Assembly: GCA_033763315.1 (NCBI GenBank)
Contig: JANRKS010000021.1
Location: forward strand, 74,205 to 138,204
Source of the DNA: Deltaproteobacteria bacterium
Lineage (GTDB): Bacteria > Myxococcota_A > Polyangia > Fen-1088
Reading direction: 5' to 3'
DNA length: 64,000 nucleotides
Shown: positions 1-64,000 of the stretch, in pieces
Layout: each line of letters begins with the position of its first letter
How positions within the stretch are numbered: position 1 is the stretch's first letter
Made by a program: the position numbers and the translations under genes
Notes under the pieces: generated by a model
The model's database searches: none
The model's input: only the letters and a program-made list of their open reading frames with translations
Told to the model about the DNA's origin: nothing

Positions 1-180
1 TTCTGCGCTTTCGCGCGGCAACAGCTCTTTGAGGTCGGACCGCAGCCGCAGCTGCGTGGCGTAGCCCCACAACGCGGCCGTGGCGACCAGCGCCAGAAAC
101 ACGGTGGTTCTGCAGCGGGTCCTGGTTACATTTACCAAAGCGTCAACGGCGCCAAAGAACCCGGAAGCGAGGGTAGGCAT
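1..180 (-). CDS. MMPL/RND-family lipid transporter, 5' part only (runs off the left window edge)
   Basis: Not in the ORF track. Manual translation from ATG at 180 (-) gives MPTLASGFFGAVDALVNVTRTRCRTTVFLALVATAALWGYATQLRLRSDLKELLPRESAE: a TM helix followed by SDLKELLP, matching ADLQELLP at the same position in the MMPL at 2928-5351. Confidence 0.65.
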   Translation of the reverse strand, partial: MPTLASGFFGAVDALVNVTRTRCRTTVFLALVATAALWGYATQLRLRSDLKELLPRESAE

Positions 181-314
181 ACGTCTGCCCGTTTATCGCG
201 CGGGCTTTGGCCGTCAACCATTCACTTGGCAAACCTTGCGTGGCAAATGTGACGACTTTGCGGCAGCGCTTTGACATGCGCACGGGGCTCACAACGATGT
301 GCCAGGATGCGCGG

Positions 315-1247
315 ATGATCCCTGCCACGGCTCATTTCATCTGGTTGGGCCCCGCCTTTCCGTGGTTCAACGTCCTCGCGGTTCGCTCCGCACTTGATCG
401 CGGTGAATTCGATAAGGCTGTGATTCATCATGACCACCCACCACACGCCGGCAACTGGTCGGCGTTGCTGGTGGATGACCGCGTGCACGCGCGGCGAATC
501 GACGTGAAACAAATGTGTGAGGCCGCGGGCGTTCCTGCGCATCCCATCACAAGCTTGCTCAGCGAACTTGTGGCGCCGGCCGCGCGATCAAACGTGCTGC
601 GTTGTTTGGCGCTGGCAGGCGAAGGCGGCGTATACCTTGATACCGATACCGTAACCATTCGCACGCTCACCGATCTGCGACAAGCCAATGGCGTGTTTTG
701 CGGCCAAGAGCGCGTGGCGGCACCTGCTCGCTGGCAGTCGCCGGGCTGGCGCCGGACATGGTCCTGGGCGTTGATGGGCGTGCGGCACGCGTTTCGGGCG
801 TGGCCACGCGGTTATGTGCCGTTTCGTCGCATCGAGCGGCTTTATCCCTTGGCGGTAAACAACGCTGTGCTTGGAAGCGTCCCCCATCACCCGTTGCTGA
901 TGACGCTGTTGGCCGCGATGGTCAACATGTCACCCGAACGGCGAAAGCGCCGCTTTGCACTCGGCACGCACTTGCTTCAACAGCACATCGAGCGTGAGGC
1001 GCACGACGGGGTCCGCGTGTATCCGCCCGACTTTTTCTATCCCCTGCCCCCAGCCATCGCCGATCATTGGTTTCGCAGCCACAGCAAACACGACGTGGAC
1101 CGCGTGGTTTCAGCAAACACCCGAGTTGTTCATTGGTATGGCTCTCACCATCGCAGGACCCACATGCAGCGGCTCGATCCCGCGTATGTGAAAGCCAACG
1201 CGAAACAGCAGATGCTAAGCCAGCTGGCGGCGCCCTTTTGTGGGTGA
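315..1247 (+). CDS. DXD-motif glycosyltransferase, GT32/Gly_transf_sug type (SUR1/A4GALT-like)
   Basis: IPATAHFIWLG N-terminus, RSNVLR...EGGVYLDTD (DxD), NNAVLG, FFYP, VVHWY; start placed at ATG 315 rather than TTG 207. Confidence 0.8.
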   Translation: MIPATAHFIWLGPAFPWFNVLAVRSALDRGEFDKAVIHHDHPPHAGNWSALLVDDRVHARRIDVKQMCEAAGVPAHPITSLLSELVAPAARSNVLRCLALAGEGGVYLDTDTVTIRTLTDLRQANGVFCGQERVAAPARWQSPGWRRTWSWALMGVRHAFRAWPRGYVPFRRIERLYPLAVNNAVLGSVPHHPLLMTLLAAMVNMSPERRKRRFALGTHLLQQHIEREAHDGVRVYPPDFFYPLPPAIADHWFRSHSKHDVDRVVSANTRVVHWYGSHHRRTHMQRLDPAYVKANAKQQMLSQLAAPFCG

Positions 1248-1251
1248 GGTG

Positions 1252-3066
1252 ATGAACCGCATCAGCGCCTGGCTGCGCAACGATCTGAGGGTGCTGCGCT
1301 TTGCCGCTGCCTATGCCTTGTTCCAGTTTGTCTTAAGCTTCTGGGACCTGCCTGGCAGCCACGGTTGGGACAACGATGGCGTCGCCCCACGCGACATTTT
1401 CGGGGGCCTTGCGAACAACCTTACGCCGGGTCACGCGCACCGCTACCCGCTGTTCCATTACCTTGTCATCGCGATCTTGAGCTGCCCGGCTTGGTTGACC
1501 GCGGTGATCGCCTCACCCGATTGGCACATGGAATCCCTTAAAGCCAGCTTGCTGGCGGTCCCCGTCATGACGGCAGTCTCGATCGTTGCCAAGGCGCTCA
1601 GCGCAGTCATGTCAGGTGTGGCGCTGGTGGCCTTGGCCTCAATCTGTCGCGCTTGTTTTGATCAAGGCAGCGCCCGGTGGGCAGTGTTCGCGGCGGCGTT
1701 GAATTTCTCTTTCTCGTACTACGCCCGCAGCACAAATTTGGATGCGCCGTACCTTATGTGGGTTTGCCTGGCGGTCGATCGAGCCGTGGCGAACAAAGAC
1801 GCTGGTCTCACACAAGTGCGCAGCCACTTGATCTGGATGGGTGTGTTTGCCGCGCTCGGCGTGGCCACAAAAGATCAGGCTTATGCGCCGTTGTTGCCGG
1901 TGCTGCTTTGGGCGTTGTTCACCCCGATGGCAGGCACGACCTTCCTTGCCCGCTGTCGGTGGCTGTGCCTGGCCGCTGCGCCCACGTATGCGCTCGCAAG
2001 CGGGGCGGCTTTGAACCCCACCGGCTTCTTGGCACGATCGAGGTTGTTGACGGGACCCAACAACGATCAATGGCAAACCTACGAAGCCACTTTGACCGGA
2101 CTGCAGGCAAACGTTGCGGACCTCGCAACCGCTTTGCCTTCGTTTTGGTGGCCGACGCCGGTGCTGGCGGTTGGCACGCTGGCAGCCGTTGTGTGCCTCG
2201 GCCGCCTTCGGCGCGACCGTCACTTGCCGCAAGCGCTCACCATCGTGCCTCTGATGGCGGGATTAGGAAACCTTGTCCTCTTTGCGTTGCTGGTGAGACG
2301 CAGCGATCATCGCTTCGTTCTGCCTTTTGGCTTTTTCATGGCCATCTACGTGGGGTATTCGGTTCGGCGCGCGCTCGCATGGGCACCAACGCAAAATTGG
2401 ATCGCACCGGTGGCCGCGTGCGCTTTGATGGCCCTTATGCTGCCATCGCCTTTGGCGCTCGTGATCACCCAATGGACAGACGCGCGGCACCCGTTGACTG
2501 ATTGGTTGGCGGCGCATGCCCGTGGCCGCGTGGTGGAGACCTATGGAGGCCTCGTCTATCAACCACACGTTGAGCGACTTACCGGCGTCACGGTCAACCG
2601 GGTGGAGACATCACAGCCGCGTTTGCGAAACCCTTTGCTCGGTGCCAATGAAGTTTGGGGCGAGCCCTCCGGAGCCGCGGCCCGCGGCGCCGACATCATC
2701 CTTATCTCGCAAGCGTATGCCGAGCGATTTATCGAGCATCCGTCCGCCCACGGCCGAAGGCGGCCCGCCTGGCAAGCAGAAGCACAAGCCTCTTCACAGC
2801 GCACCGCCTTTTTCCGGGGCGCGTTGGCGGGCACGGTGCCAGGTTACCAGTTGGCTTGGCAAAGCCGCCTTTCGCCAGCCGTGTCGACGTTGCACGCGCA
2901 AGCACTGCGCGTGCACGGCAGCACAGGTTACGGCTGGCTGGTTTTCACGCGCGAAAAAGCCGGCAGCACGATCAACACCACCAGCACAGCCATAAACTCG
3001 CCGACCACAGCCGACCATCCAAAACTACGAAGCGCCCCAGAGAACGCCATCAGCAGTGAGCCATAG
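1252..3066 (+). CDS. Polytopic membrane glycosyltransferase, GT-C/ArnT-PMT-like
   Basis: Many TM segments; N-terminal loop GWDNDG, YPLFHY, NLDAPY, ATKDQAY, HRFVLP typical of lipid-linked-sugar GT-C enzymes; starts 4 nt after the upstream GT stop. Confidence 0.6.
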   Translation: MNRISAWLRNDLRVLRFAAAYALFQFVLSFWDLPGSHGWDNDGVAPRDIFGGLANNLTPGHAHRYPLFHYLVIAILSCPAWLTAVIASPDWHMESLKASLLAVPVMTAVSIVAKALSAVMSGVALVALASICRACFDQGSARWAVFAAALNFSFSYYARSTNLDAPYLMWVCLAVDRAVANKDAGLTQVRSHLIWMGVFAALGVATKDQAYAPLLPVLLWALFTPMAGTTFLARCRWLCLAAAPTYALASGAALNPTGFLARSRLLTGPNNDQWQTYEATLTGLQANVADLATALPSFWWPTPVLAVGTLAAVVCLGRLRRDRHLPQALTIVPLMAGLGNLVLFALLVRRSDHRFVLPFGFFMAIYVGYSVRRALAWAPTQNWIAPVAACALMALMLPSPLALVITQWTDARHPLTDWLAAHARGRVVETYGGLVYQPHVERLTGVTVNRVETSQPRLRNPLLGANEVWGEPSGAAARGADIILISQAYAERFIEHPSAHGRRRPAWQAEAQASSQRTAFFRGALAGTVPGYQLAWQSRLSPAVSTLHAQALRVHGSTGYGWLVFTREKAGSTINTTSTAINSPTTADHPKLRSAPENAISSEP

Positions 3067-5351
3067 CCCACAACCGTTGTCAGCGAACAAAGCAGAATCG
3101 CGCCGCCCATGCGTGCGCACGCCGCACGCGCGTTCAAGCCCAAACCATCCATCGCTCCATACAAGTTCAGCAGATAGTCGGCACCCACGCCGATCGTAAT
3201 GGGCACGGCGGCAAAATTGAGCATGTTTACGCGAATGCCAGCGCCCACCACCAGAATCTGCGCCACAAGCGCCACAGGACCAATGACCAACGCCGCAATC
3301 ACCACTCGGCTAGGCTTTTGATAATAAAGCACGACAAGCAGCGAAAGCACGAGCAAGAAAACCACACACACCACGCGCGGGGCCTCCGCATGCACAAGTT
3401 TGAACAACGCGGCCATGAAAAGGAACGGCCCCCCTACCACCACCGAAGAAGGCTTCGGCGTGCTCTCGATCGCTTCGGCCAAGGTTATCATGTGGCGGCC
3501 ATCGCCGTAGTCGATCGCGGTGGACGGATAGATCAAAACCGTCTTATCGCTGCTGCCATCGCGCTCGATCAGATTGCGCAACAGAGGAGGAGGAACCTCG
3601 GCGCGCGTGACGAGCGACAAACCTGCATCGCTCCACCACAAGTCGAGGTGTTGTTTGATGTCCGTGGGCAGGTTCTCCTCGTCTGCCAGCGCCATTTGTG
3701 CTTGCAAACGTTTCAGTTTTGCGAAGCGCCGCTCTTGCTCGGCGGCTTTGGGCACGAACGTTTCAATGGTTTCGATGCGATCCACCAACGGTCGCGGCAC
3801 ATTCTTCAACGACGCCTCAAATGCACCGGCCATCGCTTCACGGTCGCTGGGGTTTGTTGCCAAACCGATGACCGGGTTCACCCACGATCCAAACAAGCGG
3901 TTCATTGTGGCGTCCCATGAGGCGCTGCCCGTCGCCAGGGAACGACGGTTGCGTAGCACCTCCAGGCGCATCTCGTAAAGGCCATGGCGGCGGACCTGCC
4001 AGAGGCCCACACCACACAAAGCCGCGGTCAGCGTGATCAGCGCCAAGGCCGTGCCTTTGGCCAGCCAGGGCGTGAAGAAAAACCTGCGCACCTGACGTTC
4101 CACAGATGTGGCCTCGGCGCCGAGACGTTGTGGCCGCAACCAGGCAATCGCGATCGGCAAACAAAGGTATGTCATCAGCCACGTAGCGATCATGCCAAAG
4201 CCACCAAGGTAGCCGAACTGCGAAAAGCCTCGAAAGCCCGAGACCGCAAGCCCCCCGTAGGCCGCAGAGGCGGTGGCCGCCGCGCCTAACGTGCCCGGCA
4301 AAGCGGCGCGGGCGGCACCCACGATCGCGAATGGCAAACGTTCCTGCGTTTCCCGACGCCGATAGAACGACAAAAACAGAAGCGGATAGTTGATGCCGTT
4401 GCCCGCGATGATCGAACCTAAAAAGGCGGTATTGGAGTTCAGGTGTCCCACCATCAGGCGCCCCAGCCCAAACGCGAATAAGAGGCCGGGCAGCAAAGCC
4501 GCCAAAGCGGCGACGACGCTGGTTAGGGATCGGAAATAGAGTGCAACAAGCGCCGTCACTAACACGAGCACCACAATCGATGTGGAAGACAAGTCCGCGA
4601 TGATCGCATCGTGTTCGTCGATAAAATTGGCCGCGTCGCCGGTGTAGGCCACGTTTACGCCCTGGGGAACGCCGGTGCGTTCAACTTGCTTCTGCACATC
4701 CGCTTTGAGAAGCCGCGCGGTATCGATGTCAACGTCCGAACCGCGTAACCAAACGATGGCGATGACCGTATCGCCTTCCGGAGTTTCGAGGTACCCGTTG
4801 GGGAATCGATCCTTGGCCGCGACGTCCGCCTGAACCCGCCGCTGCAAGCTCAGCCAATCGTCGTCCTTGTCTCCGTCGTCGAGTGACACGAACAGCGGAT
4901 TGGCCCTTGCCTTGCGCTTGTTGATGGCGACGGCTACGTCATCCACGAGCGAGTCGAATTGTTGGGTCGACATGAGCAGCGGTGCCCGCAGGCGCAACCA
5001 CCTGCGCTCAGCCCGCACATCCGCTTGCACCCAAGCAACGCGCGGGGCCCCTGACGCACGCAGATTGGTTGCCAAGGCTTCGATGAATGCACGGTTCTTC
5101 TCGGGGAACTTGCCGTGCGCCACCACCGTGATGTGTCCCTGGCTGGGGATACGGTCGTGGATGCTCTGCAGCGCCCGCGCGGCTTGCGAATCGGTCGGCA
5201 ACAGCTCTTGCAGATCGGCTTTGACGCTCGTAAAAAGCTGCACCGTTTGCCAAGCTGGCCACGCGCACGCCAACATCACAAGTGCGGCCGCCACGCGTGG
5301 CGCGCGGCAAACCGCGCGCACGTATTGAGCGTACCAAGAGCTAAGCGACAT
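2928..5351 (-). CDS. MMPL/RND-family transporter (HpnN-like)
   Basis: Two repeats of periplasmic domain + TM bundle; GNGINY and GVGADY motifs, CSLTTVVGYGSL; likely start MSLSSW at 5351, overlapping the upstream GT stop. Confidence 0.85.
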   Translation of the reverse strand: MSLSSWYAQYVRAVCRAPRVAAALVMLACAWPAWQTVQLFTSVKADLQELLPTDSQAARALQSIHDRIPSQGHITVVAHGKFPEKNRAFIEALATNLRASGAPRVAWVQADVRAERRWLRLRAPLLMSTQQFDSLVDDVAVAINKRKARANPLFVSLDDGDKDDDWLSLQRRVQADVAAKDRFPNGYLETPEGDTVIAIVWLRGSDVDIDTARLLKADVQKQVERTGVPQGVNVAYTGDAANFIDEHDAIIADLSSTSIVVLVLVTALVALYFRSLTSVVAALAALLPGLLFAFGLGRLMVGHLNSNTAFLGSIIAGNGINYPLLFLSFYRRRETQERLPFAIVGAARAALPGTLGAAATASAAYGGLAVSGFRGFSQFGYLGGFGMIATWLMTYLCLPIAIAWLRPQRLGAEATSVERQVRRFFFTPWLAKGTALALITLTAALCGVGLWQVRRHGLYEMRLEVLRNRRSLATGSASWDATMNRLFGSWVNPVIGLATNPSDREAMAGAFEASLKNVPRPLVDRIETIETFVPKAAEQERRFAKLKRLQAQMALADEENLPTDIKQHLDLWWSDAGLSLVTRAEVPPPLLRNLIERDGSSDKTVLIYPSTAIDYGDGRHMITLAEAIESTPKPSSVVVGGPFLFMAALFKLVHAEAPRVVCVVFLLVLSLLVVLYYQKPSRVVIAALVIGPVALVAQILVVGAGIRVNMLNFAAVPITIGVGADYLLNLYGAMDGLGLNARAACARMGGAILLCSLTTVVGYGSLLMAFSGALRSFGWSAVVGEFMAVLVVLIVLPAFSRVKTSQP

Positions 5352-6801
5352 ACGGCTCGTGCAGGGGCGCGGCTTGCAAAGGCAAGCCAAGATCGCGCAG
5401 GGCCTGTTCGGTCTCGTCCCACAAGGGAGCCAACCGCTTGTGGCGATTGACAACCGCGGGCGGCCGCATCAGACCAGCAAGGTATGCGAGCATATGCGTG
5501 ACGCTCCACCGTCCCAGAGCACGGTTACGCGCCATGAATGTGGATGACGGTGCTTGAGAGCGGCAGTGTTCGCGGGCGAGCTCAAACGCCTCGTAGTGTT
5601 TCGCAATCGCCCTTTGCGGCGTACACAACGATTGGGCTCGGCGCCGCGCCGCCTCCGAAACAGCGCGGCGGCGAACCGGGTTCATAAGCAATGACAAGGT
5701 GGCCGCAGCGAACGCTAGATTGGCCTGCGTTTCGGGTTGCGGCTCAATCAACATGCCGGTCTCGTCATCTTCAATTTGGTGGCTTACCCCCATACCATCG
5801 GCAAACGCGACAGCCGGCAAACCACACCACGCCGCTTCACTTATCACCTGCCCATACGTTTCTGACAGCGACGTGTAGACGAAGAGATCCGCGTGGCGGT
5901 ACCAAACAGGCGCCATGCTCGCGGCGCATTCCCCAGGGAAGAAGGTGCGGTGGGCCACGCCCAGTTCATGCGCGAGGGCGCGAAACGCGTCGTGGTCGGG
6001 GCCGTCGCCCACCAACGTCAATGTGGCGTCGGGCGCATAGGGAGCGATTTGCTGCGCGAAAATACAGAGCAGCCGAGCGATGGCTTTTTCGCGTGTATGG
6101 CGGCAGAGCACCAGCAAACGTCCGCCGCGTTTGGCTGTGGGATCGAAGGGATCGCTGTCGCCGGGGGCCTCGAACATTTGTACGTCGATGCTTCGGGGAA
6201 TGACAGAGATGGGCACGTGAACGCCGCGGTCCTGCCAGTAGTGCTTCAGCCCCTCCGACAGCACGATCAGTCCGTCGCTGCGGTTGTAGGTTGCCGCCGC
6301 TTGCTTTTCCAACTTCGGAACCGCCCATTGCTCCAAGAACCGGCGCACGCGCGCGCTGCGGTTCAGCCAATCCGGAAGTACGACGTTGTAAACACTAGGG
6401 AGGTGAATGGTGTTCACGCAAAGAAACGGCACGCGCTTCGCCAAACGTAAGAACACGCCATACTCAGTGAACGCCGATCCTGTTTGGCCCAAGAGCACAT
6501 CGAAGTCGGCCTGCACGCCCGCACGCAGCGCCGCCCGCGACGGCAACGGCAGCTGAACACCGGGATGATTACGCAACGGAATGGCCGGCACCATGAGATG
6601 CCGCCGAGGCAACTCACGAGCGGTTGCCAACGGATCATGGGGCCCCACGACGGTCACTTGATGCCCGCGCCTCACAAACTCCCGATAGAGGCGCTGCGAA
6701 GCGAATGACGACCCGTTCGCGTAGGGAATCCTCACGTAGTCATTGAGGATACCGATGTGGTGCGGCCAAGCGGGCCCTTGTGCCTCTTGCATGGGTGCCA
6801 T
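5341..6801 (-). CDS. GT4-family glycosyltransferase
   Basis: GT-B motifs: RRGHQVTVVGP, LVGDGP, ADLFVYTSLSETYGQVISEAAWCGLP (ExxGxxxxE). Confidence 0.85.
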   Translation of the reverse strand: MAPMQEAQGPAWPHHIGILNDYVRIPYANGSSFASQRLYREFVRRGHQVTVVGPHDPLATARELPRRHLMVPAIPLRNHPGVQLPLPSRAALRAGVQADFDVLLGQTGSAFTEYGVFLRLAKRVPFLCVNTIHLPSVYNVVLPDWLNRSARVRRFLEQWAVPKLEKQAAATYNRSDGLIVLSEGLKHYWQDRGVHVPISVIPRSIDVQMFEAPGDSDPFDPTAKRGGRLLVLCRHTREKAIARLLCIFAQQIAPYAPDATLTLVGDGPDHDAFRALAHELGVAHRTFFPGECAASMAPVWYRHADLFVYTSLSETYGQVISEAAWCGLPAVAFADGMGVSHQIEDDETGMLIEPQPETQANLAFAAATLSLLMNPVRRRAVSEAARRRAQSLCTPQRAIAKHYEAFELAREHCRSQAPSSTFMARNRALGRWSVTHMLAYLAGLMRPPAVVNRHKRLAPLWDETEQALRDLGLPLQAAPLHEPYVA

Positions 6802-6888
6802 TGTTTACCCGAGGGGCACGCCCTCAACTGTGACAATATGGTTCATCAGTAACGGCCCCCGCCCCGTCAATGTCACACAGCTGGCAAA

Positions 6889-8094
6889 TCACGCCACGGC
6901 GCCCGCGACAGGCTGAGTGGGTTCAAGGCGGCGCGTGCCCTTGTGGACCAACGCTTCGTGATAGGCGTAGCTCAAGCGGCGCAGCACGGCCGGCCACGTG
7001 AGGTGCCTCAAGATGTACGCGCGGCCTCGCTCACCCATGACTTCGCGATCGGCGCGAGAATGTAGGAGCAGCATTTCCAGAGCGCCCGCAAGCGAGATCG
7101 CGTTGGCAGCCGTAAAGGTGACCCCGCACCCACTCTTCTCTACGAGATCTTTCACAGCGCCAGCGTCAGCTCCCACAACCGGCGTGCCGCACGCCATCGC
7201 TTCGGCCGTCACAAATGAAAAGGTTTCGGCGTGGCTCGGCACAACCACGGCCGTGCTTTGGCTGAGAAGCTCGGCCATCTCTTCTCGCCGGGTGACCGGC
7301 TCGTGCACGCTTAGCCAGGGGCGGTCTTGAGCTGCCATCGTGAGCTTTTTGCGCAAGGGCCCCTCGCCCACGAGCCTCAGCCGCGCACCGGTGCGCGCGT
7401 GGACCGACGCAAACGCGTTAAGCAACAGCGGCAGTTCCTTGTCTCGTGTGAAACGTCCTGCGTAGGTCACGAAAAGTGCAGCACCTGAATCACGCCGCCG
7501 CGGCGCAAACGTATCCACATCCACACCCAAGCCGACGTTGTGTACCCGATGGATGTTGTGCTCGGCCGCCGCGTCTTGCATGTGCCCAGAGGCGACCAGC
7601 GTGGCGTCGTAGTCTTCGTGCTGCCACGCCGCAAACCGCCACATGACTCCAGACAACACATCCGCACCGAGGTTCCACGGCAGCATCGCCGTGACATTTT
7701 GGACCACCTGCCTTGGATGGCTGTGGAAGAACCCAACCAATGCCGGTGGAATTGGCAGCGACGCAACGGCGCGCTTAACCATGTACGGCAGATGGTAGTG
7801 ACTGGCCAACTCCACAACGTCGGGCTCCAAATCACGAAGCTTTCGCTCAAGGCCGCCATTGAGCGCAAAGCGGCGATAAGAGTCGTTGCCTGCAAGCAGC
7901 GGTCCCTCAAGCTCATGCAGCCAGCCGTTGCCGAACGGCGTAACGCGGGTAACGGGGCCGGGCACAACAAAATGGCACTCCACGCGCTGGGGGTCGAGAA
8001 ACCTTGCCTTCTCGGTGTAGTAGCGTTTGATACCGCCACATGAACTCGAGAAGAAGCTGCTGACGTCGACCACGCGAATGCTTTGCAAGGACAT
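6889..8094 (-). CDS. GT4-family glycosyltransferase
   Basis: GGIKRY N-terminal motif, YAGRFTRDK, LVGEGP, PSHAETFSFVTAEAMACGTPVVG; start at ATG 8094. Confidence 0.85.
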   Translation of the reverse strand: MSLQSIRVVDVSSFFSSSCGGIKRYYTEKARFLDPQRVECHFVVPGPVTRVTPFGNGWLHELEGPLLAGNDSYRRFALNGGLERKLRDLEPDVVELASHYHLPYMVKRAVASLPIPPALVGFFHSHPRQVVQNVTAMLPWNLGADVLSGVMWRFAAWQHEDYDATLVASGHMQDAAAEHNIHRVHNVGLGVDVDTFAPRRRDSGAALFVTYAGRFTRDKELPLLLNAFASVHARTGARLRLVGEGPLRKKLTMAAQDRPWLSVHEPVTRREEMAELLSQSTAVVVPSHAETFSFVTAEAMACGTPVVGADAGAVKDLVEKSGCGVTFTAANAISLAGALEMLLLHSRADREVMGERGRAYILRHLTWPAVLRRLSYAYHEALVHKGTRRLEPTQPVAGAVA

Positions 8095-8261
8095 CGTGCC
8101 ACGACTGTTAGCGCAACGGACGCACATCATTGCGTGACAATTTGGAACACTCGCGCGACAAAATATTCACACGCAAGACGTCCGTCTCTCAACTTCGTCG
8201 CCAGCTCGTTGCTATGTGGTCATAAAAACGTCTTACGTGTGCTGCATCTTGGCCTGGCACC

Positions 8262-9320
8262 GTGAACGTTGAAGCCGGTCTTCAGAATCCAGCGCTGTCA
8301 GCACCGCCCACCATCCGTGGGTGGCGTGTGGTGGGCGTCGCCGCTGGCATCGCTGCAGCCACATACCTTGCGGCCCAAGCTGATTGGAGCAAAGCCCGGC
8401 TGCTGCTGAACCACATGGGCGCTTGGGCGCCTTTGGTGGTTCTTCCGTTTCTGCTAGCGATGTGCCTGGGAACCATCGCGTGGCGGCTCTGCCTGATTCA
8501 GCTGGGCAGGCGCTTGCCACTTTCTGCATTGCTCCGCGTGCGCATCATGGCTGAGATGGTGATGACCGTGGTGCCTGGCGGCGCCGTGATCACCGAAACG
8601 CTGAAACCGGTGTGGCTGCGCCGACGTTTCGGCGTTGAACTGGGCGACGGCGCCGCAAGCGTCGTGCTAACCAAGGCGCTCATTCTGCAAACAGCCGGTG
8701 CCTATTGGCTGTTGGCGTTGCTCTTGGCGTACCCACGCTGGGCTTCTGCAGGCGTCAGCATCGCTGGGCCCCTGCGCTGGGTTTGGCAAGGCCTGCCGGC
8801 CCTTGCCCTTGTAATGTGCGGCCTCGGTTGGCTGTTGATGCGGACACTCAAAACAGGCAGCGCCATGAAGCTGCTGCACAGTCTGTTCCGCCGCGTACCG
8901 ATTCCACCGCTACAGCGCGCGCTGGCCAAACAAGATCACCTCATGGCCGCAACCCACGGAAGCTTCGTCCGCTTCTTCGGTGACGGCGCCAATGCGGTGT
9001 GGTTGTGGGGCTTTGTGTTCACCCTGGGGCAATGGTTCGCCGAAGCGGTCGAGACGTTCTTGATTCTCCGGCTGCTCGGCGTTCACATTTCACCGACGGA
9101 CGCCCTGCTGGTGGAAAGCCTCTTGTCCACCGTCCGCGCGTTGGTGTTCTTCCTTCCTGGCGGCCTTGGCGCGCAAGAAGTGGCCGCGTTCTTTCTCTTT
9201 CAATTGGTGGGCGTTCCAAACGCAGAAGCAAGCACCACGGCGTGGGCTTTCACCAAACGGTCAAAAGAAGTTTTCTGGATCGTCACCGCAATCGGTCTCG
9301 GCTTGGTGAAAAGAAGGTAG
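8262..9320 (+). CDS. Lysylphosphatidylglycerol-synthase TM / flippase-like membrane protein (UPF0104, HpnL-like)
   Basis: About 8 TM segments, AWRLCL, VVPGG..ETLKP, FFLPGGLGAQE motif of the LPG_synthase_TM family. Confidence 0.75.
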   Translation: MNVEAGLQNPALSAPPTIRGWRVVGVAAGIAAATYLAAQADWSKARLLLNHMGAWAPLVVLPFLLAMCLGTIAWRLCLIQLGRRLPLSALLRVRIMAEMVMTVVPGGAVITETLKPVWLRRRFGVELGDGAASVVLTKALILQTAGAYWLLALLLAYPRWASAGVSIAGPLRWVWQGLPALALVMCGLGWLLMRTLKTGSAMKLLHSLFRRVPIPPLQRALAKQDHLMAATHGSFVRFFGDGANAVWLWGFVFTLGQWFAEAVETFLILRLLGVHISPTDALLVESLLSTVRALVFFLPGGLGAQEVAAFFLFQLVGVPNAEASTTAWAFTKRSKEVFWIVTAIGLGLVKRR

Positions 9321-9322
9321 TC

Positions 9323-10327
9323 ATGGCGCCAAGAGTTCTCTTTATCTGCGGCTCGCTCAACCAGACCCGACAAATGCACAAAATCGCGCAGCGCCTCCCT
9401 GGTTGCGAAGCCACCTTCTCTCCCTACTACTGCGACGGCCTCGTTGAACAGCTACGGCGCACCGGCATCCTTGAATTCACAATCTTGGGCTGGCGGCGAC
9501 GCAAAGAGTGCCTCCGCTACCTGCGTCAGCATCGCTTGCCACTGGACCACGAGGGCAAGCGCGGCCCGTACGACCTCGTCGTCACGTGTTCGGACGTCAT
9601 CATTCCTCGCAATATCAAGGCCTCGAGGGTGGTGGCGGTCCAAGAGGGGATCACCGATCCGGAACAGTTTTGGTATTGGGCGCGCCGGATCTTTCCCTTC
9701 ATTCCACGGTGGACGTCTGGCACAGCGTGGACAGGCACTTCAAACGAATACGATCGCATGTGTGTCGCAAGCGAGGGCTACCGCCAGCTGTTCGCAAAGC
9801 GTGGTGGTGACGCCACAAAAATGGTGGTTACCGGCATTCCGAACTTCGACAACTGCCAGGAATACTTCATTAACGACTTCCCTCACCATGGCTACGTTTT
9901 GGTGTGCACGTCAGACGCACGTGAAACCCTAAAATTTGATAGCCGCGCGCGGTTCCTAAAGCGTGCGCTGCGGATCGCCGCTGGGCGCCGTCTCATCTTC
10001 AAGCTTCACCCCAATGAGGATTGGAACCGCGCCACCCAAGAAATTAAAGCGGTGGCTCCCGAGGCACTCGTCTTCACCACGGGATGCGCCGAGGAAATGG
10101 TGGCGAACTGCAATGTTTTGGTTTGCCAATACTCCACGCTTGCCTTTGTGGGTGTGGCGCTCGGCAAGGAAGTGCACAGCTATTACAAACTGGACGAGCT
10201 GCAGCGTTTGCTGCCCGAGCAGCATGGACGCGCGGCAGAAGAGATCGCCAAAGTGTGCCGCGGCGTGCTTGAGCTCTCACCGGATCATCTCGCAAACCCC
10301 TTCACTTCAGTGGGAGTGACAGCATGA
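9323..10327 (+). CDS. GT-B-fold protein, candidate CMP-ulosonic-acid (sialyl/Kdo-type) transferase
   Basis: Start at ATG 9323 (MAPRVLFICGS). Motifs QEG, VVTGIPNFD, FKLHP and QYST resemble the (D/E)(D/E)G, HP and S(S/T) motifs of CMP-sugar GT-B transferases. Sits in the operon with the cytidylyltransferase and NeuB. Confidence 0.5.
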   Translation: MAPRVLFICGSLNQTRQMHKIAQRLPGCEATFSPYYCDGLVEQLRRTGILEFTILGWRRRKECLRYLRQHRLPLDHEGKRGPYDLVVTCSDVIIPRNIKASRVVAVQEGITDPEQFWYWARRIFPFIPRWTSGTAWTGTSNEYDRMCVASEGYRQLFAKRGGDATKMVVTGIPNFDNCQEYFINDFPHHGYVLVCTSDARETLKFDSRARFLKRALRIAAGRRLIFKLHPNEDWNRATQEIKAVAPEALVFTTGCAEEMVANCNVLVCQYSTLAFVGVALGKEVHSYYKLDELQRLLPEQHGRAAEEIAKVCRGVLELSPDHLANPFTSVGVTA

Positions 10328-11133
10328 AGATTGTGGGTGTCATTCAGGCTCGCATGGGTTCCTCTCGCTTGCCTGGCAAAGTTCTTATGCCTTTGGGCGG
10401 AGCGCCCATGCTTATGCGCATGTGGGAACGCGTGCGGGCCGCGCATGCCCTCGACGACGTCGTCATCGCCACAACCACTGACGACGCCGACAACGTCATA
10501 CGCCAGTTGTGCCAGCAGAACGATGTGCCTTTCGTGGCGGGGCACCCCTTGGATCTTCTTGATCGCCACATGCAGGTTGCGCGGGTGCACAAGGCAGACG
10601 CCATCGTAAAGATTCCCTCGGATTGCCCCCTCATCGATCCGCGCATTATCGACAAGGTGGTCACTTTCTACGGCGACCACGCTGGCGCTTATGACTTCGT
10701 ATCGAACCTTCACCCTGCCACTTATCCCGATGGCAATGATGTTGAGGTGGTTCCGGTTCATATCCTGGAACAAGCCCACGCGGAAGCCACAAGGCCACAC
10801 GAGCGTGAACACACGACGCCCTTTATCTGGGACCAACCCGAGCGTTTCAGGATCGGCAACGTGGTTTGGGAGACCGGCCTCGATTACTCCATGAGCCATC
10901 GCATGACCGTGGATTACGCCGAGGACTATGAACTTGTGCGCGCCGTGTTCGAAGCCCTGCACAGAGAGGGCGAGGCGCCGTTCTCGCTGGGCGACATCCT
11001 GCAGTTCCTCTCGAAGAACCCTTCGGTATTTCAGCTCAACTCTCACTTTGCCGGCGTGAACTGGTATCGGAACCACCTGCCGCACCTGCGCACCGTCACG
11101 CGACGGCAAACCGTGGTGTTCGAAGACGATTAG
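10324..11133 (+). CDS. SpsF-like cytidylyltransferase (CTP_transf_3 family)
   Basis: IQARMGSSRLPGKVL, SDCPLIDP, YPDGNDVEV, EREHTTPFI, RMTVDYAEDY. Confidence 0.85.
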   Translation: MKIVGVIQARMGSSRLPGKVLMPLGGAPMLMRMWERVRAAHALDDVVIATTTDDADNVIRQLCQQNDVPFVAGHPLDLLDRHMQVARVHKADAIVKIPSDCPLIDPRIIDKVVTFYGDHAGAYDFVSNLHPATYPDGNDVEVVPVHILEQAHAEATRPHEREHTTPFIWDQPERFRIGNVVWETGLDYSMSHRMTVDYAEDYELVRAVFEALHREGEAPFSLGDILQFLSKNPSVFQLNSHFAGVNWYRNHLPHLRTVTRRQTVVFEDD

Positions 11134-11139
11134 GAGACT

Positions 11140-11988
11140 ATGGAACGCGACCACATTGATTTGGCAGCAACCGCACTTCGGGTGCGCGAGCACATTGTAC
11201 GCATGTCTGGCGGCGGTGGGTGCTTCATTGGCGCCTCGCTGTCGTGTGCGGACTTACTGGTGCATCTATATTGCCGCGTGCTGAGGCAGGCAAGCGTCGA
11301 TGACCCCGGGCGCGATTATCTGTTGCTATCCAAGGGGCACGACGTGCCGGCCCTGTATGGCACCTTCGCTGAGCTGGGCATAATTCCCAAGGAGCGCCTG
11401 CAGAACCACTTGAGCGTCGACGACAACCTCTACTGGCATCCAAACCGTGCCATACCGGGCGTTGAGTTTCACTCTGGCTCGCTTGGCCACTTGCTGTCCG
11501 TGGGCATTGGCGTAGCCATGGATTTCAAGCTTCGCGGCTCGGAGCAACGTGTGTTCGTGTTGCTTGGCGACGGAGAATTGAACGAAGGCTCCATTTGGGA
11601 AGCGCTGCTGGTGGCGCAGGCGCACAAGCTGGACAACCTAATCGCCATCGTGGATCGGAACCAGTTCCAGGCAAACATCGCGACTGAGGATCTGATTCCA
11701 CTTGAGCCGCTGGGCGCCAAGCTGCGTGCCTTCGGCTGCGACGTCATCGAAGCCGATGGCCACAACTTCTCTGCCTTGGACGAAGCTTTTGCCACGCTCA
11801 AGAAGCACAGTGCGCGCCCCGCCGTTGTGGTCGCTCACACGGTTCGCGGCAAGGGCTTGCCAAGCATTGAGCGGCGCGCCGATCGCTGGTTCGTGCGCTT
11901 TTCAGCAAATGAAGTCGAACAACTTCTTAACGAGCTGCATGGCCTGCACAACGCTGCGCTCACAGCAGAACCTTTGATGGTGCGATGA
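11140..11988 (+). CDS. Transketolase, N-terminal (TPP-binding) subunit
   Basis: RDYLLLSKGH, SGSLGH, GDGELNEGSIWEA...N TPP motif, HTVRGKG. Confidence 0.9.
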   Translation: MERDHIDLAATALRVREHIVRMSGGGGCFIGASLSCADLLVHLYCRVLRQASVDDPGRDYLLLSKGHDVPALYGTFAELGIIPKERLQNHLSVDDNLYWHPNRAIPGVEFHSGSLGHLLSVGIGVAMDFKLRGSEQRVFVLLGDGELNEGSIWEALLVAQAHKLDNLIAIVDRNQFQANIATEDLIPLEPLGAKLRAFGCDVIEADGHNFSALDEAFATLKKHSARPAVVVAHTVRGKGLPSIERRADRWFVRFSANEVEQLLNELHGLHNAALTAEPLMVR

Positions 11989-12953
11989 TGTCGAATCTAA
12001 CAACCCAGTCGTACGAAGATGTGCTCGGGCAAATCGCAGAAGCGGACGAGCGCGTGGTGGTGATGACCGCCGAGAACCGCGCGGCGATTCGGAATCTGCC
12101 CCAACGTTTGGGTGGCCGGTTCATCGACGTTGGCATCTGCGAACAAACGATGTTGGGTGCTGCTGCTGGCCTCGCCTTGCGTGGGCGTGTGCCAGTGGTG
12201 CACGCCTTGGCCGCCTTCTTAACGATGCGTGCGTTCGAGTTTATCCGCACGGACGTGGGCATCGCACACTTACCCGTCAAGATGGTCGGCGGCGTTCCCG
12301 GCGTTCTGTCGGAAGCGAATGGCCCCACCCATCAAGCGATCGAAGACGTGTCGCTCATGAGGGGCATTCCAGGCGTGCAGGTGGTTTGCCCCGCGGATGC
12401 GCAAGAGCTGGCCGCCGCATTGCCGTCAATCATGGCCAGCCCCAACCCTTGCTATATCCGGCATAACAACCTTCCTGCGCGGGTGCCTCACCAGCCTTAT
12501 GAGTTGGGGCACGCCGAACGGCTGACGGAGGGAAGCGACGCCGCCATCTTAACGTATGGAGCCTTGGTGGGCGAAGCGTTTGAGGCGGCGGCGCTGTTGC
12601 GTGTCCGAGGCATCAACGTGCGCGTGGTGAACCTGCGCTCACTTGTGCCACTTGACACAGCCGAGGTGGACGCGGCGGCGCGTGACTGCGCCATGCTCAT
12701 CACTGTCGAAGACCACTTTCTCACAGGTGGCCTGTTTACGATCCTCGCAGAGCACTTCATTAAGCGAGGCCAATGCCCGCGCCTCACACCCATCGCCTTC
12801 GTCGAACGCTGGTTTCGACCCGCCCTGCTTCGCGACGTGCTCGAGTTCGAGCGCATGGACGCCACTGGGCTGGCCAACAGAGTCGCAAGTGCCCTTTCTG
12901 CAGTCGCTCCAGGGCGTCTCGTCAATCCAGGAGTCATCAATGCGCACGCTTAG
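11985..12953 (+). CDS. Transketolase, C-terminal (pyrimidine-binding) subunit
   Basis: RFIDVGICEQ, RAFEFIR, NGPTHQAIED, LITVEDH; ATGA overlap with the N-terminal subunit. Confidence 0.9.
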   Translation: MMSNLTTQSYEDVLGQIAEADERVVVMTAENRAAIRNLPQRLGGRFIDVGICEQTMLGAAAGLALRGRVPVVHALAAFLTMRAFEFIRTDVGIAHLPVKMVGGVPGVLSEANGPTHQAIEDVSLMRGIPGVQVVCPADAQELAAALPSIMASPNPCYIRHNNLPARVPHQPYELGHAERLTEGSDAAILTYGALVGEAFEAAALLRVRGINVRVVNLRSLVPLDTAEVDAAARDCAMLITVEDHFLTGGLFTILAEHFIKRGQCPRLTPIAFVERWFRPALLRDVLEFERMDATGLANRVASALSAVAPGRLVNPGVINAHA

Positions 12954-14316
12954 TGAAGAGTCTCGCTTACCCGACATCACGCGTTCCAATGAGCTTTGGG
13001 CGCGCGCACAACGGCTCATCCCTGCGGGAACCCAGACGTTGGCGAAGGGTCCCACCCAACACGTGAACGGCGTGGCCCCGAAGTATCTTGCCAAGGGGAG
13101 CGGCGCCACCGTGTGGGACGTCGACGGCAACCAATTCACGGATTTCACGATGGGCGTGGGGCCACTGATCCTGGGCTACACCCACCCGGAGGTGGATGAA
13201 GCGATCAAACATCAGCTGGCGGACGGGATCACGTTCTCGCTCATGCACCCACTGGAAGTGGAGGTGGCCGAGCAGATCAAACGCTTGGTGCCGGGAGCCG
13301 AGAGCGTCCGCTTCTCAAAGACAGGATGCGATGTCACCACAGCGGCCGTTCGGCTGGCGCGTGCGTTTACAGGGCGCACCAAAGTCCTGTGCTGCGGCTA
13401 CCACGGTTGGCACGATTGGTACATCGCCACCACCGATCGGTCGGCGGGCATCCCCGACGCCACAGCAGAGCTGACATACACGTTCGCCTACAACGACCTC
13501 GCGTCGGTTGAGCGTTCGTTAGATGCCGACACGGCTTGCGTGATTTTGGAGCCCACCGTTTTCGAGGCGCCGGCGGCTGGATTTCTGCAAGGACTCGCGG
13601 ACCTTTGCCACGAGCGCGGCGCCTTATTGATCTTCGATGAGATGTGGACAGGTTTTCGCCTGGCCCTAGGTGGCGCACAAGAGCGCTTCGGTGTCACGGC
13701 TGACCTTGCGTGCTTCTCAAAGGCGGTCGCCAACGGTATGCCGCTGAGTGTTCTGACCGGACGAGCCGATGTTATGCAGCTGCTTGAGAAGGACGTGTTC
13801 TTCTTCACAACGTTCGGCGGCGAAGCTCTCTCATTGGCCGCAGCCCATGCCACGTTGCAGGTGCTGGAGCGGGATCGTGTGCCGCAACAACTCGAAAGCC
13901 TGGGTCTGCAGCTAAGTGAAAGGTTCGCGGGCGTCGCGCGGGAAATGGAAACACTCTTCGTGCGTTGCGTGGGATACGGCGCCCGCACCATGCTGACCTT
14001 TGCGTCTGAAGGTGTTGCCGCCGGCGCGTCCCCCCTGCTGCAAAAGTCCTTCGTGCAGCAGGAGCTCATCCGTCAGGGCATCTTGTGGACTGGGTTTCAC
14101 AACCTCTGCGCGGCGCACACACAAGAGGACGTTGAGCACCTTTTGGCGGCGTACCGTATCGCGCTTTATCGCCTTCGCAGCGCAATCGTGGCCAACACGC
14201 TCAGCTCGTCGCTGCTCGGCGCCCCGCTTGAGCCGGTTTTTCGGCGCACAAGCGGCTTTCATACCAAACCCAAACCCGCGTCGCCCCCGATGCCGGCGCC
14301 CAAGGAGACACGTTGA
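12940..14316 (+). CDS. Class-III PLP aminotransferase (GSA-aminomutase-like, sugar-pathway associated)
   Basis: WDVDGNQFTDF, GYHGWHDW, LIFDEMWTGFR, DLACFSKAVANG (PLP Lys); start at ATG 12940. Confidence 0.85.
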   Translation: MRTLSEESRLPDITRSNELWARAQRLIPAGTQTLAKGPTQHVNGVAPKYLAKGSGATVWDVDGNQFTDFTMGVGPLILGYTHPEVDEAIKHQLADGITFSLMHPLEVEVAEQIKRLVPGAESVRFSKTGCDVTTAAVRLARAFTGRTKVLCCGYHGWHDWYIATTDRSAGIPDATAELTYTFAYNDLASVERSLDADTACVILEPTVFEAPAAGFLQGLADLCHERGALLIFDEMWTGFRLALGGAQERFGVTADLACFSKAVANGMPLSVLTGRADVMQLLEKDVFFFTTFGGEALSLAAAHATLQVLERDRVPQQLESLGLQLSERFAGVAREMETLFVRCVGYGARTMLTFASEGVAAGASPLLQKSFVQQELIRQGILWTGFHNLCAAHTQEDVEHLLAAYRIALYRLRSAIVANTLSSSLLGAPLEPVFRRTSGFHTKPKPASPPMPAPKETR

Positions 14317-15155
14317 CTATGGCAAAGGAAGTCTATGCGGGATCGGATCGATTCGCGCTTGAGGGACGCGTGGCGATCGTCACGGGCGCGTGCGGTCTTT
14401 TGGGTGAGCAGTTCTGCCAGGCCCTGCTTGAAGCCGGTGCACACGTCGTGGTGGCTGATATTGACGGCGATCGCGCTCAGGAGGCAGCCCGCGGTCTGGT
14501 GAAGCAAGGGATGGGCGCAGCGATCGGGGTGCAACTCGATGTTACGCGCAAAGACTCTCTGGAAGCCGTAAAAGACACATGCTTGCGAGAGTTTGATCGC
14601 ATCGATGTGCTTGTGAACAGCGCGGCCATCAACGATCGGTTTGACGAAGGTCAAGCGGCCGAGCAATCGCGCTTCGAGTCGTATTCGTTGCAGGCCTGGC
14701 AGCAGCAGATTGAGGTCAACCTCACGGGCTCATTCCTGTCGTGCCAGGTGTTCGGCGCGGCCATGGCGGCGCAAGGCCGCGGCAGCATCATCAACATTGG
14801 TTCCACGTATGGACTGGTCGCGCCCGTGCAGGAGATTTACCGCCGGCCTGACGGCTCGCAGCTGTTCTTCAAGTCGGCGGGTTATGCGGCCAGCAAGGGC
14901 GGCGTGGTGATGCTGACCCGCTTTGTTGCCACATATTGGGCTCATCGAGGCGTGCGAGCCAACGTGTTGTGCCCGGGCGGCGTCGCACAAAACCAAGACG
15001 CACATTTTGTTGAACAGTATTCGTCACGTACGCCTATGGGACGCATGGCAGAGCCCCGTGAAATCGCGGGGGCTGCCGTATTTTTGGCGAGCGACGCTGC
15101 CTCATACGTCACGGGCGCAGTGTTCTCCGTGGATGGCGGATGGACCGCATGGTGA
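14313..15155 (+). CDS. Short-chain dehydrogenase/reductase
   Basis: TGACGLLG, LVNSA, NIGSTYG, YAASK catalytic motif, VDGGWTAW. Confidence 0.9.
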   Translation: MTMAKEVYAGSDRFALEGRVAIVTGACGLLGEQFCQALLEAGAHVVVADIDGDRAQEAARGLVKQGMGAAIGVQLDVTRKDSLEAVKDTCLREFDRIDVLVNSAAINDRFDEGQAAEQSRFESYSLQAWQQQIEVNLTGSFLSCQVFGAAMAAQGRGSIINIGSTYGLVAPVQEIYRRPDGSQLFFKSAGYAASKGGVVMLTRFVATYWAHRGVRANVLCPGGVAQNQDAHFVEQYSSRTPMGRMAEPREIAGAAVFLASDAASYVTGAVFSVDGGWTAW

Positions 15156-15679
15156 ATACGGCTATACCTCTCGATGAACTGCGTCGACGCGCGCGCACCA
15201 TCGCAGTTGTGTTTACGGATTGCGACGGCGTGTTGACCGATGGCAGCGTTTACTACGACCGGCAAGGTGAGAGCATGCTGCGGTTCTCCCGCCGTGACGG
15301 CATGGGTGTCGAACGGCTGCGCGCGCAAAGCATCGAAGTCGCGATTTTGACGCGCGAGACGTCACCGATTGTTGAACATCGTGCGGCCAAGCTAAGCACC
15401 CGGCTGTTCGCTGGCGTCAAAGACAAGCGCGCTGCGTTTCCGGCCCTTTTGCGTGAGATGTATGCGCAGGTCGAAGCCTGCGCGTTCATAGGGGACGACG
15501 TCAATGACCTGGACTTGCTTCGTTACGTAACGTCGATGGGCGGCCTAAGCGGTGCACCCGCAGACGCGCGACCCGAGGTTCGAGACGCCGTTCTGTTTGT
15601 GACCGAAGCGCCTGGAGGCGAAGGCGCGTTCCGAGAATTTGCTGAGTGGATACTTCAACTGCGAGGAGCAACATCATGA
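15149..15679 (+). CDS. KdsC-family HAD phosphatase (Kdo-8-P / KDN-9-P phosphatase-like)
   Basis: FTDCDGVLTDG, RDGMG, FIGDDVND, APADA, GGEGAFRE. Confidence 0.9.
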   Translation: MVNTAIPLDELRRRARTIAVVFTDCDGVLTDGSVYYDRQGESMLRFSRRDGMGVERLRAQSIEVAILTRETSPIVEHRAAKLSTRLFAGVKDKRAAFPALLREMYAQVEACAFIGDDVNDLDLLRYVTSMGGLSGAPADARPEVRDAVLFVTEAPGGEGAFREFAEWILQLRGATS

Positions 15680-16578
15680 GCGCAACGAACATCAAAGTGG
15701 CTGACCGGATGATTGGCGAAGGTATGCCCGTGTTTGTGATTGCCGAAATCGGCATCAATCACAACGGCGACATGGCGCTCGCAAAGCGTTTGATCGACGG
15801 AGCGGTTTTGGCAGGCGCGGACGCTGTCAAGTTTCAAAAGCGCACGCCTGAGCTGTGTGTTCCCAAGGACCAATGGTTGCAAGAGCGCGACACGCCTTGG
15901 GGCCGCATGACATACATCGATTACCGCCGGCGCATTGAATTCGGCCAAGCGGAGTACGAACAAATCGACAAGCACTGCAAGGAACGCGGCATCTTGTGGT
16001 TCGCCTCGTGTTGGGATGAACCCTCTGTGGATTTCATCGATGCCTTTTCGCCCCCTTGCTATAAGGCCGCTTCGGCCTCTCTGACCGATCACCCGCTACT
16101 GGCTCGCATGAAGGCCACGGGTCGGCCGTTGATGATCTCCACGGGCATGTCAACCTTGGCAGAGATCGACGCAGCCGTGGGCGTGCTTGGCTTCGACAAT
16201 CTGATGATTGCGCATTCGACATCAGCCTATCCCTGCCCCGTCGATTCGCTCAACCTGCGCATGATTCACACCCTGCGGGCGCGCTATCCTGAGGCCTTGA
16301 TCGGATACTCGGGCCACGAAACGGGGCTGGCCACCACGTGGGCTGCGGTTTCCATGGGAGCCACATTCGTCGAACGCCACATCACGCTTGACCGCGCCAT
16401 GTGGGGAACGGATCAGGCGGCGTCGGTCGAAATCGGCGGGCTTATGCGCCTGGTTTCCAACATTCGCGACATTGAACGCTCTTTGGGCGATGGGGTCAAG
16501 CGTGTCTACGAGCCAGAGCTCGCGATGCGCCAGAAACTGCGGCGTGTGCAAAGCGTGGTCGAAGCGAGCGCCAACTGA
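15676..16578 (+). CDS. neuB: NeuB-family nonulosonic acid synthase lacking the C-terminal SAF/AFP-like domain
   Basis: IAEIGINHNGD, ADAVKFQKR, ISTGMS, STSAYP, GYSGHE, ERHITLDR; ends about 20 aa after LGDGVK (300 aa). Confidence 0.85.
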   Translation: MSATNIKVADRMIGEGMPVFVIAEIGINHNGDMALAKRLIDGAVLAGADAVKFQKRTPELCVPKDQWLQERDTPWGRMTYIDYRRRIEFGQAEYEQIDKHCKERGILWFASCWDEPSVDFIDAFSPPCYKAASASLTDHPLLARMKATGRPLMISTGMSTLAEIDAAVGVLGFDNLMIAHSTSAYPCPVDSLNLRMIHTLRARYPEALIGYSGHETGLATTWAAVSMGATFVERHITLDRAMWGTDQAASVEIGGLMRLVSNIRDIERSLGDGVKRVYEPELAMRQKLRRVQSVVEASAN

Positions 16579-16580
16579 TC

Positions 16581-17387
16581 GTGAACGCCCAGCTGCTGTC
16601 CACGGCCGTCATCGTCGGCTCTGCTCTTGTGTTTATCTTGCTTGAACGCTGGCGTCCCTATGATGAACGCCAGCGCTTCTTGCGCGATGAGTTCTGGAGC
16701 GACTTACTGCTTTATACCTTGGCGCAAAGCTATGTGTTGGGGTTCGCGATCCCTTGGATCAGCTCGGCATTGGACAAAGCCCTTGGCGTTTCGAGCTGGG
16801 GCTTGCTCGCAGGGTGGCCGGTTGCAGCACAGTTCGCGCTGTTTTTCGTGACCCACGATCTCTACATCTATCTGTTTCACCGGGCACAACACCGCTGGAA
16901 GTGGCTATGGCGCTTGCATGAGGCACATCACAGCACCAAAGATGTAGATTGGCTCTCGGGATCCCGTTCACACGCACTTGAGATCTTGATCAATCAAACC
17001 ATCGAGTTCGCGCCGCTTGTGTTGTTGCGCGCGCACCCGTCGGTCGCCCTCTTGAAGCTGACCGTGGATGCGGTGTGGGGCATGTACATCCACACCAACA
17101 TCGACGTTCGTTCGGGTTGGTTGCAGTACGTCATCAATGGTCCCCAGATGCACCGTTGGCACCACGCCAAAGAAGTGACCGATGGACACCTCAACTACAG
17201 CACGAAGCTTGCGGTGTGGGATTGGCTATTTGGGACAGCATACTTGCCTCACAGACACAAACCACAAGCCTACGGGATGTTTGGCTATGATGTTCCGCGA
17301 GGGTTTTGGGCGCAGTTCTGGTTTGCCTTTCGATCGCCGCAGCCACCCGAAACTCAGGTAAGCTCGGCAAAGAGCCTTTCGTACTGA
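16581..17387 (+). CDS. Fatty-acid hydroxylase / sterol desaturase superfamily membrane enzyme
   Basis: His boxes HRAQH, HEAHHS, HTN, HRWHH; NYS...WDWLFGT. Confidence 0.85.
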   Translation: MNAQLLSTAVIVGSALVFILLERWRPYDERQRFLRDEFWSDLLLYTLAQSYVLGFAIPWISSALDKALGVSSWGLLAGWPVAAQFALFFVTHDLYIYLFHRAQHRWKWLWRLHEAHHSTKDVDWLSGSRSHALEILINQTIEFAPLVLLRAHPSVALLKLTVDAVWGMYIHTNIDVRSGWLQYVINGPQMHRWHHAKEVTDGHLNYSTKLAVWDWLFGTAYLPHRHKPQAYGMFGYDVPRGFWAQFWFAFRSPQPPETQVSSAKSLSY

Positions 17388-18193
17388 GCAACAGAGGCCG
17401 CCAAAGACAGACGCTGTTGTTGGGCGATGACTCTTGCGCGCGCTTCGTGCCACAGGGGCGAGCCAAAGGATGCATTATAGCGGTCTAAACAACACTGAAC
17501 GTCTTGCGGCTGCAGCGATGTCAAGAAATAGGGATAGTCATCCCCCAAAAGCTCAACCGCGCCTGGCTCCTTGCCGCCTATGAACACCGCGTGTGACGCT
17601 GAACAATTGGCAAGCTTCACAACCGACTTCGTCACATCAAGCCGGCCCGAAAAGTGCGCGTTGTAGGCGCGGAGCCGTTCCCGCCAATCCGCCTTCTTGA
17701 AATCCAAGAGCGCAACGCCGCGCAGCCCACCTTTGCTGCCGATGGAATTAACCGTTTCGCCCACGTAGACAAGTTTTGCCTGCATCACAGGGTGGTGCGG
17801 CAGAATGTGGGGATCGGCGTGGTGGTAGAACACGAATGCCCGCCCCGCAGGGTATTGCGCGAGGTACACATCTCTTGTTGCCTCGCTGCCAAAAAGAACC
17901 GCCGCACAGGCGCCTTCACAGTCGCGCAACAGGCGCGGATCATGGTCCAGGGCATCGAGGATCAAGATGTTTCGCTTCGCATGCAGAGCGTGATGCCTAT
18001 GTGGCTGGCTTTTGACGCACACAATGATGCTGTCGCGCACGCCCCGCAACGCCCACAGCGAGGGCCCTGCGACGGCCACACAGTTCCAGCCTCGGCAGCG
18101 CAGGGCTTCCGCCACCTGCATGCCCCTCATCGTGAACGATGGTCTGCGGCGGTGTGACCAAAAGATGACCGGCCTAGACCGCAACGTGGACAC
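17354..18193 (-). CDS. Hypothetical protein, possibly a divergent GT-B glycosyltransferase
   Basis: Continuous ORF coupled to the flippase stop (probable GTG start at 18193). MRGMQVAEAL, ILDALD, LVYVG and KSVVKLAN resemble GT-B elements. Confidence 0.45.
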   Translation of the reverse strand: MSTLRSRPVIFWSHRRRPSFTMRGMQVAEALRCRGWNCVAVAGPSLWALRGVRDSIIVCVKSQPHRHHALHAKRNILILDALDHDPRLLRDCEGACAAVLFGSEATRDVYLAQYPAGRAFVFYHHADPHILPHHPVMQAKLVYVGETVNSIGSKGGLRGVALLDFKKADWRERLRAYNAHFSGRLDVTKSVVKLANCSASHAVFIGGKEPGAVELLGDDYPYFLTSLQPQDVQCCLDRYNASFGSPLWHEARARVIAQQQRLSLAASVAQYERLFAELT

Positions 18194-19673
18194 GTCGACC
18201 CACTCCCAGAAACGGCCACAAGACCAGCAGATACCCAACAATGAAGACCGCAACCGGCAGCCACACCGAATGCGAAAGGCTAGCCGAAACAAAGGCCGAC
18301 ATGGCAGCGATGCTCACAGGAATCGTGGCAGCCAACAGTGGTCGAGCTGAAAACCGAACATTGAGCAACACGCGCACTTGCGCAAGCTGCAGGATCTGCT
18401 GCACGCACGTGCCTGTGGCCACGGCAATGGCGGCTCCCAAAAGCTGAAGCCGAGGCACCAAAAGCAGGTTCAATGAAACGTTCACGGCTGTGGCTATCAC
18501 CGCGTTGACAAGGTTGAGAGCGGGGCGGCCGCTCATCCCTAACACGTTTCCCGACAGTCCAAACGTGCAGCTGACAACCGCGCTTAACAGCAACACAACG
18601 AAAAAGGAGGTTTGCCCCGTGGGCGCCTTGGCGACCTCGAGAATGCCATGGCGTAACAGAATGCAAAGGCCAGCCACCGGTGCCGCCAGCCACAAACACC
18701 AACCACTAACTTTGCCGATGCTTTGGGAGAGCAGGCTCGTTCTTCCCTCGCGAGCCAAGCGCGCCACGAGGCTCGCGTAAACGCCCGCGAACGCCACACG
18801 GATCGTGAAGATCTGTCGAGCGATCTCGGAACCTACCCGGTAGGCCGTAATTAGTCTGTCAGGCAGTGATGCCATTCCCAAGAGCAACAGGTCGACGTCA
18901 AACGTGGCTTGATAAAAGGCCATGTTTAAGGACTGGGGCAGAGCGAACCTCAAAACCGCGCGGTGAGGAGCGGCGCCCCAGGCGCTCCGCAACCCATGAG
19001 GCTTAAAACGCCTACAATAGAGGAAGAGCGCGACCGCCGCGGCCGTCACTTGTGAAATGGTGAAGGCCCAGCAGATGGCGATGGAGGTTGGCGTTGCTTG
19101 GCGCAACAAGGCAAGCGAGGCGAAGAGAACAAGCGGCAGCACAAGGCTCTTGACGATCACGTCGCTTCCCATGCGCATCGAAGATCGCATCACTGCCGTG
19201 GTGATCGAGGCGAGTGACATGAAGGGAAGGCTGGCCGCCACCACCAAGAAGGCCGGTCCCAACCCCGGACGTGAAAACAGCAGACTTCCCAGGGTCTCGC
19301 CGGTCGCCCCAAGGACAATGGCACACAACGTGGAGACGCCTATCGCGTAGGCGGCGGCAGCAAGCACGACGCCATGGATGCGCTCGATGTCCTTTCTCTT
19401 CAGCTCCGTGTCGAAGGGATGGGCGCACAAGAACTGGGCGGCGTCTGAGAAGCCTGCGGAGCACAGAAACGAACAGATACCAACGCTTGCCATCACGAGA
19501 GCCACGCCTGAGAAACCGGGGCCGTACAGGCGCGACGCGACCAGAGGCAACAACCCGAGCGACAGTCGACCCAACGTTCCGAGAAGATTCACGAAGGCCC
19601 CGCGCTTAAGCAACGTATAGTCAGCGGCGCCAGCCAACGCGCCCCCCACGGACAGGCAAGGGAACTCTTGCAC
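18174..19673 (-). CDS. Oligosaccharide flippase (Wzx/MOP superfamily)
   Basis: 12-14 TM segments; RLYGP, LRFALP, DLLLLG, VLGMSGRP, LLVPRLQLLGAAIA. Confidence 0.8.
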   Translation of the reverse strand: MQEFPCLSVGGALAGAADYTLLKRGAFVNLLGTLGRLSLGLLPLVASRLYGPGFSGVALVMASVGICSFLCSAGFSDAAQFLCAHPFDTELKRKDIERIHGVVLAAAAYAIGVSTLCAIVLGATGETLGSLLFSRPGLGPAFLVVAASLPFMSLASITTAVMRSSMRMGSDVIVKSLVLPLVLFASLALLRQATPTSIAICWAFTISQVTAAAVALFLYCRRFKPHGLRSAWGAAPHRAVLRFALPQSLNMAFYQATFDVDLLLLGMASLPDRLITAYRVGSEIARQIFTIRVAFAGVYASLVARLAREGRTSLLSQSIGKVSGWCLWLAAPVAGLCILLRHGILEVAKAPTGQTSFFVVLLLSAVVSCTFGLSGNVLGMSGRPALNLVNAVIATAVNVSLNLLLVPRLQLLGAAIAVATGTCVQQILQLAQVRVLLNVRFSARPLLAATIPVSIAAMSAFVSASLSHSVWLPVAVFIVGYLLVLWPFLGVGRRVHVAV

Positions 19674-19871
19674 GCGTCCTCCGCTGTATCCGAAAACCGT
19701 TCATTCGCCCGCAGCCTTACCACTCGCGCCGGACATCGCACGAAACGAAACGGCGACAGCGCGCGCCGGCCTTCACCGCGGCCACGTGAATTGAGCGTAA
19801 CGTGAGATTTTCGTTCTCGTCGTCAACCCGCTACGACGTTGCCACGGAAGCCCATTACCATCGAGCCACAG

Positions 19872-21095
19872 ATGCATCGCAAAGGGCGTCATTGCTCGCT
19901 GGGGTTTTCACGCCGCACCGTCGTTGCCGGGTTGTTGTCGGCGGGTGCGGCGACCCGGTTCGATGGGGACGCGCCCTGCTCGAGGAGTCCCTTGCTGTCG
20001 ACGTTTTGGTGTCCCTCAGCTTTGACCGTGGAGCAGCACACAGATCCCGCCATCGCTAAGCTGGCTGCCCTGCACAGTCCGGCCCTTGCCTTTACGAACC
20101 CAAACATGTGGCCCGTTGACGTGTCGTATAGCTGGCACGACGGCAGCGACCTGTACTTCGAGGACGTAGGCGGCAAACAGCGAACCGTTCTCACCAATCG
20201 GCTGCTTCGCGAACCGGCAGCCTTCTTTGCACCCAGCGCCGATCACCGCCGCAAGCACTACATCAACAGCCCAGGCGATGGCCCACAGCAAGACGCGTGG
20301 GCGACGGCGTGGCTACGCATTCAAGGACACACGCCCGCAACGGCACTTTATCCACCCACGCAATACGTTCACGCATTTTGGTTGAACCGCCACCTGGGCC
20401 TCTTGGCGATCCAGTATTGGTTCTTCTACCCATTTAATGACTGGGTGAATCGCCACGAAGGCGATTGGGAGCACGTGGCCACGGTGTTCAAAGGCCCAAC
20501 CGCGCTGGAGAATCCCGGCGCCTTCACGCCGGTGGCCACGTTCTTCTATTTTCATGAATGGGTACATGAGGCAAAACAGGTACTGCACCTCAGAGGTGGT
20601 TCTGCCGCTGCAAAGCATCCCGTTGTTTTCGTGGGGGGTCAGGGCGACATGTGGAACCTGTGGCACTGTTCACATCGACAAAGCGGCGGCAGCTACCCTT
20701 GCGCTGGTAGGTTTGCGAACGCAGGTGCCGACAGGGGTTGGCTGGTGTCACCGTCCGAACAGGTCCAGCCTCCCGCGAGGATCATCCTGCCCGAGGACTT
20801 TAGATTGGTCATGCTGCCTGAGCCTGACCACGTGTCCGAACGGCAGTGGCCTCAACTTTGGTGGCTGCGTTGGAACCTGTTCTTTGGGCAACGCCGGATC
20901 GACGGCAATTTGCCATTGATGGGTGCGCTCGCGCTGGACCATCCGCCACATCACCCCGGGCAACACGTCGACTGGAATATGCGTACCAAGCGTCGGCTGT
21001 GGCCCGGCATTGCGCCGCCAACTAACCCGCTAGTCTTGCCGGCAGCGGTTCGGGATCGCCTCGTAACAATAGACGACCGTGCAAAGCTCACGTGA
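19872..21095 (+). CDS. Vps62-like (HEGDWE-motif) protein with possible Tat signal
   Basis: AIQYWFFYPFND...HEGDWEHV and HPVVFVG motifs; N-terminal SRRTVVAGLL; start uncertain (19839 TTG or 19872 ATG). Confidence 0.55.
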   Translation: MHRKGRHCSLGFSRRTVVAGLLSAGAATRFDGDAPCSRSPLLSTFWCPSALTVEQHTDPAIAKLAALHSPALAFTNPNMWPVDVSYSWHDGSDLYFEDVGGKQRTVLTNRLLREPAAFFAPSADHRRKHYINSPGDGPQQDAWATAWLRIQGHTPATALYPPTQYVHAFWLNRHLGLLAIQYWFFYPFNDWVNRHEGDWEHVATVFKGPTALENPGAFTPVATFFYFHEWVHEAKQVLHLRGGSAAAKHPVVFVGGQGDMWNLWHCSHRQSGGSYPCAGRFANAGADRGWLVSPSEQVQPPARIILPEDFRLVMLPEPDHVSERQWPQLWWLRWNLFFGQRRIDGNLPLMGALALDHPPHHPGQHVDWNMRTKRRLWPGIAPPTNPLVLPAAVRDRLVTIDDRAKLT

Positions 21096-21295
21096 AAATT
21101 CTTTTCCCAATTGAAAGAGATTCGCCGCAGCCTTGCAACAACATGCGACCTGACCGCCGACGAGTTGTCACCAGGTTGTAAGCCCAAACGCCCTTACGGG
21201 CGCCATGTTGTCCTTGCGATGGTTCCCACACTACCAATTGCGTTCGCAACGGCACCCGCCCTGTCAGCCCATGAAACTGCGAGACGCGTTTGACG

Positions 21296-22270
21296 ATGCG
21301 CGAATACAGAAGGGTTTTGGTCACCGGCGGAAACGGATTCATCGGTTCACGCGTTGTGCGCGCTTTGGTATCGCGTGGCATCACGGTCCGCTGTCTTCTG
21401 CGAACCACGTCCAATACGTCACGGATCGATGGTCTGCCGTTTGAGCGCGCGATGGGCGACGTGCGCGACGCGGAATCCGTTCGCCAAGCCTTCAACGGCT
21501 GCGACGCGGCCGTTCATCTCGCCAGCCTCTCAAATTGGAATGACATTGATTCCCCCTTAATGACGGAGGTGGTGATGGGCGGCACGCGCAACGTGTTGGA
21601 CGCGGCCAAGCAATGTGGGAACAAGTTGGTGGTGTTCGTTTCATCGGCGGCGGCGGTCAATGGCTCCGAAACGCCGGAGGTCTTTGCTGAGAATGCGGAG
21701 TTCACGCTGAACCACGCGAAATTGTCTTATGCGCAACACAAGCGCGACGCCGAGGCCTTGTGTGCGCAAAGCGGCGTCCCAGTGGTGGTGGTGAACCCCA
21801 CAGAGGTGTATGGCCCGGAAGACATTGGTTTGATCACCGCAGGTAACCTCGTTGATTTTGCGCGTAGCTCACCAGTGATGGTATGCGACGGTGGCACCAG
21901 CATCGTCCACGTTGACGACGTGGCCGACGGGATCGTCCAGGCGTTGCACCGGGGCCGTCCTCACGAGCGTTACATCCTTGGCGGCGACAATCTGACCGTG
22001 ACGGAACTGGCGCAGATGACGTTGAGTCTGGTGGGACGCAAAGCACGCGTGGTAAAATTGCCGAAGACGGCCATAAGGGCCTTGGCCTCCGTGGGGCGCG
22101 CCACGAAATTGCCGTTGCCCTTTAACCCGCGGGTTATCCCTTACGCCACCCGCTATTGGTTTACCGACAACAAGAAAGCCCGCACGGAACTCGGCGTTGA
22201 CTTTCGCTCCGCCGAGGCAACGCTGCGCCCCACCTTGCAGTGGCTGCAACAAACGGGACACATCTCATGA
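21296..22270 (+). CDS. NAD-dependent epimerase/reductase (extended SDR, HpnA/DFR-like)
   Basis: VLVTGGNGFIGS, HLAS, VSSAAA, YAQHK, VNPTEVYGP, VHVDDVA; ATGA-coupled to the PKS. Confidence 0.85.
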   Translation: MREYRRVLVTGGNGFIGSRVVRALVSRGITVRCLLRTTSNTSRIDGLPFERAMGDVRDAESVRQAFNGCDAAVHLASLSNWNDIDSPLMTEVVMGGTRNVLDAAKQCGNKLVVFVSSAAAVNGSETPEVFAENAEFTLNHAKLSYAQHKRDAEALCAQSGVPVVVVNPTEVYGPEDIGLITAGNLVDFARSSPVMVCDGGTSIVHVDDVADGIVQALHRGRPHERYILGGDNLTVTELAQMTLSLVGRKARVVKLPKTAIRALASVGRATKLPLPFNPRVIPYATRYWFTDNKKARTELGVDFRSAEATLRPTLQWLQQTGHIS

Positions 22271-25200
22271 GCAGGCTCCCCTCGCCCATCGCGATTGTAG
22301 GGATGGGCTGCCGCTTCCCAGGCTCCCCGAACATTCCAGCTTACTGGCGCACGATCAGGGATGGCAAAGTGTGGCTCGCGCCTGTGCCGCGATCGCGCTG
22401 GAACCACGACCTGTTCTATAGCCGCGACAGGGGCTTTCGTGACGCCAACAAGACCTATGTGGATCGCGTCTCACTCATCGATGGGCCTGAACTATTCGCG
22501 CCTGAGGCATTCGGGATCGCCCCCAAGCGCGCGCGTATCATGGACCCCCAGCAGCGCTTGTTCTTGGACGTCGTGCGCGCCGCCCTTGAGGACGCCGGCT
22601 ATGCGAAGCGAGAGCTGAAGCGGGATCGCGTTGGCACGTTTGTGGGCGCCTGTGTTTCCGACTTCATGGATCTGGTCACCGTACGTATGCGGGCAACGCT
22701 GTTGGCCGGCGGCGAATTCGGAGCTCCCTTGCAGGGCGACGAGATCCACAACGAGCTCACAAAGAACGTTGTGCCTCTCGCCGCACATACAGTGGTTGGG
22801 TCACTGCTCAACATGGTGGCGGCGAACGTGAATCAGGCCTATGACTTCGGCGGTCCTGCGTTCAGCACGGACGCTGCCTGCTCATCGGCCTTGGTGGCCC
22901 TTCATGAAGCCATGCTGCATCTGCGACATGGCACCTGCGACACGGCCATCGTCGGCGGTGTGTACATGGTGCTTTCACCCGACAACGTGCTCGGATTTTC
23001 GCGTATAGGGGCTGTGTCTGAGGCCAACATTTGCCGGCCGTTCGATCAGCGCGCCGACGGCTTCGTGGTGGGCGAAGGCATTGGCGCGGTGGTCTGCAAA
23101 CGCCTTGAAACCGCGCTCGCCGACAAAGATCGAATTTATGCCGTCATCCCAGGGATGGGCATGAACAACGATGGGCGCGGCGACGGTCCGATGACGCCTC
23201 GTAAAGAAGGTCAGCTCGCCGTTCTGGAGCGGGCCCATCAGGACAGTGGCATCGCGCCTTCGCGGGTTGAAGTTGTGGAGGCGCATGGCACCGCCACACC
23301 GGTGGGAGACGCCACCGAGGTTGCCGCGTTGGCCGAGTTCCGCGGCGATACATCGGGCCGGCCCTGTGCCCTCTCATCAGCGAAGGCCAACATCGGGCAC
23401 TCCATGAGTGCGGCCGGCATCGCCGGCTTGATCAGGGCAACGCTGGCGGTTCATCACGCAACGATTCCGATGCACGCTTCATACGAGCAGCCCCGCGCAG
23501 ACCTTCGGCTGCATGAGAGAGGCCTATACATCCCCAACCGCAGCATCCCCTGGCAGCGCCAGGACGCGCTTCCTCGCACGGTAGGTGTCAGCTCTTTCGG
23601 CTTTGGTGGCACCAACTGCCACGTCATCGTGCAAGAGCCATCCACCTCATCTGCAAGCACAACTCGTGTATTCATGAGCCATTCGATCGAGTCGCCGCCG
23701 CCGCGGCCCGAACTGTTTTTGCTTTCAGCACCAACGGCCGACTTGCTCTGTGAGACAGCCGTTGACCTTCTGGAAGCCTTCGTCGAACAAAACGATGTGT
23801 CGTTGGCAGGCATCGCCGCGAGCCTCGCATCGCGCACCGCTTCGCCTCACCGTGCCGCCTTCATCGCCAGCTCTCATCAACAATTCATCGCGGCGCTGCG
23901 TTGGCTGGCAGCGCCCTCGTCGGAAGAGCCTTCACACATCCACTTAAATCGCGAACCAGTGGGCTCTGATGTGCCAAAGCTCGCCATGCTCTTCCCTGGG
24001 CAGGGCGCCCAAAAGCCCGACATGGCGCGGCCGCTCTACGAACGCTTCGGTGTCTTTCGTGAAGCGCTGGATGCTCTCACAGCAGACTGCGCGATCGATG
24101 GGCGTGCGTTGTTGTCTTATCTTTACCCAACCAACGGCGCACGAGAGAAGGCGCGTGCCACGCTATCGCGCACAGAGATCTGTCAGCCCCTCATGGCCTC
24201 ACTGGGCCTTGCAAGCGCTGCGTTCTTTGATGCCCTGGGTGTCCGTGCGCACGCGGTCGCAGGCCACTCCTTGGGTGAATTTGCAGCCGCTGCGGCCGCG
24301 GGCATTCTGCCGGCACACGAGGCGGTGCAGCTCGTCGCTCGCAGAGGTGCACTCATGGCGTCTATGGCTTTGCCTGATTCAGGAGCCATGCTTGCTTTGT
24401 CCACCGATGCGGCCACCGCGCAAAGAGGTGTGTCACAGCATGATGGATGGGTTGTAGCCAACATCAACCACGCCCGGCAAACAGTGATAGCGGGACCGCG
24501 CGCCTCATGTGAAGCGGTGGCCACTCACTTTCGTGAGCTCTCCATCAAGGCCGTTGCCCTTGACGTATCACATGCCTTTCATTCGCCGTTGATGGACGGC
24601 ATCACGCAGCCCTTCACCTGCTTGGTCAAGCAACTACCGCTGGGGCCAGCAAAGATACCCTTTGTCAGCGCTGTGGAGCCGTCGCTCAGCCCGCTTGCGC
24701 CAGAGCAACTGCGCGCGGCCTGGACGAGGCACGCCACCGCGCCCGTAGATTTCATTGAAACAGTGAGGTCGCTGCACGAGCAAGGATGCCGCGTGTTCCT
24801 GCAAGTGACGGGCGGCCATAGCTTATTAAACATGGCGCGACACACGCTGGCCCACACAGATCCAAGCTGCTCGTACTTGGCCATCACTCAGGATGAGGGG
24901 GACGACGGCACCACATGCCTGCAGACCCTCGCGCGGCTCTTTACGCTTGGCTTCTCCGTGGATGCGCGAGGCCTTGAGGATCCAGCCGCAGACAGAACCG
25001 CCGTCTCGCTGCCGCCATCGCGCCTGCAAACACGAGCGCTGTGGCCCGTCAAACGCGAAACCGTTGCCGCCACCCCACACACCGTCAGCATGCCCAACAA
25101 CGACACCACACCGATGATGCAGCCCAAGCCTCAAGAACCGGCCGCCGGCGGCATGGCCACCGAATCCCCCGCAACGAGACTGAGGGCCCTGTTTGCGCAA

Positions 25201-28200
25201 CAGATGGCGCTGATGGATGCGCATGTGGAGATCATCCGCAAACAAAACGAACTGCTTGCGCAAGCCGCTCAAAGCCCGGCTGCAGAGTTGGCGCCCTTGA
25301 GGCCAGCCGCGCCGGCGACGTCGGCCCCCCCCGTCGTTCAAGCCGCGGCCGTCGCTGCCAGCGTATTTGAGCAACTTCGAGGTGTGGTGAGCCGCATCGC
25401 TGTCACTCCAATTGAAGGGCTGCATTCGCGCACGCGCCTCGGAGCGGATCTTGGGTTCGACTCGTTGATGATCACAGAGCTTTCGGCAGCCCTCACAGAG
25501 GCGTTCAACGGGCTGACCTTGCCTCGCCGCTTGTTTGAAACGGATCTAACGTTGGGGACGTTGGAAAAGGAGATCCGCGACCGCGTCCAAGCGCCCGAAC
25601 CAGCGACGAAGGTGGCCCAAGAGATACGCCTGTTTGAACCAAAGTGGGTGGCGCGTCCGCTCCGCCGCAACGCAAGCACACCATCTGAGAATGGCGCGGT
25701 CGTTCTCCTCAGTGCTGGTGATGATTGGGCTCCCGCACTGGCGAAGGCACTAGAACAGCGTGGACGCACCGTGAGAGCGACAAGCAGCGTACAAGACCCG
25801 TCGCTGCTCAGCGCCCATGTGATCGATCTGCGTCTACTTTCCATCCATGGCACGAACGATGCCGTAAACCTTCTGCAAAGCCTGCGACAAGTGGCGCAGC
25901 GGCGGCCAAGCACATGGCATGTTCTTGCTCACACGCAGAACGCCGCACCCGTGGGTGGTTTTCTTCGCTCGCTTAGCCACGAGGCCTATGGAGCTCAGTT
26001 GGGTTCCGTCGCGTTGGACGATGACGTGACGCCGTCACCAGAGTTTATAGAGGCACTGGTGCAGACCCTGCTGTCTGGCAAGTTTGACGAGGAGGTGCGT
26101 TTCACAGTGGCGGGCGGCCTCGGCCCCTTGTCAACGCAGTTTCATGCCCACGCCTTGCCTTCAACGTTCCCCTCCGCTGCAGGTGTGTTGCTGATTTCGG
26201 GCGCCACGGGTTCCATCGGCGGCAAGCTCGCGCGGCACTACGCCTGCAGCCAGGCGTCGTTGGCACTGCTTGGCCGCAAACCTGCGGACGCGCCAGACGT
26301 CTCAACGTGGCTTGCTGAATTGCGTTCACTTGGTGCAAAGGTTCACTACGCGAGCTGCGACATAACGGATGCGTCAGCTGTGAACAAAGCGGTTCTTGAC
26401 GCGCGGGCGGCTTTGGGTCCGATCACGGCCTGCCTTCACGCCGCGGGCGAGACAGACGATCACCCGGTTCACGCACCCTTTACGGACGCAACAGCCGCCG
26501 TGGTAGCAACCAAAGTGGACGGCGCAGAGAACCTTTGGAACGCACTTCAGAACCAACCGCTGATCACCTTCGTTGCACTTGGTTCGTGGGCGGCACGCTT
26601 TGGCAACCGGCACCAAACAACGTACGCGTTTGCGAACGCTTTGCTCGCGTCCGTAATGTCACGCTTTGAAAGCACACGCCCACAGGTACGCTGCTGCGTG
26701 CTGGAGCTGCCTGCTTGGCGGGGCACGGGGATGGTAACAAAGTTACCTGTCGCCGCGCGCGTGCAGCTTGAAAGCCAGGTGGAGACACTGGCGGATTCGG
26801 AAGGTGTCAACGTTATTGCAGCAGCCCTTTCTGGTGCGCTGGCGAGCGGCACCTACGTGGTGGCGCGACGCCTGCCTCCGATCGAAGAGACCTTCGGTTG
26901 GACACAGACGCTGGCTCCTGATGCCCCTGGCTATCTTTCCTCGCACGTCATCGCCGCACGCCCTGTCCTTCCGTTGGCCGGCGCGATCGATCTCATGTTG
27001 CCCGCCCTCGCCCACCAAGGCATCAAGCTGCCCCTGGCACTGCGAGACGTGGAGGTCGTGCAGGGCGTTGTTCTCGAAGGCGACTCGGCAACGGTGCTCA
27101 CCCGCGTGCGCAATGGTGAAGCCGGCACAATCGTCGAGACGATTAGGCTTGATGATCGAAACCAGATCGGGTTTCGGGCCACCTTGAGCGTCATAGACGA
27201 TCTTCAACCTGTGCAGCTTGGTGACTTGCGAGAGGCTACGTTCGGCGTTGAGCACTTCTATCAACACGCCACATTTCACGGCCCGGCCTTGCGGCCACTG
27301 TTGCAAGTCCGTGGCGTAAGTCAGCACGCGATCTCCGCGCTATGCGAAGCGTCCAGTGTCGAGGGCGGCACGACGCTTGTCAGTGGGCTCGATGGCGTCC
27401 TGCAGGTCTTTGCCTTCTGGTCCGCACATACGTTGGGGCGCGCAGGCTTGCCGTTGGCGATCGACGCGATCCACATCCTCCGCCAACCCGTGGCGCACGA
27501 GGTTCTGTATATTGAAGCCACCGTTGCCACCAACGAGGACGGAACGATGCGCGGCGACGCCGATGTGCGCGACGAACACAACCAACTGGTGTTCAGGCTC
27601 CGGGGTTTCAAAGGCGAACCTCGCGATCTCACCCGACTCGCGGCCGGCCGTAGCCTCGCGTCCGCACGTGTCTTGCCGGAGCGCGAGACGGTATTCGATG
27701 CGCCGCTTGAACACACCAGCGTGCAACACTTTCCAGAGGTGCAAGAGCTGGCGCGCAGAATCACCGCTGCGAAGACCGCGGGAATGCAGATTCCCTATTT
27801 TCGCGCCCACGATGGCATAAACGGAGCCACCGCATCACTGCACGGACGATCGCTGCTGAACTTCTCTTCGTACAACTACCTCGGCTTTTCAGGTCATCCC
27901 GAGGTCACGCGCGCCGCCCAGCGTGCGATTGAAAAGTTCGGCTCTTCGGTGTCTGCCAGCCGGATTGCTTCAGGCGAACGACCGCTTCACCAGCAACTGG
28001 AGCGCGCCCTGGCAAAGCTTCTCGGCAGTGACGATGCCCTTGTGATGGTCGGCGGCCACGCAACCAACGTGTCCATCATCGGTCACCTGCTTGGCCCCGC
28101 AGACCTGGTGATCCATGACAGCCTCGCGCACGATAGCATTCTCGGTGGGGCGCGCTTGTCAGGCGCACGACGACGTCCGTTCCCACACAACAATGTGGAT

Positions 28201-28962
28201 GCCTTGAGGCGGATGTTGCGGGAAAGCCGCACCCAAGCGCGGCGCGTTCTGCTCGCCGTGGAGGGCGTGTACAGCATGGATGGCGACCTGGCACCGCTTG
28301 ACAAGCTCATCGAGCTCAAGCGTCAGTACGGCTGTCTGCTGCTCGTGGACGAGGCCCATTCATTGGGCGTCATCGGACCAACCGGCGCCGGCGTTGGAGA
28401 GCACTTCGGCGTCAATCGCGGCGACGTAGATCTGTGGATGGGCACGCTCTCGAAGTCGCTCGCCAGTTGCGGTGGTTACGTCGCTGGCGTGCGGCACCTC
28501 ATCGAATACCTGCGTTACAGCTTGCCGGGCTTCATCTACAGCGTTGGCATATCACCGGCCAACGCGGCCGCCGCATTGGCGGCACTCGATCTGATGGAAA
28601 GGCAGCCTGAAACGGTGGCGCGCCTGCAAGAGCGCTGCCGATACTTCCTGACTCTTTGCGAAGGCTTAGGCATTAACACCGGCCCCTCGCGAGGGTCAGC
28701 GATCGTGCCTTGCATCGTGGGCAATTCCGCCCTCTGCATGCAACTTTCGCAGGCTCTCCTCGCGCGTGGCATCAACGTGCAGCCCATCGTGTACCCGGCC
28801 GTGGAAGAGGATCAAGCGCGTCTTCGCTTCTTCATCTGTGCCACCCACACCGAAGAACAGCTCCGGCAAACCGCCAGCGCGTTGGCGCAAGAGTTGTTTC
28901 GGTTGCAGCCGCCTCACATGATCGATGCGATTGACCGCCACACCGTGGCCAACGGAGGATAG
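22267..28962 (+). CDS. Type I PKS KS-AT-ACP-KR-DH fused to a C-terminal alpha-oxoamine synthase (SPT/AONS-like PLP) domain
   Basis: KS: DAACSS (Cys ~22879), EAHGTAT, KANIGH. AT: GHSLG (~24262) and HAFHS (malonyl type). ACP: LGFDSL (~25459). KR: GATGSIG (~26200), YAFAN. DH: HVIAARPVLP (~26944), LDGVLQ. AOS: NFSSYNYLG, VEGVYSMDGD, DEAH (~28348), GTLSK (~28453). No ER or TE. Confidence 0.92.
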   Translation: MSRLPSPIAIVGMGCRFPGSPNIPAYWRTIRDGKVWLAPVPRSRWNHDLFYSRDRGFRDANKTYVDRVSLIDGPELFAPEAFGIAPKRARIMDPQQRLFLDVVRAALEDAGYAKRELKRDRVGTFVGACVSDFMDLVTVRMRATLLAGGEFGAPLQGDEIHNELTKNVVPLAAHTVVGSLLNMVAANVNQAYDFGGPAFSTDAACSSALVALHEAMLHLRHGTCDTAIVGGVYMVLSPDNVLGFSRIGAVSEANICRPFDQRADGFVVGEGIGAVVCKRLETALADKDRIYAVIPGMGMNNDGRGDGPMTPRKEGQLAVLERAHQDSGIAPSRVEVVEAHGTATPVGDATEVAALAEFRGDTSGRPCALSSAKANIGHSMSAAGIAGLIRATLAVHHATIPMHASYEQPRADLRLHERGLYIPNRSIPWQRQDALPRTVGVSSFGFGGTNCHVIVQEPSTSSASTTRVFMSHSIESPPPRPELFLLSAPTADLLCETAVDLLEAFVEQNDVSLAGIAASLASRTASPHRAAFIASSHQQFIAALRWLAAPSSEEPSHIHLNREPVGSDVPKLAMLFPGQGAQKPDMARPLYERFGVFREALDALTADCAIDGRALLSYLYPTNGAREKARATLSRTEICQPLMASLGLASAAFFDALGVRAHAVAGHSLGEFAAAAAAGILPAHEAVQLVARRGALMASMALPDSGAMLALSTDAATAQRGVSQHDGWVVANINHARQTVIAGPRASCEAVATHFRELSIKAVALDVSHAFHSPLMDGITQPFTCLVKQLPLGPAKIPFVSAVEPSLSPLAPEQLRAAWTRHATAPVDFIETVRSLHEQGCRVFLQVTGGHSLLNMARHTLAHTDPSCSYLAITQDEGDDGTTCLQTLARLFTLGFSVDARGLEDPAADRTAVSLPPSRLQTRALWPVKRETVAATPHTVSMPNNDTTPMMQPKPQEPAAGGMATESPATRLRALFAQQMALMDAHVEIIRKQNELLAQAAQSPAAELAPLRPAAPATSAPPVVQAAAVAASVFEQLRGVVSRIAVTPIEGLHSRTRLGADLGFDSLMITELSAALTEAFNGLTLPRRLFETDLTLGTLEKEIRDRVQAPEPATKVAQEIRLFEPKWVARPLRRNASTPSENGAVVLLSAGDDWAPALAKALEQRGRTVRATSSVQDPSLLSAHVIDLRLLSIHGTNDAVNLLQSLRQVAQRRPSTWHVLAHTQNAAPVGGFLRSLSHEAYGAQLGSVALDDDVTPSPEFIEALVQTLLSGKFDEEVRFTVAGGLGPLSTQFHAHALPSTFPSAAGVLLISGATGSIGGKLARHYACSQASLALLGRKPADAPDVSTWLAELRSLGAKVHYASCDITDASAVNKAVLDARAALGPITACLHAAGETDDHPVHAPFTDATAAVVATKVDGAENLWNALQNQPLITFVALGSWAARFGNRHQTTYAFANALLASVMSRFESTRPQVRCCVLELPAWRGTGMVTKLPVAARVQLESQVETLADSEGVNVIAAALSGALASGTYVVARRLPPIEETFGWTQTLAPDAPGYLSSHVIAARPVLPLAGAIDLMLPALAHQGIKLPLALRDVEVVQGVVLEGDSATVLTRVRNGEAGTIVETIRLDDRNQIGFRATLSVIDDLQPVQLGDLREATFGVEHFYQHATFHGPALRPLLQVRGVSQHAISALCEASSVEGGTTLVSGLDGVLQVFAFWSAHTLGRAGLPLAIDAIHILRQPVAHEVLYIEATVATNEDGTMRGDADVRDEHNQLVFRLRGFKGEPRDLTRLAAGRSLASARVLPERETVFDAPLEHTSVQHFPEVQELARRITAAKTAGMQIPYFRAHDGINGATASLHGRSLLNFSSYNYLGFSGHPEVTRAAQRAIEKFGSSVSASRIASGERPLHQQLERALAKLLGSDDALVMVGGHATNVSIIGHLLGPADLVIHDSLAHDSILGGARLSGARRRPFPHNNVDALRRMLRESRTQARRVLLAVEGVYSMDGDLAPLDKLIELKRQYGCLLLVDEAHSLGVIGPTGAGVGEHFGVNRGDVDLWMGTLSKSLASCGGYVAGVRHLIEYLRYSLPGFIYSVGISPANAAAALAALDLMERQPETVARLQERCRYFLTLCEGLGINTGPSRGSAIVPCIVGNSALCMQLSQALLARGINVQPIVYPAVEEDQARLRFFICATHTEEQLRQTASALAQELFRLQPPHMIDAIDRHTVANGG

Positions 28963-28964
28963 CG

Positions 28965-29852
28965 ATGCCACTATTTGCACGCTCAGACGGAGAGTTGGTG
29001 CACACCGAAACACCCGTACGAAGCATTTTGCCGTACGTGATGCGGGGCCGAAACGAAAGCGCGATCTATCATCAGGAAACGTACGACATCACGCGCACAC
29101 GTTCGTGGCTGCGTCAGTTCAATCGGGCCCGCGGTAACAAGCTGCCAGCCAGCTTGTTTCATCTGTTCTTATTTGCATGCGCCCAGGGCCTACACCGCCG
29201 CCCCGAACTAAACCGGTTTGTCTCAGGCGGTCGCCTCTACCGACGCAAAGGTGTTTTTATTTCGTTCGCGGCCAAGAAGGCGTTCAAAGACGACGCGCCC
29301 TTGGTGACCATCAAGCTGTCGTTTCCAGAGATTGAATCATTCGAGCACGCGGTCGATCGCATAAACGAAGCGATTATGCAGGGCCGTGGCGACCGGAGCA
29401 CCACCGTGGATAAAGAGCTGGCTTTGGCGATGGCGCTGCCACGTTGGTTGCTGCGCGCGGTGATGGCGCTGCTGCGGTGGCTCGATGGTATGAATCTTAA
29501 GCCGCGCTTCATGATTGAAAGTGATCCTCTCTACACAAGTTTGTTTGTGGCGAACCTGGGCTCCGTGGGGTTGGATCGTGTGTTCCATCACCTTTACGAA
29601 GACGGCACGGCCAGCGTTTTTGGCGCGCTTGGCGTGCCACGCAAGGCAACCGCGTTAGATCGTCACGGACGCGTCCAGACGCACGACGAGGTTGAGGTGA
29701 GGTGGACGCTCGACGAACGAGTGGCCGACGCCTTCTATTGCGCAGCCAGCTTGAAGATCGCCAGGCGCATCATTGAGGATCCGGCGCGTCACTTCGGCGC
29801 GGAGAACATGACGCTTCCGGCTGTAGAAGAAGCGGCCCTGGTTTCAGGTTGA
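28965..29852 (+). CDS. Stand-alone 2-oxoacid-dehydrogenase E2 / CAT-fold acyltransferase-like protein
   Basis: RPELNRFVSG, FVANLGSVG and WTLDERVADAFY align to the E2 catalytic domain; no lipoyl domain; starts 2 nt after the PKS stop. Confidence 0.7.
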   Translation: MPLFARSDGELVHTETPVRSILPYVMRGRNESAIYHQETYDITRTRSWLRQFNRARGNKLPASLFHLFLFACAQGLHRRPELNRFVSGGRLYRRKGVFISFAAKKAFKDDAPLVTIKLSFPEIESFEHAVDRINEAIMQGRGDRSTTVDKELALAMALPRWLLRAVMALLRWLDGMNLKPRFMIESDPLYTSLFVANLGSVGLDRVFHHLYEDGTASVFGALGVPRKATALDRHGRVQTHDEVEVRWTLDERVADAFYCAASLKIARRIIEDPARHFGAENMTLPAVEEAALVSG

Positions 29853-29933
29853 GACGCAAGGCCTCACTGCGTTCGGGTGCGCGCGGTGCCCACATCGCAA
29901 CCACGCCAGCTTTGGCGTTAAACTCACTGCTTC

Positions 29934-31505
29934 ATGAAGGTGAACACGTTTCTCTCGTTAGGTATTTTCGCAAGCTTGTTCCTGATCGGCTGCACAAGCT
30001 CAGACGATAACAATGGCGTCATCGATGATCAGCAAGTGCTTCCTGATATGGCCGCGCCGCAAACAGTTCGGCTAGGCAAACGGTCGACCGTCGAGATCGA
30101 TATCCCTGCGAATGCCTTGCCCAGCCGCCAACCATTGACCGTCAACGTGCGGACAGATGTTGTTCGTAAGGGGGCCATTCCGGTTGGTCAATCCGTTGAG
30201 TTCTCGCCGGGGGGCCTAACCTTCACGTCGCCCGTGCGGGTGCGGCAGGCGTTGCCGGCCCCCTCCCCAATGCGTCGCTACGCCGCCTTCGCATCCAGCA
30301 CCACTACAGACGTTTGGGTTCGTCGCGGCCGTGGCCGCAAGCTAGGCCCCGGAGCGAGCCCGCAAACGGAAGTGTGGGAAGTGGAAGCTGACACAACAGG
30401 CTTGTGGGCCTTCGTTGAAGAAGCCGATGAAGTGACAGTGGTGGATGCAGGCGTTCCGGCCGACGCCGAAGCGCCTGTGGATGTCATGCCCTTGCCGGCT
30501 CCTGCTGCGCTCGTGACCGATGCGCCGGCGATCAATTTCGGCGACGTGGTTTTGGGCTCACAATCTCCGTCGCAAACGATCGTGGTGACGAACACGGGCG
30601 CCATGAATACGGGGGCCATCTCCGTATCTTTGACAGCTGATGTATCGGGCACGTTTGCCGTAAAAGCCGGCTCAACCTGCCAAGGCGCGGATCTCGCTGG
30701 CGCACAGACTTGCGCCATCCAGGTGTTCGCGCTGCCGGGTCAGGGTGTGCCGATCGGAGGGACCATGCTGATCATGTCTTCCTCCGGTGCGCAGGCGATG
30801 GTTACGTTGACTGTTAAAGGCGTAAAGCCTCCTTTGCTGGGGGCCAGCACCGCGAATCTCAGTTTTCTGCCGGCGCCCATCAATGCCACGGGCGAAAGCA
30901 AACTCGTGACCATCACGAACACGGGTGATCTGCCCACCGGTCCCATCGCCATTGAGCTCAAAGGCACCGACGCCACCAGTTTCTCCGTCACAGCCAACAC
31001 GTGCACGGGTGCCTTGATGGCAGGGAAAACCTGCATGGCGACGATCACCTTCACGCCAGCAAAAGTAGGCAACGCCGTCGCAAGCCTGGTTGCCAGCGGC
31101 AGCCCCGGCGGCGCCGCGGTGACGAACCTGGGCGGCACGGGACAAGCTTCCGATCAGGGCGCCAGACTCGTGTTCACGAACCCTGCGGCCGGAGGCAATC
31201 AAGTGAACTTCAACGAGTCAGCAACCAACACGTGTTCAGATCCTATCGTCTTCACCGTCACGAACCAGGGCGCCTACATAAGCGAAGCCATCACCTTTGC
31301 CTTCACGGGCGCGGATGCAGACGATTTCGTGGTGTTGCCCACAGGCGATGGCTGTTCAGGCAAGCGCCTGCCCGCCGCTAGCTCATGCATGACGACTTTC
31401 AACATCTGCGCCAACAATTTCGGGCTGCACTATGCAACAGTCACCGTGAGCGCGAAGGCTGCGGCCGCATCGTCTAGCCTCGATCTCTACGGCTATTCCT
31501 ATTAG
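29934..31505 (+). CDS. Lipoprotein with a ZU5-like domain and three Ig-like (choice-of-anchor D/ASH-type) domains
   Basis: Lipobox LFLIGC; IPANAL...VEFSPGGLTFTSPV (ZU5-like); three repeats of NFG/F...VTNTG...C...L...C. Confidence 0.65.
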   Translation: MKVNTFLSLGIFASLFLIGCTSSDDNNGVIDDQQVLPDMAAPQTVRLGKRSTVEIDIPANALPSRQPLTVNVRTDVVRKGAIPVGQSVEFSPGGLTFTSPVRVRQALPAPSPMRRYAAFASSTTTDVWVRRGRGRKLGPGASPQTEVWEVEADTTGLWAFVEEADEVTVVDAGVPADAEAPVDVMPLPAPAALVTDAPAINFGDVVLGSQSPSQTIVVTNTGAMNTGAISVSLTADVSGTFAVKAGSTCQGADLAGAQTCAIQVFALPGQGVPIGGTMLIMSSSGAQAMVTLTVKGVKPPLLGASTANLSFLPAPINATGESKLVTITNTGDLPTGPIAIELKGTDATSFSVTANTCTGALMAGKTCMATITFTPAKVGNAVASLVASGSPGGAAVTNLGGTGQASDQGARLVFTNPAAGGNQVNFNESATNTCSDPIVFTVTNQGAYISEAITFAFTGADADDFVVLPTGDGCSGKRLPAASSCMTTFNICANNFGLHYATVTVSAKAAAASSSLDLYGYSY

Positions 31506-31510
31506 CCACC

Positions 31511-31554
31511 AAAACAAACGGGGAGCCGACATCGCTGTCGCTCCCCGTGTTGTT
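31511..31554. terminator. Probable bidirectional intrinsic terminator between the lipoprotein gene and amtB
   Basis: Stem ACGGGGAG(C)CGACA / TGTCG-CTCCCCGT (31518-31548) with a TCGC loop; on the - strand it is followed by TTTGTTTT, on the + strand by GTTGTT; the flanking genes converge. Confidence 0.7.
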
Positions 31555-31597
31555 AGCCGCAGGTCTGCAACCTGCCTGCGTGAGCTAATGCTTTTCG

Positions 31598-33124
31598 TTA
31601 TTGCTCTTCGTGGTAGCCAGCTTCGCCGTGCTCCACCAAGTCCAACCCTTGGTCTTCGATCTCGCTGGTTGGGCGCAGGCCGATCACAGCCTTGATGATG
31701 TACGCCAACACCGCGGTGGCACCAACCGACCACACAATGGTGAGGCCCATCGCCTTGAGTTGTTCCATCCACAACGTCTTGCCAACAATGGCGGCGAGGT
31801 TTGTGCTGAGGTTCGCGTTGACGTCTGGCGTGGCGAAGATGCCGGTGAGGAAGGCGCCCAAGGTGCCGCCCACGCCGTGGATGCCGAAGGTGTCCAAAGC
31901 GTCGTCGTACTTAAGCCAGCCCTTGAGCTTGGTGCAAGCGAAGTAAGGCACAACCGCAGCCAACACGCCGATCGCCACCGCACCGGAAGGAGTCACGAAG
32001 CCCGCACCTGGCGTGATAACAACCAAGCCGGCCACGATACCCGAGCAGAAGCCCAGGACTGTGGGCTTGCCACGCGTCACCCACTCAATCAAAGGCCACA
32101 CGAAACCGGCAACCGCGGCCGCCAACGTGGTGGTGGTGAAAGCGTTCGCAGACACGCCGTCGGCAGCCACAGCGCTACCAGCGTTAAAGCCGTACCAGCC
32201 GACCCACAACATACCCGTACCAACCATGGTCAACACCATGCTGTGAGGAAGCATCGCGCGGGTGCCGAAGCCATTGCGCTTGCCCAAGATCAAGCACAAC
32301 ACAAGCGCCGACCAACCAGAGGTCATGTGCACAACCGTGCCGCCTGCAAAGTCGATCGCCTTGATGCCAGCAGATGCGTTCCATACGCCGTTCATCAAGC
32401 CGTCAGCGCCCCACACCATGTGAGCGAAGGGGAAGTAAACCACAACCATCCACAAGCCGATGAACAGCATGATGGCCGAGTACTTCATGCGTTCTGCGAT
32501 CGCGCCGACGATGAGGCCCGGCGTGATGATTGCGAACATCAGTTGGTACATCGAGAACACGTTTTGCGATACCCAGTAGGAGTAATCAGTGTTAGGCGCT
32601 GATGTGACGCCTGAAAGCATCGCCATCTTGAAGTCACCCACGATCGATGAACCGTGCGAGAAGGCCATGCTGTAGCCGAAGGCCCACCACAGAACGGCAA
32701 CGAGGGTCGCGCATCCCAGACATTGGGCAAGCACCGAAAGAATGTTCTTCTTGCGCACCAAGCCGCCGTAGAAGAGTGCCAAACCTGGCAAGGTCATGAA
32801 CAAGACCAAAGCCGCACACACCATCATCCAGCCGTTGTGGCCTGGACCCGAGCTGCCCGTCAGTGGCGCGCCCTTGGGAGCGCCGTTCGTGACATACGCT
32901 TCCAAGTCTGCAATTCGTTGCAACACCTCGGGAGGCACTTCCACGGTCGTTGCGGCTGGCGCAGCGGCGGGAGCAGGAGCGGCTGCAGGAGCGGGCTCGG
33001 CAGCGGCGGGAGCGGCGGGAGCTTCTTCAGCAAAAGCGTTAGAGGCGAGGCCAACAAACGCTGTAAGGGTCAGAAGTCCGATCCGAATTAAACTTGATGC
33101 GTGCGGTGGGTGGTTCGTTGTCAT
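31598..33124 (-). CDS. amtB: Ammonium transporter
   Basis: LFMTLPGLALFYGG, GAIAER, DFAGGTVVH, LWVGWYGFNAGS, DDALDTFGIHG; signal peptide and Ala/Pro linker at the N-terminus. Confidence 0.95.
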   Translation of the reverse strand: MTTNHPPHASSLIRIGLLTLTAFVGLASNAFAEEAPAAPAAAEPAPAAAPAPAAAPAATTVEVPPEVLQRIADLEAYVTNGAPKGAPLTGSSGPGHNGWMMVCAALVLFMTLPGLALFYGGLVRKKNILSVLAQCLGCATLVAVLWWAFGYSMAFSHGSSIVGDFKMAMLSGVTSAPNTDYSYWVSQNVFSMYQLMFAIITPGLIVGAIAERMKYSAIMLFIGLWMVVVYFPFAHMVWGADGLMNGVWNASAGIKAIDFAGGTVVHMTSGWSALVLCLILGKRNGFGTRAMLPHSMVLTMVGTGMLWVGWYGFNAGSAVAADGVSANAFTTTTLAAAVAGFVWPLIEWVTRGKPTVLGFCSGIVAGLVVITPGAGFVTPSGAVAIGVLAAVVPYFACTKLKGWLKYDDALDTFGIHGVGGTLGAFLTGIFATPDVNANLSTNLAAIVGKTLWMEQLKAMGLTIVWSVGATAVLAYIIKAVIGLRPTSEIEDQGLDLVEHGEAGYHEEQ

Positions 33125-33189
33125 ACCCAACACAAGTGCCTTGTCTGCGAACACTCTTCCAGCGCAAAGAAACAAGTCGCGAATGATTT

Positions 33190-33205
33190 AGCCCTCGCGA
33201 TACCA
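33190..33205 (-). promoter_or_regulatory. Candidate sigma54 (-24/-12) promoter for amtB
   Basis: The - strand reads TGGTATCGCGAGGGCT = GG-N10-GC, about 65 bp upstream of the amtB start; amtB is commonly NtrC/sigma54 controlled. Confidence 0.45.
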
Positions 33206-33443
33206 ACTAGAAATAAACCGGAAACTTAAGGCGCAATTTTTGGCCCAAAGCGCGTACTCTTGCGCAGGGCGGCCACAGTTCTTCAGCCAGGGAAGCGTCA
33301 TCCTCGCGCATTTACGCGCGCTTCGCGGCGACTTTCAAAGTCGACACAAAGGCCGAAACACACAGCATTTCTATTAACAATTCAGAAACAACAGCTTCTT
33401 TCGGGCGAAACACCGCAAGAGCGTTCGCCACCGAACGACGGCG

Positions 33444-34358
33444 CTAAACAGGGTTCTGCGACGGCGCCGGGGAGGGCGGCGTTTCGGGTGTTTCGGTGGC
33501 GACCGAGGACGATCGTGGCAACCAAATCGACCAAGCCGTCGCCGCGCCGGCCAAAACCAGGATGCTAGCCGCCAACGTCACTGTGCCAGCATTGAGCAGC
33601 TTCATCGAAGACGAGGTCAGCACCAACACGAGAATCGGTCGAATCACCCGATCGGGCGCTCGCGAGGAATAGCGAGCCGCAAGGAACACGCCCGGGATCG
33701 CACCGATCACGATCGACGTCATGAGTTGGAAATTAAACGAGCCAAACAACAAGTGTCCGATGGCTGCCGACGCCACCAACGGAATGGCTTGGATGAGATC
33801 CGTGCCCACGAGCTGCTTCATGTGAAGGCGCGGGTAAAGCAACAAAAGTAAGATCATCATCAGCGAACCAGAGCCCACCGATGTGATGCCCACAACCAAG
33901 CCCCCGGCGATCCCGATGAGAACTGTGGGAATCGGCCGAATGATCAAAGGCGCGTTGGGGTTGAGGCCGGCGCGCTTGCGCATCAAAAGCGGGCGAATCA
34001 CCAAGCCAACAGCCACAACCAACAGGGCCACACCCAAGGAAAACTTCACCGTCCCTTGCAGGTGCGCGCCCTCACCCAACCCGCGCAGCAACAAAACACC
34101 CAAGAACGCCGCGGGAACGGAGCCCATCACAAGCCAACGGACCAAGCGCCAATTGACCGTGCCCCGCTTCCAATGCACCCCGCCGCCCACAGGCTTCATC
34201 ACCAAAGAGGCCACGATGTCACTTGAAACTGCCGAGAGCGGATCGATGCCAAAACCCAAGACAAGAATGGGGGTCATCAAGGCCCCGCCGCCCATGCCGG
34301 TCAAGCCCACGACAATGCCCACGAGAAAGCCAGCAAGGATGATGGGGATGTTGAACAT
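33444..34358 (-). CDS. TauE/SafE-family sulfite exporter
   Basis: VGLTGMGGGALMTPIL, VGITSVGSGSL, LVGTDL; two repeated TM halves. Confidence 0.9.
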   Translation of the reverse strand: MFNIPIILAGFLVGIVVGLTGMGGGALMTPILVLGFGIDPLSAVSSDIVASLVMKPVGGGVHWKRGTVNWRLVRWLVMGSVPAAFLGVLLLRGLGEGAHLQGTVKFSLGVALLVVAVGLVIRPLLMRKRAGLNPNAPLIIRPIPTVLIGIAGGLVVGITSVGSGSLMMILLLLLYPRLHMKQLVGTDLIQAIPLVASAAIGHLLFGSFNFQLMTSIVIGAIPGVFLAARYSSRAPDRVIRPILVLVLTSSSMKLLNAGTVTLAASILVLAGAATAWSIWLPRSSSVATETPETPPSPAPSQNPV

Positions 34359-34413
34359 GGCGGAATCTAGGTCGGTTAAACGGAGGGCCGCCTAAACTAG
34401 CGCCGGTCGCGGC

Positions 34414-35172
34414 TTGTTGCCACTTTGGAACGCCGCGGCGACTGAATGCCCGGCCATCCTGCCGGCGGAAGCCTCGTACGTGACCACCGGGTCCCCCGAA
34501 TTTCGCTATAGATGGCGGTTGTTGCCAGAGCCTCTTTCACTTTTCGCCCCACTGTGGCGGTCGTTCACCAGCGCCCCAACCACAGCCACCGAAACGCCGG
34601 GGATCCGCGCCGACTGGCACAAAGGCCGCCCCCGCTACGCCGTTTGGGTGGTGCGCGTCAGTCACCCCGCCGTAAACGAACGCGTGGCCGCCCTGGGACA
34701 GGCCTTGAAGCCCTGGCTCATCCCGCAGCCCGATCTGCACGTGACATTGGGCATCGCGGGCTTTCCGCGCCGCCAGTGCGTGGAAGACGACGACGTTTCG
34801 GAGAACGTGCTGGCCGCCCAGGCGGACGCCGTGGCTGCGTGGGCGCGTGCCACTTTATTTCGCGTGCACGGCGCGTGCGCCTTCTTGGCGGCGCCTTTTC
34901 TGTGTGTAACGGACGACCATCACAGCCTGCGCGACCTGCGGGCGCTGCTTGATCCGCCAGGCCGTGCGTTGAGCATCGAAGCTTACGTGCCACACGTGAC
35001 TGTGGGGCGTTGGAATGGCGCTCACGCCACGGCCGCTGTGGCCCTGCGAATGGAGCCTTTTCGCAACGGCGACCCCATCGACGTGAAGGCCGATGCCGTG
35101 GAATTGGTGGACTACGACGCGGCCGATCCGCAGGCCCGGCTCGTCACGAAAGTGCGCGTTCCGATGCCTTAG
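34414..35172 (+). CDS. 2H phosphoesterase (2'-5' RNA ligase-like) family protein
   Basis: Two HxT motifs (LHVTL, PHVTV); true start uncertain, probably downstream of 34414. Confidence 0.7.
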   Translation: MLPLWNAAATECPAILPAEASYVTTGSPEFRYRWRLLPEPLSLFAPLWRSFTSAPTTATETPGIRADWHKGRPRYAVWVVRVSHPAVNERVAALGQALKPWLIPQPDLHVTLGIAGFPRRQCVEDDDVSENVLAAQADAVAAWARATLFRVHGACAFLAAPFLCVTDDHHSLRDLRALLDPPGRALSIEAYVPHVTVGRWNGAHATAAVALRMEPFRNGDPIDVKADAVELVDYDAADPQARLVTKVRVPMP

Positions 35173-37277
35173 CGGTGTGCGATCAGCACGAGCGCTTCAG
35201 GCCGCCCCAGCAGCGCTTGCAGCACGCGCAGGCTTGTTTCGGGATCAAGCGCCGCCAGCGATTCATCAAACACGCGCACGTCCACACGCTGCAACAGCGA
35301 GCGCGCCACGAACACGCGGCTCCGTTCACCGTGCGAAAGCTGCCACCCCGAATCACCAACGGTTTGATTTAAGCCCGCAGGCATGCGATCCAAAAGTGGG
35401 CCAAGGCCTAATTCACGACATACGGCATCGGCGGCGGCGATGTCTTCTTGCCGCGGTGGCCAGCGCCGGCCCAACAACAAGTTGAACAACAACGGCCCCG
35501 CGAAAATGTGGTTGTCATGAAATTGCGGCACGCCTCCAGATCGCTGGCGCCATCGCTGCGGCCCCACAGCGTGGTGATCAAAGCCGCCCAGCAGCAGCAC
35601 ACCCGAAGTGGGCACGCGCAAGCCCGAAAGAATTGCACCCAAAGTTGATTTTCCGCCTCCCGAGCCGCCTTCCAACAACACGCGTTCGTGACGACGAATC
35701 GAAAAATTGCACCCGCGCAACACGGCCTCGGGTCGGCCTTCGTAACGAAACACGACGTCGCGCCCCACCATCAAACCACGCCGCCCCACGGCGGCCTCGT
35801 CGGGAGACGCCGCCAACACGTCCGCCGAACTGGCGACGCCGCGCTGGGCGGCTGAAAACAAGAAGCGCAAGTTTCGCCACGCCACAAACGCCGCGGTCAA
35901 CGCGGGGCTCGCTTCAGCCAGGTGGCGAAACGCACCCCAGATCAGCACCACGCCACCCAAAGCCGTTGCCAATGCCGCCGACGATGTGCCGCGATCAACG
36001 AACGCTGGAACGAGCCCCAATAAGCCCAGCACCACCCAGCCGCGCGGCAAAATCGCCGTGAGCTTTGTGGCCGCTTGATCCAATAGCCATGAGCGTTCTT
36101 GGTATTCGTCAAGCGAGGCATGCAGATGGCCGAGATGCAACCCTTGGTCTTGCGCCACCAAAGTGCGGTGGCCCACCATGGCTTCCACAAGCTCGTGTGT
36201 GACCGTCAGGCGAGCGTCGGTCCACGCCGTGAGCCGACGTTGCAGGCCGCGCAGCCACCACGCGAGCAACACAAGCCACAGCACCAACAACACAAAATGG
36301 ATCACGCCCCCCGCGCCCAGGGCAAGCAGCGAGGCACCCAACACCAGATCCAACACAACCCAAATCAAAGTGGGACCGCCGCCGCGCGCGAGAAGTTCAA
36401 GCGAATCAACTTCAAGCACAGTGCCAAGCAATTGTCCCACGCCGCGCGCGCGGATCTCGCCACCATCAAGGCGCAGGATGCCTTCCAACAAACGCTCGCG
36501 GGCCAAACCCGAAAGCAGCACCACGGCGCGCCCCAAAGCTGAGCCCGCCACCGCGCGCACTCCAACCATCGTGGCCAGCAGCAAACCAAACGCCCATAAA
36601 GTGCCCGACTCCAAACGCCCTTGCAGCGCGCCGTTGGCCACCATGCCCCACGCGCCGCTGAACAACGCCAACTGCCCGATGAACCCCGCCAAGCCCGTTA
36701 GCAACAAACGTGCGGCGCCCAGGCGTCGAGCGCGTTGCCAAAACGTGGGCGCGGCGTCTTCGATCACCCACGCTTCGGCCAAAGCGCCGCCGCCTAAGGC
36801 CGCACGCATCGCACGCTCGGCGGCGAGGCGTTGCTTGCGCGGCAAGCCGAGTTCTGCAACCACCTGTGTGGCGTTTGCCGCGAACAACGCGTGCTCAAGC
36901 TGTGAGACATCGACGTAGACAGCGCCGTTGGGCGTAAGCACGCGCGCTGTGTGAGATGTGGCGGGCAAAGGCCCAACCACAACGAGGTATGCACCTTCTT
37001 CGGTCTCGGCGCTTAGGCAGCGCGCGATGATCGCGGATGCCTCTGGCAAAAGATCGGATAAGCCGCGCGCCCGCTGATCAGGTGCATCGACGGCGAGGCC
37101 CAAGCGGTGCACCCCCGCTTGCACCCAGCGATCAAGCGGAGGCCCAGCGATCACATCGGGCGCAGGGTTGGCCAGCGTGCGGAGTTCATCCACGCCGCGC
37201 AACTCTGTGTTGATCGCGGTCATCGCTTCGCCCAAGCGCGCGCGCGGCCAAGTCAATGATGCGGCCGCAACGCTCAT
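35169..37277 (-). CDS. ABC exporter (TM + NBD) with a degenerate N-terminal domain; partner of the C39 transporter
   Basis: TM domain; Walker A GGSGGGKST, signature LSHGERSR, Walker B VRVFDES, H-loop IAHR; no QxxxxDCG peptidase motif. Confidence 0.85.
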   Translation of the reverse strand: MSVAAASLTWPRARLGEAMTAINTELRGVDELRTLANPAPDVIAGPPLDRWVQAGVHRLGLAVDAPDQRARGLSDLLPEASAIIARCLSAETEEGAYLVVVGPLPATSHTARVLTPNGAVYVDVSQLEHALFAANATQVVAELGLPRKQRLAAERAMRAALGGGALAEAWVIEDAAPTFWQRARRLGAARLLLTGLAGFIGQLALFSGAWGMVANGALQGRLESGTLWAFGLLLATMVGVRAVAGSALGRAVVLLSGLARERLLEGILRLDGGEIRARGVGQLLGTVLEVDSLELLARGGGPTLIWVVLDLVLGASLLALGAGGVIHFVLLVLWLVLLAWWLRGLQRRLTAWTDARLTVTHELVEAMVGHRTLVAQDQGLHLGHLHASLDEYQERSWLLDQAATKLTAILPRGWVVLGLLGLVPAFVDRGTSSAALATALGGVVLIWGAFRHLAEASPALTAAFVAWRNLRFLFSAAQRGVASSADVLAASPDEAAVGRRGLMVGRDVVFRYEGRPEAVLRGCNFSIRRHERVLLEGGSGGGKSTLGAILSGLRVPTSGVLLLGGFDHHAVGPQRWRQRSGGVPQFHDNHIFAGPLLFNLLLGRRWPPRQEDIAAADAVCRELGLGPLLDRMPAGLNQTVGDSGWQLSHGERSRVFVARSLLQRVDVRVFDESLAALDPETSLRVLQALLGRPEALVLIAHR

Positions 37278-40006
37278 CGCGCCCCCTCGGACGCGGTTGG
37301 CGGCGCGGTCTCTTGCACTTGCCCCGCCACCAATTGCCAGCGGCGCCAGTGAGGTTCGGCGAACGCCGATTGCAAGCGCTCTTCAACCGCCAAGAATTTC
37401 GCAAATAGAGATTCAGGGTCTGCGGCCAACGCGCGCGGTGGGCCATCTTCGGCCACCCGGCCATTGGCAATCACCAACACGCGATCGAACACCATCGCGT
37501 CGGCCACGTCGTGCGTGGCGCATAAGAATGTGGCGCTGGCCCAGCGCTCCCTCGCGCGCGCCAAGAGCCGCTGCCGGCGGGGGCGTTCCAAGCCGCGGAA
37601 CGCTTCATCCAACAACACAAGCCTTGCCTGTTCCTTGTGAATGTTGCGTGCAAAACGCACGCGTTGGCCTTCACCGCCTGACAGCAACCCGCCACTTTCG
37701 CCTAACGACGATTCAAGGCCTGTGGGCAAGCGCGCCAAGACTTCATCAAGCTCGGCGTCTTCGATAGAAGCACCCACCGGAGAGTCGGGGCGCGAAGAGC
37801 CATAGCGCAGGTTTTCAAGCAAGCTGCGGTTCCACAACTGCACCGATGGATCCACCCACACAGTGTGGCGCCGCAAAGCTTCAACGAGAGCCGGGCAAGA
37901 GGCCTCTCCATCTAAGTTCACCTGCCCGCGCGCGGGCTCGTGCCACCCCATCACCAAACCCAACAGACTGCTTTTGCCGCTGCCTGAAGCCCCCACCATG
38001 GCCACGTGGCCACCCGCGGGCAAGTGAAGTGACTCGATCACGAGAACTTCATGGCCGCCCGCCTCCACGCGCACATCATCAAAGCGCAGGTCCACACCCG
38101 TCGAAGCCTGTGAGGGCACCTCGGCGGGCCGTTCGGCATCGGCGGCGCCCAAAGGCTCGACGAGGCGCGCGGCAAGGTTCTTTTGCCGCGGAATTTGTTG
38201 CAACAAGAACGCAAACTCTTGCCCGAGCGCCGGCAGCGACAAACACCAATACACAAGCAGCAAGGCCCATCCAGAGCCCGGCGCGCGCGTCAGGTGATCG
38301 AACAGCAGCGCCAAGGCAAAGCCATAGCCCACCAAGGTAACGGTGGCTTCCGAACGCACGGCGTATCGTGCCGCTTGCCACGCGGAACGGGCCCATTCTT
38401 CGAGGCGCGTGGAATGCTCACGCATCAACGCCGTTTCGCCCGCGTGGGCACGCACGGCTTGCAAACCCAAAAGCGCATCCAGATAAAACACCGACAACGC
38501 GCCCGCATGCGCCCGCACGCGCATGTCGCGCTCTTCGTGCCCCGATTGCATAAGCAAGGGAAAGCCCACAAGCGCCGCAAGCGAAAGCAAAGCCAAGGGC
38601 GTGCCACGCGGGTGCAACCAAATTACACCCGCGGTGGTCACCATCAATTCGCAGGTCACACGGAAGATCTGGCCTGCGTAAAACGGCAGCGATCGGATCT
38701 GGTGGATCTGGTGCGCCCGCGTGGCCATGTCTGAAACAGGACGGCTTTGAAAATACGCGTCTTGCAAGCGCGGCAGCTTGTTTAAAAAGGCACGCCGCAA
38801 ACCGCCTTCCAAGCGACGTCCAAGCGATGCCAGGCCCAAGGCGGTGGGCCACTCAAGCAACAGCAATGACGTGGCGAACAAGGCCACCATCGCCACAGCG
38901 GCAACCCGGTGTGAAAACAGGGGCAAGCGTCGGCCGATGTCGAAGAAGGCACGGAACAACACCGCTTCCACCAGCGAACCCGCCGCCGCCAAACCAAGCC
39001 CTGCCCCGAGTAACCAAGGGGCGCGTTTCCCCGCCGTTGCCACCAGCCGCAGCAGCACCTTCGCCACAGGCTCTTCTGCGCCCGCCAAAGCGCGCGTGGT
39101 GGCCGTGGCCGGCGCGTTTGTTTGTGCAGAACCCGCGGGCTTAACACCATCCAATGCGATGGCCACAGCGCCGCGCATTTTCACCATCTTCACTGTTGTG
39201 TGCGTCGGGCCACCGGGCTCGCGATGTTCAGGCGGAACTTCCTCTTGCACATCCGCAGCGGGCTTGGCCAGCCGCAGGGCCTCGGGGATGGCGTTGGGGT
39301 TGTTGGCAGACGCGGCCACCAAACCATCGATCACGCGCGCGGCTTGTGCGGCGGAAAACCCGGCGTGGCCTTGCAGCCCTTCGGCCAAGCGCAAAGCACC
39401 TTCCAAGCGGCAAAACGCTTCCCAGCCTTGCGCCACAGCTTCATCAAAGCGTGCGGCTGCACGTGTGCACCCCGCGGCTTGCAGGCGCGCCACCACCACA
39501 CGCCGCAAGCCCGGATCGTGAACGAAATCTAAAAACGCTTCGAGCGGCACGGGCACATCCACCATGGCCACTTGCCGCATGAATTCACGGTGGTGCACCC
39601 AATGCCGCCCGCGCGCCGGATCCATCACTTGCAGGTATGGGCCCACGCGCCGCCACACCACCACGAAGTGCAAGATGCCCGAAGGCATCGCCGTCACCAC
39701 GATCGCGGGCATGAGATCTGCGCGGTTCATCAATAGATGTTCCACGGGCATCACAGACTCGGCCGCGTCCAAACCCAACTCCTGCAGCACGGCCTCCAGC
39801 GCGGACACGGCGGTGCCATCCACGCTGGTGTGGCAGGCCTCGCGCAGACGCCCGTAGCTGACGGCGACGCCGTAACCTTCAAGCACGCTCTTTAAACACG
39901 CAGGCCCGCAGTCCATCGCTGAGGTTTGAATCGCCTCAGGCACGAAGAACCGACGCCGCGCGCGCCGCCGGCTGGCCGCTTTGGAATCCGCGTCTTCTTG
40001 GCTCAT
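37274..40006 (-). CDS. Peptidase C39-containing ABC transporter (PCAT)
   Basis: QTSAMDCGPACL (catalytic Cys), HFVVV (His), VMDPARG (Asp); TM domain; GASGSGKS, LSGGEGQR, LLDE, THD. Confidence 0.92.
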   Translation of the reverse strand: MSQEDADSKAASRRRARRRFFVPEAIQTSAMDCGPACLKSVLEGYGVAVSYGRLREACHTSVDGTAVSALEAVLQELGLDAAESVMPVEHLLMNRADLMPAIVVTAMPSGILHFVVVWRRVGPYLQVMDPARGRHWVHHREFMRQVAMVDVPVPLEAFLDFVHDPGLRRVVVARLQAAGCTRAAARFDEAVAQGWEAFCRLEGALRLAEGLQGHAGFSAAQAARVIDGLVAASANNPNAIPEALRLAKPAADVQEEVPPEHREPGGPTHTTVKMVKMRGAVAIALDGVKPAGSAQTNAPATATTRALAGAEEPVAKVLLRLVATAGKRAPWLLGAGLGLAAAGSLVEAVLFRAFFDIGRRLPLFSHRVAAVAMVALFATSLLLLEWPTALGLASLGRRLEGGLRRAFLNKLPRLQDAYFQSRPVSDMATRAHQIHQIRSLPFYAGQIFRVTCELMVTTAGVIWLHPRGTPLALLSLAALVGFPLLMQSGHEERDMRVRAHAGALSVFYLDALLGLQAVRAHAGETALMREHSTRLEEWARSAWQAARYAVRSEATVTLVGYGFALALLFDHLTRAPGSGWALLLVYWCLSLPALGQEFAFLLQQIPRQKNLAARLVEPLGAADAERPAEVPSQASTGVDLRFDDVRVEAGGHEVLVIESLHLPAGGHVAMVGASGSGKSSLLGLVMGWHEPARGQVNLDGEASCPALVEALRRHTVWVDPSVQLWNRSLLENLRYGSSRPDSPVGASIEDAELDEVLARLPTGLESSLGESGGLLSGGEGQRVRFARNIHKEQARLVLLDEAFRGLERPRRQRLLARARERWASATFLCATHDVADAMVFDRVLVIANGRVAEDGPPRALAADPESLFAKFLAVEERLQSAFAEPHWRRWQLVAGQVQETAPPTASEGAR

Positions 40007-41193
40007 GGGGCCGCCTTGCCTTCGGCGTGGTTTGTGCCAGCCGCTTGCGCATCGATGCCTGTGACGAAGCGACCAGCGGCATCGAGCACCATCGTCAGCG
40101 GCGACGTTTGTTCCACCTTCACTTCCACAAGCCCCGGCAAACCGTGTTCAAGCGGCGCCGTGTTGCCAGCTGTGCGTGAGACGTCGAGCTCCACGCGTAT
40201 CAAGCCGTCATTGGGCTCGGAGCCGACGTTCGTCACACGCACAGCGAGCGCGCCGTATTTTGTCCAAGGAAAGCCAAGCAAACGCACGCGCCCCGTTTGC
40301 CCGCGTTTGATGCGGCCCACCGCCGCTTGCGGATCGAAGAACGCCACCACGCGCAAGCCGCCTTGGGGCACCACCACCGCCAAGCGCGTGCCTTCCTCCA
40401 CCACCGCCCCCGCGCGCAACGCACGCACGTCGCCCAAACGCCCGGATACGGGCGCGCGTATCGTGCGCAGCTCCACCTCACGCCCGAGCGTGCGCAGATG
40501 CGCCTGGCTTTCGGCCCGCATCGCTTCAAGTTGTGCGATCTCAAGTTCGATGCGCGCCAAACGCGCGCGGCGATCGCTGCGTTTCGCGATGACTTCGCCA
40601 CCCAGCCGTTTGACGCCGGTGCGTGCGGCCTCGGCCTCGGCCACGCGTTGTTCTGCCTCGGACTTCATGCGTGAGGATTCAAGTTCCGCCACGATGCGCT
40701 GCTGCCGCAGCCGTTCCAGTTGCGACGTTTCGCTGGTTTTCAGTGTTGCCACAGCTTCACTGGCCCGGCGCATGGCTTCGGCCTCTTCGTGGGCCGCCAC
40801 CGCCGCGACGCCCTCGCCCACCGCGGCCCGCTCATCGGCCGTCATCTCTTTGCGAAGGGCGTTGATCTGCGGTTCAAGCGCGGCCAGATGTGCCGCTTCC
40901 TTCGCCAACGCCAAGGAGAAGGCCTCGGCGTCCAATTGCACCAGCACGTCTCCCTGTTTCACCATGGCACCCAAAACCAAGTCGCTGCGCAACACGCGCC
41001 CCGACACAGGGGCATCCACGGGGTTAGAAGCGGTGTCCACTTCAAGCCGGGCGCTGTGCGAAGCGGCGTAAACAGACAGCTTCGCGAACAAGAACCACGC
41101 GGTCCAAGCAAACAAAAGCAAGCCACCCGCCAGCGCCGACCAAGCGGGGGCGTTCTGGAAGGGGGCCAAAGCAGAGGCAAACTTTCGCGGCAT
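40003..41193 (-). CDS. HlyD-family membrane fusion protein
   Basis: N-terminal TM, VDAPVSGRV...VKQGDVLVQLD, long coiled coil, IRAPVSG, GFPWTKYG; ATGA-coupled to the PCAT. Confidence 0.9.
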   Translation of the reverse strand: MPRKFASALAPFQNAPAWSALAGGLLLFAWTAWFLFAKLSVYAASHSARLEVDTASNPVDAPVSGRVLRSDLVLGAMVKQGDVLVQLDAEAFSLALAKEAAHLAALEPQINALRKEMTADERAAVGEGVAAVAAHEEAEAMRRASEAVATLKTSETSQLERLRQQRIVAELESSRMKSEAEQRVAEAEAARTGVKRLGGEVIAKRSDRRARLARIELEIAQLEAMRAESQAHLRTLGREVELRTIRAPVSGRLGDVRALRAGAVVEEGTRLAVVVPQGGLRVVAFFDPQAAVGRIKRGQTGRVRLLGFPWTKYGALAVRVTNVGSEPNDGLIRVELDVSRTAGNTAPLEHGLPGLVEVKVEQTSPLTMVLDAAGRFVTGIDAQAAGTNHAEGKAAP

Positions 41194-41327
41194 GAGCGGG
41201 CGCTAGAGTACCGCAGAACCTCACCGAAGCAGGTCCAAAGACCGGGTGTGTGACGCAAGCCGCTCTGCGCTCGGGGAACCTGCAATCCGCTTGACGGAAC
41301 GTTCTCTTTCGAGAACACTTGCTTCCG

Positions 41328-42890
41328 ATGAAGGCTATCGTTTTGGTGATTTTGGCGCTGGCTTGCGCAGCCCGTGAGGCGAACGCCAAAACGCCCCTCC
41401 ATCGCACGCGCCCGTTGAGCTATGCGTCGCTTGGCTTTTGGTGGGGCACAGGCTGCCCTGACAACGGCCGCTGCGCGTGCAGCCCCACCGCCACGACGAT
41501 GCAGGAGGAGGCCAGCTGCCAACTTGACGCCCTGGCCAAGCACGACTTTCCCGTCGATGTGTTTTTGTTTGACGGCAATGCGTGGTCAAAAGCCAACTCG
41601 TTCAAAGACAACCAATGCCGTGGCGAAGACTGCTGCGAATGGAAGTTAGGCGATGGCTTGATCGACCGGATGAAAGCCCAGGGCGTTCGAGCCGTGCTGC
41701 ACTTTTGGGGTGGATGCCACCAGGACGAACAATATGAACGCGCCCATCGGCGCTTGGGCAAAGTGCTGCTGGGATTTTATCTCGACGACGGATCGTCGGA
41801 CGCCGAAGCATCCCGCGCCAGTGCGTTCTTGGCCCGCGTGGCGCCTGGCGATTCAGACGTTGTGTGCAAAGCCATTCAAGGCCGGGACGACAAAACCAGC
41901 GAAGCGTTTCTTTCGTCCACCGCGAACGTAAGCTACGTCGGCGACACCCACTATGACTGGCAGGGCCTCAAAGACGGCATCAAGCGGTTCTTCACAAAGG
42001 GGCCACTGCTTCCGGCCGCGTTCAACGAACTGACGGGGTACTGGTATCCGAAGGAAGGCACGCCCGACGAAGAGACGGTGTATCGACGTTTACACTGGGG
42101 CGCCGTGCAACCAATCATGGCGCACACGCCGTTCGCAAACATGGATCCTTGGCAACACGGCTATTCCGCGGAGCTGCTCGCCGCCTATCGCCGATGGGCC
42201 TGGTGGCACAAAGAGCTCACGCCCTACATCTACAGCCTGTCGATCGCGATGCACGAGAACCCCGCCGAACCGGTCATTCGCAATGCTTCTTTGCCAAACG
42301 AATCAATGCAACTGGGGCCCAACATTTTTGCGGCATTCGTCAGCGATCCGAAGGTGAGCGCACGTGACGTGCAGTTGCCGCCGGGACGATGGATCGACGT
42401 TTGGAATGAAGACAACGTGCTATCGGGCCGCGTGAAGCAGCACCCAGCCAAGCCGGGATTCGAACCTGTGTTCGTTAAAGAAGGCGCGTTGCTGCCGCTA
42501 CAGGTGGCGCGCCCTTATGCAGATCACGGCACGCGCGCTTCGGCAGACAGCTTAACGTTGCTGGCATACCCAGCCGGAAAATCTACTTTTAGGTACCGGG
42601 ATCACGTTCGCAACCAATGGCACGTGTTCACGTTGAAGCAGCAAGGCCCGGCGCTGTCGTTGGACGCCGCACCACGGTTTCGACGCCTGCCGGTGTTGCT
42701 GCGGCTGGGTCGACAAAAGCAGCCACCGCAATCCGTTGGCATCAAAGGAGGCCGGCTGTTGGTGAATGCCACCGATCGTATCGCCGCCTTGCCACAAGTC
42801 GCAACAGAAGACGCCGTCAACGCCGCGGGCGCTTCGTGCTGGTTCTTCGACGCGCAGAAAAGGCGATTGATCGTTAAGTGGGTCCCCTAG
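41328..42890 (+). CDS. Secreted GH31-like glycoside hydrolase
   Basis: Signal peptide; FPVDVFLFD, GFYLDDG, YVGD, HWGAVQPIM, LTPYIYS, LPPGRWID, PVFVKEGALLP follow the GH31 motif order; lacks the usual N-terminal beta domain. Confidence 0.65.
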   Translation: MKAIVLVILALACAAREANAKTPLHRTRPLSYASLGFWWGTGCPDNGRCACSPTATTMQEEASCQLDALAKHDFPVDVFLFDGNAWSKANSFKDNQCRGEDCCEWKLGDGLIDRMKAQGVRAVLHFWGGCHQDEQYERAHRRLGKVLLGFYLDDGSSDAEASRASAFLARVAPGDSDVVCKAIQGRDDKTSEAFLSSTANVSYVGDTHYDWQGLKDGIKRFFTKGPLLPAAFNELTGYWYPKEGTPDEETVYRRLHWGAVQPIMAHTPFANMDPWQHGYSAELLAAYRRWAWWHKELTPYIYSLSIAMHENPAEPVIRNASLPNESMQLGPNIFAAFVSDPKVSARDVQLPPGRWIDVWNEDNVLSGRVKQHPAKPGFEPVFVKEGALLPLQVARPYADHGTRASADSLTLLAYPAGKSTFRYRDHVRNQWHVFTLKQQGPALSLDAAPRFRRLPVLLRLGRQKQPPQSVGIKGGRLLVNATDRIAALPQVATEDAVNAAGASCWFFDAQKRRLIVKWVP

Positions 42891-42903
42891 CCTTTAGGAG
42901 TTT

Positions 42904-43656
42904 ATGAACATGAGTCGATTTGATGGGCAGGTTGTTGCCGTCACGGGCGCGGCTTCCGGGATTGGTTTGGCGATCGCCAAACGGCTCACCAAAGAAGGCG
43001 CACACGTGGTGGCCTGGGACCGTGACCGACGCGCCCTTGAAGTGGCCTTCGGCACGTCATCGTCGGCTGTGGCCGCCGCCCGGGCCGTGGACATCGCCGA
43101 CGATGGATCGGTGGCCGCCGCCACAGAAGAAATCGTCACGCGGTTCGAGAAGCTCGACGGTGTCATCCACTGTGCCGGCGTTGTGGGGCCCAACGGCAAA
43201 ACCATCGTCGACGTTTCCACCGAGGAGTTCGAAAATGTGTGCCGCGTGAACTTGGTGGGTTCGTTCGTGGTCACCCGACACGCGCTTAAGGCCATGCTGC
43301 CGCGTCAGTATGGCCGGATCTTGCTGTTTGCCTCCATCGCAGGCAAAGAAGGCAACGCGGGTATGTGTGCGTATTCGGCGAGCAAAGCCGGTGTCATCGC
43401 GCTGGCCAAAAGCGCTGGCAAAGAGATGGCCACAAAGGGGATCACGGTGAACGCGATTGCCCCGGGGGTGATCAACACGCCGCTGGTTCAGGCGATGGAG
43501 CCAGCACAGGTTGCGTACATGACGGAAAAGATCCCCATGCAGCGCACGGGTTCGCTTGATGAAGTGGCGAGCCTGGCGTGTTGGATCATCTCGCGCGAGG
43601 CCAGCTTCACCACAGGCTTTACCTTCGATCTGTCGGGCGGCCGGGCCACTTACTAG
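42904..43656 (+). CDS. Short-chain dehydrogenase/reductase
   Basis: TGAASGIG, ASIAGKEGN, YSASK, FDLSGGRATY. Confidence 0.9.
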   Translation: MNMSRFDGQVVAVTGAASGIGLAIAKRLTKEGAHVVAWDRDRRALEVAFGTSSSAVAAARAVDIADDGSVAAATEEIVTRFEKLDGVIHCAGVVGPNGKTIVDVSTEEFENVCRVNLVGSFVVTRHALKAMLPRQYGRILLFASIAGKEGNAGMCAYSASKAGVIALAKSAGKEMATKGITVNAIAPGVINTPLVQAMEPAQVAYMTEKIPMQRTGSLDEVASLACWIISREASFTTGFTFDLSGGRATY

Positions 43657-43736
43657 CCGCGGCGGCCGCGCCGGGGAACCCCGTCAGGATTTGGAGGTTG
43701 CATCTGCCATGCCGGCGCGCCACTGTAGCAGCCCTC

Positions 43737-44795
43737 ATGGTTCACCTTCCCACCGATAAAGCCGCCGCCTTGGCTGAAAAGGCTCACTTGGCATTCGTTG
43801 CCGAGCAGTTCGAGCAAGCCGAAGCTCTGTTCACAGAGTCATCAACGTTGCTGCGTTCGCATGTTGTCAAATCCAAAGCGCCTGACGAAGACGCGGCCCG
43901 CACATGGGTGGCCGCCCATTGCGGCGCCGCTTCGGCCGCGCGGGCCCAAGGCGGGTACGCCCGCGCCGAAAAGCGTTTGAACGAAGCTGAAGCCTTCGTG
44001 CTGCGCACCTACGGGGCCAAGGACGCCGTTTACGCCAACGTGCTGAATGAGCGCGGCATCTTGCGCAAGTACCAAGGCCGCTTCAAAGAAGCGGAGGCCG
44101 AATACAAGAAGTGCAAGCCACTCATAGCCAAAGGCTTCGGCAAAGACAGCGAGTCTATGTCGGTGCTGTTGCACAACTTGGGCGGCATTGCGCACGCGCA
44201 AGGGCACTGGAAGCGCGCCGAAGCGTATGCGCGCGAAGGGCTGCGCTTGCGCCAAAGCTTGCCGAAGCCAGATGCTGTGGCCGTGGCCGCCGATCAAAGC
44301 GCCCTCGCCGCCATCTTGGATGTGGCTGGCAACCACGACGAAGCGGCCACGCTGTTGGCAGAGGCTTTGGCGACGTTCAAGAAGAAGCTGGGCCCACGCA
44401 GCTTCGAGGTGGGTGTTACGATGGAGACGCTGGGCAACCTGCACTACCGCATTCACGATTTGCCCAAAGCCGACAAGCTGCTAACCGCGGCGCTTGAGAT
44501 TCAACAAGAGCGCTTGGGCGCCGGCCACCCAGAACTCGCGTTCGCGTTGCATAACCTCGCCGTGGTGCGCATTGATCGTGGGCAACCCGAAGACGCCCGC
44601 CCGTTACTACAAGAAGCGTTGGCCACGTTTAAGAAAACCTTTGGCCCGAAGCACGCGAACACGCTTGTGGTCAAAGATCGGCTCGAATCACTGGGCAAGG
44701 CGGCCGCGCCCCTCAAAAAAGCGGCGCCGATCCCCACAAAGAAGCCGCAACGCAAAACCACAAAGACGGCTGCGAAGTCCAAAAAAGCTCGCTAA
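43737..44795 (+). CDS. Tetratricopeptide-repeat protein (kinesin-light-chain-like TPRs) with Lys-rich tail
   Basis: About 42-aa repeats (VLNERG, LHNLGG, METLGN, LHNLAV; GAGHPE, GPKHAN); start placed at ATG 43737. Confidence 0.8.
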   Translation: MVHLPTDKAAALAEKAHLAFVAEQFEQAEALFTESSTLLRSHVVKSKAPDEDAARTWVAAHCGAASAARAQGGYARAEKRLNEAEAFVLRTYGAKDAVYANVLNERGILRKYQGRFKEAEAEYKKCKPLIAKGFGKDSESMSVLLHNLGGIAHAQGHWKRAEAYAREGLRLRQSLPKPDAVAVAADQSALAAILDVAGNHDEAATLLAEALATFKKKLGPRSFEVGVTMETLGNLHYRIHDLPKADKLLTAALEIQQERLGAGHPELAFALHNLAVVRIDRGQPEDARPLLQEALATFKKTFGPKHANTLVVKDRLESLGKAAAPLKKAAPIPTKKPQRKTTKTAAKSKKAR

Positions 44796-46264
44796 GCGCG
44801 AAACTTTTCCACGTCAATGCCGTGGCGGTCCACCGCGCGCTTGATCACCTTCCAATGGCGATCAAGTTCGCGGGCCACTTCGCTCACATTGCCTTGGTGC
44901 TTGCGCAGAAGCGCTTCTAACTCTTCCTTTGTTGGAATGCGCCGTGGTGAGCGACGACGCGACGGCCCGCCTTCATCGTCATCTTCCTCTTCGGGGGCAC
45001 TCGCCACCAACACGGGTGCGGATGGGCGGTTGCCGGTGCTTGTGCCTGTGGGGCCAAACCCATCAACGACGGTGCCGTTTTCGCCAACGAGGCCCGCGAT
45101 CTCTTCGGGCACGTGCGCCAACCCCAACTCAGCCGCGCCTTCACCCAAGAGCGCCGCCGTTTCGATCACCTTCTTGAGCTCGCGCACATTGCGCAGCCAA
45201 GGGTGAAGGCACAACGCCAAAAACAGCACAGGATCCAGCGGCTTCGAAGGCCCGCGCCCGCCATTCGTGAGGAAGAAGTGAATCAACACACCCAGATCCT
45301 CACGACGCGCGCGCAACGGCGGCAACGTGAAGGCGGCGGCACCCATGCGTCCCACGAGATCTTCGCGCAAACCGGGCGACCCGTTGCCACCACCGGGGCG
45401 GCTGGTGGCGGCCAACACGCGCGTTTCCACGTGACGCGAACGCGTGGCCCCCAACGGCACGATCTCGCGGCTTTGCAGAAACCGCAGCAACTTGGCCTGC
45501 GCGGTTTGTGGCATGTCGCCGATCTCATCCAGAAACAATGTGCCGCCCTCAGCCTCTTCAATCAGTCCACGCTTTGATTGCATGGCTTGCGAGTGAGCGC
45601 CGCGCACATAGCCAAACAGTTCGCTTTCAACCAAGTCGCCGGGCAACGCCGCGCAGTTCACGGCCACAAGCGGGCCACCGCGGCCGCTGGCCTTGTGAAT
45701 CGCCTCCGCATAAACCTCTTTGCCAACCCCGGTTTCCCCCACCAGCAAGATCTCATGCTCGGAGCGCGCCATCTTGCGCAGCTTCACTTCGCCGGCGGCG
45801 GTGGCGGGCGACGCGGTGACGATGGGGCCCAAAGGGTTGCGTGCAGAGTCGCTAAGGCATGCTTGATCGTCGGCGGACAGCCACCGGAAGACTGCCGCGT
45901 GGCCGCCGAAGAACAACAGATCACCATCGGCCAGGGGCACCGGGCCGCGCACCAAAGCGCCGTTGCGAAGCGTGCCGTTCGTGCTGCCTAGGTCTTCCAG
46001 CACGCACAAGCTGCCTTGGCGCTGGATGAAGGCGTGTTTGCCCGAGGCACGCCGGTGGGTGAGGCGCCAGGCGGGCAACGAATCTGTGGATTCGGCGTTG
46101 CGACCGATCTGCAAACCGCCCGGGCCGATCAACAGGACGCGCGCGGCGCCCGCAGGTGCGGCGCCCCCCAAAGCGGCATCTCCCACGACGATGAGGGACG
46201 GCGTGCGCGTCGACGACGCCACCGGAGATTGAATTTCCGTGCTGGGACCTGGCATGACGCTCAT
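44792..46264 (-). CDS. FHA-domain sigma54-type enhancer-binding protein (AAA+, Fis HTH)
   Basis: FHA: IGR, SGKHA, DLGSTNGT. AAA+: GETGVGKE, ESELFG-YVRGAHSQA, LFLDEIG, NVREL. C-terminal HTH GNVSEVARE. Start placed at ATG 46264. Confidence 0.9.
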   Translation of the reverse strand: MSVMPGPSTEIQSPVASSTRTPSLIVVGDAALGGAAPAGAARVLLIGPGGLQIGRNAESTDSLPAWRLTHRRASGKHAFIQRQGSLCVLEDLGSTNGTLRNGALVRGPVPLADGDLLFFGGHAAVFRWLSADDQACLSDSARNPLGPIVTASPATAAGEVKLRKMARSEHEILLVGETGVGKEVYAEAIHKASGRGGPLVAVNCAALPGDLVESELFGYVRGAHSQAMQSKRGLIEEAEGGTLFLDEIGDMPQTAQAKLLRFLQSREIVPLGATRSRHVETRVLAATSRPGGGNGSPGLREDLVGRMGAAAFTLPPLRARREDLGVLIHFFLTNGGRGPSKPLDPVLFLALCLHPWLRNVRELKKVIETAALLGEGAAELGLAHVPEEIAGLVGENGTVVDGFGPTGTSTGNRPSAPVLVASAPEEEDDDEGGPSRRRSPRRIPTKEELEALLRKHQGNVSEVARELDRHWKVIKRAVDRHGIDVEKFRA

Positions 46265-46315
46265 GTGGTGCCCATCGACCATACAACGGCCCGCGCGCGG
46301 CTCGAAGGCCCGGCG

Positions 46316-46373
46316 TGGGACTGCGGTTGGGACTCGTTGGGACTCGTTGGGACTCGCGTGGGTGCAGTCCCAA
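46316..46373. promoter_or_regulatory. Phased TGGGACT repeats, candidate enhancer/operator
   Basis: TGGGACT at 46316, 46328, 46338 and 46348 (three perfect GTTGGGACTC units, 46326-46355), plus an inverted AGTCCCAA at 46366-46373, in the divergent intergenic region. Confidence 0.6.
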
Positions 46374-46457
46374 GGAGATGGCGCGGAATCATGCGTTTTC
46401 GGCCGAAAGAGCGGGGATTTTGGCGGGGCACGCGTTTTTTCAGAAGGGCTGGAACGT

Positions 46458-46472
46458 TGGCACGAAGGTTGA
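46458..46472 (+). promoter_or_regulatory. sigma54-type promoter for the repeat-peptide gene
   Basis: TGGCACG-AAGG-TTGA: perfect -24 box, -12 box TTGA instead of TTGC; 76 bp upstream of ATG 46549. Confidence 0.65.
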
Positions 46473-46548
46473 AGTAGTCCCTCTCGTCCGAACGGCAGCA
46501 AGCCGCAAGACACCCACCAACCCCAACTTCCAACGAAAGAGATTCCCC

Positions 46549-46953
46549 ATGAAAACCTCCAAGATGATCGTTCGCACCTCCACTGGCATCAAAGCTGGCG
46601 GCCTCGTCTCCACCAACCACAACCGCGCTCTCATCAAAGCCGCTTCGGGCGCCAAGGCGGGCGGTCTCGTCTCCACCAACCACAACCGCGCTCTCGTCAA
46701 AGCTGCTTCGGGCGCCAAGGCGGGCGGTCTCACCAGCATGAACCACAACCGCGCTCTCGTTAAGGCTGCTTCGGGCGCCAAGGCGGGCGGTCTCACCAGC
46801 ATGAACCACAACCGCGCTCTCGTTAAGGCTGCTTCGGGCGCCAAGGCGGGCGGTCTCACCAGCATGAATCACAACCGCGCTCTCGTTAAGGCTGCTTCGG
46901 GCGCCAAGGCGGGCGGTCTCACCAGCATGAACCACAACCGCGGATTGATCTAA
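46549..46953 (+). CDS. Multi-cassette double-glycine peptide precursor (134 aa, six NHNR cassettes)
   Basis: MKTSKMIVRTSTGIKAGG-LVSTNHNR-ALIKAASGAKAGG-LVSTNHNR-[ALVKAASGAKAGG-LTSMNHNR]x4-GLI; purine-rich AAAGAGA upstream; a C39 transporter lies about 6.5 kb away. Confidence 0.8.
   Translation: MKTSKMIVRTSTGIKAGGLVSTNHNRALIKAASGAKAGGLVSTNHNRALVKAASGAKAGGLTSMNHNRALVKAASGAKAGGLTSMNHNRALVKAASGAKAGGLTSMNHNRALVKAASGAKAGGLTSMNHNRGLI
46591..46941 (+). repeat. Coding tandem repeat, 63-bp unit, about 5.6 copies
   Basis: Units begin at 46591 + 63n (last at 46906); differences between units are synonymous or conservative, and frame is preserved. Confidence 0.95.
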
Positions 46954-46958
46954 CTCGC

Positions 46959-49900
46959 TCATGATTCGCCACGGATCCAATCGGTTCCCGTTTTGAGATG
47001 AACGTGCGGGGACCGTGGTTCGGGAATGGCGGGAAACTTCAAGCCGAGCGAGTGTGCCTGTCGCGCCAGCAGACCAACATCTGGCAGTGACGCCAACACA
47101 CGCTCTCGATCGTCCTGGCTTTGCAAAACGCTCAAACGCTTCTCCAAAGCCACCAACGCTTCCGCAGCCACTTCGCGCGCCTGTGCCATATCTCCCTCAG
47201 CGCGAAGGCATTCAACCCCTGCAAGCCACACGAGAAACTCTGCGTGTTCAGCGCCACCCAAACGACGAAGCGTGGCCACAGCAGATTCGGCATAGATGCG
47301 CGCGTCCTTACCACGGCCCACCATCAGTAAGGCGCGCGCCAATGCAGCCTCGGCGGTGAACAGCAACGACGGTGTTTTGGCCAGATGGGACACGGCCTCC
47401 TCAGCCCGCGCCAGCGCCAGGTCGCCGCGCTCCTCCGCCAAAGCGGCTTGTGCCAACAAGATCGAGCAGAAGCCAACAACCCGTGGGTCGTTCTGCCCGT
47501 CGCCGCCCGCGAGAGCTTCTTCGACCATCTGGCGCGCCTCCGCGTTTTGTCGCCGGCACAGCAAGGTCGCTGCCAGATTCACCTGGCCCATAAGAAGCGT
47601 GTAGTGGCCGCCTAATCGACGCGACAATGCGATGAGGTCGCGTGCGGCCTTCTCAGCTTCTTGCAGTTGCCCGACGTCGGTCAGCGTGCACACAAGGTTG
47701 TTAAGCACCCCGCACGACTCGCGCAAATCTCCCACGATGTGGAACAGCTCAAGCGCGCGCCTTGCATCGTCGATGGATTGTTGCGCTTTTCCGAGAATGA
47801 GATGCAAATGCGTGCGCAGCGAATACCACATCGCGCGCAGACGAAGATCCCCACCAAGGGCCACTTCACGCACGTTCTCGAGAACGGAAATCACAACCAG
47901 CGGCTCGTTCAGGAACAAGAAGAATCCTGAGGCCTGAAGCACGGCATACGTCCACTGATGGGACGCGCCATCATCGCTCTGGCAATCGAGCAGCTGCTGG
48001 TGCGACTGCCTCATCAGGTCGAACTTCTGCTGATGACCAAGCGAGATCGTCAACTCGCGCAAAGCCTCCAGATGCAGATCGCCCCGCAACCACTCCAGAG
48101 CCTTACGCGCCGCCTCCTCACCTGCGGGCCAATCGCCCCGGTACATGTGCGCGCGGCATGCCACCAGATGCAAGCGCCCCAGCTCCTCGTCTTGCGGCCC
48201 TAAGGCGTGCGCGCGGGCGCAGCGGTCAAACACACCCTCAAAATCGCTGGCATCCAACGCTTGTTCGGCGGCCACGCGCCACTGAACCAAGGCCGCCTGC
48301 GTTTCGCCCGCGCGCTCGAAATGCGACGCCAACACAACACCATCACGTTCACCGCAGTCTTGCAGGTAAAACGCCGCAAGCTTGTGGCCCACGCGGCGAT
48401 CAACGTCCGTCAGCGTGTCGTAGGCCGCGTCTTTCACAAGGGCGTGGCGAAACTGCCAGCGCTCGTCGTAAGGGTTGACCTCGCCCGTGCTTGTGCGCAC
48501 GTCGGGCGACATGATGAGCTCGGCGTTCGACAACACGTCCAGCCACTCCACCACGTCCGCGCGCAGTTCCGCGGGCAACAAGGCCGCCACACCGCCCGCG
48601 ACAAAGCCTTCGCCAAACACAGAAGCCGCACGCAGCACACGTTTGCCGGCGTCACCCACTTGATCCAATCGCCCCTGCACAGCGGCCAAAACCGTGGGTG
48701 GCGTGGCGTGCCCCGCTCCACCGCCGTGAACCGCTTCCACGCGCACCAGTTCTTCGAGAAAGAACGGATTGCCATCGGCACGTTCGATCAAGGCCTGCGC
48801 GCGTTCGTCTGAAAGCTCAGGCAAAACCGCTTTGATCAACTCACGCGCCGCGCGTGCACGCAAAGGCGAAAGCGTGATGCGATCGGCGGTGTCGCGCCAC
48901 AGGTTGGGAAAGCGCGCGTTCACCTCGGGCCGCGCAAACGCCATCACAACGAGGGGCATGGTGCGATATGCCTTCATCGCGGCGTCCACCAGAGCGATCG
49001 AAGGTGCGTCGCCCCAGTGCAAATCCTCAAGCACCAGCAACACACGCGAATTCATCAGCGCGGCGGCCAACCAATCAAGCCAGGCCACGCGCACCTGATC
49101 TGCCATCGTGCGCGGATCTTGCCGCGCCGCCAACACCAGTGGGATAAGATGAGACGGTGTTTCAAGGCCCGCAATTTCGCCGAGAAACGCCCACACACGC
49201 GCGCGATCAGGGCCGGCCAACGTGGGCGCCGAAAGCGCCAAAAAGTCCTCAAGCTTCGCACTTTGCTGCCCGGGCGAATCCGTTGCCACCACCTGTGCCG
49301 CTTGTTTAAACGCCGCGCCCAAGATCTCGTATGGCGCCCCCGCCCTGAATGCATCGGCCACTCCCACCAACGGCAGCAGCACGTCGTCTTCCTCTTGCAA
49401 CCGCCGCAACAACTCACGCCGCAATCGTGATTTGCCAGCGCCCGCGGGCGCCAAGATCAAAGCGGCACCGCAGCGGGGCTCATCGAAGCATTCAGTCACC
49501 AAGGCTTCAAGCGAGCGCAGTTCGCGTTCACGCCCCACGAAAGGAACCTGCCGGCCCATCACCAAACGTGATGAAGCGTTGGCACCGATCTCACCCACCA
49601 GTTGGTATGCCGCGCCGGCTTCCGTTTGTTGCAGCAGCACGGAGAATTGCTCGCTCAGCAGTTCGGCTGTGTCTGCATCCACATAAACGGCCACCGCCTC
49701 GCCCATCGCTGACGATGCGGCCGCGGGCGACAACGCCACCAAGCGCGTGGTCTCGTCGATCGCTGCACCCACCAAAACGCGCCCCTCCACTGTGGCCCGC
49801 CCCAGCGCCAAGGCCATCGCTCGCCCTGCCAAGACCGAACGCAACTCCAACGCCGCGCGCGCCGCACGCACCGCAAGTTCACGCGCGCCGCCCACGCCGA

Positions 49901-51053
49901 ACGTCACCAAAGAAGACCCTGACAGCAACACCTGCGCCTCGCCGCCCCACCGGGCCACCACCTCTTGCAAACGTTTGGCTTCATCGGGCCGGGTGTCAGC
50001 CTGTGGCCCGGGGCCCACCATCAACACCATCACAGGGCGCGCTTCACGCGCACCCAACGACTTGGATGCAACCGGCTGCGCAGGCAACGTCCCCACAGAT
50101 TCAGCCACGGCGCGCAGTTGCGCTGCCAACGCCAGAGCGTCGGCCGGCCGATCCTCTGGCGCGCGCGACAACATGCGCGACACCACAGGCGGTAGGCCCG
50201 AGGGCAATACGTCCAACACGTCGGCGGGCACCACCGAATCAGCCAAAGCCAGTTTCGCCAAGCCCGCTGAACCTGCCCCCGCAAACACGGGGCGACCGGT
50301 GATGCACTCAACGAGCACACACCCCACGGCGAACACATCGGCGCGACCGTCGAGCTCCTTCTGCCCCAACGCTTGTTCGGGCGCCATATAAAGCGGCGTG
50401 CCCATCACCTGCCCCGTCAACGTGCGCATCCACCCGTGAACTTCACGTGCCACGCCGAAATCCAACAACTTTGCCTGCGCAAGATCGCCACCCGGCAGGA
50501 ACACGTTCGAGGGCTTAAAGTCGCGGTGAACCACGCCTCGTGCGTGCGCGGAGCCGAGCGCATCCAACATGCGCGCCATCACCAGGCATGCGTGCGCAGG
50601 CTCAAGTGGCCCGTGGTTCAAACGTTCGCGCAGGTTTTCACCCGCCAGCAGTTCCATCACCAAGTACGGCGCGCCCGCTGCTGTAAGCCCATGGTCCAGA
50701 TACTTCACGATGGCGGCGTGCCGCAGCGATGCCAGCACACGCGCTTCACGTTCAAACATCTGCGACGTATGAACGTCCACTTGGGCCGCCGTCTTCACCG
50801 CGACCAAAGCGCCCGACACACGATCGCGCGCACGGAACACCACGCCGCCCCCGCCAGAGCCGATCACAGCGAGGATCTGGTAGCGATCACCCAAGACATC
50901 ACCCCGCGTCGATGCAGCATCGACGTCGCGGCGAAGCTCGGCGACCGGCCCGACCTGCGTGGTGTCGTCCGGCTCGGAAGCGGTGGGAGGTGGGGGAGGG
51001 TGCCCCATGTGTGGCATCGGGTTACCACAAGCAAGGCCAGAACGCCTGTTCAT
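46959..51053 (-). CDS. Ser/Thr protein kinase fused to a degenerate cyclase-like region, an AAA/STAND-type ATPase and TPR-like helices
   Basis: IGSGGGGVV, VAVK, HRDFKPSN, DFG, GTPLYMAPEQ; FVGRERE, APAGAGKS, LEDLHWGD, GNPFFLEE; helical repeats at the C-terminus; exact start uncertain. Confidence 0.9.
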   Translation of the reverse strand: MNRRSGLACGNPMPHMGHPPPPPTASEPDDTTQVGPVAELRRDVDAASTRGDVLGDRYQILAVIGSGGGGVVFRARDRVSGALVAVKTAAQVDVHTSQMFEREARVLASLRHAAIVKYLDHGLTAAGAPYLVMELLAGENLRERLNHGPLEPAHACLVMARMLDALGSAHARGVVHRDFKPSNVFLPGGDLAQAKLLDFGVAREVHGWMRTLTGQVMGTPLYMAPEQALGQKELDGRADVFAVGCVLVECITGRPVFAGAGSAGLAKLALADSVVPADVLDVLPSGLPPVVSRMLSRAPEDRPADALALAAQLRAVAESVGTLPAQPVASKSLGAREARPVMVLMVGPGPQADTRPDEAKRLQEVVARWGGEAQVLLSGSSLVTFGVGGARELAVRAARAALELRSVLAGRAMALALGRATVEGRVLVGAAIDETTRLVALSPAAASSAMGEAVAVYVDADTAELLSEQFSVLLQQTEAGAAYQLVGEIGANASSRLVMGRQVPFVGRERELRSLEALVTECFDEPRCGAALILAPAGAGKSRLRRELLRRLQEEDDVLLPLVGVADAFRAGAPYEILGAAFKQAAQVVATDSPGQQSAKLEDFLALSAPTLAGPDRARVWAFLGEIAGLETPSHLIPLVLAARQDPRTMADQVRVAWLDWLAAALMNSRVLLVLEDLHWGDAPSIALVDAAMKAYRTMPLVVMAFARPEVNARFPNLWRDTADRITLSPLRARAARELIKAVLPELSDERAQALIERADGNPFFLEELVRVEAVHGGGAGHATPPTVLAAVQGRLDQVGDAGKRVLRAASVFGEGFVAGGVAALLPAELRADVVEWLDVLSNAELIMSPDVRTSTGEVNPYDERWQFRHALVKDAAYDTLTDVDRRVGHKLAAFYLQDCGERDGVVLASHFERAGETQAALVQWRVAAEQALDASDFEGVFDRCARAHALGPQDEELGRLHLVACRAHMYRGDWPAGEEAARKALEWLRGDLHLEALRELTISLGHQQKFDLMRQSHQQLLDCQSDDGASHQWTYAVLQASGFFLFLNEPLVVISVLENVREVALGGDLRLRAMWYSLRTHLHLILGKAQQSIDDARRALELFHIVGDLRESCGVLNNLVCTLTDVGQLQEAEKAARDLIALSRRLGGHYTLLMGQVNLAATLLCRRQNAEARQMVEEALAGGDGQNDPRVVGFCSILLAQAALAEERGDLALARAEEAVSHLAKTPSLLFTAEAALARALLMVGRGKDARIYAESAVATLRRLGGAEHAEFLVWLAGVECLRAEGDMAQAREVAAEALVALEKRLSVLQSQDDRERVLASLPDVGLLARQAHSLGLKFPAIPEPRSPHVHLKTGTDWIRGES

Positions 51054-51224
51054 TCTTGCTCCAAAGCGTCACCGTCCTTACGACGGCTATCAGCGCGCAT
51101 CGCCCAGAGCACACCGCGTCATGAGCGAAGCCAGGTCCAAATTTGCCCGAAGTCCCCATAACCGTTCGGTTTCTACGCGGATGCGCGCCAAACCTCACGC
51201 GAGTCGTGGCACACTGGCGACATC

Positions 51225-51602
51225 GTGAGCGCTCAGCTTGACATCGAACGCCTGCGGGCGGATTTGCACAAACTGCGGGACGCCCTGCTGGCTGAGGGGG
51301 ACCTGCCCATCGAACCAGCCACGGACAAAACCGACGACGACGAAGCGCCTCTGGCCGAGATGAACCAGGTCATCGCTTCCAAGCGGAACGCTGAACGTGC
51401 CGCCACCCTCAAGCGGATCGCGGCGGCATTGACCAGGCTCGAAAATGACCCTGACGACTTCGGTAACTGCGTGGAATGCGGCGATCCCATCGGCAAGCGC
51501 CTCCTGGCCCTGCCCTACGTCGACCTTTGCCTGCAATGCCAAGAAGAACAAGACGGCTCACCCAAAGCCGGTCGGCGGCGCCACTTGATGGACTTTCGCT
51601 AA
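51225..51602 (+). CDS. DksA/TraR-family C4 zinc-finger protein
   Basis: Coiled coil followed by FGNCVECGDPIGKRLLALPYVDLCLQC. Confidence 0.85.
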   Translation: MSAQLDIERLRADLHKLRDALLAEGDLPIEPATDKTDDDEAPLAEMNQVIASKRNAERAATLKRIAAALTRLENDPDDFGNCVECGDPIGKRLLALPYVDLCLQCQEEQDGSPKAGRRRHLMDFR

Positions 51603-51608
51603 ACGCTC

Positions 51609-52913
51609 ATGCCCGCGTCCCAAGAGTTCGACCCGCTGGCGGGACGCAGTTCATTGCGCGCCGGCTTGAACTTGCTGGGCATCGAACGGCTGGCGTTGAC
51701 GATCTACAACACCGCTTTTCCATCACTGTCCGAAGAAGAGCTGGGTTGTGGCTCGCCCTATAGCCACGGTGGCCACGCCTTCATGCGTTTCGCCCATGAG
51801 CTCGGCTTTGATACTTTGATCTTGGGCCCTCAAGGCCAAACACACGCCACGCAGCGTTCGCCTTACGCGGGATGCGCCTTCTTCCGCAACCTGCTGGCGG
51901 TGGCGCCGTTGCCGTTGACCTCGCCGCGGCTCAACCTGCTGTCGCAGACGCACCTGCAACGTTTGGTGCGCGGCGCCCCGGTGAGCCAGGGCGGCGCGGC
52001 GCTTGATCGCGTCGACTTTGCGTATGCGTGGAACAGCGCCCGCGGTCTGCTCGACGGTGCGGTTGCTGGTTTGTCGCAAGCGAGCGAAGCCTTGGTCCCC
52101 ATGCAAGCTGCCTTTCGTACTTACGTGCAGGAACAGCTAACGACGGGCTCGTGGCTGGAACGCGGCTGTTTGTTTTCAGCCTTGGCGGAAACACGCGGCA
52201 CCGACGACTGGGCACGATGGCCAGAAGCCGATCGTCATCTGTATCGTGACGTCGAAGCTTCGAGAGGCGGAAAACGCATTTCAGGTCTGCTGCAAAGCCT
52301 GAAGAAACCCGTTGAACAAGCTGCTTTGGGGCAATTTCTGCTGCAGTGGCAGCACAGCGATCTGGAGCGAGAAGCGCGCTCGCTGGGATTGGCGCTATGG
52401 ACGGAGGTGAACGCAAGCCTTTTGCCGCAAAGCCTGCAGGACGCGTGGGCGTACGGTGAACATTTGCCCTCTTTACAAAGCCGGATTCAGCATTGGCAGG
52501 ATCACTTCGACGGCGTGCAGGTCGTGGACGTGGAAAACAGCGGCACGGCGAAGTTCGTAAGCACCACGGCCGTGGATGAACCGCCTGTGTGGTCGCGCGC
52601 GGCAAGCGCACAAAGCGCCGAGGAAGAAGCGGCGAAAACATTCGCTGCAGGCCACACCCACGTCGCCGTTCTGTTCACGGATCTGTTTGGCCTCAAGGAT
52701 TCCTATGCCGGATCGACAGCGCCGGCCGAAGCGCGCTTCGCGCTGCGCGTTCCCGCCGACTACGCGCGCACTTATCCCGCCAACGCGCGTGCAACAGCCG
52801 CACTCGATCTGAGACGTGTGGTTGCACTGGCCTTGCGCTCAAAGGTTCATAACAACGCCTCATCGGCCCTCGCCACGGCCCTCATGGCCGAAGCCGCACA
52901 CGCACCGTTTTAG
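51609..52913 (+). CDS. Shortened, degenerate 4-alpha-glucanotransferase (GH77/MalQ)-like protein
   Basis: N-terminal MalQ-like elements (LGFDTLILGP, SPY, RVDFAYA, WARWP, QFLLQWQ..L...ARSLGLALW) are present, but I could not find the GAPP/GQxW or RIDH motifs; 434 aa. Confidence 0.55.
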   Translation: MPASQEFDPLAGRSSLRAGLNLLGIERLALTIYNTAFPSLSEEELGCGSPYSHGGHAFMRFAHELGFDTLILGPQGQTHATQRSPYAGCAFFRNLLAVAPLPLTSPRLNLLSQTHLQRLVRGAPVSQGGAALDRVDFAYAWNSARGLLDGAVAGLSQASEALVPMQAAFRTYVQEQLTTGSWLERGCLFSALAETRGTDDWARWPEADRHLYRDVEASRGGKRISGLLQSLKKPVEQAALGQFLLQWQHSDLEREARSLGLALWTEVNASLLPQSLQDAWAYGEHLPSLQSRIQHWQDHFDGVQVVDVENSGTAKFVSTTAVDEPPVWSRAASAQSAEEEAAKTFAAGHTHVAVLFTDLFGLKDSYAGSTAPAEARFALRVPADYARTYPANARATAALDLRRVVALALRSKVHNNASSALATALMAEAAHAPF

Positions 52914-52957
52914 CCACACCCCTGGTGCGGCCCATGGCCTTGTGACACAACTGCCGC

Positions 52958-53920
52958 ATGAAGATTGTGTTGCTTGATGCCTTCACAGCTGATCAAGGGC
53001 GCTCGCCGTGGCCGGGTTTGCAGAACCTCGGTACCGTTGCCAACCACCCGCGCGTGGGCAACGCCGACATCGCTTCGCTTTGTGCGGGCGCAGAAGCGAT
53101 CATCACAAATAAGGCGGTGATCACAGCCGATGTCATGCAGCGTTTGCAGCCCACGTTGCGCTACGTGGGCGTCAGCGCCACAGGCACCAACATCGTGGAC
53201 GTGGCAGCGGCACGCAAACTCAACATCGCGGTCACAAACGTGCCGGGCTATTCGTCGCCCTCGGTGGCACAGCTCACGATCGCGCTCATGCTCTCGCTGT
53301 CGCTCGATGTGGCCGGTCACGCCAGCGCCGTCAAAGGCGGCGCGTGGGCCAGCAGCCCCGACTTCTGCTTCTTTTTGCGGCCCCTCCCCGAGTGGTCAGG
53401 CAAAACGATCATGATTGTTGGCCTGGGTGCCATCGGACAAGCTGTGGCCACCGTGGCGGAGGCGCTAGGCATGCGTGTCTTGGCCGCCGCCGTGCCAGGC
53501 GCCCCCGAGAAATCTGGGCGCGTGCCGTTGCTGGAGAACCTTCGGCATGCGGATGTGGTGAGCCTGCATTGCCCATTGACCCCCGCCACAGATCGCTTGG
53601 TCAATAAAGCCTTTCTCAACGCGATGAAGCCGGGCGCTTTATTGCTGAACACCAGCCGCGGCGGCTTGGTGGATGAAGCCGCGCTGTTGGACGCCCTCGA
53701 CGAAGGGCACTTGGGCGGCGTTGGCCTCGATGTGCTTGGCACCGAACCACCAGCCCCCGATCATCCGCTGCTCAACAGCCACGCCCCCTGGGCGCCACGC
53801 GTCCTCGTGACGCCGCACCTTGGTTGGGGCACCGAAGAAGCGCGCGCCCGCTTGCGCCAAGAAGTGGTTCTGAACCTCGAAGCCTTCACCAAAGGTGAAC
53901 GCCGCAACCGCGTGGACTAA
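52958..53920 (+). CDS. D-2-hydroxyacid dehydrogenase (glycerate dehydrogenase-like)
   Basis: ATGTNIVD, VTNVPGYS, GLGAIG, VSLHCPLT, NTSRGGLVDE, TPHLGW. Confidence 0.9.
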   Translation: MKIVLLDAFTADQGRSPWPGLQNLGTVANHPRVGNADIASLCAGAEAIITNKAVITADVMQRLQPTLRYVGVSATGTNIVDVAAARKLNIAVTNVPGYSSPSVAQLTIALMLSLSLDVAGHASAVKGGAWASSPDFCFFLRPLPEWSGKTIMIVGLGAIGQAVATVAEALGMRVLAAAVPGAPEKSGRVPLLENLRHADVVSLHCPLTPATDRLVNKAFLNAMKPGALLLNTSRGGLVDEAALLDALDEGHLGGVGLDVLGTEPPAPDHPLLNSHAPWAPRVLVTPHLGWGTEEARARLRQEVVLNLEAFTKGERRNRVD

Positions 53921-55407
53921 CCCGCGAGCAGTCGTGCTTCGGCGGCCGCGTATTGGCGGCGCGTGCTTTCGGAGAAGCGTGTGGGATCAGTTGTAAAGCG
54001 GCGCAGCGAAACACACTCACGAACGTGGGTACGCGCCTCCGCGAGGCCGGCGAATTGGCCCGCCGCGATCGCCTGCACCATCACGTTGCCGCCCGCGGTG
54101 GCTTCCACGGGCCCCGCCAACACGGGTTTGCCTGCAGCGTCTGCCGTCGCTTGGTTTAAGTAATCATTCTGGCAGCCACCACCCACGATTTGAATGCCGG
54201 CCACCGTTTGCCCCGTGAGGCGTTCAATGATTTGCAGCACGCGCGCGTAGCGCAGGGCCAGCGAATCCAAGATCACCTTCGTCATCGCCGCGGGCGATTC
54301 CGGCACGGTTTGACCCGCTTCGGTGAGCTGCGTCGACAGCGCCGCCAACATACTCTGCGGGTTAAACAACCGTTGATCGTCCGGGCACACCACGGGCCCT
54401 TGCACGGGCAACGCCGCCACTTGCTCAAGCAATGTGCCGTATGCCACGTCGCGGTTTTGCGCCTGCCACTCTTTGCGGCACGACTCAAGCAACCACAAGC
54501 CCATCACGTTCTTCAAGAACCGAATGGTGCCGTAAGCGCCGCCTTCATTCGTGAAGTTTTCACGGGCGACATCGGCATTGATCAGAGGTTGATCGCGTTC
54601 AACGCCCACCAACGACCACGTGCCCGACGAGATATAAGCCCATCCCGCTTGCAACGGGGCGCCCACCACCGCGCTGCCCGTGTCATGCGTTGCCGGCGCC
54701 ACCACACGCACGCCCTGCAGCCCCAACGAAGTCGCGAGTTCAGGGCGCAAACCACCAAGATCGGCACCCGAGGGCACAATCTCAGGCAACATGCCTGCCG
54801 GCAAGTCAAGCAGCCGAAGCAGATCCGGATCCCACGTGCCCGTCTGCGCGTTCACCATCTGCGTCGTGGTTGCGTTCGAGTACTCAATCGCCACTTTACC
54901 GCAAAGATGGTGATGAATCAGATCCGCCATCATCATCAGGCGTTGCCCACGCGCAGGCAGCCCTGCCCTGCGGTGCGCGTGCAGTTGAAACAGCGAATTG
55001 AACACCAAAAATTGAATGCCGGTGCGTGCAAACACCTCACTTCGAGGCAGACGCGCAAACACCGCCGCCATCTCATCCGCCGTACGATCGTCGCGGTATG
55101 TGATGGGATCCTCCACCAGCGCGCCATGCGCGTCGATGAAGCCATAATCAACGCCCCAGGTATCCACGCCCACGCTGCGAATGGGCCGGCCCAAGGCTTT
55201 GGCAGCCACGGCCGCTTGGCCGAGACCCAGTTCGATCTCGGCCAAGATGTGGCCAAACGGCCAACGCAGGTGGCCGTCGCGCTTTTCCATTGGGTACGTG
55301 AACCGGCGAATCTCATCTAAACGAAGTTCGCCGGGAGCCATACCTGCCAACATCACGCGCCCACTGCCGGCGCCAAGGTCGACTGCAACGTAAAGCGCGT
55401 TGTTCAC
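53917..55407 (-). CDS. rhaB: Rhamnulokinase
   Basis: AVDLGAGSGR, GVDTWGVDYG, YRDDRT, HDTGSAV, ISSGTWSLVG, FTNEGG, FLKNVMGLW, GPVEATA. Confidence 0.92.
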   Translation of the reverse strand: MNNALYVAVDLGAGSGRVMLAGMAPGELRLDEIRRFTYPMEKRDGHLRWPFGHILAEIELGLGQAAVAAKALGRPIRSVGVDTWGVDYGFIDAHGALVEDPITYRDDRTADEMAAVFARLPRSEVFARTGIQFLVFNSLFQLHAHRRAGLPARGQRLMMMADLIHHHLCGKVAIEYSNATTTQMVNAQTGTWDPDLLRLLDLPAGMLPEIVPSGADLGGLRPELATSLGLQGVRVVAPATHDTGSAVVGAPLQAGWAYISSGTWSLVGVERDQPLINADVARENFTNEGGAYGTIRFLKNVMGLWLLESCRKEWQAQNRDVAYGTLLEQVAALPVQGPVVCPDDQRLFNPQSMLAALSTQLTEAGQTVPESPAAMTKVILDSLALRYARVLQIIERLTGQTVAGIQIVGGGCQNDYLNQATADAAGKPVLAGPVEATAGGNVMVQAIAAGQFAGLAEARTHVRECVSLRRFTTDPTRFSESTRRQYAAAEARLLAG

Positions 55408-55410
55408 GAC

Positions 55411-56709
55411 TTAAACGATCCCCGAACCACCGCGGCCCGAAGAAGGACGCTCTTCTGCCTTGTGCTGGCGGTAGCCGCTGGCGCGGTACGTGGCCACAGG
55501 ATCCACGGCACCACCCGAACGCTTGCGTGACATGCCAAGGATGGGCGTCACGTCGGTGTTGAACGCCTTCTTCAGCGTGGCCAGCGCGCCGATCGCATCG
55601 CACTTGTCTTGCGCTTCGGCCAAAGCCACACGGTCCACCAACAGCGCTTGGGTGTAAGCGCGCACGATCTCATTCGTGCTGGAAAGCAATGATTCGATCG
55701 GATCCGTCACGTTGTGAGATTGGTCGATCATGTATGCCGGATTGAAGTTCGGCACCTTCGATTGGGCCGCATCAACCAACTCGTTGAACACCAAAAACAA
55801 TTGGAACGGCTTGATCGAGCCCGAATCCAAATCGTCATCGCCGTACTTGCTGTCGTTGAAGTGAAAGCCCGCCAGTTTGCCCGCTTGAATCAAGCGCGCC
55901 ACGATCATTTCAATGTTCACGTTCGGCGCGTGGTGGCCAAGATCCACCAGGCACGCGGCCTTGGGGCCCAGCTTCTCGGCGCACATAAAGCTTGTGCCCC
56001 AGTCGTTGATCACGGTGCTGTAGAACGATGGCTCGAACAACTTGTGCTCGAGGAACACGCGCCAATCAGCAGGCAGAGCCTTATAGATTTGCGCCGTGCT
56101 TTCCAGGTAGCGTTCAAGCGACTTGCGGAAGTTGTGTTGGCCGGGGAAGTTGCCACCGTCGCCGATCCAAACCGTCAGGGCCTTCGAGCCCAACGCGGCG
56201 CCCAGCTCGATGCACTCAATGTTGTGCGCCACAGCTTGCGCACGCACCGCTGGATCGGGATGGGTCAGGCTGCCGAACTTGTATGAAAGTTTTTGATCGG
56301 CCTGATCTTGGAACGTGTTGGAGTTCATGGCATCGAAGCCAAGGCCAAGCGCGGCGGCTTGTTCCTTCATGGCTTTGATGTCCTTGGGCTTGTCCCAAGG
56401 AATGTGCAGCGACACGGTGGGTGTGTTGCGGCTCAGCTTCTGCACCACGCCACAGTCGGCCAGCTTCTCGTCAACGTTGCGAGGCTCGCCTACGCCCGGG
56501 AAACGCGCAAAGCGGGTGCCACCCGTGCCCACGCCCCAGGACGGCAACGCCACACCGAACGCTTGTGCTTCGCCCACAATCTTCTCAATGTCGATGTTGC
56601 GGCGGGCCAGTTGGCTGCCCAAATGCGCAAAGTCGGCGTTGAGCTCGCTTTCGAGTTTCTTGTTTTGGTCGGCAATGAAGCTGTCGCTGATCTCAAATGG
56701 AGCTGCCAT
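55411..56709 (-). CDS. rhaI: L-rhamnose isomerase (RhaI type)
   Basis: PSWGVGTGGTRFARF, LHIPWD, NSNTFQD, EHKLFEP, DLGHH, FHFNDSKYGDDDL, MIDQSHN. Confidence 0.92.
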   Translation of the reverse strand: MAAPFEISDSFIADQNKKLESELNADFAHLGSQLARRNIDIEKIVGEAQAFGVALPSWGVGTGGTRFARFPGVGEPRNVDEKLADCGVVQKLSRNTPTVSLHIPWDKPKDIKAMKEQAAALGLGFDAMNSNTFQDQADQKLSYKFGSLTHPDPAVRAQAVAHNIECIELGAALGSKALTVWIGDGGNFPGQHNFRKSLERYLESTAQIYKALPADWRVFLEHKLFEPSFYSTVINDWGTSFMCAEKLGPKAACLVDLGHHAPNVNIEMIVARLIQAGKLAGFHFNDSKYGDDDLDSGSIKPFQLFLVFNELVDAAQSKVPNFNPAYMIDQSHNVTDPIESLLSSTNEIVRAYTQALLVDRVALAEAQDKCDAIGALATLKKAFNTDVTPILGMSRKRSGGAVDPVATYRASGYRQHKAEERPSSGRGGSGIV

Positions 56710-56841
56710 GGTCAATCCTTGCGTGGTTTCTGAGGGACAAACGGTCGCGAAGTATACCCGAAGCTACACCCAATTCACTTGTCATTTCATGCAGACGCGG
56801 CGCACAGAGCCCCACGTTCAAGCATGGAAGTTCGTGCTGCG

Positions 56842-58092
56842 TTAGCGCTTGGGCGTAACGGCGGCGTAGTCCGTCCCGATGCGCACCTCGTCGATCGAGC
56901 CGCTGCCAGGATCTCTGCCAGGATAGAACGCCACTGATCTTACGGCTGCCAGCATCGCGGCCGGCTTCGTCATGGTGGCGGCCGGTGGGCTGCCCGCCAG
57001 CGAAGCCGGATTCAGATACAACGACACGCTGCTGCTGGCGCCGTTGTATGTGAGCGAGACCACGGCAAAGACCGTTTGGCCGGGCACCATCTGCACCGCC
57101 GTGGGAAAAACGTTCGCCGGTGTAGCGGAGTTGTCGAAACCCACGCGCAAACTCCAATAGGTCTTCCCGCTGACCACCGAAGCCGCGCCGAACACGCCCA
57201 CAGAGGCCGCCGGTGGAGCGGACGAGTCGCCGTCCCAATGCTCCGCATTCGACCCATGCAGCGCCCACACAAAATCAGTATCAGCGCTCGTGTTCTTGCG
57301 CAGCAAAGCGCTCGCCCACAGCGTGGTGCCGGCTTTGCCAATGCGGGTTCCGAGCGTATCGAGGTAAGCCCCGAACGGCCCACCGGCAGTGACATCGAGA
57401 CGAACCCCCGAGCCGAAATACATGTAACCGCCGTCGGCGTAATTGGGCGTCGACACGAGATTTGAAAACACCAACGGCGTGGTCGCCATGACGGCGTATC
57501 CGGGACTCACCACCGAATCGTTCTGCACGTTCCACCCAGCCTCGAACCCTGCGCCCAACGGGAAGTTGTCCAGAGGCCCCGGGGTGCCATCAAAGCTCGC
57601 GTAAGCCAGGACCTTACTTGTCGCGGCGGGAGATCCGCCCGTGCCCGGTGTTCCCCCGGTATTCATGCCGCCCGTATTGGGTGCGCCTCCCGTGTTTGGC
57701 GTGCCACCTGTGTTCATACCGCCGGTGTTTGCCATGCCACCGGTGTTCGCCATGCCACCGGTGTTCGGGACGCCACCTGTGTTTGCCATGCCACCAGTGT
57801 TCGAAGCGCCACCACTGTTCATGCCCCCAGCCCCCCCGGTCGCGACCGCGCCGCCGGCGTTGGCGAGCCCCCCTGTGCCGCTGCCACCAGAGTTGTTTCC
57901 ACCTTGGTCGCTTGCCCCGCCCTTTCCACCCGCACCGGTCGCCTTACCCCCGCCCCCACCGTTGGCCGATGCGCCGGCTTTTCCACCTGAATCACCCAGG
58001 TTGCCCACGGATTCAGATGTCGGGCCCCCGCATCGGGCTGCGGTCAACACAACAACGATCGACAAAAGCAGACCCAAATGCGTTCGTGTCAT
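56842..58092 (-). CDS. Exported (probable lipo)protein with a Gly-rich NTGG-repeat linker and a C-terminal beta-sandwich domain
   Basis: Hydrophobic signal ending LTAARC; Gly-rich tract; C-terminal domain ending IDEVRIGTDYAAVTP. Confidence 0.7.
   Translation of the reverse strand: MTRTHLGLLLSIVVVLTAARCGGPTSESVGNLGDSGGKAGASANGGGGGKATGAGGKGGASDQGGNNSGGSGTGGLANAGGAVATGGAGGMNSGGASNTGGMANTGGVPNTGGMANTGGMANTGGMNTGGTPNTGGAPNTGGMNTGGTPGTGGSPAATSKVLAYASFDGTPGPLDNFPLGAGFEAGWNVQNDSVVSPGYAVMATTPLVFSNLVSTPNYADGGYMYFGSGVRLDVTAGGPFGAYLDTLGTRIGKAGTTLWASALLRKNTSADTDFVWALHGSNAEHWDGDSSAPPAASVGVFGAASVVSGKTYWSLRVGFDNSATPANVFPTAVQMVPGQTVFAVVSLTYNGASSSVSLYLNPASLAGSPPAATMTKPAAMLAAVRSVAFYPGRDPGSGSIDEVRIGTDYAAVTPKR
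57635..57825 (-). repeat. Coding 15-18-bp repeats (xxNTGG x9)
   Basis: SNTGGMANTGGVPNTGGMANTGGMANTGGMNTGGTPNTGGAPNTGGMNTGG. Confidence 0.85.
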
Positions 58093-58270
58093 AGCTGGGC
58101 TCCGGTAAAGCGCCTACGGCGGGTTTGGTCAAACCGCCGCTTCCACCCCACCTGCCCCCAGCCAGAACGCGGCGTTGGACAGACCTAAGCTAGCACATAG
58201 CCAAGCAATGGTTTCCTGGCTGTTGCCAAAAAAATGTCAGGCCACAAACACTCACAAGCGACCACAACCG

Positions 58271-59317
58271 TCAGATCACCACCCATTTACGGGGCAAGAA
58301 ATACTCCTCGAACACCCGCAACGCGTAACGATCCGTCATGCCGGTGATGAAGTCAGCAATGGCGCGCGATGGCTCCTCCGTCTGAGAAATCCCGCGGGGC
58401 CAGTGTTTGGCCCGGAACTCATCCAGATGCGCGTGAAAGTATCCCCACAGCTCACTGATCACCCGCTGCGCGCGCTCAAACTCCATTCGAATCTCGGGCC
58501 GTTCATAGACCTGGGCGTAAAGGAAATCGCGCAGAGCGATGAGCGCGTTGAGCACATCATCGCTCATCCGAATCTGCCGCTTCTCTTCCAACTTCGACGT
58601 TTCCACGATGTCCATGGCCATCCGGCGGATGCGTTGGCTGTGGGTTTGCCCCAACACCTTCAAGATGTGCGGCGGCACATCCTCGTAATTCAGCATCCGG
58701 CCTCTCACGGCGTCGTCTAGATCGTGGTTCACATACGCCACGATGTCGCTGACCCGCACGATCTGCCCTTCCAGTGTCATGGACAATAGATTGGGATTGT
58801 CCGAAAGTATGTGGCCCTTGCCCTTCGAGTGCTTGAGAATTCCATCGCGCACTTCGGCGGTAAGGTTCAAGCCCTGCCCCTCGCGCTCCAGCACCTCAAC
58901 CACGCGCAGCGATTGCTTCACGTGGTGAAACCCTTGAGGCATCAGCTTGGCCAACACCTTTTCGCCCGCGTGGCCAAACGGCGTGTGCCCCAAATCGTGT
59001 CCCATCACGATAGCTTCGGTCAGGGTCTCGTTCAGCGCTAACGCACGCGTTACGGTGCGCGCAATCTGGGCCACCTCTAAGGTGTGGGTCATTCGCGTAC
59101 GGTAATGATCCCCCTCGGGAGCCAAAAACACCTGCGTTTTGCCGCCCAAGCGGCGGAACGCCTTACAATGCAGAATGCGATCGCGATCTTGCTGATAGAT
59201 CGTTCGCATATCATCCAAAGGCTCGGCGCGATCGCGCCCCTTGCTGCTGTCACTGAATGCGGCAAACGGCGAAAGCACCTGCCGTTCGGCCAGCTCGAGA
59301 CGTTGGCGAATGTTCAT
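58271..59317 (-). CDS. dgt: Deoxyguanosinetriphosphate triphosphohydrolase-like HD protein
   Basis: DRDRILH, FRRLGGKTQVF, RTRMTHTLEV, HDLGHTPFGHAGE, DFITGMTDRYA. Confidence 0.92.
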   Translation of the reverse strand: MNIRQRLELAERQVLSPFAAFSDSSKGRDRAEPLDDMRTIYQQDRDRILHCKAFRRLGGKTQVFLAPEGDHYRTRMTHTLEVAQIARTVTRALALNETLTEAIVMGHDLGHTPFGHAGEKVLAKLMPQGFHHVKQSLRVVEVLEREGQGLNLTAEVRDGILKHSKGKGHILSDNPNLLSMTLEGQIVRVSDIVAYVNHDLDDAVRGRMLNYEDVPPHILKVLGQTHSQRIRRMAMDIVETSKLEEKRQIRMSDDVLNALIALRDFLYAQVYERPEIRMEFERAQRVISELWGYFHAHLDEFRAKHWPRGISQTEEPSRAIADFITGMTDRYALRVFEEYFLPRKWVVI

Positions 59318-59355
59318 TTCGCCTTACCGTACACGACCTGGCCGCGTGGTCTAAA

Positions 59356-60144
59356 TTATGGCGCTCCCACGGGTTCAGCCGCCGTCGCTTGGTAACGCAT
59401 CTTCTGGGCGCCGCTCATGTCGATGATGCCAACGAAGTTGAGCAGCTTCATCACTTGATACGTGGTGTCCAACTCCCACCAACGGGCCGCGAAGTTTGGA
59501 CTCATGGGGAACTTGTGGTGGTTGTTCTGGTACAGCTCGCCGGCTGTAAGAAAGTCGATAGGTAACGAATTGCGCGACACATCTTTCACATCAAAGTTGC
59601 GGTAACCGTAACGGTGGCCCGACCAGTTAACGATGGCACCGTGCACGGCGCCCATCAGCCAATGCCCTGGCAGCAAAAGCCATTGCCATGCAGCTGTGGC
59701 GAAGAAGTAATAGAAGACCGCAAAACCAAGCGCCCAAATCACGCGCATGGCCCAGCTCTTACCCATCCAATCAAGAAACGGAGAATGCGGGAACTCGCCG
59801 TCGAAGCGTGGCTCAGGCGCCACCTCGTGGTACGCGATCCCGTGGTAGATGCGCTTGGTCTTGTACATCATCTTGAACAGACCGGGCACAATGCCGCCGT
59901 ATGTCTTCGGCGAATGCGGATCCCCGGGCGTATCGCTGTAGGCGTGGTGCATGCGGTGCAAAACCGCGTACCCGCGTGGGTTCAAATAGCTCGAGTTTTG
60001 CGTGATTGCCGTCAGCGCGTTGAAGAAACGCTCCCAGCCCTTCGACATGGAGAATTGGCTGTGAGCGCCATACCTGTGAAGGAAAAAACTTTGGCAAAAG
60101 ACGGACAGTTGCCACTGCACAATGAAAAGCCAGACGACGGTCAT
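59356..60144 (-). CDS. Acyl-CoA (delta-9-type) desaturase
   Basis: His boxes HRYGAH, HRMHH, NNHH; DPHSP; GYRNFD. Confidence 0.88.
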   Translation of the reverse strand: MTVVWLFIVQWQLSVFCQSFFLHRYGAHSQFSMSKGWERFFNALTAITQNSSYLNPRGYAVLHRMHHAYSDTPGDPHSPKTYGGIVPGLFKMMYKTKRIYHGIAYHEVAPEPRFDGEFPHSPFLDWMGKSWAMRVIWALGFAVFYYFFATAAWQWLLLPGHWLMGAVHGAIVNWSGHRYGYRNFDVKDVSRNSLPIDFLTAGELYQNNHHKFPMSPNFAARWWELDTTYQVMKLLNFVGIIDMSGAQKMRYQATAAEPVGAP

Positions 60145-60467
60145 TCGCGGGGACTATGGCCGACTTGTAGGGGAAAAAGGGAAAGAATCGGCGTTTGTCG
60201 GTAAAAAAGAGTGGCATTGGGGCCCGAGTTCGGAGGCGTGGGTGGGGGCGAAACATGCCCAATCGGTCCCAATAGCTCGACCACTTCCGTAGCCTTAGGT
60301 AACGTAAGCTGCACAGCAAGTGGCGGCCCTCACACGAACGGATCGCCACAATCGTGACGTCCCACGGTTGCCAGCCGCCTTTCGATGGGCATGGCAAGGG
60401 GCGCGACCAGTAGGACGCCGTGGCATCGTTTGTGCACCGTACATCCATCATCGGGAGGCGCCCCCCA

Positions 60468-60881
60468 ATGATGATGCATCACCACGCCAACGCCGCCACA
60501 GGCAACCACCTTCACATATTGCTGGCCGACGACGACGATGATCTGCGCACCCTCATACGAGACTGCCTTGAGCAAGAAGGATGGGTGGTGCATGAGGCCA
60601 GCAGCGGCCTCGATTTGCTGGATCTCCTCACGAGCAGCCAGCACTTCGATTTGGTGGTCAGCGACATGCGCATGCCGTGGCTATCCGGTTTACAAGTCGC
60701 CACCGCTGTACGCCGCAATGGCAGCCCCATTCCCTTCGTCATCATGAGTGCGTTCGGCAGCCGCGAGGTGCGGGAAAGTGTGGCCGCCTTGCCCGCGTCT
60801 GTGTTCATCCAAAAGCCCTTCGCGCCCGAACAGCTCTGCGCGTTGGTGGTTGCCACACTGGATCAATCGCAAGGCAAGTGA
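60468..60881 (+). CDS. Single-domain response regulator (receiver)
   Basis: ILLADDD, DLVVSDMRMP, MSAF, QKPF; GGAGG RBS upstream of ATG 60468. Confidence 0.88.
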   Translation: MMMHHHANAATGNHLHILLADDDDDLRTLIRDCLEQEGWVVHEASSGLDLLDLLTSSQHFDLVVSDMRMPWLSGLQVATAVRRNGSPIPFVIMSAFGSREVRESVAALPASVFIQKPFAPEQLCALVVATLDQSQGK

Positions 60882-60978
60882 GCTTTCGCGGGGCCTCTTC
60901 TGTGAGGTTTCCCCCAGGGCAATCTGCATTTTATGATTGACTTCCGTCATATCTTTATGCAAGGTATCGCTCATAAAC

Positions 60979-61755
60979 GTGAAGGTCCCGTTGCACATTG
61001 TTCAGGCCCGCCGCGAGCGTTTGGCGCAGATGCTGCGAGAGCACTCGTATCTGCCGCTTGGCCAGGTGTGCGCTCGTTTGGGCATCAGCGAGGCCACGGC
61101 CCGCCGCGATTTGGTGGCCTTGGAGCAGACACAGGCGATCACGCGCACCCGCGGCGGGGCGATCTCCGAGTACAACCGTCGGTTTCCATCGTTCCGCGAT
61201 CGTTTAGAGACGGGCACCTCAAGCAAGCAACGCATCGCTTCGGCTGCGCACAAGCGCATCTGTGCGAACCAGGTGGTGTGGTTCGATGGTGGCACCACCT
61301 GCTACGCGCTGGCACAGGCTTTGGCAGCGCAACCGGTGGCGGGTTTAACTGTGGTCACAAACAATCTGCCAGCCGCGGAGTTGTTGGCCGATCACGAAGA
61401 GATCGCGGTGCATCTGTTAGGCGGCCAATACTTTCGTCGCAGCTCTATCTTGGCCGGCGGTCACGCGCTCGACGCTGTCAAGGCGTGGCGTTTTGACGTC
61501 GCCTTTCTGGGGGCGGAAGGCCTAACGCATGAAGGGCTTTGGAACTCCGTGGGAGATGTGGTGGCCTTGCAACGAGCCGTGGCCGGGGCTGCAGCGGAAA
61601 CCATCTTCTGCTTGGACGCGGATAAGGTCGGCAAACAAGCGCCGGAGTTCTTGTTGCCACTTTCTGAAGTGCACCAACTGTTGACCGACGCCACCGCAGC
61701 CACATTGGCCGCGGCCGGCGTGAAATTGAAAAGAAAAGCGCTGGTGGCCGCTTAA
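60979..61755 (+). CDS. DeoR/GlpR-family regulator, probable rhamnose regulator
   Basis: ISEATARRDL, RTRGGA, FDGGTT, VVTNNL, LLGG; directly upstream of the rhamnulose-phosphate aldolase gene. Confidence 0.88.
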   Translation: MKVPLHIVQARRERLAQMLREHSYLPLGQVCARLGISEATARRDLVALEQTQAITRTRGGAISEYNRRFPSFRDRLETGTSSKQRIASAAHKRICANQVVWFDGGTTCYALAQALAAQPVAGLTVVTNNLPAAELLADHEEIAVHLLGGQYFRRSSILAGGHALDAVKAWRFDVAFLGAEGLTHEGLWNSVGDVVALQRAVAGAAAETIFCLDADKVGKQAPEFLLPLSEVHQLLTDATAATLAAAGVKLKRKALVAA

Positions 61756-61800
61756 CACGCGGTCACTTCACAGTTTCGAGAAACAACAAGGAGACACAAC

Positions 61801-63987
61801 GTGAGCCAAGAATCCAAACGCCCCTATCCCAAGTGGGATGACGCCTACGCCGCCAAACTCGACCCCGTGCAGAAGTTGGTTTACCGCTCGAACCTCTTGG
61901 GTTCAGACCAGCGGATAACCAACACCGGCGGCGGCAACACATCCGCCAAGCTCATCGAAAAAGATCCGATCACCAACGAAGATGTTGAAGTGCTTTGGGT
62001 CAAAGGCTCGGGCGGCGATTTGCGTACATCAAAAAAGGATGGATTTGCTTCGCTTTACCAAAAGCGCTTGATTGGCTTGCAAGAGCTTTACGCACGCTTC
62101 CCCAACCGGGGCGCGAAGACGGAAGCTGAAGACAAGATGGTCGACATGTACAAACACTCGACCTTCAACCTCAACCCGCGCGCGGCCTCGATCGACACGC
62201 CGCTACACTCGTTCGTGCCACGCAAGCAAGTGGATCACATGCACCCGAACTCGGTGATCTCGATCGCCGCTTGTAAAGATCGCGAGAAGCTGACGCAGGA
62301 AGTGTTCGGCGGTGAACTTGATTACATGAACTGGCTCCGCCCCGGCTTCGAATTGGGCCTCGAATTGCAGGAGATCTGCAAGAAGAACCCGAAGGCCAAA
62401 GGCGCGATCATGGGTCAACACGGCGTGATCAACTGGGCCGATGACGATAAGACTTGTTATGAGCTGACGATCGACTTGATCGAGAAGGCCGATGCTTACA
62501 TCGCCAAGTGCGATAAGGGCGAGAAGACTTTTGGCGGCAAGAAATTCGAGACACTTCCTGAAAGCAAGCGCCACGCGGTGCTCGCCGAAGTGCTGCCGTT
62601 CATCCGCGGCCAGATCACGTTCAAGGGCCAACGCTTGATCGGAACCATCCAAGACGACGAAACGATGATGCGTTACGTGAACTCAGTGGACGCGCCTCGT
62701 TTGGCCGACGTTGGCACAAGCTGTCCGGATCACTTCTTGCGCACGAAGATCAAGCCGCTGTACGTGAATTGGGATCCTTCCAAAGAAGACGTCGCCGCAC
62801 TCAAAACCAAGCTGACCGCTGGCTTAGAAGCTTATCGCCAAGGCTACAAGGCGTACTACGAGCGCTGCAAGCGTCCCGACTCGCCCGCTATGCGCAACCC
62901 AAACCCATCGGTTGTGTTGATTCCGGGTTGCGGCATGATCGCTTGGGGCAAAACGAAATCAGAAAGCCGCGTCACAGCTGAATTTTATAACTGCGCGGTT
63001 GAGGTTATGCGCGGCGCAGAAGCCATCAGCGAATACGTCGCTTTGCCGGAGCAAGAAGCATTCGACATCGAGTACTGGGCGCTCGAAGAAGCGAAGCTGC
63101 GCCGCATGCCGGCCGAAGAAGAGCTTTCACGCCAAGTGGTGGCTGTGATCGGTGCGGGCAACGGCATCGGCAAACAGGTGGCCATCCGCTTGATGAAGGA
63201 AGGCGCCACAGTGGCCTGCATCGATCGCGACTTGGAAGCGGCGCGTGCCACAGCCAAAGAGCTCGAAGGCGTTTACGGCGTGGGCATCGGCGTGGCAGGC
63301 ACGGGCATATCCGGTTCTGGTCCAGTGGTGGGCTTGGCGGCCGACATCACAAGCCGCGAAAGCGTTCGTGCGGCCTTGCAGCAGATTGTGTTGGCTTACG
63401 GTGGCATTGACACAGTCGTCGTCACGGCCGGCATCTTTGTGCCACCCGATAAAACGGGGCACATTGGCGATGACAAGTGGGGACTCACCTATGACATCAA
63501 CGTGATTGGGCCTTACTTGGTGGCTGACGAAGCCACGGCGATCTGGAAGGCACAAGGCACGCCAGGCAACTTCGTGATGACAACGTCAGTCAACGCCGCT
63601 GTGGCCAAGAAAGGCAGTGTCGCCTACGACACATCGAAGGCCGCCGCGAACCACTTGGTGCGCGAACTGGCCGTCGAGTTGGCGCCCTTGGTTCGCGTGA
63701 ACGCCGTGGCGCCCGCCACAGTGGTCAAAGGCAGCACCATGTTCCCGCGCGACCGCGTCATCTCATCGTTGGCCAAGTACAACATCGCCCACGACGAATC
63801 CGAATCAACCGAAGCGCTGCGCGACAAACTGGCGCAGTTCTACGCCGATCGCACGCTGCTCAAGCAACCCATTACACCTGAAGACCAGGCAGAAGCTGTG
63901 TTCTTGCTGGTGTCGAACCGCCTGCCCCGCACCACGGGACAGGTCATCAACGTCGACGGCGGATTGACCGACGCGTTCTTGCGCTAA
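61801..63987 (+). CDS. rhaD: Bifunctional rhamnulose-1-phosphate aldolase / short-chain dehydrogenase
   Basis: TNTGGGNTSAK, WVKGSGGDL, SIDTPLH, DHMHP, GTSCPDHFLRTK, FDIEYWALEEAKL; SDR GAGNGIG, YDTSK; AAGGAG RBS. Confidence 0.92.
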   Translation: MSQESKRPYPKWDDAYAAKLDPVQKLVYRSNLLGSDQRITNTGGGNTSAKLIEKDPITNEDVEVLWVKGSGGDLRTSKKDGFASLYQKRLIGLQELYARFPNRGAKTEAEDKMVDMYKHSTFNLNPRAASIDTPLHSFVPRKQVDHMHPNSVISIAACKDREKLTQEVFGGELDYMNWLRPGFELGLELQEICKKNPKAKGAIMGQHGVINWADDDKTCYELTIDLIEKADAYIAKCDKGEKTFGGKKFETLPESKRHAVLAEVLPFIRGQITFKGQRLIGTIQDDETMMRYVNSVDAPRLADVGTSCPDHFLRTKIKPLYVNWDPSKEDVAALKTKLTAGLEAYRQGYKAYYERCKRPDSPAMRNPNPSVVLIPGCGMIAWGKTKSESRVTAEFYNCAVEVMRGAEAISEYVALPEQEAFDIEYWALEEAKLRRMPAEEELSRQVVAVIGAGNGIGKQVAIRLMKEGATVACIDRDLEAARATAKELEGVYGVGIGVAGTGISGSGPVVGLAADITSRESVRAALQQIVLAYGGIDTVVVTAGIFVPPDKTGHIGDDKWGLTYDINVIGPYLVADEATAIWKAQGTPGNFVMTTSVNAAVAKKGSVAYDTSKAAANHLVRELAVELAPLVRVNAVAPATVVKGSTMFPRDRVISSLAKYNIAHDESESTEALRDKLAQFYADRTLLKQPITPEDQAEAVFLLVSNRLPRTTGQVINVDGGLTDAFLR

Positions 63988-64000
63988 CCGCGCCGCATCG

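Follow-up and report, generated by a model that had tools for sequence, protein, structure and literature searches.

Does a single region of about 30 kb in this myxobacterial genome encode one pathway that builds, glycosylates and exports a ceramide-like lipid, or do unrelated systems lie side by side? Here we analyse the window, i.e., the whole stretch of 64,000 nucleotides, by ORF calling with Pfam and NCBIfam searches. The genes named in the first-pass annotation are all present where it had placed them or nearby: the fusion of a polyketide synthase (PKS) with an alpha-oxoamine synthase (AONS), its reductase and acyltransferase, the hydroxylase, the glycosyltransferases, the ulosonic acid set, the flippase and an MMPL transporter (Table 1). 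Two MMPL genes had been claimed; one lies within the region, while the second is real but sits almost wholly to the left of the window (whole gene C21:71883-74384, 833 aa). Four operon genes were missing from that list, namely a split transketolase (11140-12953; two genes), a class III aminotransferase and a short-chain dehydrogenase (SDR). Genes are tightly packed, with overlapping stops and starts, along 8262-17387, from 8130 down to 2928, and along 21290-29852. We read the region as a composite of two separable lipid units, A (21290-29852 plus the MMPL gene at 2928-5453, here MMPL_A) and B (the ten-gene operon 8262-17387), which have been fused in this genome and would work together in producing and exporting an anionic glyco-amino-lipid, meant for an outer membrane without lipid A; for this joint claim we estimate a probability of roughly 0.45. 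An independent contig of a relative about 94% identical (X3) is collinear with the window over 3000-19769, and no independent contig was found that bridges 19770-21290, the junction between the gene at 19839-21095 and the PKS operon.

Table 1. Genes of the analysed region, in window coordinates, with the evidence for each assignment.
Feature	Coordinates	Strand	Evidence
Second MMPL/RND transporter, first ~60 codons	1-180	-	tblastn, gene call, Pfam MMPL 90.4 bits
GT32-type glycosyltransferase, DTD at residue 145	207-1247	+	Gly_transf_sug 30.7 bits, cut-off 23
GT-C (PMT_2/ArnT-like) membrane glycosyltransferase	1240-3066	+	Pfam PMT_2 31 bits; 7 hydrophobic segments
MMPL/RND exporter (MMPL_A)	2928-5453	-	Pfam/NCBIfam
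GT4 glycosyltransferase a	5341-6801	-	Pfam; 68% ortholog in G001 unit-B locus
GT4 glycosyltransferase b	6889-8130	-	57% ortholog in G001
Flippase-like membrane protein (LPG_synthase_TM/HpnL-like), first operon gene	8262-9320	+	Pfam 96.9 bits
g07, GT-B fold protein, motifs FKLHPNE, QYSTLAF	9323-10327	+	Structure model pLDDT 89
KdsB/NeuA-type cytidylyltransferase (CTP_transf_3)	10324-11133	+	Pfam 87.9 bits
Split transketolase, N-terminal and C-terminal genes	11140-11988, 11985-12953	+	Pfam/NCBIfam
Class III aminotransferase, GSA-aminomutase-like	12958-14316	+	Pfam 169.5 bits; NF004856 354.9 vs 486
Short-chain dehydrogenase	14313-15155	+	Pfam
KdsC/Kdn-9-P-phosphatase-type HAD phosphatase	15140-15679	+	TIGR01670 116.9 bits, above cut-off 106.95
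NeuB-family ulosonate(-phosphate) synthase	15646-16578	+	Pfam NeuB 247.6 bits
His-box lipid hydroxylase (FA_hydroxylase, OlsE-like), last operon gene	16581-17387	+	Pfam 102.6 bits
Unknown protein	17354-18292	-	Present in X3 contig
Polytopic membrane protein, weak SpoVB/MOP-flippase likeness	18174-19673	-	TIGR02900 33.8 bits; 10 hydrophobic segments
g18, probable Tat-exported protein, NLP (Nep1-like) fold core	19839-21095	+	Model pLDDT 82.7
Extended-SDR reductase, HpnA-like; candidate 3-keto reductase of amino-lipid	21290-22270	+	Pfam/NCBIfam
Fused PKS-oxoamine synthase	22240-28962	+	Pfam: KS, AT, ACP, KR, DH, Aminotran_1_2
Stand-alone E2/CAT-fold acyltransferase (HHLYEDG), candidate N-acyltransferase	28965-29852	+	Pfam 2-oxoacid_dh 27.3 bits, cut-off 23

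Unit A is centred on a protein with the domain order KS-AT-ACP-KR-DH-AONS, a malonyl-type AT (HAFH) and neither an ER nor a TE domain. Motifs of type I PKSs are in place (DAACSS with C214, HGT349, NIGH387, GHSLG with HAFH, GFDSL and GATGSIG), the DH carries HVIAARPVLP, in which Ala replaces Gly, and DGVLQ, and the AONS domain matches Aminotran_1_2 at 183 bits with an invariant lysine, K2072, in its SKS motif. Catalytic residues of both the PKS and the AONS parts are invariant in 14 homologs of the fused protein, and homologs of similar length number at least 1171. The AONS domain scores below every SPT equivalog cut-off of NCBIfam (319, 274 and 215 bits vs 640, 500 and 670) and below that of the BioF model (351 bits, cut-off 426); it is 53% identical to a stand-alone AONS encoded beside a KS-AT-DH-ER-KR-ACP PKS in Pseudomonas sp. 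S37.

The fused gene travels with a recognizable cassette, present in 8 of 41 relatives and 7 of 25 genomes of the family. The acyltransferase adjoins the PKS in all six relatives with sequence there, and the reductase and an MMPL gene do so in four each. Reductase orthologs (57-71%) lie directly upstream of the PKS in G001, G005, G006 and G020; the window protein reaches 222 bits against the HpnA-like model, whose cut-off is 367.65. The acyltransferase has 1370 homologs, with PF00198 assigned in 120 of 120 among those listed. MMPL_A matches Pfam MMPL over two stretches (80.8 bits) and has nine hydrophobic segments in a crude scan; its orthologs (49-52%) flank the cassette in G005, G006, G019 and G020, and in the same-genus G001 an ortholog (61%) stands alone on a separate contig. 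Further neighbours in relatives include an FA_hydroxylase gene (G001, G005, G020) and a PAP2_C sphingomyelin-synthase-like gene (G005, G019). Motifs, AONS identity and cassette synteny thus support the proposal that this operon is a sphingoid or ceramide-type lipid pathway with an MMPL exporter. Judged from sequence, unit A represents a fused and as yet uncharacterised form of the route by which polyketide synthases make sphingoid bases.

That route has been described for SgaA/SgaB/SgaC, which provide sphinganines in Pseudomonas fluorescens MYb115, where the AOS of SgaAB architecture proved to be an SPT specific for serine (PMC12134224). The assertion that the locus is not a described pathway consequently needs dividing: PKS-made sphingoid bases were published in that 2025 paper, and our literature search found no published account of the fused form or of the ulosonate operon. 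As in the SgaABC system described there, a type I PKS is the acyl donor of an alpha-oxoamine synthase, with a reductase gene close by. Unlike the described SgaAB, with a separate ER-bearing PKS and a stand-alone AOS, PKS and AONS here form one protein, and its order KS-AT-ACP-KR-DH is PfaA-like and without ER, in contrast to the SgaAB-type KS-AT-DH-ER-KR-ACP (seen in L040). The reductase differs from that described for SgaABC in being an HpnA-type extended SDR, and the cassette includes a CAT/E2-fold acyltransferase and an MMPL. The ceramide pathway described for Caulobacter consists of Spt, ACP, acyl-ACP synthetase, CerR and bCerS (PMC11324152, PMC9386255, PMC11087976). Unit A resembles that account in its predicted succession of condensation by an AONS, reduction of the ketone by an NAD-dependent member of the epimerase family and N-acylation, but it lacks a stand-alone Spt or ACP and any ceramide synthase of GNAT type, and the acyltransferase fold differs; the canonical set of a GNAT-type bCerS and a CerR beside Spt was not found at the locus.

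A PKS and an AONS have also been described as the basis of fungal sphinganine-analogue toxins, and the product of unit A could accordingly be a diffusible metabolite, an amino-polyketide signal or an inhibitor of sphingolipid pathways, with the MMPL as an efflux pump. The patchy occurrence of the cassette would fit this, as would the missing ER, since repeated cycles by a PKS without one could yield a polyene. We nevertheless hold this reading to be improbable: the family is both large and well conserved, the locus has none of the tailoring enzymes that toxin pathways typically include, and an N-acyltransferase in every relative with sequence there, in some joined by a lipid hydroxylase or PAP2_C gene, is the pattern of a membrane lipid.

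Unit B contains a real set of NeuB-family synthase, phosphatase and cytidylyltransferase, as had been noted, and it shares its operon with lipid-directed genes. The operon is conserved in G001, G002, G406, G281 and G222 and in 24 of 80 metagenome loci, always with the membrane lipid hydroxylase and flippase-like genes in the operons compared. The flippase-like gene keeps its position in G001, G406, G281 and loci L148, L150 and L166, and the hydroxylase, with its three His boxes (HRAQH/HEAHH/HRWHH), remains the operon end in G001, G406, G281, G222 and six metagenome loci. A synthase, phosphatase and cytidylyltransferase triad is likewise used to activate Kdo, Kdn and sialic acid (KdsA-KdsC-KdsB, Kdn-9-P and NeuB-NeuA systems). 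Unlike those sets, unit B passes, among the NCBIfam cut-offs for these enzymes, that of the KdsC subfamily only: the phosphatase falls short of the Kdn-9-P phosphatase equivalog NF058599 (134.5 bits, cut-off 180), the synthase of TIGR03569 (245.6 bits vs 399.65), and in the cytidylyltransferase the KdsB models are confined to the first ~120-145 residues, with scores below the equivalog cut-offs. The synthase covers profile positions 1-278 of 329 and therefore lacks the usual C-terminal (SAF) domain. Unit B also differs in adding the split transketolase, the aminotransferase (whose start is uncertain, the ORF opening at 12643), the SDR and the terminal lipid hydroxylase. The sugar could just as well be an amino-ulosonic acid, of eight carbons or of another kind, as a nonulosonic acid, and it may be attached directly to the lipid rather than capping an oligosaccharide; that a sialic-acid-like sugar is put onto a lipid is probable.

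The transferase for this step may be g07, which belongs to a family of at least 5795 homologs, none of them named. Its model gives VIA Z scores of 17.8 against UDP-GlcNAc 2-epimerases, 15.2 against TagF and 13.8 against a polysialyltransferase, and among the best structural matches (Z 17-17.8) are NeuC and the epimerase domain of GNE. Being closest to 2-epimerases, NeuC among them, g07 may not be a transferase; it could instead be a NeuC-like 2-epimerase/hydrolase feeding NeuB, the transferase then being encoded elsewhere and serving capsule, EPS or protein. A precomputed PF02350 match in a few g07 homologs points the same way. Several observations make this account improbable. The operon phosphatase argues for a phosphorylated aldose rather than free ManNAc as substrate, and the operon always comes with the membrane lipid hydroxylase and flippase-like gene. 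The only PDB sequence-profile match of g07 is the TagF-like polymerase Cps3D (E 0.044), on the QYSTLAF/DYSSIIY stretch. With its GT-B fold, KLHP motif and a QYST that corresponds to the DYSS of Cps3D, g07 resembles TagF-like CDP-alcohol transferases and CMP-sugar GT-B transferases, but it lies under the Pfam Glyphos_transf cut-off (11.5 bits vs 22.1) and is structurally nearer to the 2-epimerases. Moreover, a clade of 22 g07 homologs is located in FAAL-ACP-AONS or KS lipid clusters of other lineages, and in NeuB-less AONS/ABC-2 lipid clusters, which hold a g07 clade, an epimerase would have no obvious role. In 11 of the 22 loci, the AONS is ~50-57% identical to the window AONS domain. These lipid-context proteins form a single clade, so the association counts as one event, and because the two genomes with a lipid-context g07, G436 and G437, lack the unit-B NeuB, g07 there cannot use this sugar. 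The FAAL-ACP-AONS clusters look closer than the window to the Caulobacter pathway as described; comparison did not establish their 380-aa neighbour as a bCerS. We regard g07 as a candidate cytidine-nucleotide-dependent transferase acting onto lipid.

Additional glycosyltransferases surround unit B. The GT32 protein (true start probably some codons after 207) qualifies for its family and is narrowly under the Gb3_synth cut-off (22.1 vs 22.3); an ortholog (63%) lies beside unit B in G001. For the GT-C protein, the unit-B loci of G001 and G002 that we retrieved gave no match. GT4b has as its best named relative a phosphatidylglycerol GlcNAc transferase (NF053787, 169 bits, under the cut-off of 480). 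The protein at 17354-18292 has no Pfam or NCBIfam match and did not occur in the loci fetched from relatives.

Orthologs of g18, with its invariant HEGDWEH stretch, adjoin unit B in G001 and G002. In a structure search of 48,161 chains, only two gave Z of at least 5, both of them NLPs (12.2 and 11.6; next best 2.7), the better covering 199 of 222 residues, and all of the top 10 Foldseek matches were NLPs. Unlike NLP cytolysins, g18 is twice the size, appears to be Tat-exported and has no Pfam match, NPP1 included; one of 26 relatives has a weak NPP1 match (E 0.0098). NLPs are described as binding glycosphingolipid head groups (PMC6743777, PMC12513423).

Co-location of the PKS and NeuB/GT operons, expected in relatives if they formed one pathway, is absent in the six PKS-bearing relatives examined, in five other operon-bearing genomes and in 31 metagenome loci of at least 9 kb. 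None of the relatives examined, one of them from the same genus, has the units linked, and this is the outcome that the first-pass annotation had named as refuting its single pathway. In that relative, G001, the PKS cassette, unit B and the MMPL_A ortholog are on three contigs. G005, G006, G019, G020 and G028 have the PKS and no g07; a unit-B NeuB ortholog was not found in G005, and G019 and G020 gave matches of only 38% and 36%. Conversely, G406, G281 and G222 have unit B and no PKS-type AONS (best identity 34-36%). These patterns, with each unit found without the other, are consistent with two systems that work independently and just happen to be adjacent: unit A would make an MMPL-exported ceramide or phospho-sphingolipid-like lipid, and unit B and its glycosyltransferases would act on a glycerolipid, ornithine lipid, other amino-lipid or lipid-anchored glycan. 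Unit B has lipid genes of its own and, in G001, also a separate RND gene that shares 24% identity with MMPL_A; the named enzymes nearest to GT4b and to the hydroxylase are, respectively, one acting on phosphatidylglycerol and OlsE. We take such independence as a serious possibility, at appreciably below even odds.

Weighing against mere adjacency, MMPL_A runs in the same direction as the two GT4 genes and overlaps them; orthologs of these GT4 genes lie on the flanks of unit B in G001, and the independent X3 contig shows the same order as the window. Homologs of g07 recur next to the same AONS subfamily, and no other Spt candidate was found in this genome: its other two AONS genes have BioF-BioD and Tdh-Kbl contexts, leaving the fused gene as sole candidate for a sphingoid-base synthase. 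Together with the NLP fold of g18, which is encoded between the units, these observations indirectly favour coupling of A and B.

The envelope in which such a lipid would reside also deserves consideration. In none of the family's 25 genomes did we find LpxC or LpxB, and this genome gave no WaaA either; we count this, too, in favour of the coupling. This myxobacterium seems, from its gene content, to be without ordinary lipopolysaccharide. Outer membranes of LPS-lacking bacteria can be made of glycosphingolipids, as in Sphingomonas and Sorangium cellulosum So ce56. Like these, the present organism belongs to a Gram-negative lineage in which no lipid A genes were found and carries sphingolipid-type genes; to our knowledge, neither an ulosonic acid head group nor a PKS-made base has been reported for their glycosphingolipids.

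From gene content, motifs, folds and synteny we infer the chemical steps, and the coupling of A and B, that cooperation would involve. The KS would accept a fatty acyl starter and the AT load malonate, and a single round of extension, ketoreduction and dehydration would lead to a 2-enoyl- (or 3-hydroxyacyl-) ACP. From its acyl chain and an amino acid, probably serine, the fused PLP domain would form a 3-keto sphingoid base by condensation. The ketone would be reduced by the HpnA-like SDR, the E2/CAT-type enzyme would N-acylate the amine to a ceramide-like lipid, and the MMPL would move the lipid outward. In parallel, transketolase, SDR and aminotransferase would shape a sugar, the NeuB-type enzyme would join the sugar phosphate to PEP, the KdsC-type phosphatase would then remove the phosphate and the cytidylyltransferase would make the CMP-sugar, which g07 may transfer to a lipid hydroxyl. 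The His-box enzyme would hydroxylate the lipid, the flippase-like protein would turn it over, and the GT4, GT32 and GT-C enzymes could add further sugars. The likeness to animal gangliosides holds only if the CMP-activated acidic sugar ends on a ceramide-like lipid; unlike theirs, the sugar may be C8 or amino-modified and may sit directly on the lipid.

A bolder version, which we think unlikely, is that the locus builds a functional LPS stand-in, "Kdo-on-ceramide", in a family that lost lipid A. The fused PKS-AONS would then need no desaturase to make a delta-4-unsaturated sphingoid base, since serine would be condensed with the 2-enoyl chain left by its DH; the E2/CAT-fold enzyme would be a third, convergent kind of ceramide synthase; g07, as a new GT-B family, would join a CMP-activated amino-ulosonic acid to the lipid; and the MMPL pump and periplasmic NLP-fold protein would bring the glycolipid to the outer leaflet.

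Units A and B may together make a new surface glycolipid. If they share a product, it would be the first bacterial lipid in which a sphingoid base and an acid sugar of Kdo/sialic type are combined, and would explain how LPS-less myxobacteria fill their outer leaflet. Even if the units are independent, the fused PKS-AONS, with its many homologs, suggests that sphingosine-type bases can be made by a route free of desaturases, the E2-fold acyltransferase of the cassette is a candidate for a new type of ceramide synthase, and g07 represents a very large unnamed family that occurs with ulosonate genes or AONS lipid genes. The presence of an NLP-fold protein in a bacterial glycolipid locus may hint at an ancestral role of the glycosphingolipid-binding fold of plant-pathogen cytolysins. 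Just beyond the second MMPL gene lies a gene for an SRPBCC lipid-binding protein (Pfam Polyketide_cyc2, 45.6 bits).

Two pathways can be read from the window: a sphingoid-type PKS lipid (unit A) and a lipid-directed CMP-ulosonate pathway (unit B), each well supported by protein families, motifs and synteny. The ORF listing, with Pfam and NCBIfam scans, returned all the gene classes named for the region by the first-pass annotation, which had joined them into one 'ganglioside-like' molecule. Such a molecule is plausible but unproven in the genome carrying the window (G000), and as a general rule it is contradicted by the lack of co-location elsewhere.

Features of the lipid and sugar region and of a separate export set (positions in the window unless a contig is named)
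Feature	Position	Strand	Remarks
Second MMPL gene	C21:71883-74384		mostly left of the window, which holds only its start; adjoins an SRPBCC lipid-binding gene
GT32	207-1247	+	
GT-C	1240-3066	+	
MMPL_A	2928-5453	-	same direction as GT4a and GT4b, overlapping (8130 down to 2928)
GT4a	5341-6801	-	
GT4b	6889-8130	-	
Unit B, ten-gene operon	8262-17387	+	tightly packed; LPG_synthase_TM flippase-like, g07, CTP_transf_3 cytidylyltransferase, split transketolase, class III aminotransferase, SDR, KdsC-type phosphatase, NeuB-family synthase, FA_hydroxylase
g07	9323-10327	+	within unit B
Two genes right of unit B		-	one without assigned family; one polytopic membrane protein that weakly resembles MOP flippases
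g18	19839-21095	+	418 aa, probably Tat-exported
Unit A operon	21290-29852		HpnA-like reductase, PKS-AONS, E2/CAT-type acyltransferase
Three-gene export set	35169-41193	-	ABC protein, C39-peptidase ABC exporter, HlyD-family protein

The flanks are unrelated (a helicase and an MscS channel further left, a choice-of-anchor D protein and an ammonium transporter further right; Pfam), and the absence of tRNA genes from the window leaves no island signature on that count. A 43-kb contig of an independent metagenome run, X3, is ~94% identical to and collinear with window 3000-19769, which is therefore not an assembly artefact; small joints in X3, with 21-letter sides, were not trusted. Runs X1, X2 and X4 gave short pieces only, and no contig of the four runs crosses 19770-21290. 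Our counts rest on tblastn and Pfam matches rather than on gene calls, the home-made caller having missed or mis-started some genes.

The fused PKS-AONS protein of unit A (2240 aa) shares the domain order KS-AT-ACP-KR-DH with PfaA-type synthases (TIGR02813, 524 bits), with both ER and thioesterase absent. Its KS motifs (DAACSS, HGT, NIGH) are intact, the AT has GHSLG with HAFH, which we take to be a malonyl signature, the ACP has GFDSL, the KR has GATGSIG and HAAGETDD (presumably B-type-like), the DH has HVIAARPVLP and DGVLQ, and the PLP lysine of the AONS lies within SKS; the motif positions of all these domains are invariant across 14 homologs. At least 1171 proteins of comparable length have the KR-DH-AONS part, the named ones being from Myxococcota MAGs. 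A profile scan of genome contigs with the PKS alignment met mostly stand-alone AONS genes or unrelated PKSs, its only full-length matches being Archangium-type fusions at 37-38% identity, none of which carries the reductase or the acyltransferase. A sequence-only PDB search gave no significant match for the E2/CAT-type acyltransferase.

With identities of 45-59%, the AONS domain matches a broad subfamily that includes a stand-alone AONS in Pseudomonas sp. S37 (53% identity), located beside a KS-AT-DH-ER-KR-ACP PKS; this is the SgaA/SgaB architecture, whereas the window has a fusion instead. A 2025 report (PMC12134224) showed that SgaA/SgaB make sphinganines, with an AOS that prefers L-serine. 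Unit A is a variant of the polyketide sphinganine pathway published there; a literature search, chiefly of titles and abstracts, found no published fused PKS-AONS. Glycan genes adjoin a PKS-sphingolipid pair in Pseudomonas sp. S37 too (L040, 313-8475), where GT4, sugar epimerase, UDP-glucose dehydrogenase, asparagine synthase and Wzy_C-like genes lie ahead of the SgaAB-type pair. The other AONS genes of G000 occur only in a BioF-BioD and a Tdh-Kbl context, leaving the fusion as the sole candidate sphingoid-base synthase of this genome.

Among 41 related genomes, the full fusion is present in G000, in its same-genus relatives G001 and G002 and in G005, G006, G019 and G020 of the same family, and G028 has part of it at the end of a contig. 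The acyltransferase (56-76% identical) follows the PKS in each of the six genomes whose sequence extends that far, the HpnA-like reductase lies upstream in G001, G005, G006 and G020, and an MMPL gene 49-52% identical to MMPL_A stands divergently beside the PKS in G005, G006, G019 and G020. A small FA_hydroxylase gene separates PKS and acyltransferase in G001, G005 and G020. Between MMPL and PKS, where the window has glycan genes, PAP2_C (sphingomyelin-synthase-like) genes are found in G005 (L089:7925-8662, 34.9 bits) and G019 (L093:6304-7002, 25.2 bits, below the cut-off of 27); neither this gene nor the cassette hydroxylase of the relatives has a homolog in G000 (tblastn, 1e-5). Judged by its gene families, the cassette would make a membrane amino-lipid that carries a head group.

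In unit B, the triad of NeuB-family synthase, KdsC-type phosphatase and cytidylyltransferase claimed for the locus was upheld at family level (Pfam/NCBIfam). The KdsC subfamily cut-off was the only one passed, those of the NeuB, KdsB and Kdn-9-P-phosphatase equivalogs being missed, and the synthase is without the usual C-terminal domain. The product is most safely described as a putative amino-modified 3-deoxy-2-ulosonic acid, C8 or C9, a reading drawn from the transketolase, SDR and aminotransferase of the same operon. The ten genes are kept together in G001 (51-79% identity), which also has GT32, both GT4s and g18, together with an RND gene other than that of the window (24% identical to it), and are rearranged in G002. 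Of 400 further genomes from the phylum, three (G406, G281 and G222) have unit B, flanked there by unrelated housekeeping genes, and 24 of 80 metagenome loci also have its genes clustered. A glutathione-synthetase-like ATP-grasp gene (L111:7472-8617) stands in place of the two transketolase genes in G222, a hint that the sugar there is a variant or is ligated to an amino acid. Wherever a locus reaches that far (G001, G406, G281, G222 and six metagenome loci), the hydroxylase is at the operon end, which ties the sugar pathway to a lipid. The same literature search, chiefly of titles and abstracts, found no ulosonate operon with transketolase and lipid hydroxylase, and unit B, g07 and the E2-type acyltransferase were not found in print.

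The unit-B protein g07 has at least 5795 family members, not one of which is named. Its AlphaFold model is a GT-B fold (pLDDT 89.4), aligned by VIA-align with UDP-GlcNAc 2-epimerases including NeuC (Z 17.0-17.8), TagF (15.2), PglA (15.0) and a polysialyltransferase (13.8). A sequence-only PDB search gave nothing significant, and the family profile had a sole PDB match, a TagF-like capsule polymerase (E 0.044; QYSTLAF aligned with DYSSIIY). FKLHPNE, invariant in the homologs, has what we take to be a resemblance to the HP motif of CMP/CDP-dependent GT-B enzymes, and by these comparisons g07 may be either a transferase dependent on cytidine nucleotides or an epimerase-like enzyme. Its genomic contexts say more.

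In the 80 metagenome loci, g07 homologs are accompanied by ulosonate genes in 24, by an AONS ~50-57% identical to the window's domain in 11, by other KS/PKS lipid genes in 8 and, despite room to see, by neither in 4, with 33 loci too short to judge; ulosonate genes and AONS never occur together. Besides g07, the AONS loci hold genes for a FAAL-ACP-AONS fusion, an ABC-2 exporter, a ~380-aa protein without assigned family, an HpnA-like SDR and a radical-SAM protein. This context is found also in two GTDB genomes, a Phycisphaerales MAG and a betaproteobacterial MAG; the unit-B NeuB is absent from both, so g07 there must use another donor. In a quick IQ-TREE tree, 22 of 22 lipid-context g07 sequences group in a single clade (SH-aLRT 100) inside the ulosonate-context sequences, so that the association represents one evolutionary event rather than many.

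The recurring cluster (L146, L147, L153, L157, L167, L184, L185, L192-L194, L197; L049, L051), with a fusion of ~1110-1170 aa, an ABC ATPase and ABC-2 permease, the g07 homolog, the ~380-aa protein, the SDR and a radical-SAM/SPASM protein, is apparently undescribed; KS, FabA-like, SDR or sulfatase-family genes occur as extras in some copies. One of five ~380-aa neighbours matched NCBIfam (ArsN1 N-acetyltransferase, 16.8 bits, sub-threshold) and, weakly, a GNAT family in Pfam, with nothing in NCBIfam for the other four; that these proteins may be bCerS is a lead only. In L165, L178 and L179, g07 homologs adjoin an epimerase-family SDR, a ~380-aa protein and a large PKS that starts with an NMO (enoyl-reductase-like) domain ahead of KS-AT, and L178 has a squalene-hopene cyclase upstream.

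The core of g18, which lies between the two units, has the NLP (Nep1-like protein) fold with an invariant HEGDWEH stretch: among 48,161 chains compared by structure, only two reached Z >=5, both NLPs (12.2 and 11.6), the next best being 2.7. The family (794 representatives) has no Pfam model; a paralog 37% identical lies on contig C32 of G000, and g18 is kept beside unit B in G001 and G002. NLPs are reported to bind plant glycosphingolipids through the sugar head (PMC6743777, PMC12513423).

Co-location of the PKS and NeuB/GT operons, whose absence in relatives the first-pass annotation had itself taken as counting against its pathway, did not hold up: no unit-B gene occurs within the 8-60 kb fetched around the PKS loci of six relatives. 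G001, an assembly of about 20 contigs, has the PKS cassette, unit B and the MMPL ortholog each on a contig of its own, g07 is absent from G005, G006, G019, G020 and G028, and PKS-type AONS is absent from G406, G281 and G222, all of which speaks against coupling and for independent neighbours, a reading we regard as a serious though lesser possibility. We nevertheless favour a shared product of units A and B in G000, at a probability of roughly 0.45. In the window, the exporter that four relatives have beside the PKS cassette runs in the same direction as, and overlaps, the GT4 genes grouped with unit B in G001; a link of g07 to the same AONS subfamily has arisen at least twice, in the lipid-context clade and in the window; and G000 has no other sphingoid-base synthase. 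The NLP fold of g18 and its retention beside unit B in G001 and G002 point the same way, as does a third AONS, non-BioF and non-Kbl, in the unit-B genomes without the PKS. That of G222 belongs to a KS-KS-AONS cluster that also encodes a FAAL and an ABC-2 exporter, that of G406 adjoins an ACP, and that of G281 has no informative neighbours.

A lineage without LPS needs another outer-leaflet lipid. Searches of G000 (91% complete) gave no match for LpxC or WaaA, and in a set made up of G000 and 40 relatives none of the 25 genomes of its family gave an LpxC or LpxB match, as against 10 (LpxC) and 8 (LpxB) of the 16 from other families of the class; both searches matched in control genomes. From these gene contents the family looks lipid-A-less, and an anionic glyco-amino-lipid exported by an RND pump would fit as an outer-leaflet lipid. 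Only 7 of the 25 genomes of the family carry the PKS cassette, which therefore cannot be a general solution to LPS absence. Five of the six unit-B genomes lack LpxC, which is present in G406. To the right of both units, the three minus-strand genes from 35169 are a bacteriocin-type export set, unrelated to the lipid locus.

Follow-up and report, generated by a model that had tools for sequence, protein, structure and literature searches.

One gene in this stretch of DNA (the window, 64,000 nucleotides from a Deltaproteobacteria bacterium) joins polyketide synthase (PKS) domains to a PLP-dependent alpha-oxoamine synthase (AOS) domain. It raises the question of whether a sphingosine-like base, double bond included, might be built without a desaturase. 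The sequence-only reading had proposed this on the basis of a KR and a DH lacking an accompanying ER, and its interpretation as a whole is partly supported by the present analysis. The genes considered are:

16581..17387, plus strand: FA_hydroxylase-family membrane oxygenase, OlsE-like (Pfam, NCBIfam)
21290..22270, plus strand: extended SDR of the NAD-dependent epimerase/3-beta-HSD type, HpnA-like, 326 aa (Pfam, NCBIfam)
22267..28962, plus strand: PKS-AOS megasynthase, KS-AT-ACP-KR-DH-AOS (ORF and Pfam)
28965..29852, plus strand: stand-alone acyltransferase with the E2 (2-oxoacid dehydrogenase)/CAT catalytic domain fold, 295 aa (Pfam, model)

The PKS-AOS gene is a single ORF on the plus strand that runs to 28962, either from a GTG at 22240 (2,240 aa) or from the ATG at 22267 used in the sequence-only reading (2,231 aa). 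The second start is likelier, because this ATG overlaps the TGA stop of the upstream SDR gene (as ATGA). The acyltransferase gene starts 2 nt past the PKS-AOS stop and is preceded by GGAGGA (Shine-Dalgarno). The SDR, PKS-AOS and acyltransferase genes form a translationally coupled operon with PKS-AOS in the middle, and this operon is repeated at orthologous loci of related genomes. The domains of the PKS-AOS protein are:

22282..23484, plus strand: KS, residues 15-415 (Pfam 236 + 115 bits)
23989..24930, plus strand: AT, residues 584-897 (Pfam 135 bits; GHSLG with HAFH)
25372..25566, plus strand: single ACP (PP-binding), residues 1045-1109 (Pfam 27.5 bits; Ser1075 in LGFDSL)
26182..26679, plus strand: KR catalytic subdomain, residues 1315-1480 (Pfam 118.5 bits)
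26887..27612, plus strand: DH, double hotdog, residues 1550-1791 (PKS_DH_N + PS-DH)
27853..28884, plus strand: AOS (PLP), Aminotran_1_2, residues 1872-2215 (Pfam 183 bits)

The ORF and Pfam analyses confirmed this order in one gene, as well as the claim that ER and thioesterase are missing: neither family is among the 15 Pfam families matched by the protein, and the interdomain gaps (~200 aa between ACP and KR, ~80 aa between DH and AOS) are too short for an ER. All the catalytic residues from KS to AOS are intact. The KS is predicted to be able to condense because Cys214, His349 and His387 are present. HAFH in an AT is a mark of malonyl-CoA specificity, and the AT motif appears to be of the malonyl type, as had been claimed. 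Ser1075 is the phosphopantetheine site of the ACP. The KR carries GATGSIG together with Lys1425, Ser1449, Tyr1462 and Asn1466. It also has an Asp at the LDD position and would on that count be B-type, by a rule derived from modular PKSs; its PDB matches in a sequence search were modular PKS KRs (~72 bits). The DH has His1569 in HxxxAxxxxP (nt 26944), in which Ala replaces the Gly of the motif, and Asp1718...Gln1722 (nt 27391). Its sequence signal is weak, just above the Pfam cut-offs (PKS_DH_N, residues 1550-1629, 31.3 bits; PS-DH, residues 1716-1791, 29.8 bits), and a PDB sequence search gave no match for this domain. Despite this, the AlphaFold model of the DH (pLDDT 86) resembles PKS dehydratases: the top Foldseek match was the CurJ DH (E 7e-15, TM 0.65/0.72), and the leading matches comprised the CurJ, AlnB, CurF/H, GphF and PpsC DHs. 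In the AOS, the PLP Lys2072 lies at nt 28453, and the domain's His, Asp, His and Arg positions line up with their counterparts in SPT, KBL and BioF. The DH His and the PLP Lys thus map exactly to the places (~26944 and ~28453) named from sequence.

At least 107 full-length homologues share the architecture (36-51% identical), and the named ones come from Myxococcota MAGs. The family is spread widely within one phylum. In the alignment of 107 full-length relatives, the KS Cys, His and His and the ACP Ser were each kept in all 107, the AT Ser in 103 and HAFH in 102-104. The KR Lys, Tyr, Asn and LDD-type Asp, like DH His1569, Pro1578, Asp1718 and Gln1722, were each conserved in at least 95%, and the KR Ser position fell in the class of 80% or more. 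KR and DH look active and are kept throughout the family.

We propose, tentatively and with somewhat less than even confidence, that the operon encodes a polyketide-type synthase for a sphingoid lipid backbone. The KS would be primed by a fatty acyl thioester from primary metabolism, the AT would charge the single ACP with malonate, and a 3-ketoacyl-ACP would arise by one Claisen extension. Reduction by the KR and dehydration by the DH, with no ER to follow, would then yield a 2E-enoyl-ACP. The PLP domain would join this ACP-bound thioester to an amino acid in a decarboxylative condensation, most likely using L-serine, and release a 2-amino-3-keto-4-ene base (3-ketosphing-4-enine). The acyltransferase would N-acylate the base and the SDR would reduce the 3-ketone, perhaps in this order, giving a ceramide-like lipid in which the 4E double bond presumably survives; in relatives the lipid may be hydroxylated further and exported by an MMPL transporter. 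To our knowledge there is no earlier example of an AOS accepting an alpha,beta-unsaturated thioester, which weighs against this reading. Outside its own family, the KS-AT-ACP part is closest to uncharacterised Streptomyces KS-AT-ACP-AOS proteins of ~1,500 aa (41% identity over ~1,100 aa; 51% in the KS), and a single extension is favoured because these have a RedL-type core. RedL is described as extending a fatty acyl chain once with malonate before PLP-dependent off-loading with glycine (PMC11188435).

Predicted gene functions support the view that the operon partners, together with the FA_hydroxylase and MMPL exporter of relatives, supply what a ceramide-type pathway needs. The SDR matched Epimerase (107.6 bits) and 3Beta_HSD (84 bits) in Pfam and HpnA in NCBIfam (222 bits, cut-off 368). 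Its orthologues (57-71% identity) lie directly upstream of PKS-AOS in four of the five orthologous loci fetched; strong ones (E < 1e-120) occur in six of the seven PKS-AOS-bearing genomes of the related group f1, G000 included, and in none of the 33 other genomes searched. Its candidate role is to reduce the 3-keto group or else the enone. The acyltransferase matched 2-oxoacid_dh (Pfam 27.3 bits) and has the motif HHLYEDG; the top Foldseek matches of its model (pLDDT 74.8) were E2 cores (E 6e-15), and H208, H209, Y211, E212 and G214 were invariant in the 20 aligned sequences. It adjoins PKS-AOS in all seven PKS-AOS-bearing f1 genomes and was found in four of the five fetched loci, the fifth copy lying at a contig end in G005. 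Within f1, these seven genomes have PKS-AOS as well as a strong homologue of the acyltransferase, and neither was found in the other 18. The acyltransferase is nonetheless not dedicated to PKS-AOS, because strong homologues also occur in five related genomes with no AOS in the flanks fetched (~1 to 10 kb per side, three cut by a contig end). It is a candidate N-acyltransferase (ceramide-synthase-like) or O-acyltransferase. The window FA_hydroxylase (Pfam 102.6 bits; NCBIfam OlsE 128 bits, under the cut-off) lies 5 kb upstream; it is a possible accessory lipid hydroxylase whose link to the operon is uncertain. A different FA_hydroxylase gene is located between PKS-AOS and the acyltransferase in three of the five orthologous loci, with no BLAST match to the window gene at 1e-5, and an MMPL transporter is present in four of the five.

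The same assembly line could make a saturated lipid of the sphinganine/dihydroceramide type, as in the SgaAB system, if an ER acted in trans on the enoyl-ACP or if the SDR or another enzyme reduced C4=C5 of the enone; we consider this unlikely, though likelier than the other alternatives. Trans-acting ERs such as LovC and PfaD serve PKSs that lack an ER domain, and some SDRs of the extended 3-beta-HSD type, to which the upstream gene belongs, reduce the C=C of enones. Both C=O and conjugated C=C are conceivable targets of an SDR of this type, which counts against the main reading. The sole characterised PKS route to sphingolipids, as presented in the report on SgaA/SgaB/SgaC of Pseudomonas fluorescens MYb115 (Peters et al. 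2025, PMC12134224), starts from serine and leads to saturated C24-C28 sphinganines. Against a saturated product, the relatives whose chains are or ought to be saturated (SgaA-like and Planktothrix) have an ER in cis, whereas ER families (ADH_zinc_N, ADH_N) were listed in the Pfam columns for none of the 107 full-length family members. The orthologous loci share no conserved ER-type gene. At least 95% of members keep an apparently active DH and have no ER, which suggests that the double bond matters. Among PKS-AOS relatives, the reductive sets are none (Streptomyces), KR+DH (the window family) and DH-ER-KR (SgaA-like, Planktothrix), a pattern consistent with the reductive set deciding the state of C4-C5 in the product.

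The closest known system is SgaA/SgaB/SgaC, with which the RkpA/RkpG/RkpH and WcbR-type capsule-cluster genes were grouped. It was represented by stand-ins (a Pseudomonas plasmid SgaB-like AOS, Caballeronia, Microbulbifer and an S. meliloti pSymB AOS that we take to be RkpG), whose orthology to SgaAB rests on cluster layout rather than on the MYb115 sequence. Both systems pair a type I PKS with an AOS of one clade, to which the PKS passes its acyl chain; the Sga cluster is also described as having a reductase gene and as yielding a serine-derived sphingoid base. The PKS and AOS are separate proteins in SgaAB and fused in the window, and the SgaA-type PKS, as read on a stand-in, is fully reducing (KS-AT-DH-ER-KR-ACP), whereas the window protein lacks the ER. 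SgaA is reported to be iterative and to give saturated C24-C28 bases (PMC12134224), whereas the window protein would perform one extension and give a 4-ene. The Sga reductase is a classical SDR and that of the window an extended one, the window KS-AT is only 28-31% identical to the SgaA-like stand-in PKSs, and the fetched SgaAB-like stand-in clusters sit among capsule genes. The sequence-only reading knew of PKSs with AOS release domains but not of this role; the role is nearer to precedent than that reading held, since PKS-made sphingolipids were published in 2025, but those are saturated and ER-made, and what is new here is the ER-less KR+DH variant.

The PKS could also be iterative, with acetate or a short starter and KR+DH acting in each round, so that the AOS would off-load a polyenoyl-ACP; the resulting polyene amino-ketone would be no membrane sphingoid base but a specialised or pigment-like metabolite. 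We regard this as quite improbable. The iterative, polyene-forming enediyne PKSs (PKSE) have their domains in the order KS-AT-ACP-KR-DH, as does PfaA with several ACPs, which speaks against the main reading. Enediyne PKSs are reported to act iteratively and make polyenes (PMC9682884), and SgaA-type PKSs are described as iterative (PMC12134224). There is no loading domain and no acyl ligase conserved near PKS-AOS, and the PfaA model gave a weak match (85 bits) running from KR into DH, at profile positions 2081-2365 of 2582. On the other side, the whole protein scored 524 bits on the PfaA model (cut-off 1,010), has one ACP where PfaA has several, and has no PPTase domain, which sets it apart from PfaA and enediyne PKSE. 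Modular PKSs lead the best 60 PDB sequence matches of the KS-AT, which include no enediyne PKS or recognisable PfaA, and the best KS matches were a Brevibacillus PKS (7zma) and CurL. The affinity of the KS-AT-ACP to KS-AT-ACP-AOS proteins points to the single-extension logic of RedL. The sequence-only reading had called the protein PfaA-like rather than modular; this holds for the domain order and the weak KR-DH match, but not for the KS-AT-ACP, which is closer to the Streptomyces proteins and to modular PKS structures. The ORFs scanned over the 12.6-40 kb part of the window matched no PfaB/C/D-type or enediyne-cassette family in Pfam or NCBIfam. The acyltransferase, SDR, FA hydroxylase and MMPL transporter, with the wide spread in one phylum, are more in keeping with an envelope lipid than with a polyene.

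The AOS was placed in a tree of 49 rows, with RedL itself outside the sampling and SPT rows labelled by NCBIfam (three above a cut-off; a partial Prevotella piece at 632 against 640). Its clade of 40 rows (support 100/99) also contains four SgaB/RkpG-type AOSs, a Planktothrix PKS-AOS, a Bacillus ACP-AOS and four Streptomyces KS-AT-ACP-AOS proteins. This clade is sister to four canonical SPTs (100/98); KBL and BioF fall outside (100/96 and 100/98). The window AOS is 51.5% identical to the Pseudomonas SgaB-like AOS and 47.7% to the S. meliloti pSymB AOS, versus 36-38% to SPTs and KBL. Serine is favoured because the AOS shares its clade with SgaB-type enzymes, and PfSgaB of MYb115 is reported to be serine-specific in vitro (PMC12134224).

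The AOS might take glycine or alanine instead, giving a 1-deoxy- or 1-desmethyl-type amino-ketone lipid, a prospect we hold to be about as improbable as an iterative polyene. RedL, the closest mechanistic precedent, uses glycine according to its published description (PMC11188435), which also weighs against the main reading, and 1-deoxyceramides are reported to be abundant in nature (PMC11334938). The Streptomyces group neighbours the window clade in a poorly resolved part of the tree (93/91, drawn open), so amino-acid choice is unreadable from the tree, and the active-site motifs are common to the whole AOS clade. The top NCBIfam model is bioF (351-356 bits), ahead of SPT-CFB (319-325) and KBL (309-314), all under cut-off (SPT models: 319 vs 640, 274 vs 500, 215 vs 670); the SgaB-like and RkpG-like proteins nevertheless share this pattern. 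The strong serine preference of PfSgaB, presumably an enzyme of the same type as these proteins, argues for serine (PMC12134224), as does the position of the clade as sister to SPTs and not to KBL, ALAS or BioF. The window AOS keeps a Ser-Arg aligned with the Gly-Ser-Arg of SPTs, where KBL has Val-Arg and ALAS Thr-Arg; this position is taken to bear on amino-acid choice. RedL shares with the window protein the KS-AT-ACP core and a C-terminal AOS that off-loads an ACP-bound chain. It differs in carrying an A-ACP loading part and in lacking both KR and DH. The 3,5-diketo product of RedL undergoes cyclisation to a pyrroline, whereas the KR-DH between ACP and AOS in the window protein would remove the 5-keto group that this cyclisation needs.

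We give negligible probability to a C-terminal BioF or KBL of biotin or threonine metabolism that was joined to the PKS by chance fusion or misassembly: many homologues are annotated as '8-amino-7-oxononanoate synthase' and bioF is the best model, but the fusion recurs in at least 107 full-length proteins and in seven related f1 genomes, the tree sets BioF and KBL outside, and the two other AOS genes of the genome resemble BioF (424.6 bits on a cut piece, cut-off 426.45) and KBL (598 bits, cut-off 493). By sequence, the domain is placed in a strongly supported carrier- or PKS-linked AOS clade and is the most SPT-like AOS of the genome; no canonical SPT scored above cut-off in the 41 related genomes.

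The canonical bacterial ceramide pathway of Caulobacter (Spt, bCerS, CerR), as described in PMC11324152, likewise groups genes for three such roles: condensation by an AOS, N-acylation and NAD(P)-dependent reduction. The window AOS differs from Spt in being fused to a PKS and in scoring below every SPT cut-off, with its clade sister to Spt; canonical Spt takes saturated acyl-ACP or acyl-CoA, whereas the window AOS would take an enoyl-ACP. bCerS is a GNAT-type protein, unlike the window acyltransferase with its E2/CAT fold. If the proposed reading is right, the window route would reach the same end as the eukaryotic sphingolipid delta-4 desaturase (DES1) on the way to sphingosine, a 4E bond beside the C3 hydroxyl of the base. 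DES1 acts late, on dihydroceramide, with O2 and a di-iron centre, whereas in the window route dehydration would place the bond in the acyl chain, without O2, before the base exists. Dehydration would make the proposed route oxygen-free, as claimed, but such a route is not forced on this organism: the genome carries six FA_desaturase genes and these, with the nearby FA_hydroxylase, indicate that it uses oxygen-dependent lipid chemistry.

The gene under study encodes a polyketide synthase fused to an alpha-oxoamine synthase (PKS-AOS) and is the middle one of three closely packed genes. It is one uninterrupted frame of 2,240 aa counted from the first GTG, but the true start is probably the ATG at 22267, which forms an ATGA overlap with the TGA stop of the preceding gene. 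The three genes of the operon are:

21290-22270, upstream of the PKS-AOS: extended SDR of the Epimerase/3-beta-HSD type, HpnA-like (under cut-off)
22240/22267-28962, plus strand: PKS-AOS
28965-29852, downstream: acyltransferase of 295 aa, beginning 2 nt past the PKS stop and preceded by GGAGGA, with a weak 2-oxoacid_dh match and the motif HHLYEDG

Pfam placed the domains of the PKS-AOS at the following residues:

15-415: KS, followed by the KS-AT linker
584-897: AT
1045-1109: PP-binding (ACP)
1315-1480: KR
1550-1629 and 1716-1791: the two PKS dehydratase (DH) halves
1872-2215: Aminotran_1_2 (AOS)

Pfam matched neither an enoyl reductase (ER; ADH_zinc_N, ADH_N) nor a thioesterase nor an A domain in this protein. 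The KS carries Cys214, His349 and His387 (Pfam 236 and 115 bits), the AT has GHSLG at 675 and HAFH at 778, which we take to indicate malonyl specificity, and the ACP has LGFDSL at 1071. The Lys, Ser, Tyr and Asn of the KR are present, as are His1569 and Asp1718 of the DH; the Gly of the DH motif HxxxGxxxxP is replaced by Ala. The DH is the weakest domain call by sequence (Pfam 31 and 30 bits, zero PDB sequence matches). Its structure, predicted with seven aligned orthologues as input (pLDDT 86), matched the CurJ DH best (E 7e-15, TM 0.65/0.72), followed by AlnB, CurF/H, GphF DH1 and PpsC. Pfam and the DH model thus bear out the order KS-AT-ACP-KR-DH-AOS without ER or TE proposed in the sequence-only reading. 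All the motifs named there were found (DAACSS, HGTAT, KANIGH, GHSLG, HAFH, LGFDSL, GATGSIG, YAFAN and TLSKS), and the two residues located there were exact (DH His1569 at nt 26944 and PLP Lys2072 at nt 28453).

The architecture belongs to a family. At least 107 of the 120 best matches listed from a protein-collection search were full-length relatives (2,000 aa or more, leaving out the near-identical cluster of the window protein), 36-51% identical and with the same Pfam set; the ER families ADH_zinc_N and ADH_N were in none of the 107 Pfam lists. Only a few members are named, all of them MAGs under the labels Kofleriaceae, Myxococcales, Myxococcota or Deltaproteobacteria. Contigs carrying members can reach Mb size, as with P0013 (4.1 Mb). 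In the alignment of the 107 proteins, each residue of the KS triad and the ACP Ser were present in 107, the AT Ser in 103 and HAFH in 102-104. The KR Lys, Tyr, Asn and LDD-position Asp each reached 95% conservation or more, as did His1569, Pro1578, Asp1718 and Gln1722 of the DH; for the KR Ser the mark was 80% or more. This conservation of catalytic residues indicates that an active KR and DH kept without an ER is a selected family trait and no decayed remnant. A whole-protein search of genome contigs returned a single locus, an unrelated PKS of Planctomycetota with 31% identity across a KS.

The PKS part had been called PfaA-like from the sequence, a label that fits the order of the domains and, to a weak degree, the KR-DH piece (85 bits with the PfaA model, 110 bits with PKS_plus_SDR), but not the KS-AT, which is nearer to modular PKSs. 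The whole protein scored 524 vs. 1,010 bits with the PfaA model (TIGR02813), and it has a single PP-binding domain, with no tandem ACPs. The best PDB sequence matches of the KS-AT were modular PKSs (a Brevibacillus PKS, CurL, GfsA and DEBS); the 60 best included no enediyne PKS and nothing recognised as PfaA, ruling out a PfaA or enediyne ancestry for this piece. Outside its own family, the KS-AT-ACP is closest to Streptomyces KS-AT-ACP-AOS proteins of about 1,500 aa (41% over about 1,100 aa, KS 51%); identity was 34% to a Planktothrix PKS-AOS, and 28-31% over the KS-AT to SgaA/WcbR-like PKSs. SgaA is the PKS that works with the AOS SgaB in Pseudomonas fluorescens MYb115. Reductive domains are none in the Streptomyces relatives, KR and DH in the window family, and DH-ER-KR in the SgaA-like and Planktothrix relatives, which do carry the ER that full reduction takes. 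The simplest history suggested by these comparisons is the insertion of KR-DH after the ACP of a RedL-like KS-AT-ACP-AOS module, which would explain the odd domain order.

Two of these relatives lie on plasmids. In Planktothrix agardhii plasmid p3 (locus L033, 3599-11197), a type I PKS, KS-AT-DH-ER-KR-ACP, is fused to an AOS of the carrier-linked clade described below and adjoins a fatty acyl-AMP ligase and three glycosyltransferases; it looks like a way to make a saturated, glycosylated amino lipid with a single protein. In a Streptomyces anthocyanicus plasmid (locus L034, 6365-11203), a KS-AT-ACP-AOS protein of 1,612 aa, devoid of reductive domains and of a loading part, is encoded beside an MMPL transporter; it belongs to the Streptomyces group of about 1,500 aa closest to the window KS-AT-ACP.

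The C-terminal domain is an AOS of PLP fold type I (Aminotran_1_2, 183 bits). In alignment with all the reference AOSs, the positions of Lys2072 (TLSKS), of His in AHDS, of Asp and His in DEAHS and of Arg in RLRFF coincide, and we assume that these positions have their customary functional roles. None of the curated NCBIfam models exceeded its cut-off: bioF (TIGR00858) scored 351-356 vs. 426.45, KBL 309-314 vs. 460, and of the three canonical serine palmitoyltransferase (SPT) models (NF047599, NF047600 and NF047603), SPT-CFB scored 319-325 vs. 640, NF047599 274-279 vs. 500 and the remaining one 215-220 vs. 670. Proteins resembling SgaB and RkpG were likewise under the SPT cut-offs, and a canonical SPT over cut-off was present in 0 of 41 related genomes.

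A maximum-likelihood tree of 49 AOS rows was rooted on ALAS, an arbitrary choice with a long branch. SPT, BioF-like and KBL references came from relatives or named plasmid records and were checked by NCBIfam score, while the Ralstonia KBL, Burkholderia BioF and ALAS rows were labelled by record annotation; RedL is not in the tree. The window AOS fell inside a 40-row clade (support 100/99) holding every carrier- or PKS-linked AOS collected: the Myxococcota fusions, ACP-AOS and FAAL-ACP-AOS types, the Planktothrix PKS-AOS, a Bacillus ACP-AOS and the Streptomyces KS-AT-ACP-AOS. The clade also holds four stand-alone AOSs of the SgaB/RkpG type, each encoded behind a PKS gene (Pseudomonas, Caballeronia, Microbulbifer and S. 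meliloti pSymB), the SgaB-like rows being stand-ins picked by cluster layout in place of the MYb115 protein itself. It is sister (100/98) to the canonical SPTs of Proteobacteria and Bacteroidota, and KBL and BioF rows branch outside, BioF with 100/96 support. The SPT-like domain of the sequence-only reading therefore lies beside the SPTs and away from BioF and KBL, but in a sister clade (100/98, 100/99) and not in the SPT clade proper. The tree rules out a BioF or KBL identity; for BioF, the score is also under cut-off, no bio genes lie nearby, and the genome has its own BioF-like gene elsewhere, one of two further AOS genes (the other is a clear KBL).

Within the 40-row clade, the window and SgaB/RkpG subclades are separate and deeper branching is poorly resolved. 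The active-site motifs are common to the whole clade, so amino-acid specificity is unreadable from them; for both of these reasons, serine is our best guess at the substrate and not a result. PfSgaB from P. fluorescens MYb115 is described as condensing acyl-CoAs with L-serine, hardly using alanine or glycine (PMC12134224), and RedL as using glycine (PMC11188435). Two other AOSs deserve mention. A stand-alone AOS of 431 aa in a related genome (locus L030, G008:C3, 8805-10100, minus strand) is 44-46% identical to the window AOS and takes a basal position in the carrier-linked clade; its genome has neither the PKS fusion nor the SDR nor the acyltransferase. A Pseudomonas veronii plasmid protein (locus L037, 148-1368), recorded as 8-amino-7-oxononanoate synthase, scored 614.6 bits vs. 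a cut-off of 500 with NF047599 and groups with a Roseomonas SPT, so its record name is probably wrong.

The distribution of the operon was surveyed in 41 related genomes, including that of the window. Of the 25 f1-family genomes, 7 carry a full-length PKS-AOS gene, as does one genome from a different family. A strong acyltransferase homologue lay beside the PKS-AOS in all seven f1 carriers, and six of the seven also had the SDR; the remaining 18 f1 genomes had neither a strong acyltransferase homologue nor a strong SDR homologue. The acyltransferase is not exclusive to this system, since five genomes of other families have strong homologues with no AOS within the roughly 1-10 kb fetched per side. 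Pfam searches of the ORFs around these five gave nothing useful, shadow ORFs in the GC-rich DNA blurring gene picking. The acyltransferase model (pLDDT 74.8) matched E2 acyltransferase catalytic cores at E about 6e-15, and all 20 aligned homologues keep H208, H209, Y211, E212 and G214. Among five orthologous loci, three have an FA_hydroxylase gene between the PKS-AOS and the acyltransferase and four an MMPL transporter.

By standard PKS logic, a KR and DH acting without an ER would leave a 2-enoyl-ACP. The LDD-position Asp presumably marks a B-type KR, so the predicted double bond is 2E. Condensing this chain with serine by decarboxylative Claisen chemistry would then move the 2-ene to C4=C5 of a 3-keto base, and the SDR and acyltransferase may account for the two steps left to a ceramide, on the model of Spt/CerS/CerR in bacteria (PMC11324152). 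We hold the whole chain, from extension through the KR/DH enoyl and serine condensation to a ceramide-type lipid made by the SDR and acyltransferase, tentatively, at somewhat below an even chance. One weak link is the condensation, as no AOS is known to us to take an enoyl thioester as substrate, and a second is the choice of amino acid. A third lies in the starter and the number of extensions. Enediyne PKSs have the same domain order, KS-AT-ACP-KR-DH. These enzymes act iteratively and yield polyenes (PMC9682884); for the single extension proposed here the precedent is RedL, in which a fatty acyl chain is extended once by malonate before PLP-dependent off-loading (PMC11188435). A fourth is the fate of the double bond, which the SDR or a trans-acting ER could strip. 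The finding would then be merely one more example of a PKS-sphingolipid. The last weak link is that the organism is not short of oxygen chemistry, since its genome holds an FA_hydroxylase and six FA_desaturase-family genes and so has oxygen-dependent lipid desaturases. One of the six lies in the window at about 59449-60132, minus strand (G000:C21:133653-134336). A search of the genome with Lipid_DES (PF08557) gave no match, and the controls likewise gave none.

AOS off-loading domains on PKSs are known from RedL and PigH, and canonical bacterial ceramide genes are also known. The RedL type is marked by a KS-AT-ACP-AOS core, a single extension, the use of glycine and an A-ACP loading part; its comparison with the window protein covered the Streptomyces KS-AT-ACP-AOS relatives. 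Sphingolipids made by PKSs have already been published (Peters et al. 2025, PMC12134224). With SgaAB the window protein appears to share an AOS of the SgaB clade fed by a PKS-made chain, both lying in the same 40-row clade (100/99). The SgaAB PKS, however, is separate, fully reducing and iterative (KS-AT-DH-ER-KR-ACP), with saturated very-long-chain sphinganines as the reported products (Peters et al. 2025, PMC12134224), whereas the window PKS is fused, ER-less and of another domain order. The literature searched, an incomplete collection without supplements that left about 1.7 million PMC articles and subscription journals outside its scope, held no PKS-SPT fusion in Myxococcota, no fused ER-less PKS-AOS family, no E2-fold acyltransferase partner and no dehydratase-made 4-ene. 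A Black Sea sphingolipid paper (PMC11334938) and an Spt/CerS/CerR localisation paper make no mention of polyketide or fused forms.

A bolder reading, which we regard as unlikely, is that this Myxococcota family makes 4E sphingosine-type bases without a desaturase or O2, the E2-fold acyltransferase being a third type of ceramide synthase. The KR-DH would set the double bond in the acyl chain before the fused SPT-like domain makes the base, and the acyltransferase, kin to neither known ceramide-synthase type, would complete the ceramide. To our knowledge, the trans-4 double bond of sphingosine is introduced late, by an oxygen-dependent desaturase. Polyketide dehydration before base formation would be a different chemical solution, workable without oxygen, and the operon a third independent ceramide route, with the E2/CAT fold as a new candidate for ceramide synthesis. 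One unsaturation in the base is reported for about 46% of the ceramide structures from the euxinic Black Sea (PMC11334938); the bold reading, if true, could give the first biosynthetic explanation of such mono-unsaturated sphingoid bases in anoxic water columns. A route by polyketide dehydration would also carry the 2025 PKS-sphingolipid finding into a second phylum, with a partly reducing architecture that is new. The PKS-AOS series running from no reductive domains through KR-DH to DH-ER-KR lends itself to a direct test of how these domains set the C3-C5 pattern of amino lipids.

The FA_hydroxylase gene of the window differs from that of the relatives; it lies 5 kb upstream and adjoins a four-gene run resembling nonulosonic-acid (KDN or sialic-acid-like) sugar synthesis, a set not conserved in the orthologous loci. 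Features around the operon are:

12643-16578, plus strand: nonulosonic-acid run, with a class-III aminotransferase (557 aa), a classical SDR (280 aa), a KdsC/KDN-9-phosphate-phosphatase-like HAD protein (179 aa) and a NeuB-family synthase (310 aa)
17354-21095: three ORFs of no family between the FA hydroxylase and the operon, 312 aa (minus), 499 aa (minus; faint SpoVB/flippase-like match) and 418 aa (plus, 19839-21095; no family match)
35169-40006, minus strand: two adjoining ABC-transporter genes

A homologue of the classical SDR of the run adjoins the lipid operon in a genome of the same genus (locus L019), and SgaAB/RkpAG-type clusters are likewise sited among capsule genes; a sugar head group or a capsule anchor is possible for the predicted lipid. 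The 418-aa ORF, with an Atlas score of 0.78, is perhaps no real gene. Elsewhere, contigs C8 and C16 hold several more large type I PKS genes (open frames of 2,059-3,728 aa), and by these predictions the genome is rich in polyketide genes. The larger of the two ABC-transporter genes (910 aa) encodes an N-terminal C39 peptidase domain, like bacteriocin or peptide exporters.

Follow-up and report, generated by a model that had tools for sequence, protein, structure and literature searches.

Three marker genes, Spt, CerR and bCerS, currently serve to identify bacterial sphingolipid producers, and ceramide is formed by synthases of the eukaryotic Lag1/CerS and the bacterial bCerS families. The pathway of Caulobacter and E. 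coli BL21 involves Spt, AcpR, AasR, CerR and bCerS/YghO. A PKS route to sphingolipids was published in 2025: in Pseudomonas fluorescens MYb115 an alpha-oxoamine synthase receives its acyl chain from a type I PKS, and a reductase acts next (PfSgaAB(C); PMC12134224), showing that sphingoid-base synthesis can be fed by a PKS. In MYb115, as described there, the PKS and the alpha-oxoamine synthase are separate genes and a classical KDSR-like SDR is proposed as the reductase; a text search of the article found no passage naming a dedicated N-acyltransferase (PMC12134224).

Here we analysed a window of 64,000 nucleotides from a Deltaproteobacteria bacterium (contig JANRKS010000021.1), in which a ceramide-like membrane lipid is most likely built in an unusual way, by a PKS fused to an amino-acid-joining enzyme. 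The same operon encodes E2L, whose protein family is uncharacterised and seems to take the place of the known bacterial ceramide synthase. Three co-directional open reading frames were read on the + strand: RED (21296-22270), encoding an extended SDR that is a CerR-like putative 3-keto reductase; PKS-AONS (22267-28962), encoding a type I PKS module fused to an alpha-oxoamine synthase (AONS), 2231 aa in all; and E2L (28965-29852), encoding a stand-alone E2-fold protein of 295 aa. RED starts at the ATG at 21296 (an alternative TTG lies at 21290) and its TGA stop (22268-22270) overlaps the PKS start codon (ATG, 22267-22269) as ATGA (22267..22270). The PKS stop codon (TAG, 28960-28962) is followed by a 2-nt gap, CG, and then by the E2L ATG at 28965. 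The coordinates, the overlap and the gap bear out the tight coupling proposed in the sequence-only reading of this locus, and the three genes are predicted to be translationally coupled.

The three-gene unit is conserved. Of 82 related loci, drawn from Myxococcota, Acidobacteriota and Planctomycetota, 19 have the fused PKS-AONS gene immediately 5' of E2L; RED is also found upstream of the PKS in 8 of those 19, and directly downstream of E2L in 3 further loci. Since the same genes recur together in this way, the arrangement is not a product of chance.

The PKS-AONS protein has the order KS-AT-ACP-KR-DH-AONS, in which the KS-AT-ACP-KR-DH part follows that of the PfaA-type PUFA and heterocyst-glycolipid synthase subunits; the KS-AT part gave a score of 524 bits with the PfaA model TIGR02813. 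Unlike the PfaA-type synthases, it has a single ACP and a C-terminal AONS release domain. No partner PfaB, PfaC or PfaD genes were found beside it in the window. The KS domain (residues 6-406; 22282..23484) carries the Cys-His-His triad (DAACSS at 202, EAHGTAT at 338, NIGHS at 375); the AT domain (575-888; 23989..24930) carries GHSLGE at 666 and HAFH at 769, which we take to be the malonyl-type motif; the ACP (1036-1100; 25372..25566) has GFDSL at 1063; and the KR (1306-1471; 26182..26679) has GATGSIGG at 1312 and the Tyr of YAFAN at 1453. The PKS-type DH domain (1541-1782; 26887..27612), which gave weak Pfam matches to PF21089 and PF14765, contains His1560 in HxxxAxxxxP and Asp1709 in DxxxQ. 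Thus, the signature residues of a type I PKS module (KS Cys-His-His, AT GHSxG, ACP Ser, KR Tyr, DH His and Asp) are all in place, and the domain scan found neither an ER nor a loading domain.

The AONS domain (1863-2206; 27853..28884; PF00155, E 9e-54) carries HDSLAHDS at 1950, DEAHS at 2028 and TLSKS, with the PLP Lys, at 2060, and belongs to the AONS/Kbl/SPT/ALAS family of fold type I PLP enzymes; we presume the usual role for each of the conserved His, Asp and PLP-binding Lys. All 11 orthologues retain the catalytic motifs of KS, ACP, KR, DH and AONS, including the His and D...Q of the DH and the three AONS motifs; both AT motifs are present in 10 of the 11 (HGFH in one) and were not aligned in locus L079. 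At least 1403 relatives of the fused protein were found at E<=1e-50, and they carry generic names only.

The sequence-only reading had called the condensing enzyme an SPT, and this part was a functional guess. The AONS domain scored 324, 277 and 220 bits on three NCBIfam SPT models with cut-offs of 640, 500 and 670, respectively; its highest NCBIfam score was for bioF (356 bits), and it reached none of the NCBIfam equivalog cut-offs. In a quick ML tree that included the Spt of E. coli BL21, CFB-type SPTs and SPTs adjoining bCerS, a split with SH-aLRT 99 separated PKS-AONS, Kbl and BioF from the SPTs, and PKS-AONS formed its own clade outside the SPT clade. The use of serine is therefore only inferred, and with bioF as the top score glycine or alanine are possible substrates as well. 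The other AONS-family genes of the genome are only a Kbl (beside tdh) and a BioF (beside bioD). Since this is so, and since PKS-AONS and a CFB-type SPT occur together in only one surveyed genome, the fused protein may be a stand-in for SPT. In contrast to the Caulobacter and E. coli BL21 pathway, there is no stand-alone Spt here, and the AONS is fused to the PKS. As in MYb115, a type I PKS would pass its chain on to an alpha-oxoamine synthase, and a reductase gene lies close by. Set beside the published description of SgaA and SgaB, however, the architecture differs: PKS and AONS are one protein with a PfaA-like order and no ER, and they are accompanied by a CerR-like reductase and a coupled E2-fold gene.

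RED matches PF01370 (E 8.5e-31) and carries GGNGFIG at residue 11 and YAQHK at residue 145, the GxxGxxG and YxxxK motifs of a CerR-type reductase, to which it can be assigned at the family level only. Its identity to the CerR homologue of E. coli BL21 is 29% over 215 aa (E 2e-14). TIGR03466 (HpnA) was the best NCBIfam match for both proteins, and for RED it scored 222 bits, below the model's cut-off. RED is thus an extended SDR of the same HpnA-like kind as CerR, and the earlier proposal that all three enzymes come from non-standard families does not hold for the reductase.

The third protein, E2L, gave a weak Pfam match to the 2-oxoacid dehydrogenase E2 family (PF00198, 27.3 bits, cut-off 23). 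Its AlphaFold model had a mean pLDDT of 80.8, and the top Foldseek matches were all E2 catalytic cores (probability 1.0, target-normalised TM-score up to 0.83); the model confirmed the predicted E2/CAT-like catalytic-domain fold. An hhalign comparison with E2 (probability 91.7) aligned the E2 motif DHRxxDG with DERxxD of E2L, so that the D-x-R-x-x-D-G frame is shared but the catalytic His of E2 corresponds to Glu251 (in D250-E251-R252), a Glu that all 27 family members compared have in common. The Ser/Thr position of E2 is Ala196 in the window's E2L and is variable across the family. E2L also differs from E2 in an invariant HH pair (HH208-209, in HHLYExG), located in a loop that aligns with the 'IIN' of E2, and in a helical insertion of about 32 residues (approximately 155-187) that is absent from E2. 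Neither lipoyl nor peripheral-subunit-binding domains were found in its 295 aa, which comprise the catalytic-domain fold only. The context is that of lipid synthesis: no E1 or E3 partner genes lie beside E2L, whose neighbours are the PKS and RED, and the three true E2 genes of the genome are located elsewhere.

Across 27 E2L sequences from several phyla the mean column identity was 58%, with strong conservation of the polar residues (the HH pair, E212 and D250-E251-R252-D255). Because the catalytic His of E2 is a Glu here, catalysis of the E2/CAT type cannot be assumed. Judging from the alignment, the catalytic base cannot be the canonical E2 histidine; His208/His209 or Glu251 are the candidates. 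The sequence-only reading had proposed an N-acyltransferase of the E2/CAT type, and of this the fold was retained and the canonical catalytic centre was not. E2L would exemplify an E2-fold enzyme rebuilt around another catalytic residue.

We surveyed 401 genomes of the phylum, using YghO as the bCerS query. The genome tallies given here were compiled by hand. The YghO query matched 177 of the 401 genomes and found nothing at E<=10 in the organism's own genome, which is 90.85% complete. Thus, unlike in the Caulobacter and E. coli BL21 pathway, bCerS/YghO was not found and an E2-fold gene occupies the operon slot. Fused PKS-AONS was found in 66 genomes, one match in each, and CFB-type SPT in 92. 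Among the 157 genomes with one or the other, 72 had E2L only, 43 bCerS only, 36 both and 6 neither; bCerS or E2L was present in 63 of the 66 PKS-AONS genomes. E2L and bCerS therefore partly replace each other across genomes, and the 36 genomes with both indicate that they are not strict alternatives. Note that the SPT probes are incomplete: neither matched in 83 of 162 bCerS genomes, and a third, divergent SPT type adjoins bCerS in genomes G321 and G381. Likewise, neither probe matched in 63 of 171 E2L genomes; of five such genomes checked, three (G071, G028 and G139, 93-95% complete) had only Kbl.

Several independent contexts support a link between E2L and sphingolipid-type lipid synthesis. 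In four genomes, none of which gave a bCerS match, the gene immediately downstream of E2L is a stand-alone SPT. Two of these loci were mapped and have the order LptFG-like (752 aa), E2L, SPT and classical SDR, with genes for CDP-alcohol phosphatidyltransferase and NTP-transferase in the vicinity; thus, LptF/G-like genes are found with E2L-SPT operons as well as with the E. coli cluster. PAP2 genes resembling IPC/SM synthases adjoin E2L or are fused to it: PAP2_3 (IPC-synthase-like) genes follow E2L in locus L057 and in Geothrix (L062), and PAP2_3-desaturase fusions precede it in L032 and L033. In L027 a myo-inositol-1-phosphate synthase gene lies downstream of E2L, and in related loci FA_hydroxylase or AurF-like genes lie between the PKS and E2L. 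The fusion proteins found were PAP2-E2L, FAAL-ACP-E2L, E2L-WS/DGAT and FA_desaturase-E2L. The FAAL-ACP-E2L fusions occur in Planctomycetota and recall the FAAL and ACP pair of the Caulobacter and E. coli BL21 pathway. In the Anaeromyxobacter and Geothrix clade (30 entries), no PKS, SPT or RED gene was found in the flanks of up to 10 kb that were examined on either side of E2L, and a search of two Geothrix genomes gave no match above the Kbl range.

Taken with moderate confidence, our reading is that the three genes make up an operon for the synthesis of a ceramide-like membrane lipid of the sphingolipid type, with E2L as the N-acylating enzyme. Genomic context speaks for the ceramide reading but does not prove it. 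The three chemical steps of the Caulobacter and E. coli BL21 pathway would be expected here too. From its domains, the KS-AT-ACP-KR-DH module would elongate an acyl primer, adding malonyl units while its own ACP carries the chain. Because the PKS has no ER domain, the last round would leave a 2-enoyl or 3-hydroxy thioester unless an ER is provided in trans. The PLP-dependent AONS would then take the ACP-bound chain and, by decarboxylative condensation with an amino acid (probably serine), release a 3-keto long-chain base. RED, judging by its family, would reduce the 3-keto group, and E2L would N-acylate the amine from an acyl-thioester, probably acyl-ACP, in the place of bCerS; these two steps could occur in either order. 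The assignment of E2L draws on comparative genomics only. Of the three-gene ceramide route suggested earlier, the conserved unit and the sphingolipid-type contexts stand, while the AONS falls outside the SPT clade. E2L remains the best candidate for N-acylation, given the lack of a bCerS match in its own genome, the partial replacement of bCerS by E2L and the FAAL-ACP-E2L and PAP2-E2L fusions; the three of five checked genomes with only Kbl count against the ceramide route.

The sphingoid-base pathway could also be kept with a different role for E2L, as a thioester transacylase, loading starter acyl groups onto the PKS/SPT or shuttling them between ACP and CoA, or as a lipid O-acyltransferase. 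We consider this unlikely. True E2 enzymes transfer acyl groups between a swinging-arm thiol and CoA, and E2L has their fold; the FAAL-ACP-E2L fusions place it beside a carrier-protein thioester, an E2L-WS/DGAT fusion is known, and the PKS lacks a loading domain. The coexistence with bCerS in 36 genomes and the presence of E2L in genomes without a detected SPT point the same way. However, the His for thiol-to-thiol transfer is a Glu in E2L, the 72 SPT/PKS genomes with E2L and no bCerS match would be left with no known ceramide synthase, and the PAP2/IPC-synthase-like and desaturase fusions and neighbours suit a ceramide-forming step better. Non-catalytic E2-fold proteins also exist, as in the E3-binding protein of pyruvate dehydrogenase, and the loss of both the canonical catalytic His and Ser, the helical insertion and the tight coupling to a condensing enzyme in two unrelated operon types would suit a scaffold, lipid-binding partner or regulator of SPT/PKS-AONS. 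This is very improbable in view of the conserved polar residues and of the occurrence of E2L far from any SPT gene. Moreover, its place behind FAAL-ACP in the fusions is one that acyl-transferring domains occupy in assembly lines.

A further explanation concerns the product rather than E2L. PKS modules end in an alpha-oxoamine synthase in prodiginine biosynthesis, and this cluster could similarly make a secreted secondary metabolite, a polyketide amino-ketone or amino-alcohol, instead of a membrane sphingolipid, by a RedL/CqsA-type condensation with glycine or alanine. The grouping of the AONS with Kbl and BioF and its bioF score fit this, as does the missing ER, which may leave the product unsaturated. 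We regard it as improbable, though, because the neighbours in related loci are those of envelope lipids (LptFG-like, PAP2/IPC-synthase-like and inositol-phosphate synthase genes, hydroxylases and desaturases) and glycosyltransferases and an MMPL transporter lie in the window itself. Furthermore, the fused gene is single-copy in its 66 genomes, almost never together with CFB-type SPT and in all but three of them with bCerS or E2L.

Should E2L prove to be the N-acyltransferase, ceramide formation would have a third unrelated enzyme family, and many Myxococcota, Acidobacteriota and Planctomycetota would be sphingolipid producers overlooked by marker surveys: the fused PKS-AONS lies outside the SPT clade that these use, and the 72 of 157 genomes with E2L and no bCerS match come from a sample of one phylum. 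An extended version of our reading, which we put forward as speculation and doubt as a whole, is that E2L is an independently evolved ceramide synthase on the E2/CAT fold, using ACP as acyl donor, with His208/His209 or Glu251 as a relocated centre instead of the E2 histidine. Because KR and DH are conserved and there is no ER, the long-chain base would already be 4,5-unsaturated, released as a 3-keto-sphingosine type for which a desaturase would be unneeded. Since no LpxC match was found in this organism, (glyco)sphingolipids might replace LPS in its outer membrane.

Finally, a fatty acid hydroxylase-family gene (16581..17387, + strand; PF04116, E 2.8e-29) lies 4 kb upstream of the operon. This copy gave no tblastn match at 1e-10 in loci L001 and L005, both of which have a PF04116 gene between the PKS and E2L, and it possibly belongs to the same lipid pathway.

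Our results suggest that the three genes between 21296 and 29852 very likely form an operon for a sphingolipid-type lipid, built from a new and widespread fusion of a type I polyketide synthase with an alpha-oxoamine synthase (PKS-AONS). Read from their open frames, all three lie on the + strand where the sequence-only reading had placed them: RED, the reductase (ATG at 21296 to TGA at 22268-22270, 324 aa), PKS-AONS itself (22267-28962, 2231 aa) and E2L, a stand-alone protein of the E2 fold (28965-29852, 295 aa). The tight coupling claimed for them was borne out: the TGA of RED overlaps the PKS-AONS ATG (22267-22269) as ATGA, and the PKS-AONS stop codon (TAG, 28960-28962) is separated by two nucleotides, CG, from the E2L ATG at 28965. 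A gene caller that relies on third-codon-position GC (GC3) agreed with all three calls, leaving 195 nt upstream of RED and 81 nt downstream of E2L. A consensus scan gave 0 promoter-like sites, none above the shuffled expectation, and the 12 terminator-like sites, with 10.4 expected from shuffling, are no excess over chance. The ORFs at 19839-21095 and 29934-31505 were dropped as members of the unit, as they gave no tblastn hit at 1e-10 in 82 related loci. Note that the region 17354-21095 contains three ORFs of 312, 499 and 418 aa with coding-like GC3 and without Pfam match, and that those at 18174-19673 and 19839-21095 had no tblastn match in the 82 loci.

The fused protein consists of KS (residues 6-406), AT (575-888), ACP (1036-1100), KR (1306-1471), DH (1541-1782) and AONS (1863-2206) domains, an order that is PfaA-like; no enoylreductase domain is found in it, and none is present or conserved nearby. 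It carries the Cys-His-His triad of the KS, GHSLGE and HAFH in the AT, GFDSL in the ACP, the KR Tyr, the DH His in HxxxAxxxxP together with DxxxQ, and the His, Asp and PLP-Lys of the AONS. We take HAFH to be the malonyl-type AT motif, and these residues to play the catalytic roles usual for such domains. The motifs were kept in 11 of 11 full-length orthologues, except for the AT, which is unaligned in one of them. This Thermoanaerobaculia orthologue (locus L079, 3854-9997) is shorter, 2047 aa, and since neither GHSLGE nor HAFH aligns, it may be without its own acyltransferase domain. Judged from sequence matches, the fused architecture is widespread: with the 8000 best candidates scored, at least 1403 proteins of 1227-3905 aa match the DH-AONS part at E<=1e-50, and these relatives are named only generically, e.g. 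'8-amino-7-oxononanoate synthase'.

Within the phylum, the fused PKS-AONS was found in 66 of 401 genomes (no hit weaker than E 6.6e-118, and almost all lying in open frames longer than 2000 aa) and the CFB-type serine palmitoyltransferase (SPT) in 92 of 401 at E<=1e-115, leaving out three hits between 1e-105 and 1e-108. Since a single genome has both, the distribution suggests that the two enzymes stand in for each other. The genome of the window itself (7.6 Mb, 90.85% complete) has three AONS-family genes: a Kbl, which is over both equivalog cut-offs and adjoins threonine dehydrogenase, a BioF, which adjoins bioD, and the PKS fusion. The AONS domains from 13 of the fused proteins formed their own clade (SH-aLRT 100) in a quick tree, some of whose long branches were flagged, and a split with SH-aLRT 99 placed them on the Kbl/BioF side, away from the SPTs (E. 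coli BL21 Spt, CFB-type SPTs and SPTs adjoining the bacterial ceramide synthase, bCerS). Because of this grouping, the use of serine is suggested only by the context, namely by head-group genes that would need the C1 hydroxyl; glycine or alanine are possible substrates too, and would give 1-deoxy-type bases.

The conservation of the unit was analysed in 82 Myxococcota, Acidobacteriota and Planctomycetota loci with E2L relatives, all of them from named genome records and queried with the window's proteins; the gene maps came from a GC3-filtering caller that missed or merged E2L in some loci, and were used only where tblastn agreed. An AONS lies directly upstream of E2L in 19 of the 82 loci, as an entire KS-AT...AONS protein in 15, the other 4 being cut by contig ends, and RED is in turn directly upstream of the PKS in 8 of the 19. 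In 3 planctomycete loci, RED is directly downstream of E2L with no PKS within 10 kb either side. Little can be read into an absence from several of the remaining loci, because their contigs are short. A quick ML tree built from 89 E2L sequences places the window's E2L in a 22-row subclade with 16 PKS-linked and 3 RED-linked members; no PKS or RED link is seen in a separate clade, made up of 30 sequences from Anaeromyxobacteraceae and Geothrix.

The whole unit had been proposed to be a three-gene ceramide route using non-standard enzyme families, with a reductase, a PKS/SPT and an E2/CAT-fold acyltransferase. As a sphingolipid-type unit this proposal is very likely right, and its third protein holds as a candidate ceramide synthase only, while the label 'non-standard' does not apply to the reductase. 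RED is an extended SDR (PF01370, E 8.5e-31) with the motifs GGNGFIG (residue 11) and YAQHK (residue 145). Its top NCBIfam model, under the cut-off at 222 bits, is the HpnA-type 'hopanoid-associated sugar epimerase', which is also the best model for the reductase of the E. coli BL21 sphingolipid cluster, to which RED is 29% identical (E 2e-14). The likeness between the two reductases appears to be a family-level resemblance only.

E2L is matched weakly by PF00198 (27.3 bits), and its sole match among the sequences of solved structures was E2b, with an E-value of 0.8. An AlphaFold model made from 27 relatives (mean pLDDT 80.8, pTM 0.80) matched E2 catalytic cores with a Foldseek probability of 1.0 and target-normalised TM-scores of at most 0.83; thus the E2 fold is real, as had been claimed. 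Simple E2/CAT-type catalysis cannot be taken for granted. When the E2L family was aligned by hhalign with the three true E2 catalytic domains that the genome encodes (probability 91.7), the E2 motif DHRxxDG fell on D250-E251-R252-x-x-D255, the catalytic His being replaced by a glutamate that 27 of the 27 aligned family members share. At the position of the E2 Ser/Thr, the window's protein has Ala196 and the family is variable; a His208-His209 pair (HHLYExG), in a loop aligned with the E2 segment 'IIN', is invariant. Unlike E2, the family has a predicted helical insertion of some 32 residues at about 155-187. The family is large and unnamed: a word-seeded search gave 1370 proteins at E<=0.001, the source names of the relatives are only 'hypothetical' or 'E2 subunit', and the Protein Atlas cluster names are only a generic 'E2 family'. 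NCBIfam has models for neither E2L nor YghO, and YghO is also without one in Pfam.

The known bacterial enzyme, bCerS, is reportedly GNAT-like. Its E. coli BL21 representative, yghO (ECD_02850), is described in PMC9386255 as the homologue of the Caulobacter N-acyltransferase CC_1154; the YghO query and its neighbours were taken from the annotated BL21 record. This query had no match at E<=10 in the window's genome (90.85% complete). It had matches at E<=1e-5 in 177 of 401 genomes across the phylum, the majority between 1e-60 and 1e-96, so it is sensitive in this group. With thresholds set at natural gaps of the E-value lists, E2L was called in 171 genomes (E<=1e-37) and bCerS in 162 (about 1e-30 or better). 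Among the 157 genomes with a CFB-type SPT or PKS-AONS, 72 have E2L only, 43 bCerS only, 36 both and 6 neither; for PKS-AONS alone (66 genomes), the numbers are 32, 13, 18 and 3, all tallies being copied by hand from tables and the related genomes not being independent. Nearly all genomes with a condensing enzyme therefore carry E2L or bCerS, and almost half carry E2L alone.

Moreover, E2L or the PKS is flanked in other genomes by the kinds of lipid gene that typify sphingolipid clusters. Between PKS and E2L, related loci have FA_hydroxylase or AurF-like di-iron genes; the PKS is preceded by acyl-ACP-desaturase-like genes in L025, L027 and L028, and L079 has a membrane desaturase gene upstream of RED-PKS. 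PAP2_3, which we take to be linked to the IPC synthase Aur1, occurs after E2L in L057 and in the Geothrix locus L062, and as PAP2_3-desaturase fusions before E2L in L032 and L033; in L027, E2L is followed by a GH3-like gene and myo-inositol-1-phosphate synthase. A Bacteroides IPC-synthase homologue is described in PMC9246714. In four genomes of another family (G093, G148, G173 and G213), E2L is directly upstream of a stand-alone SPT. In G173 and G213 (loci L103 and L104) this is a second type of operon (L103, 4685-9865), formed by an LptF/G-like fused permease (752 aa), E2L, SPT and a classical SDR, with CDP-alcohol phosphatidyltransferase and nucleotidyltransferase genes just upstream in the two mapped loci; the BL21 sphingolipid cluster likewise has LptF/G paralogues at its flanks.

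E2L was also found fused to PAP2 (PF14378/PF14360; PAP2-E2L, proteins P0121 and P0122), to a GMC oxidoreductase (E2L-GMC, P0128), to WS/DGAT (E2L-WS/DGAT, P0126), to FA_desaturase (FA_desaturase-E2L, P0127) and as FAAL-ACP-E2L (P0123 and P0124, the architecture of an open frame in L075); the HH and DER motifs are retained in the fusions too. FAAL and ACP ahead of E2L would be expected if the domain takes its acyl group from a carrier-protein thioester. In the Planctomycetota loci L074, L075 and L081, one continuous open frame (L075, 7832-10846) encodes FAAL-ACP-E2L, with a RED homologue after it, and the same contig also carries a PKS-AONS-E2L locus (L016) about 30 kb off.

Other observations weigh against a ceramide synthase role for E2L throughout its family. 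Besides the 36 genomes in which E2L and bCerS occur together, neither condensing-enzyme probe matched in 63 of the 171 E2L genomes, nor in 83 of the 162 bCerS genomes, so the two probes are incomplete. A divergent AONS-family gene that adjoins bCerS (G321:C1:5690056-5693001 and G381:C110:8931-11924), 32% identical to BL21 Spt, is probably a third SPT type in the phylum; the NCBIfam CFB-type SPT model misses it at E<=1e-105. For five E2L-only genomes without probe match, every AONS-family hit at E<=1e-20 was listed: Kbl is the sole such gene in G071 and G028, G139 has Kbl and a weak 78-bit hit, and G121 and G245 have further AONS-family genes of unassigned type. SPT-like hits were seen in two Anaeromyxobacteraceae genomes (485-495 bits) and one Angelobacter genome (405-412 bits), and two Geothrix genomes gave no hit over the Kbl range (347-349 bits). 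Geothrix fermentans DSM 14018, where E2L adjoins a PAP2_3 gene, yielded no clear SPT. Since there are E2L genomes without an SPT-like gene, the family in some lineages probably has a remit wider than sphingolipids, or serves another amino-lipid. In G121, an AONS domain with 372 bits on bioF, below the cut-off, ends a 1430-aa open frame (L113, G121:C248:1637-2761), which may be a different fused synthase.

For the window's unit, E2L is a good candidate for the ceramide synthase, one that would be non-homologous to the known enzyme and have its active site rebuilt. In the proposed pathway, the PKS module would use its own ACP to elongate an acyl primer, the AONS domain would condense the chain with an amino acid and release the 3-keto base, RED would reduce the 3-keto group, and E2L would N-acylate the amine from acyl-ACP or acyl-CoA. 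As KR and DH look functional and no ER is at hand, the last elongation round may leave a 2-enoyl thioester; a 4,5-unsaturated base made in this way, without a desaturase, is a speculation. In the published PKS route, PfSgaAB of Pseudomonas fluorescens MYb115, the PKS (iterative) and the AOS, for which serine specificity was shown, are separate genes, whereas in the window PKS and AONS are one protein. The PfSgaAB reductase is a KDSR-like classical SDR, and the available text of the paper has no passage on a dedicated N-acyltransferase and no 'fused' or 'fusion' (PMC12134224). Outside subscription journals and supplements, the literature gave no paper in which a protein that is E2-like or of the 2-oxoacid dehydrogenase family is tied to ceramide synthesis, and none combining sphingolipid, myxobacteria, serine palmitoyltransferase and polyketide synthase. 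If our reading of E2L and PKS-AONS is true, the recognition of sphingolipid producers in genomes would change.

Finally, a glycolipid-type gene island lies upstream of the operon (207-17387), with Gly_transf_sug, PMT_2 and two GT4 glycosyltransferases, an MMPL transporter and an LPG_synthase_TM protein. The island also encodes a CMP-sugar-type cytidylyltransferase, a NeuB-type nonulosonic acid synthase, a class III aminotransferase, an SDR and a fatty acid hydroxylase and has split transketolase-like genes; its products may add sugars to the lipid. The genome (90.85% complete) gave no match for PAP2_3 (PF14378) or for LpxC (PF03331), the only lipid A gene searched. A myxobacterium without LPS, its outer membrane built on sphingolipids as reported for Sorangium, would be consistent with the absence of LpxC. 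Three genes on the - strand at 35169-41193 (an ABC transporter, an ABC transporter with a C39 peptidase domain and an HlyD-family protein) are bacteriocin/peptide-exporter-like and unrelated to the sphingolipid unit.
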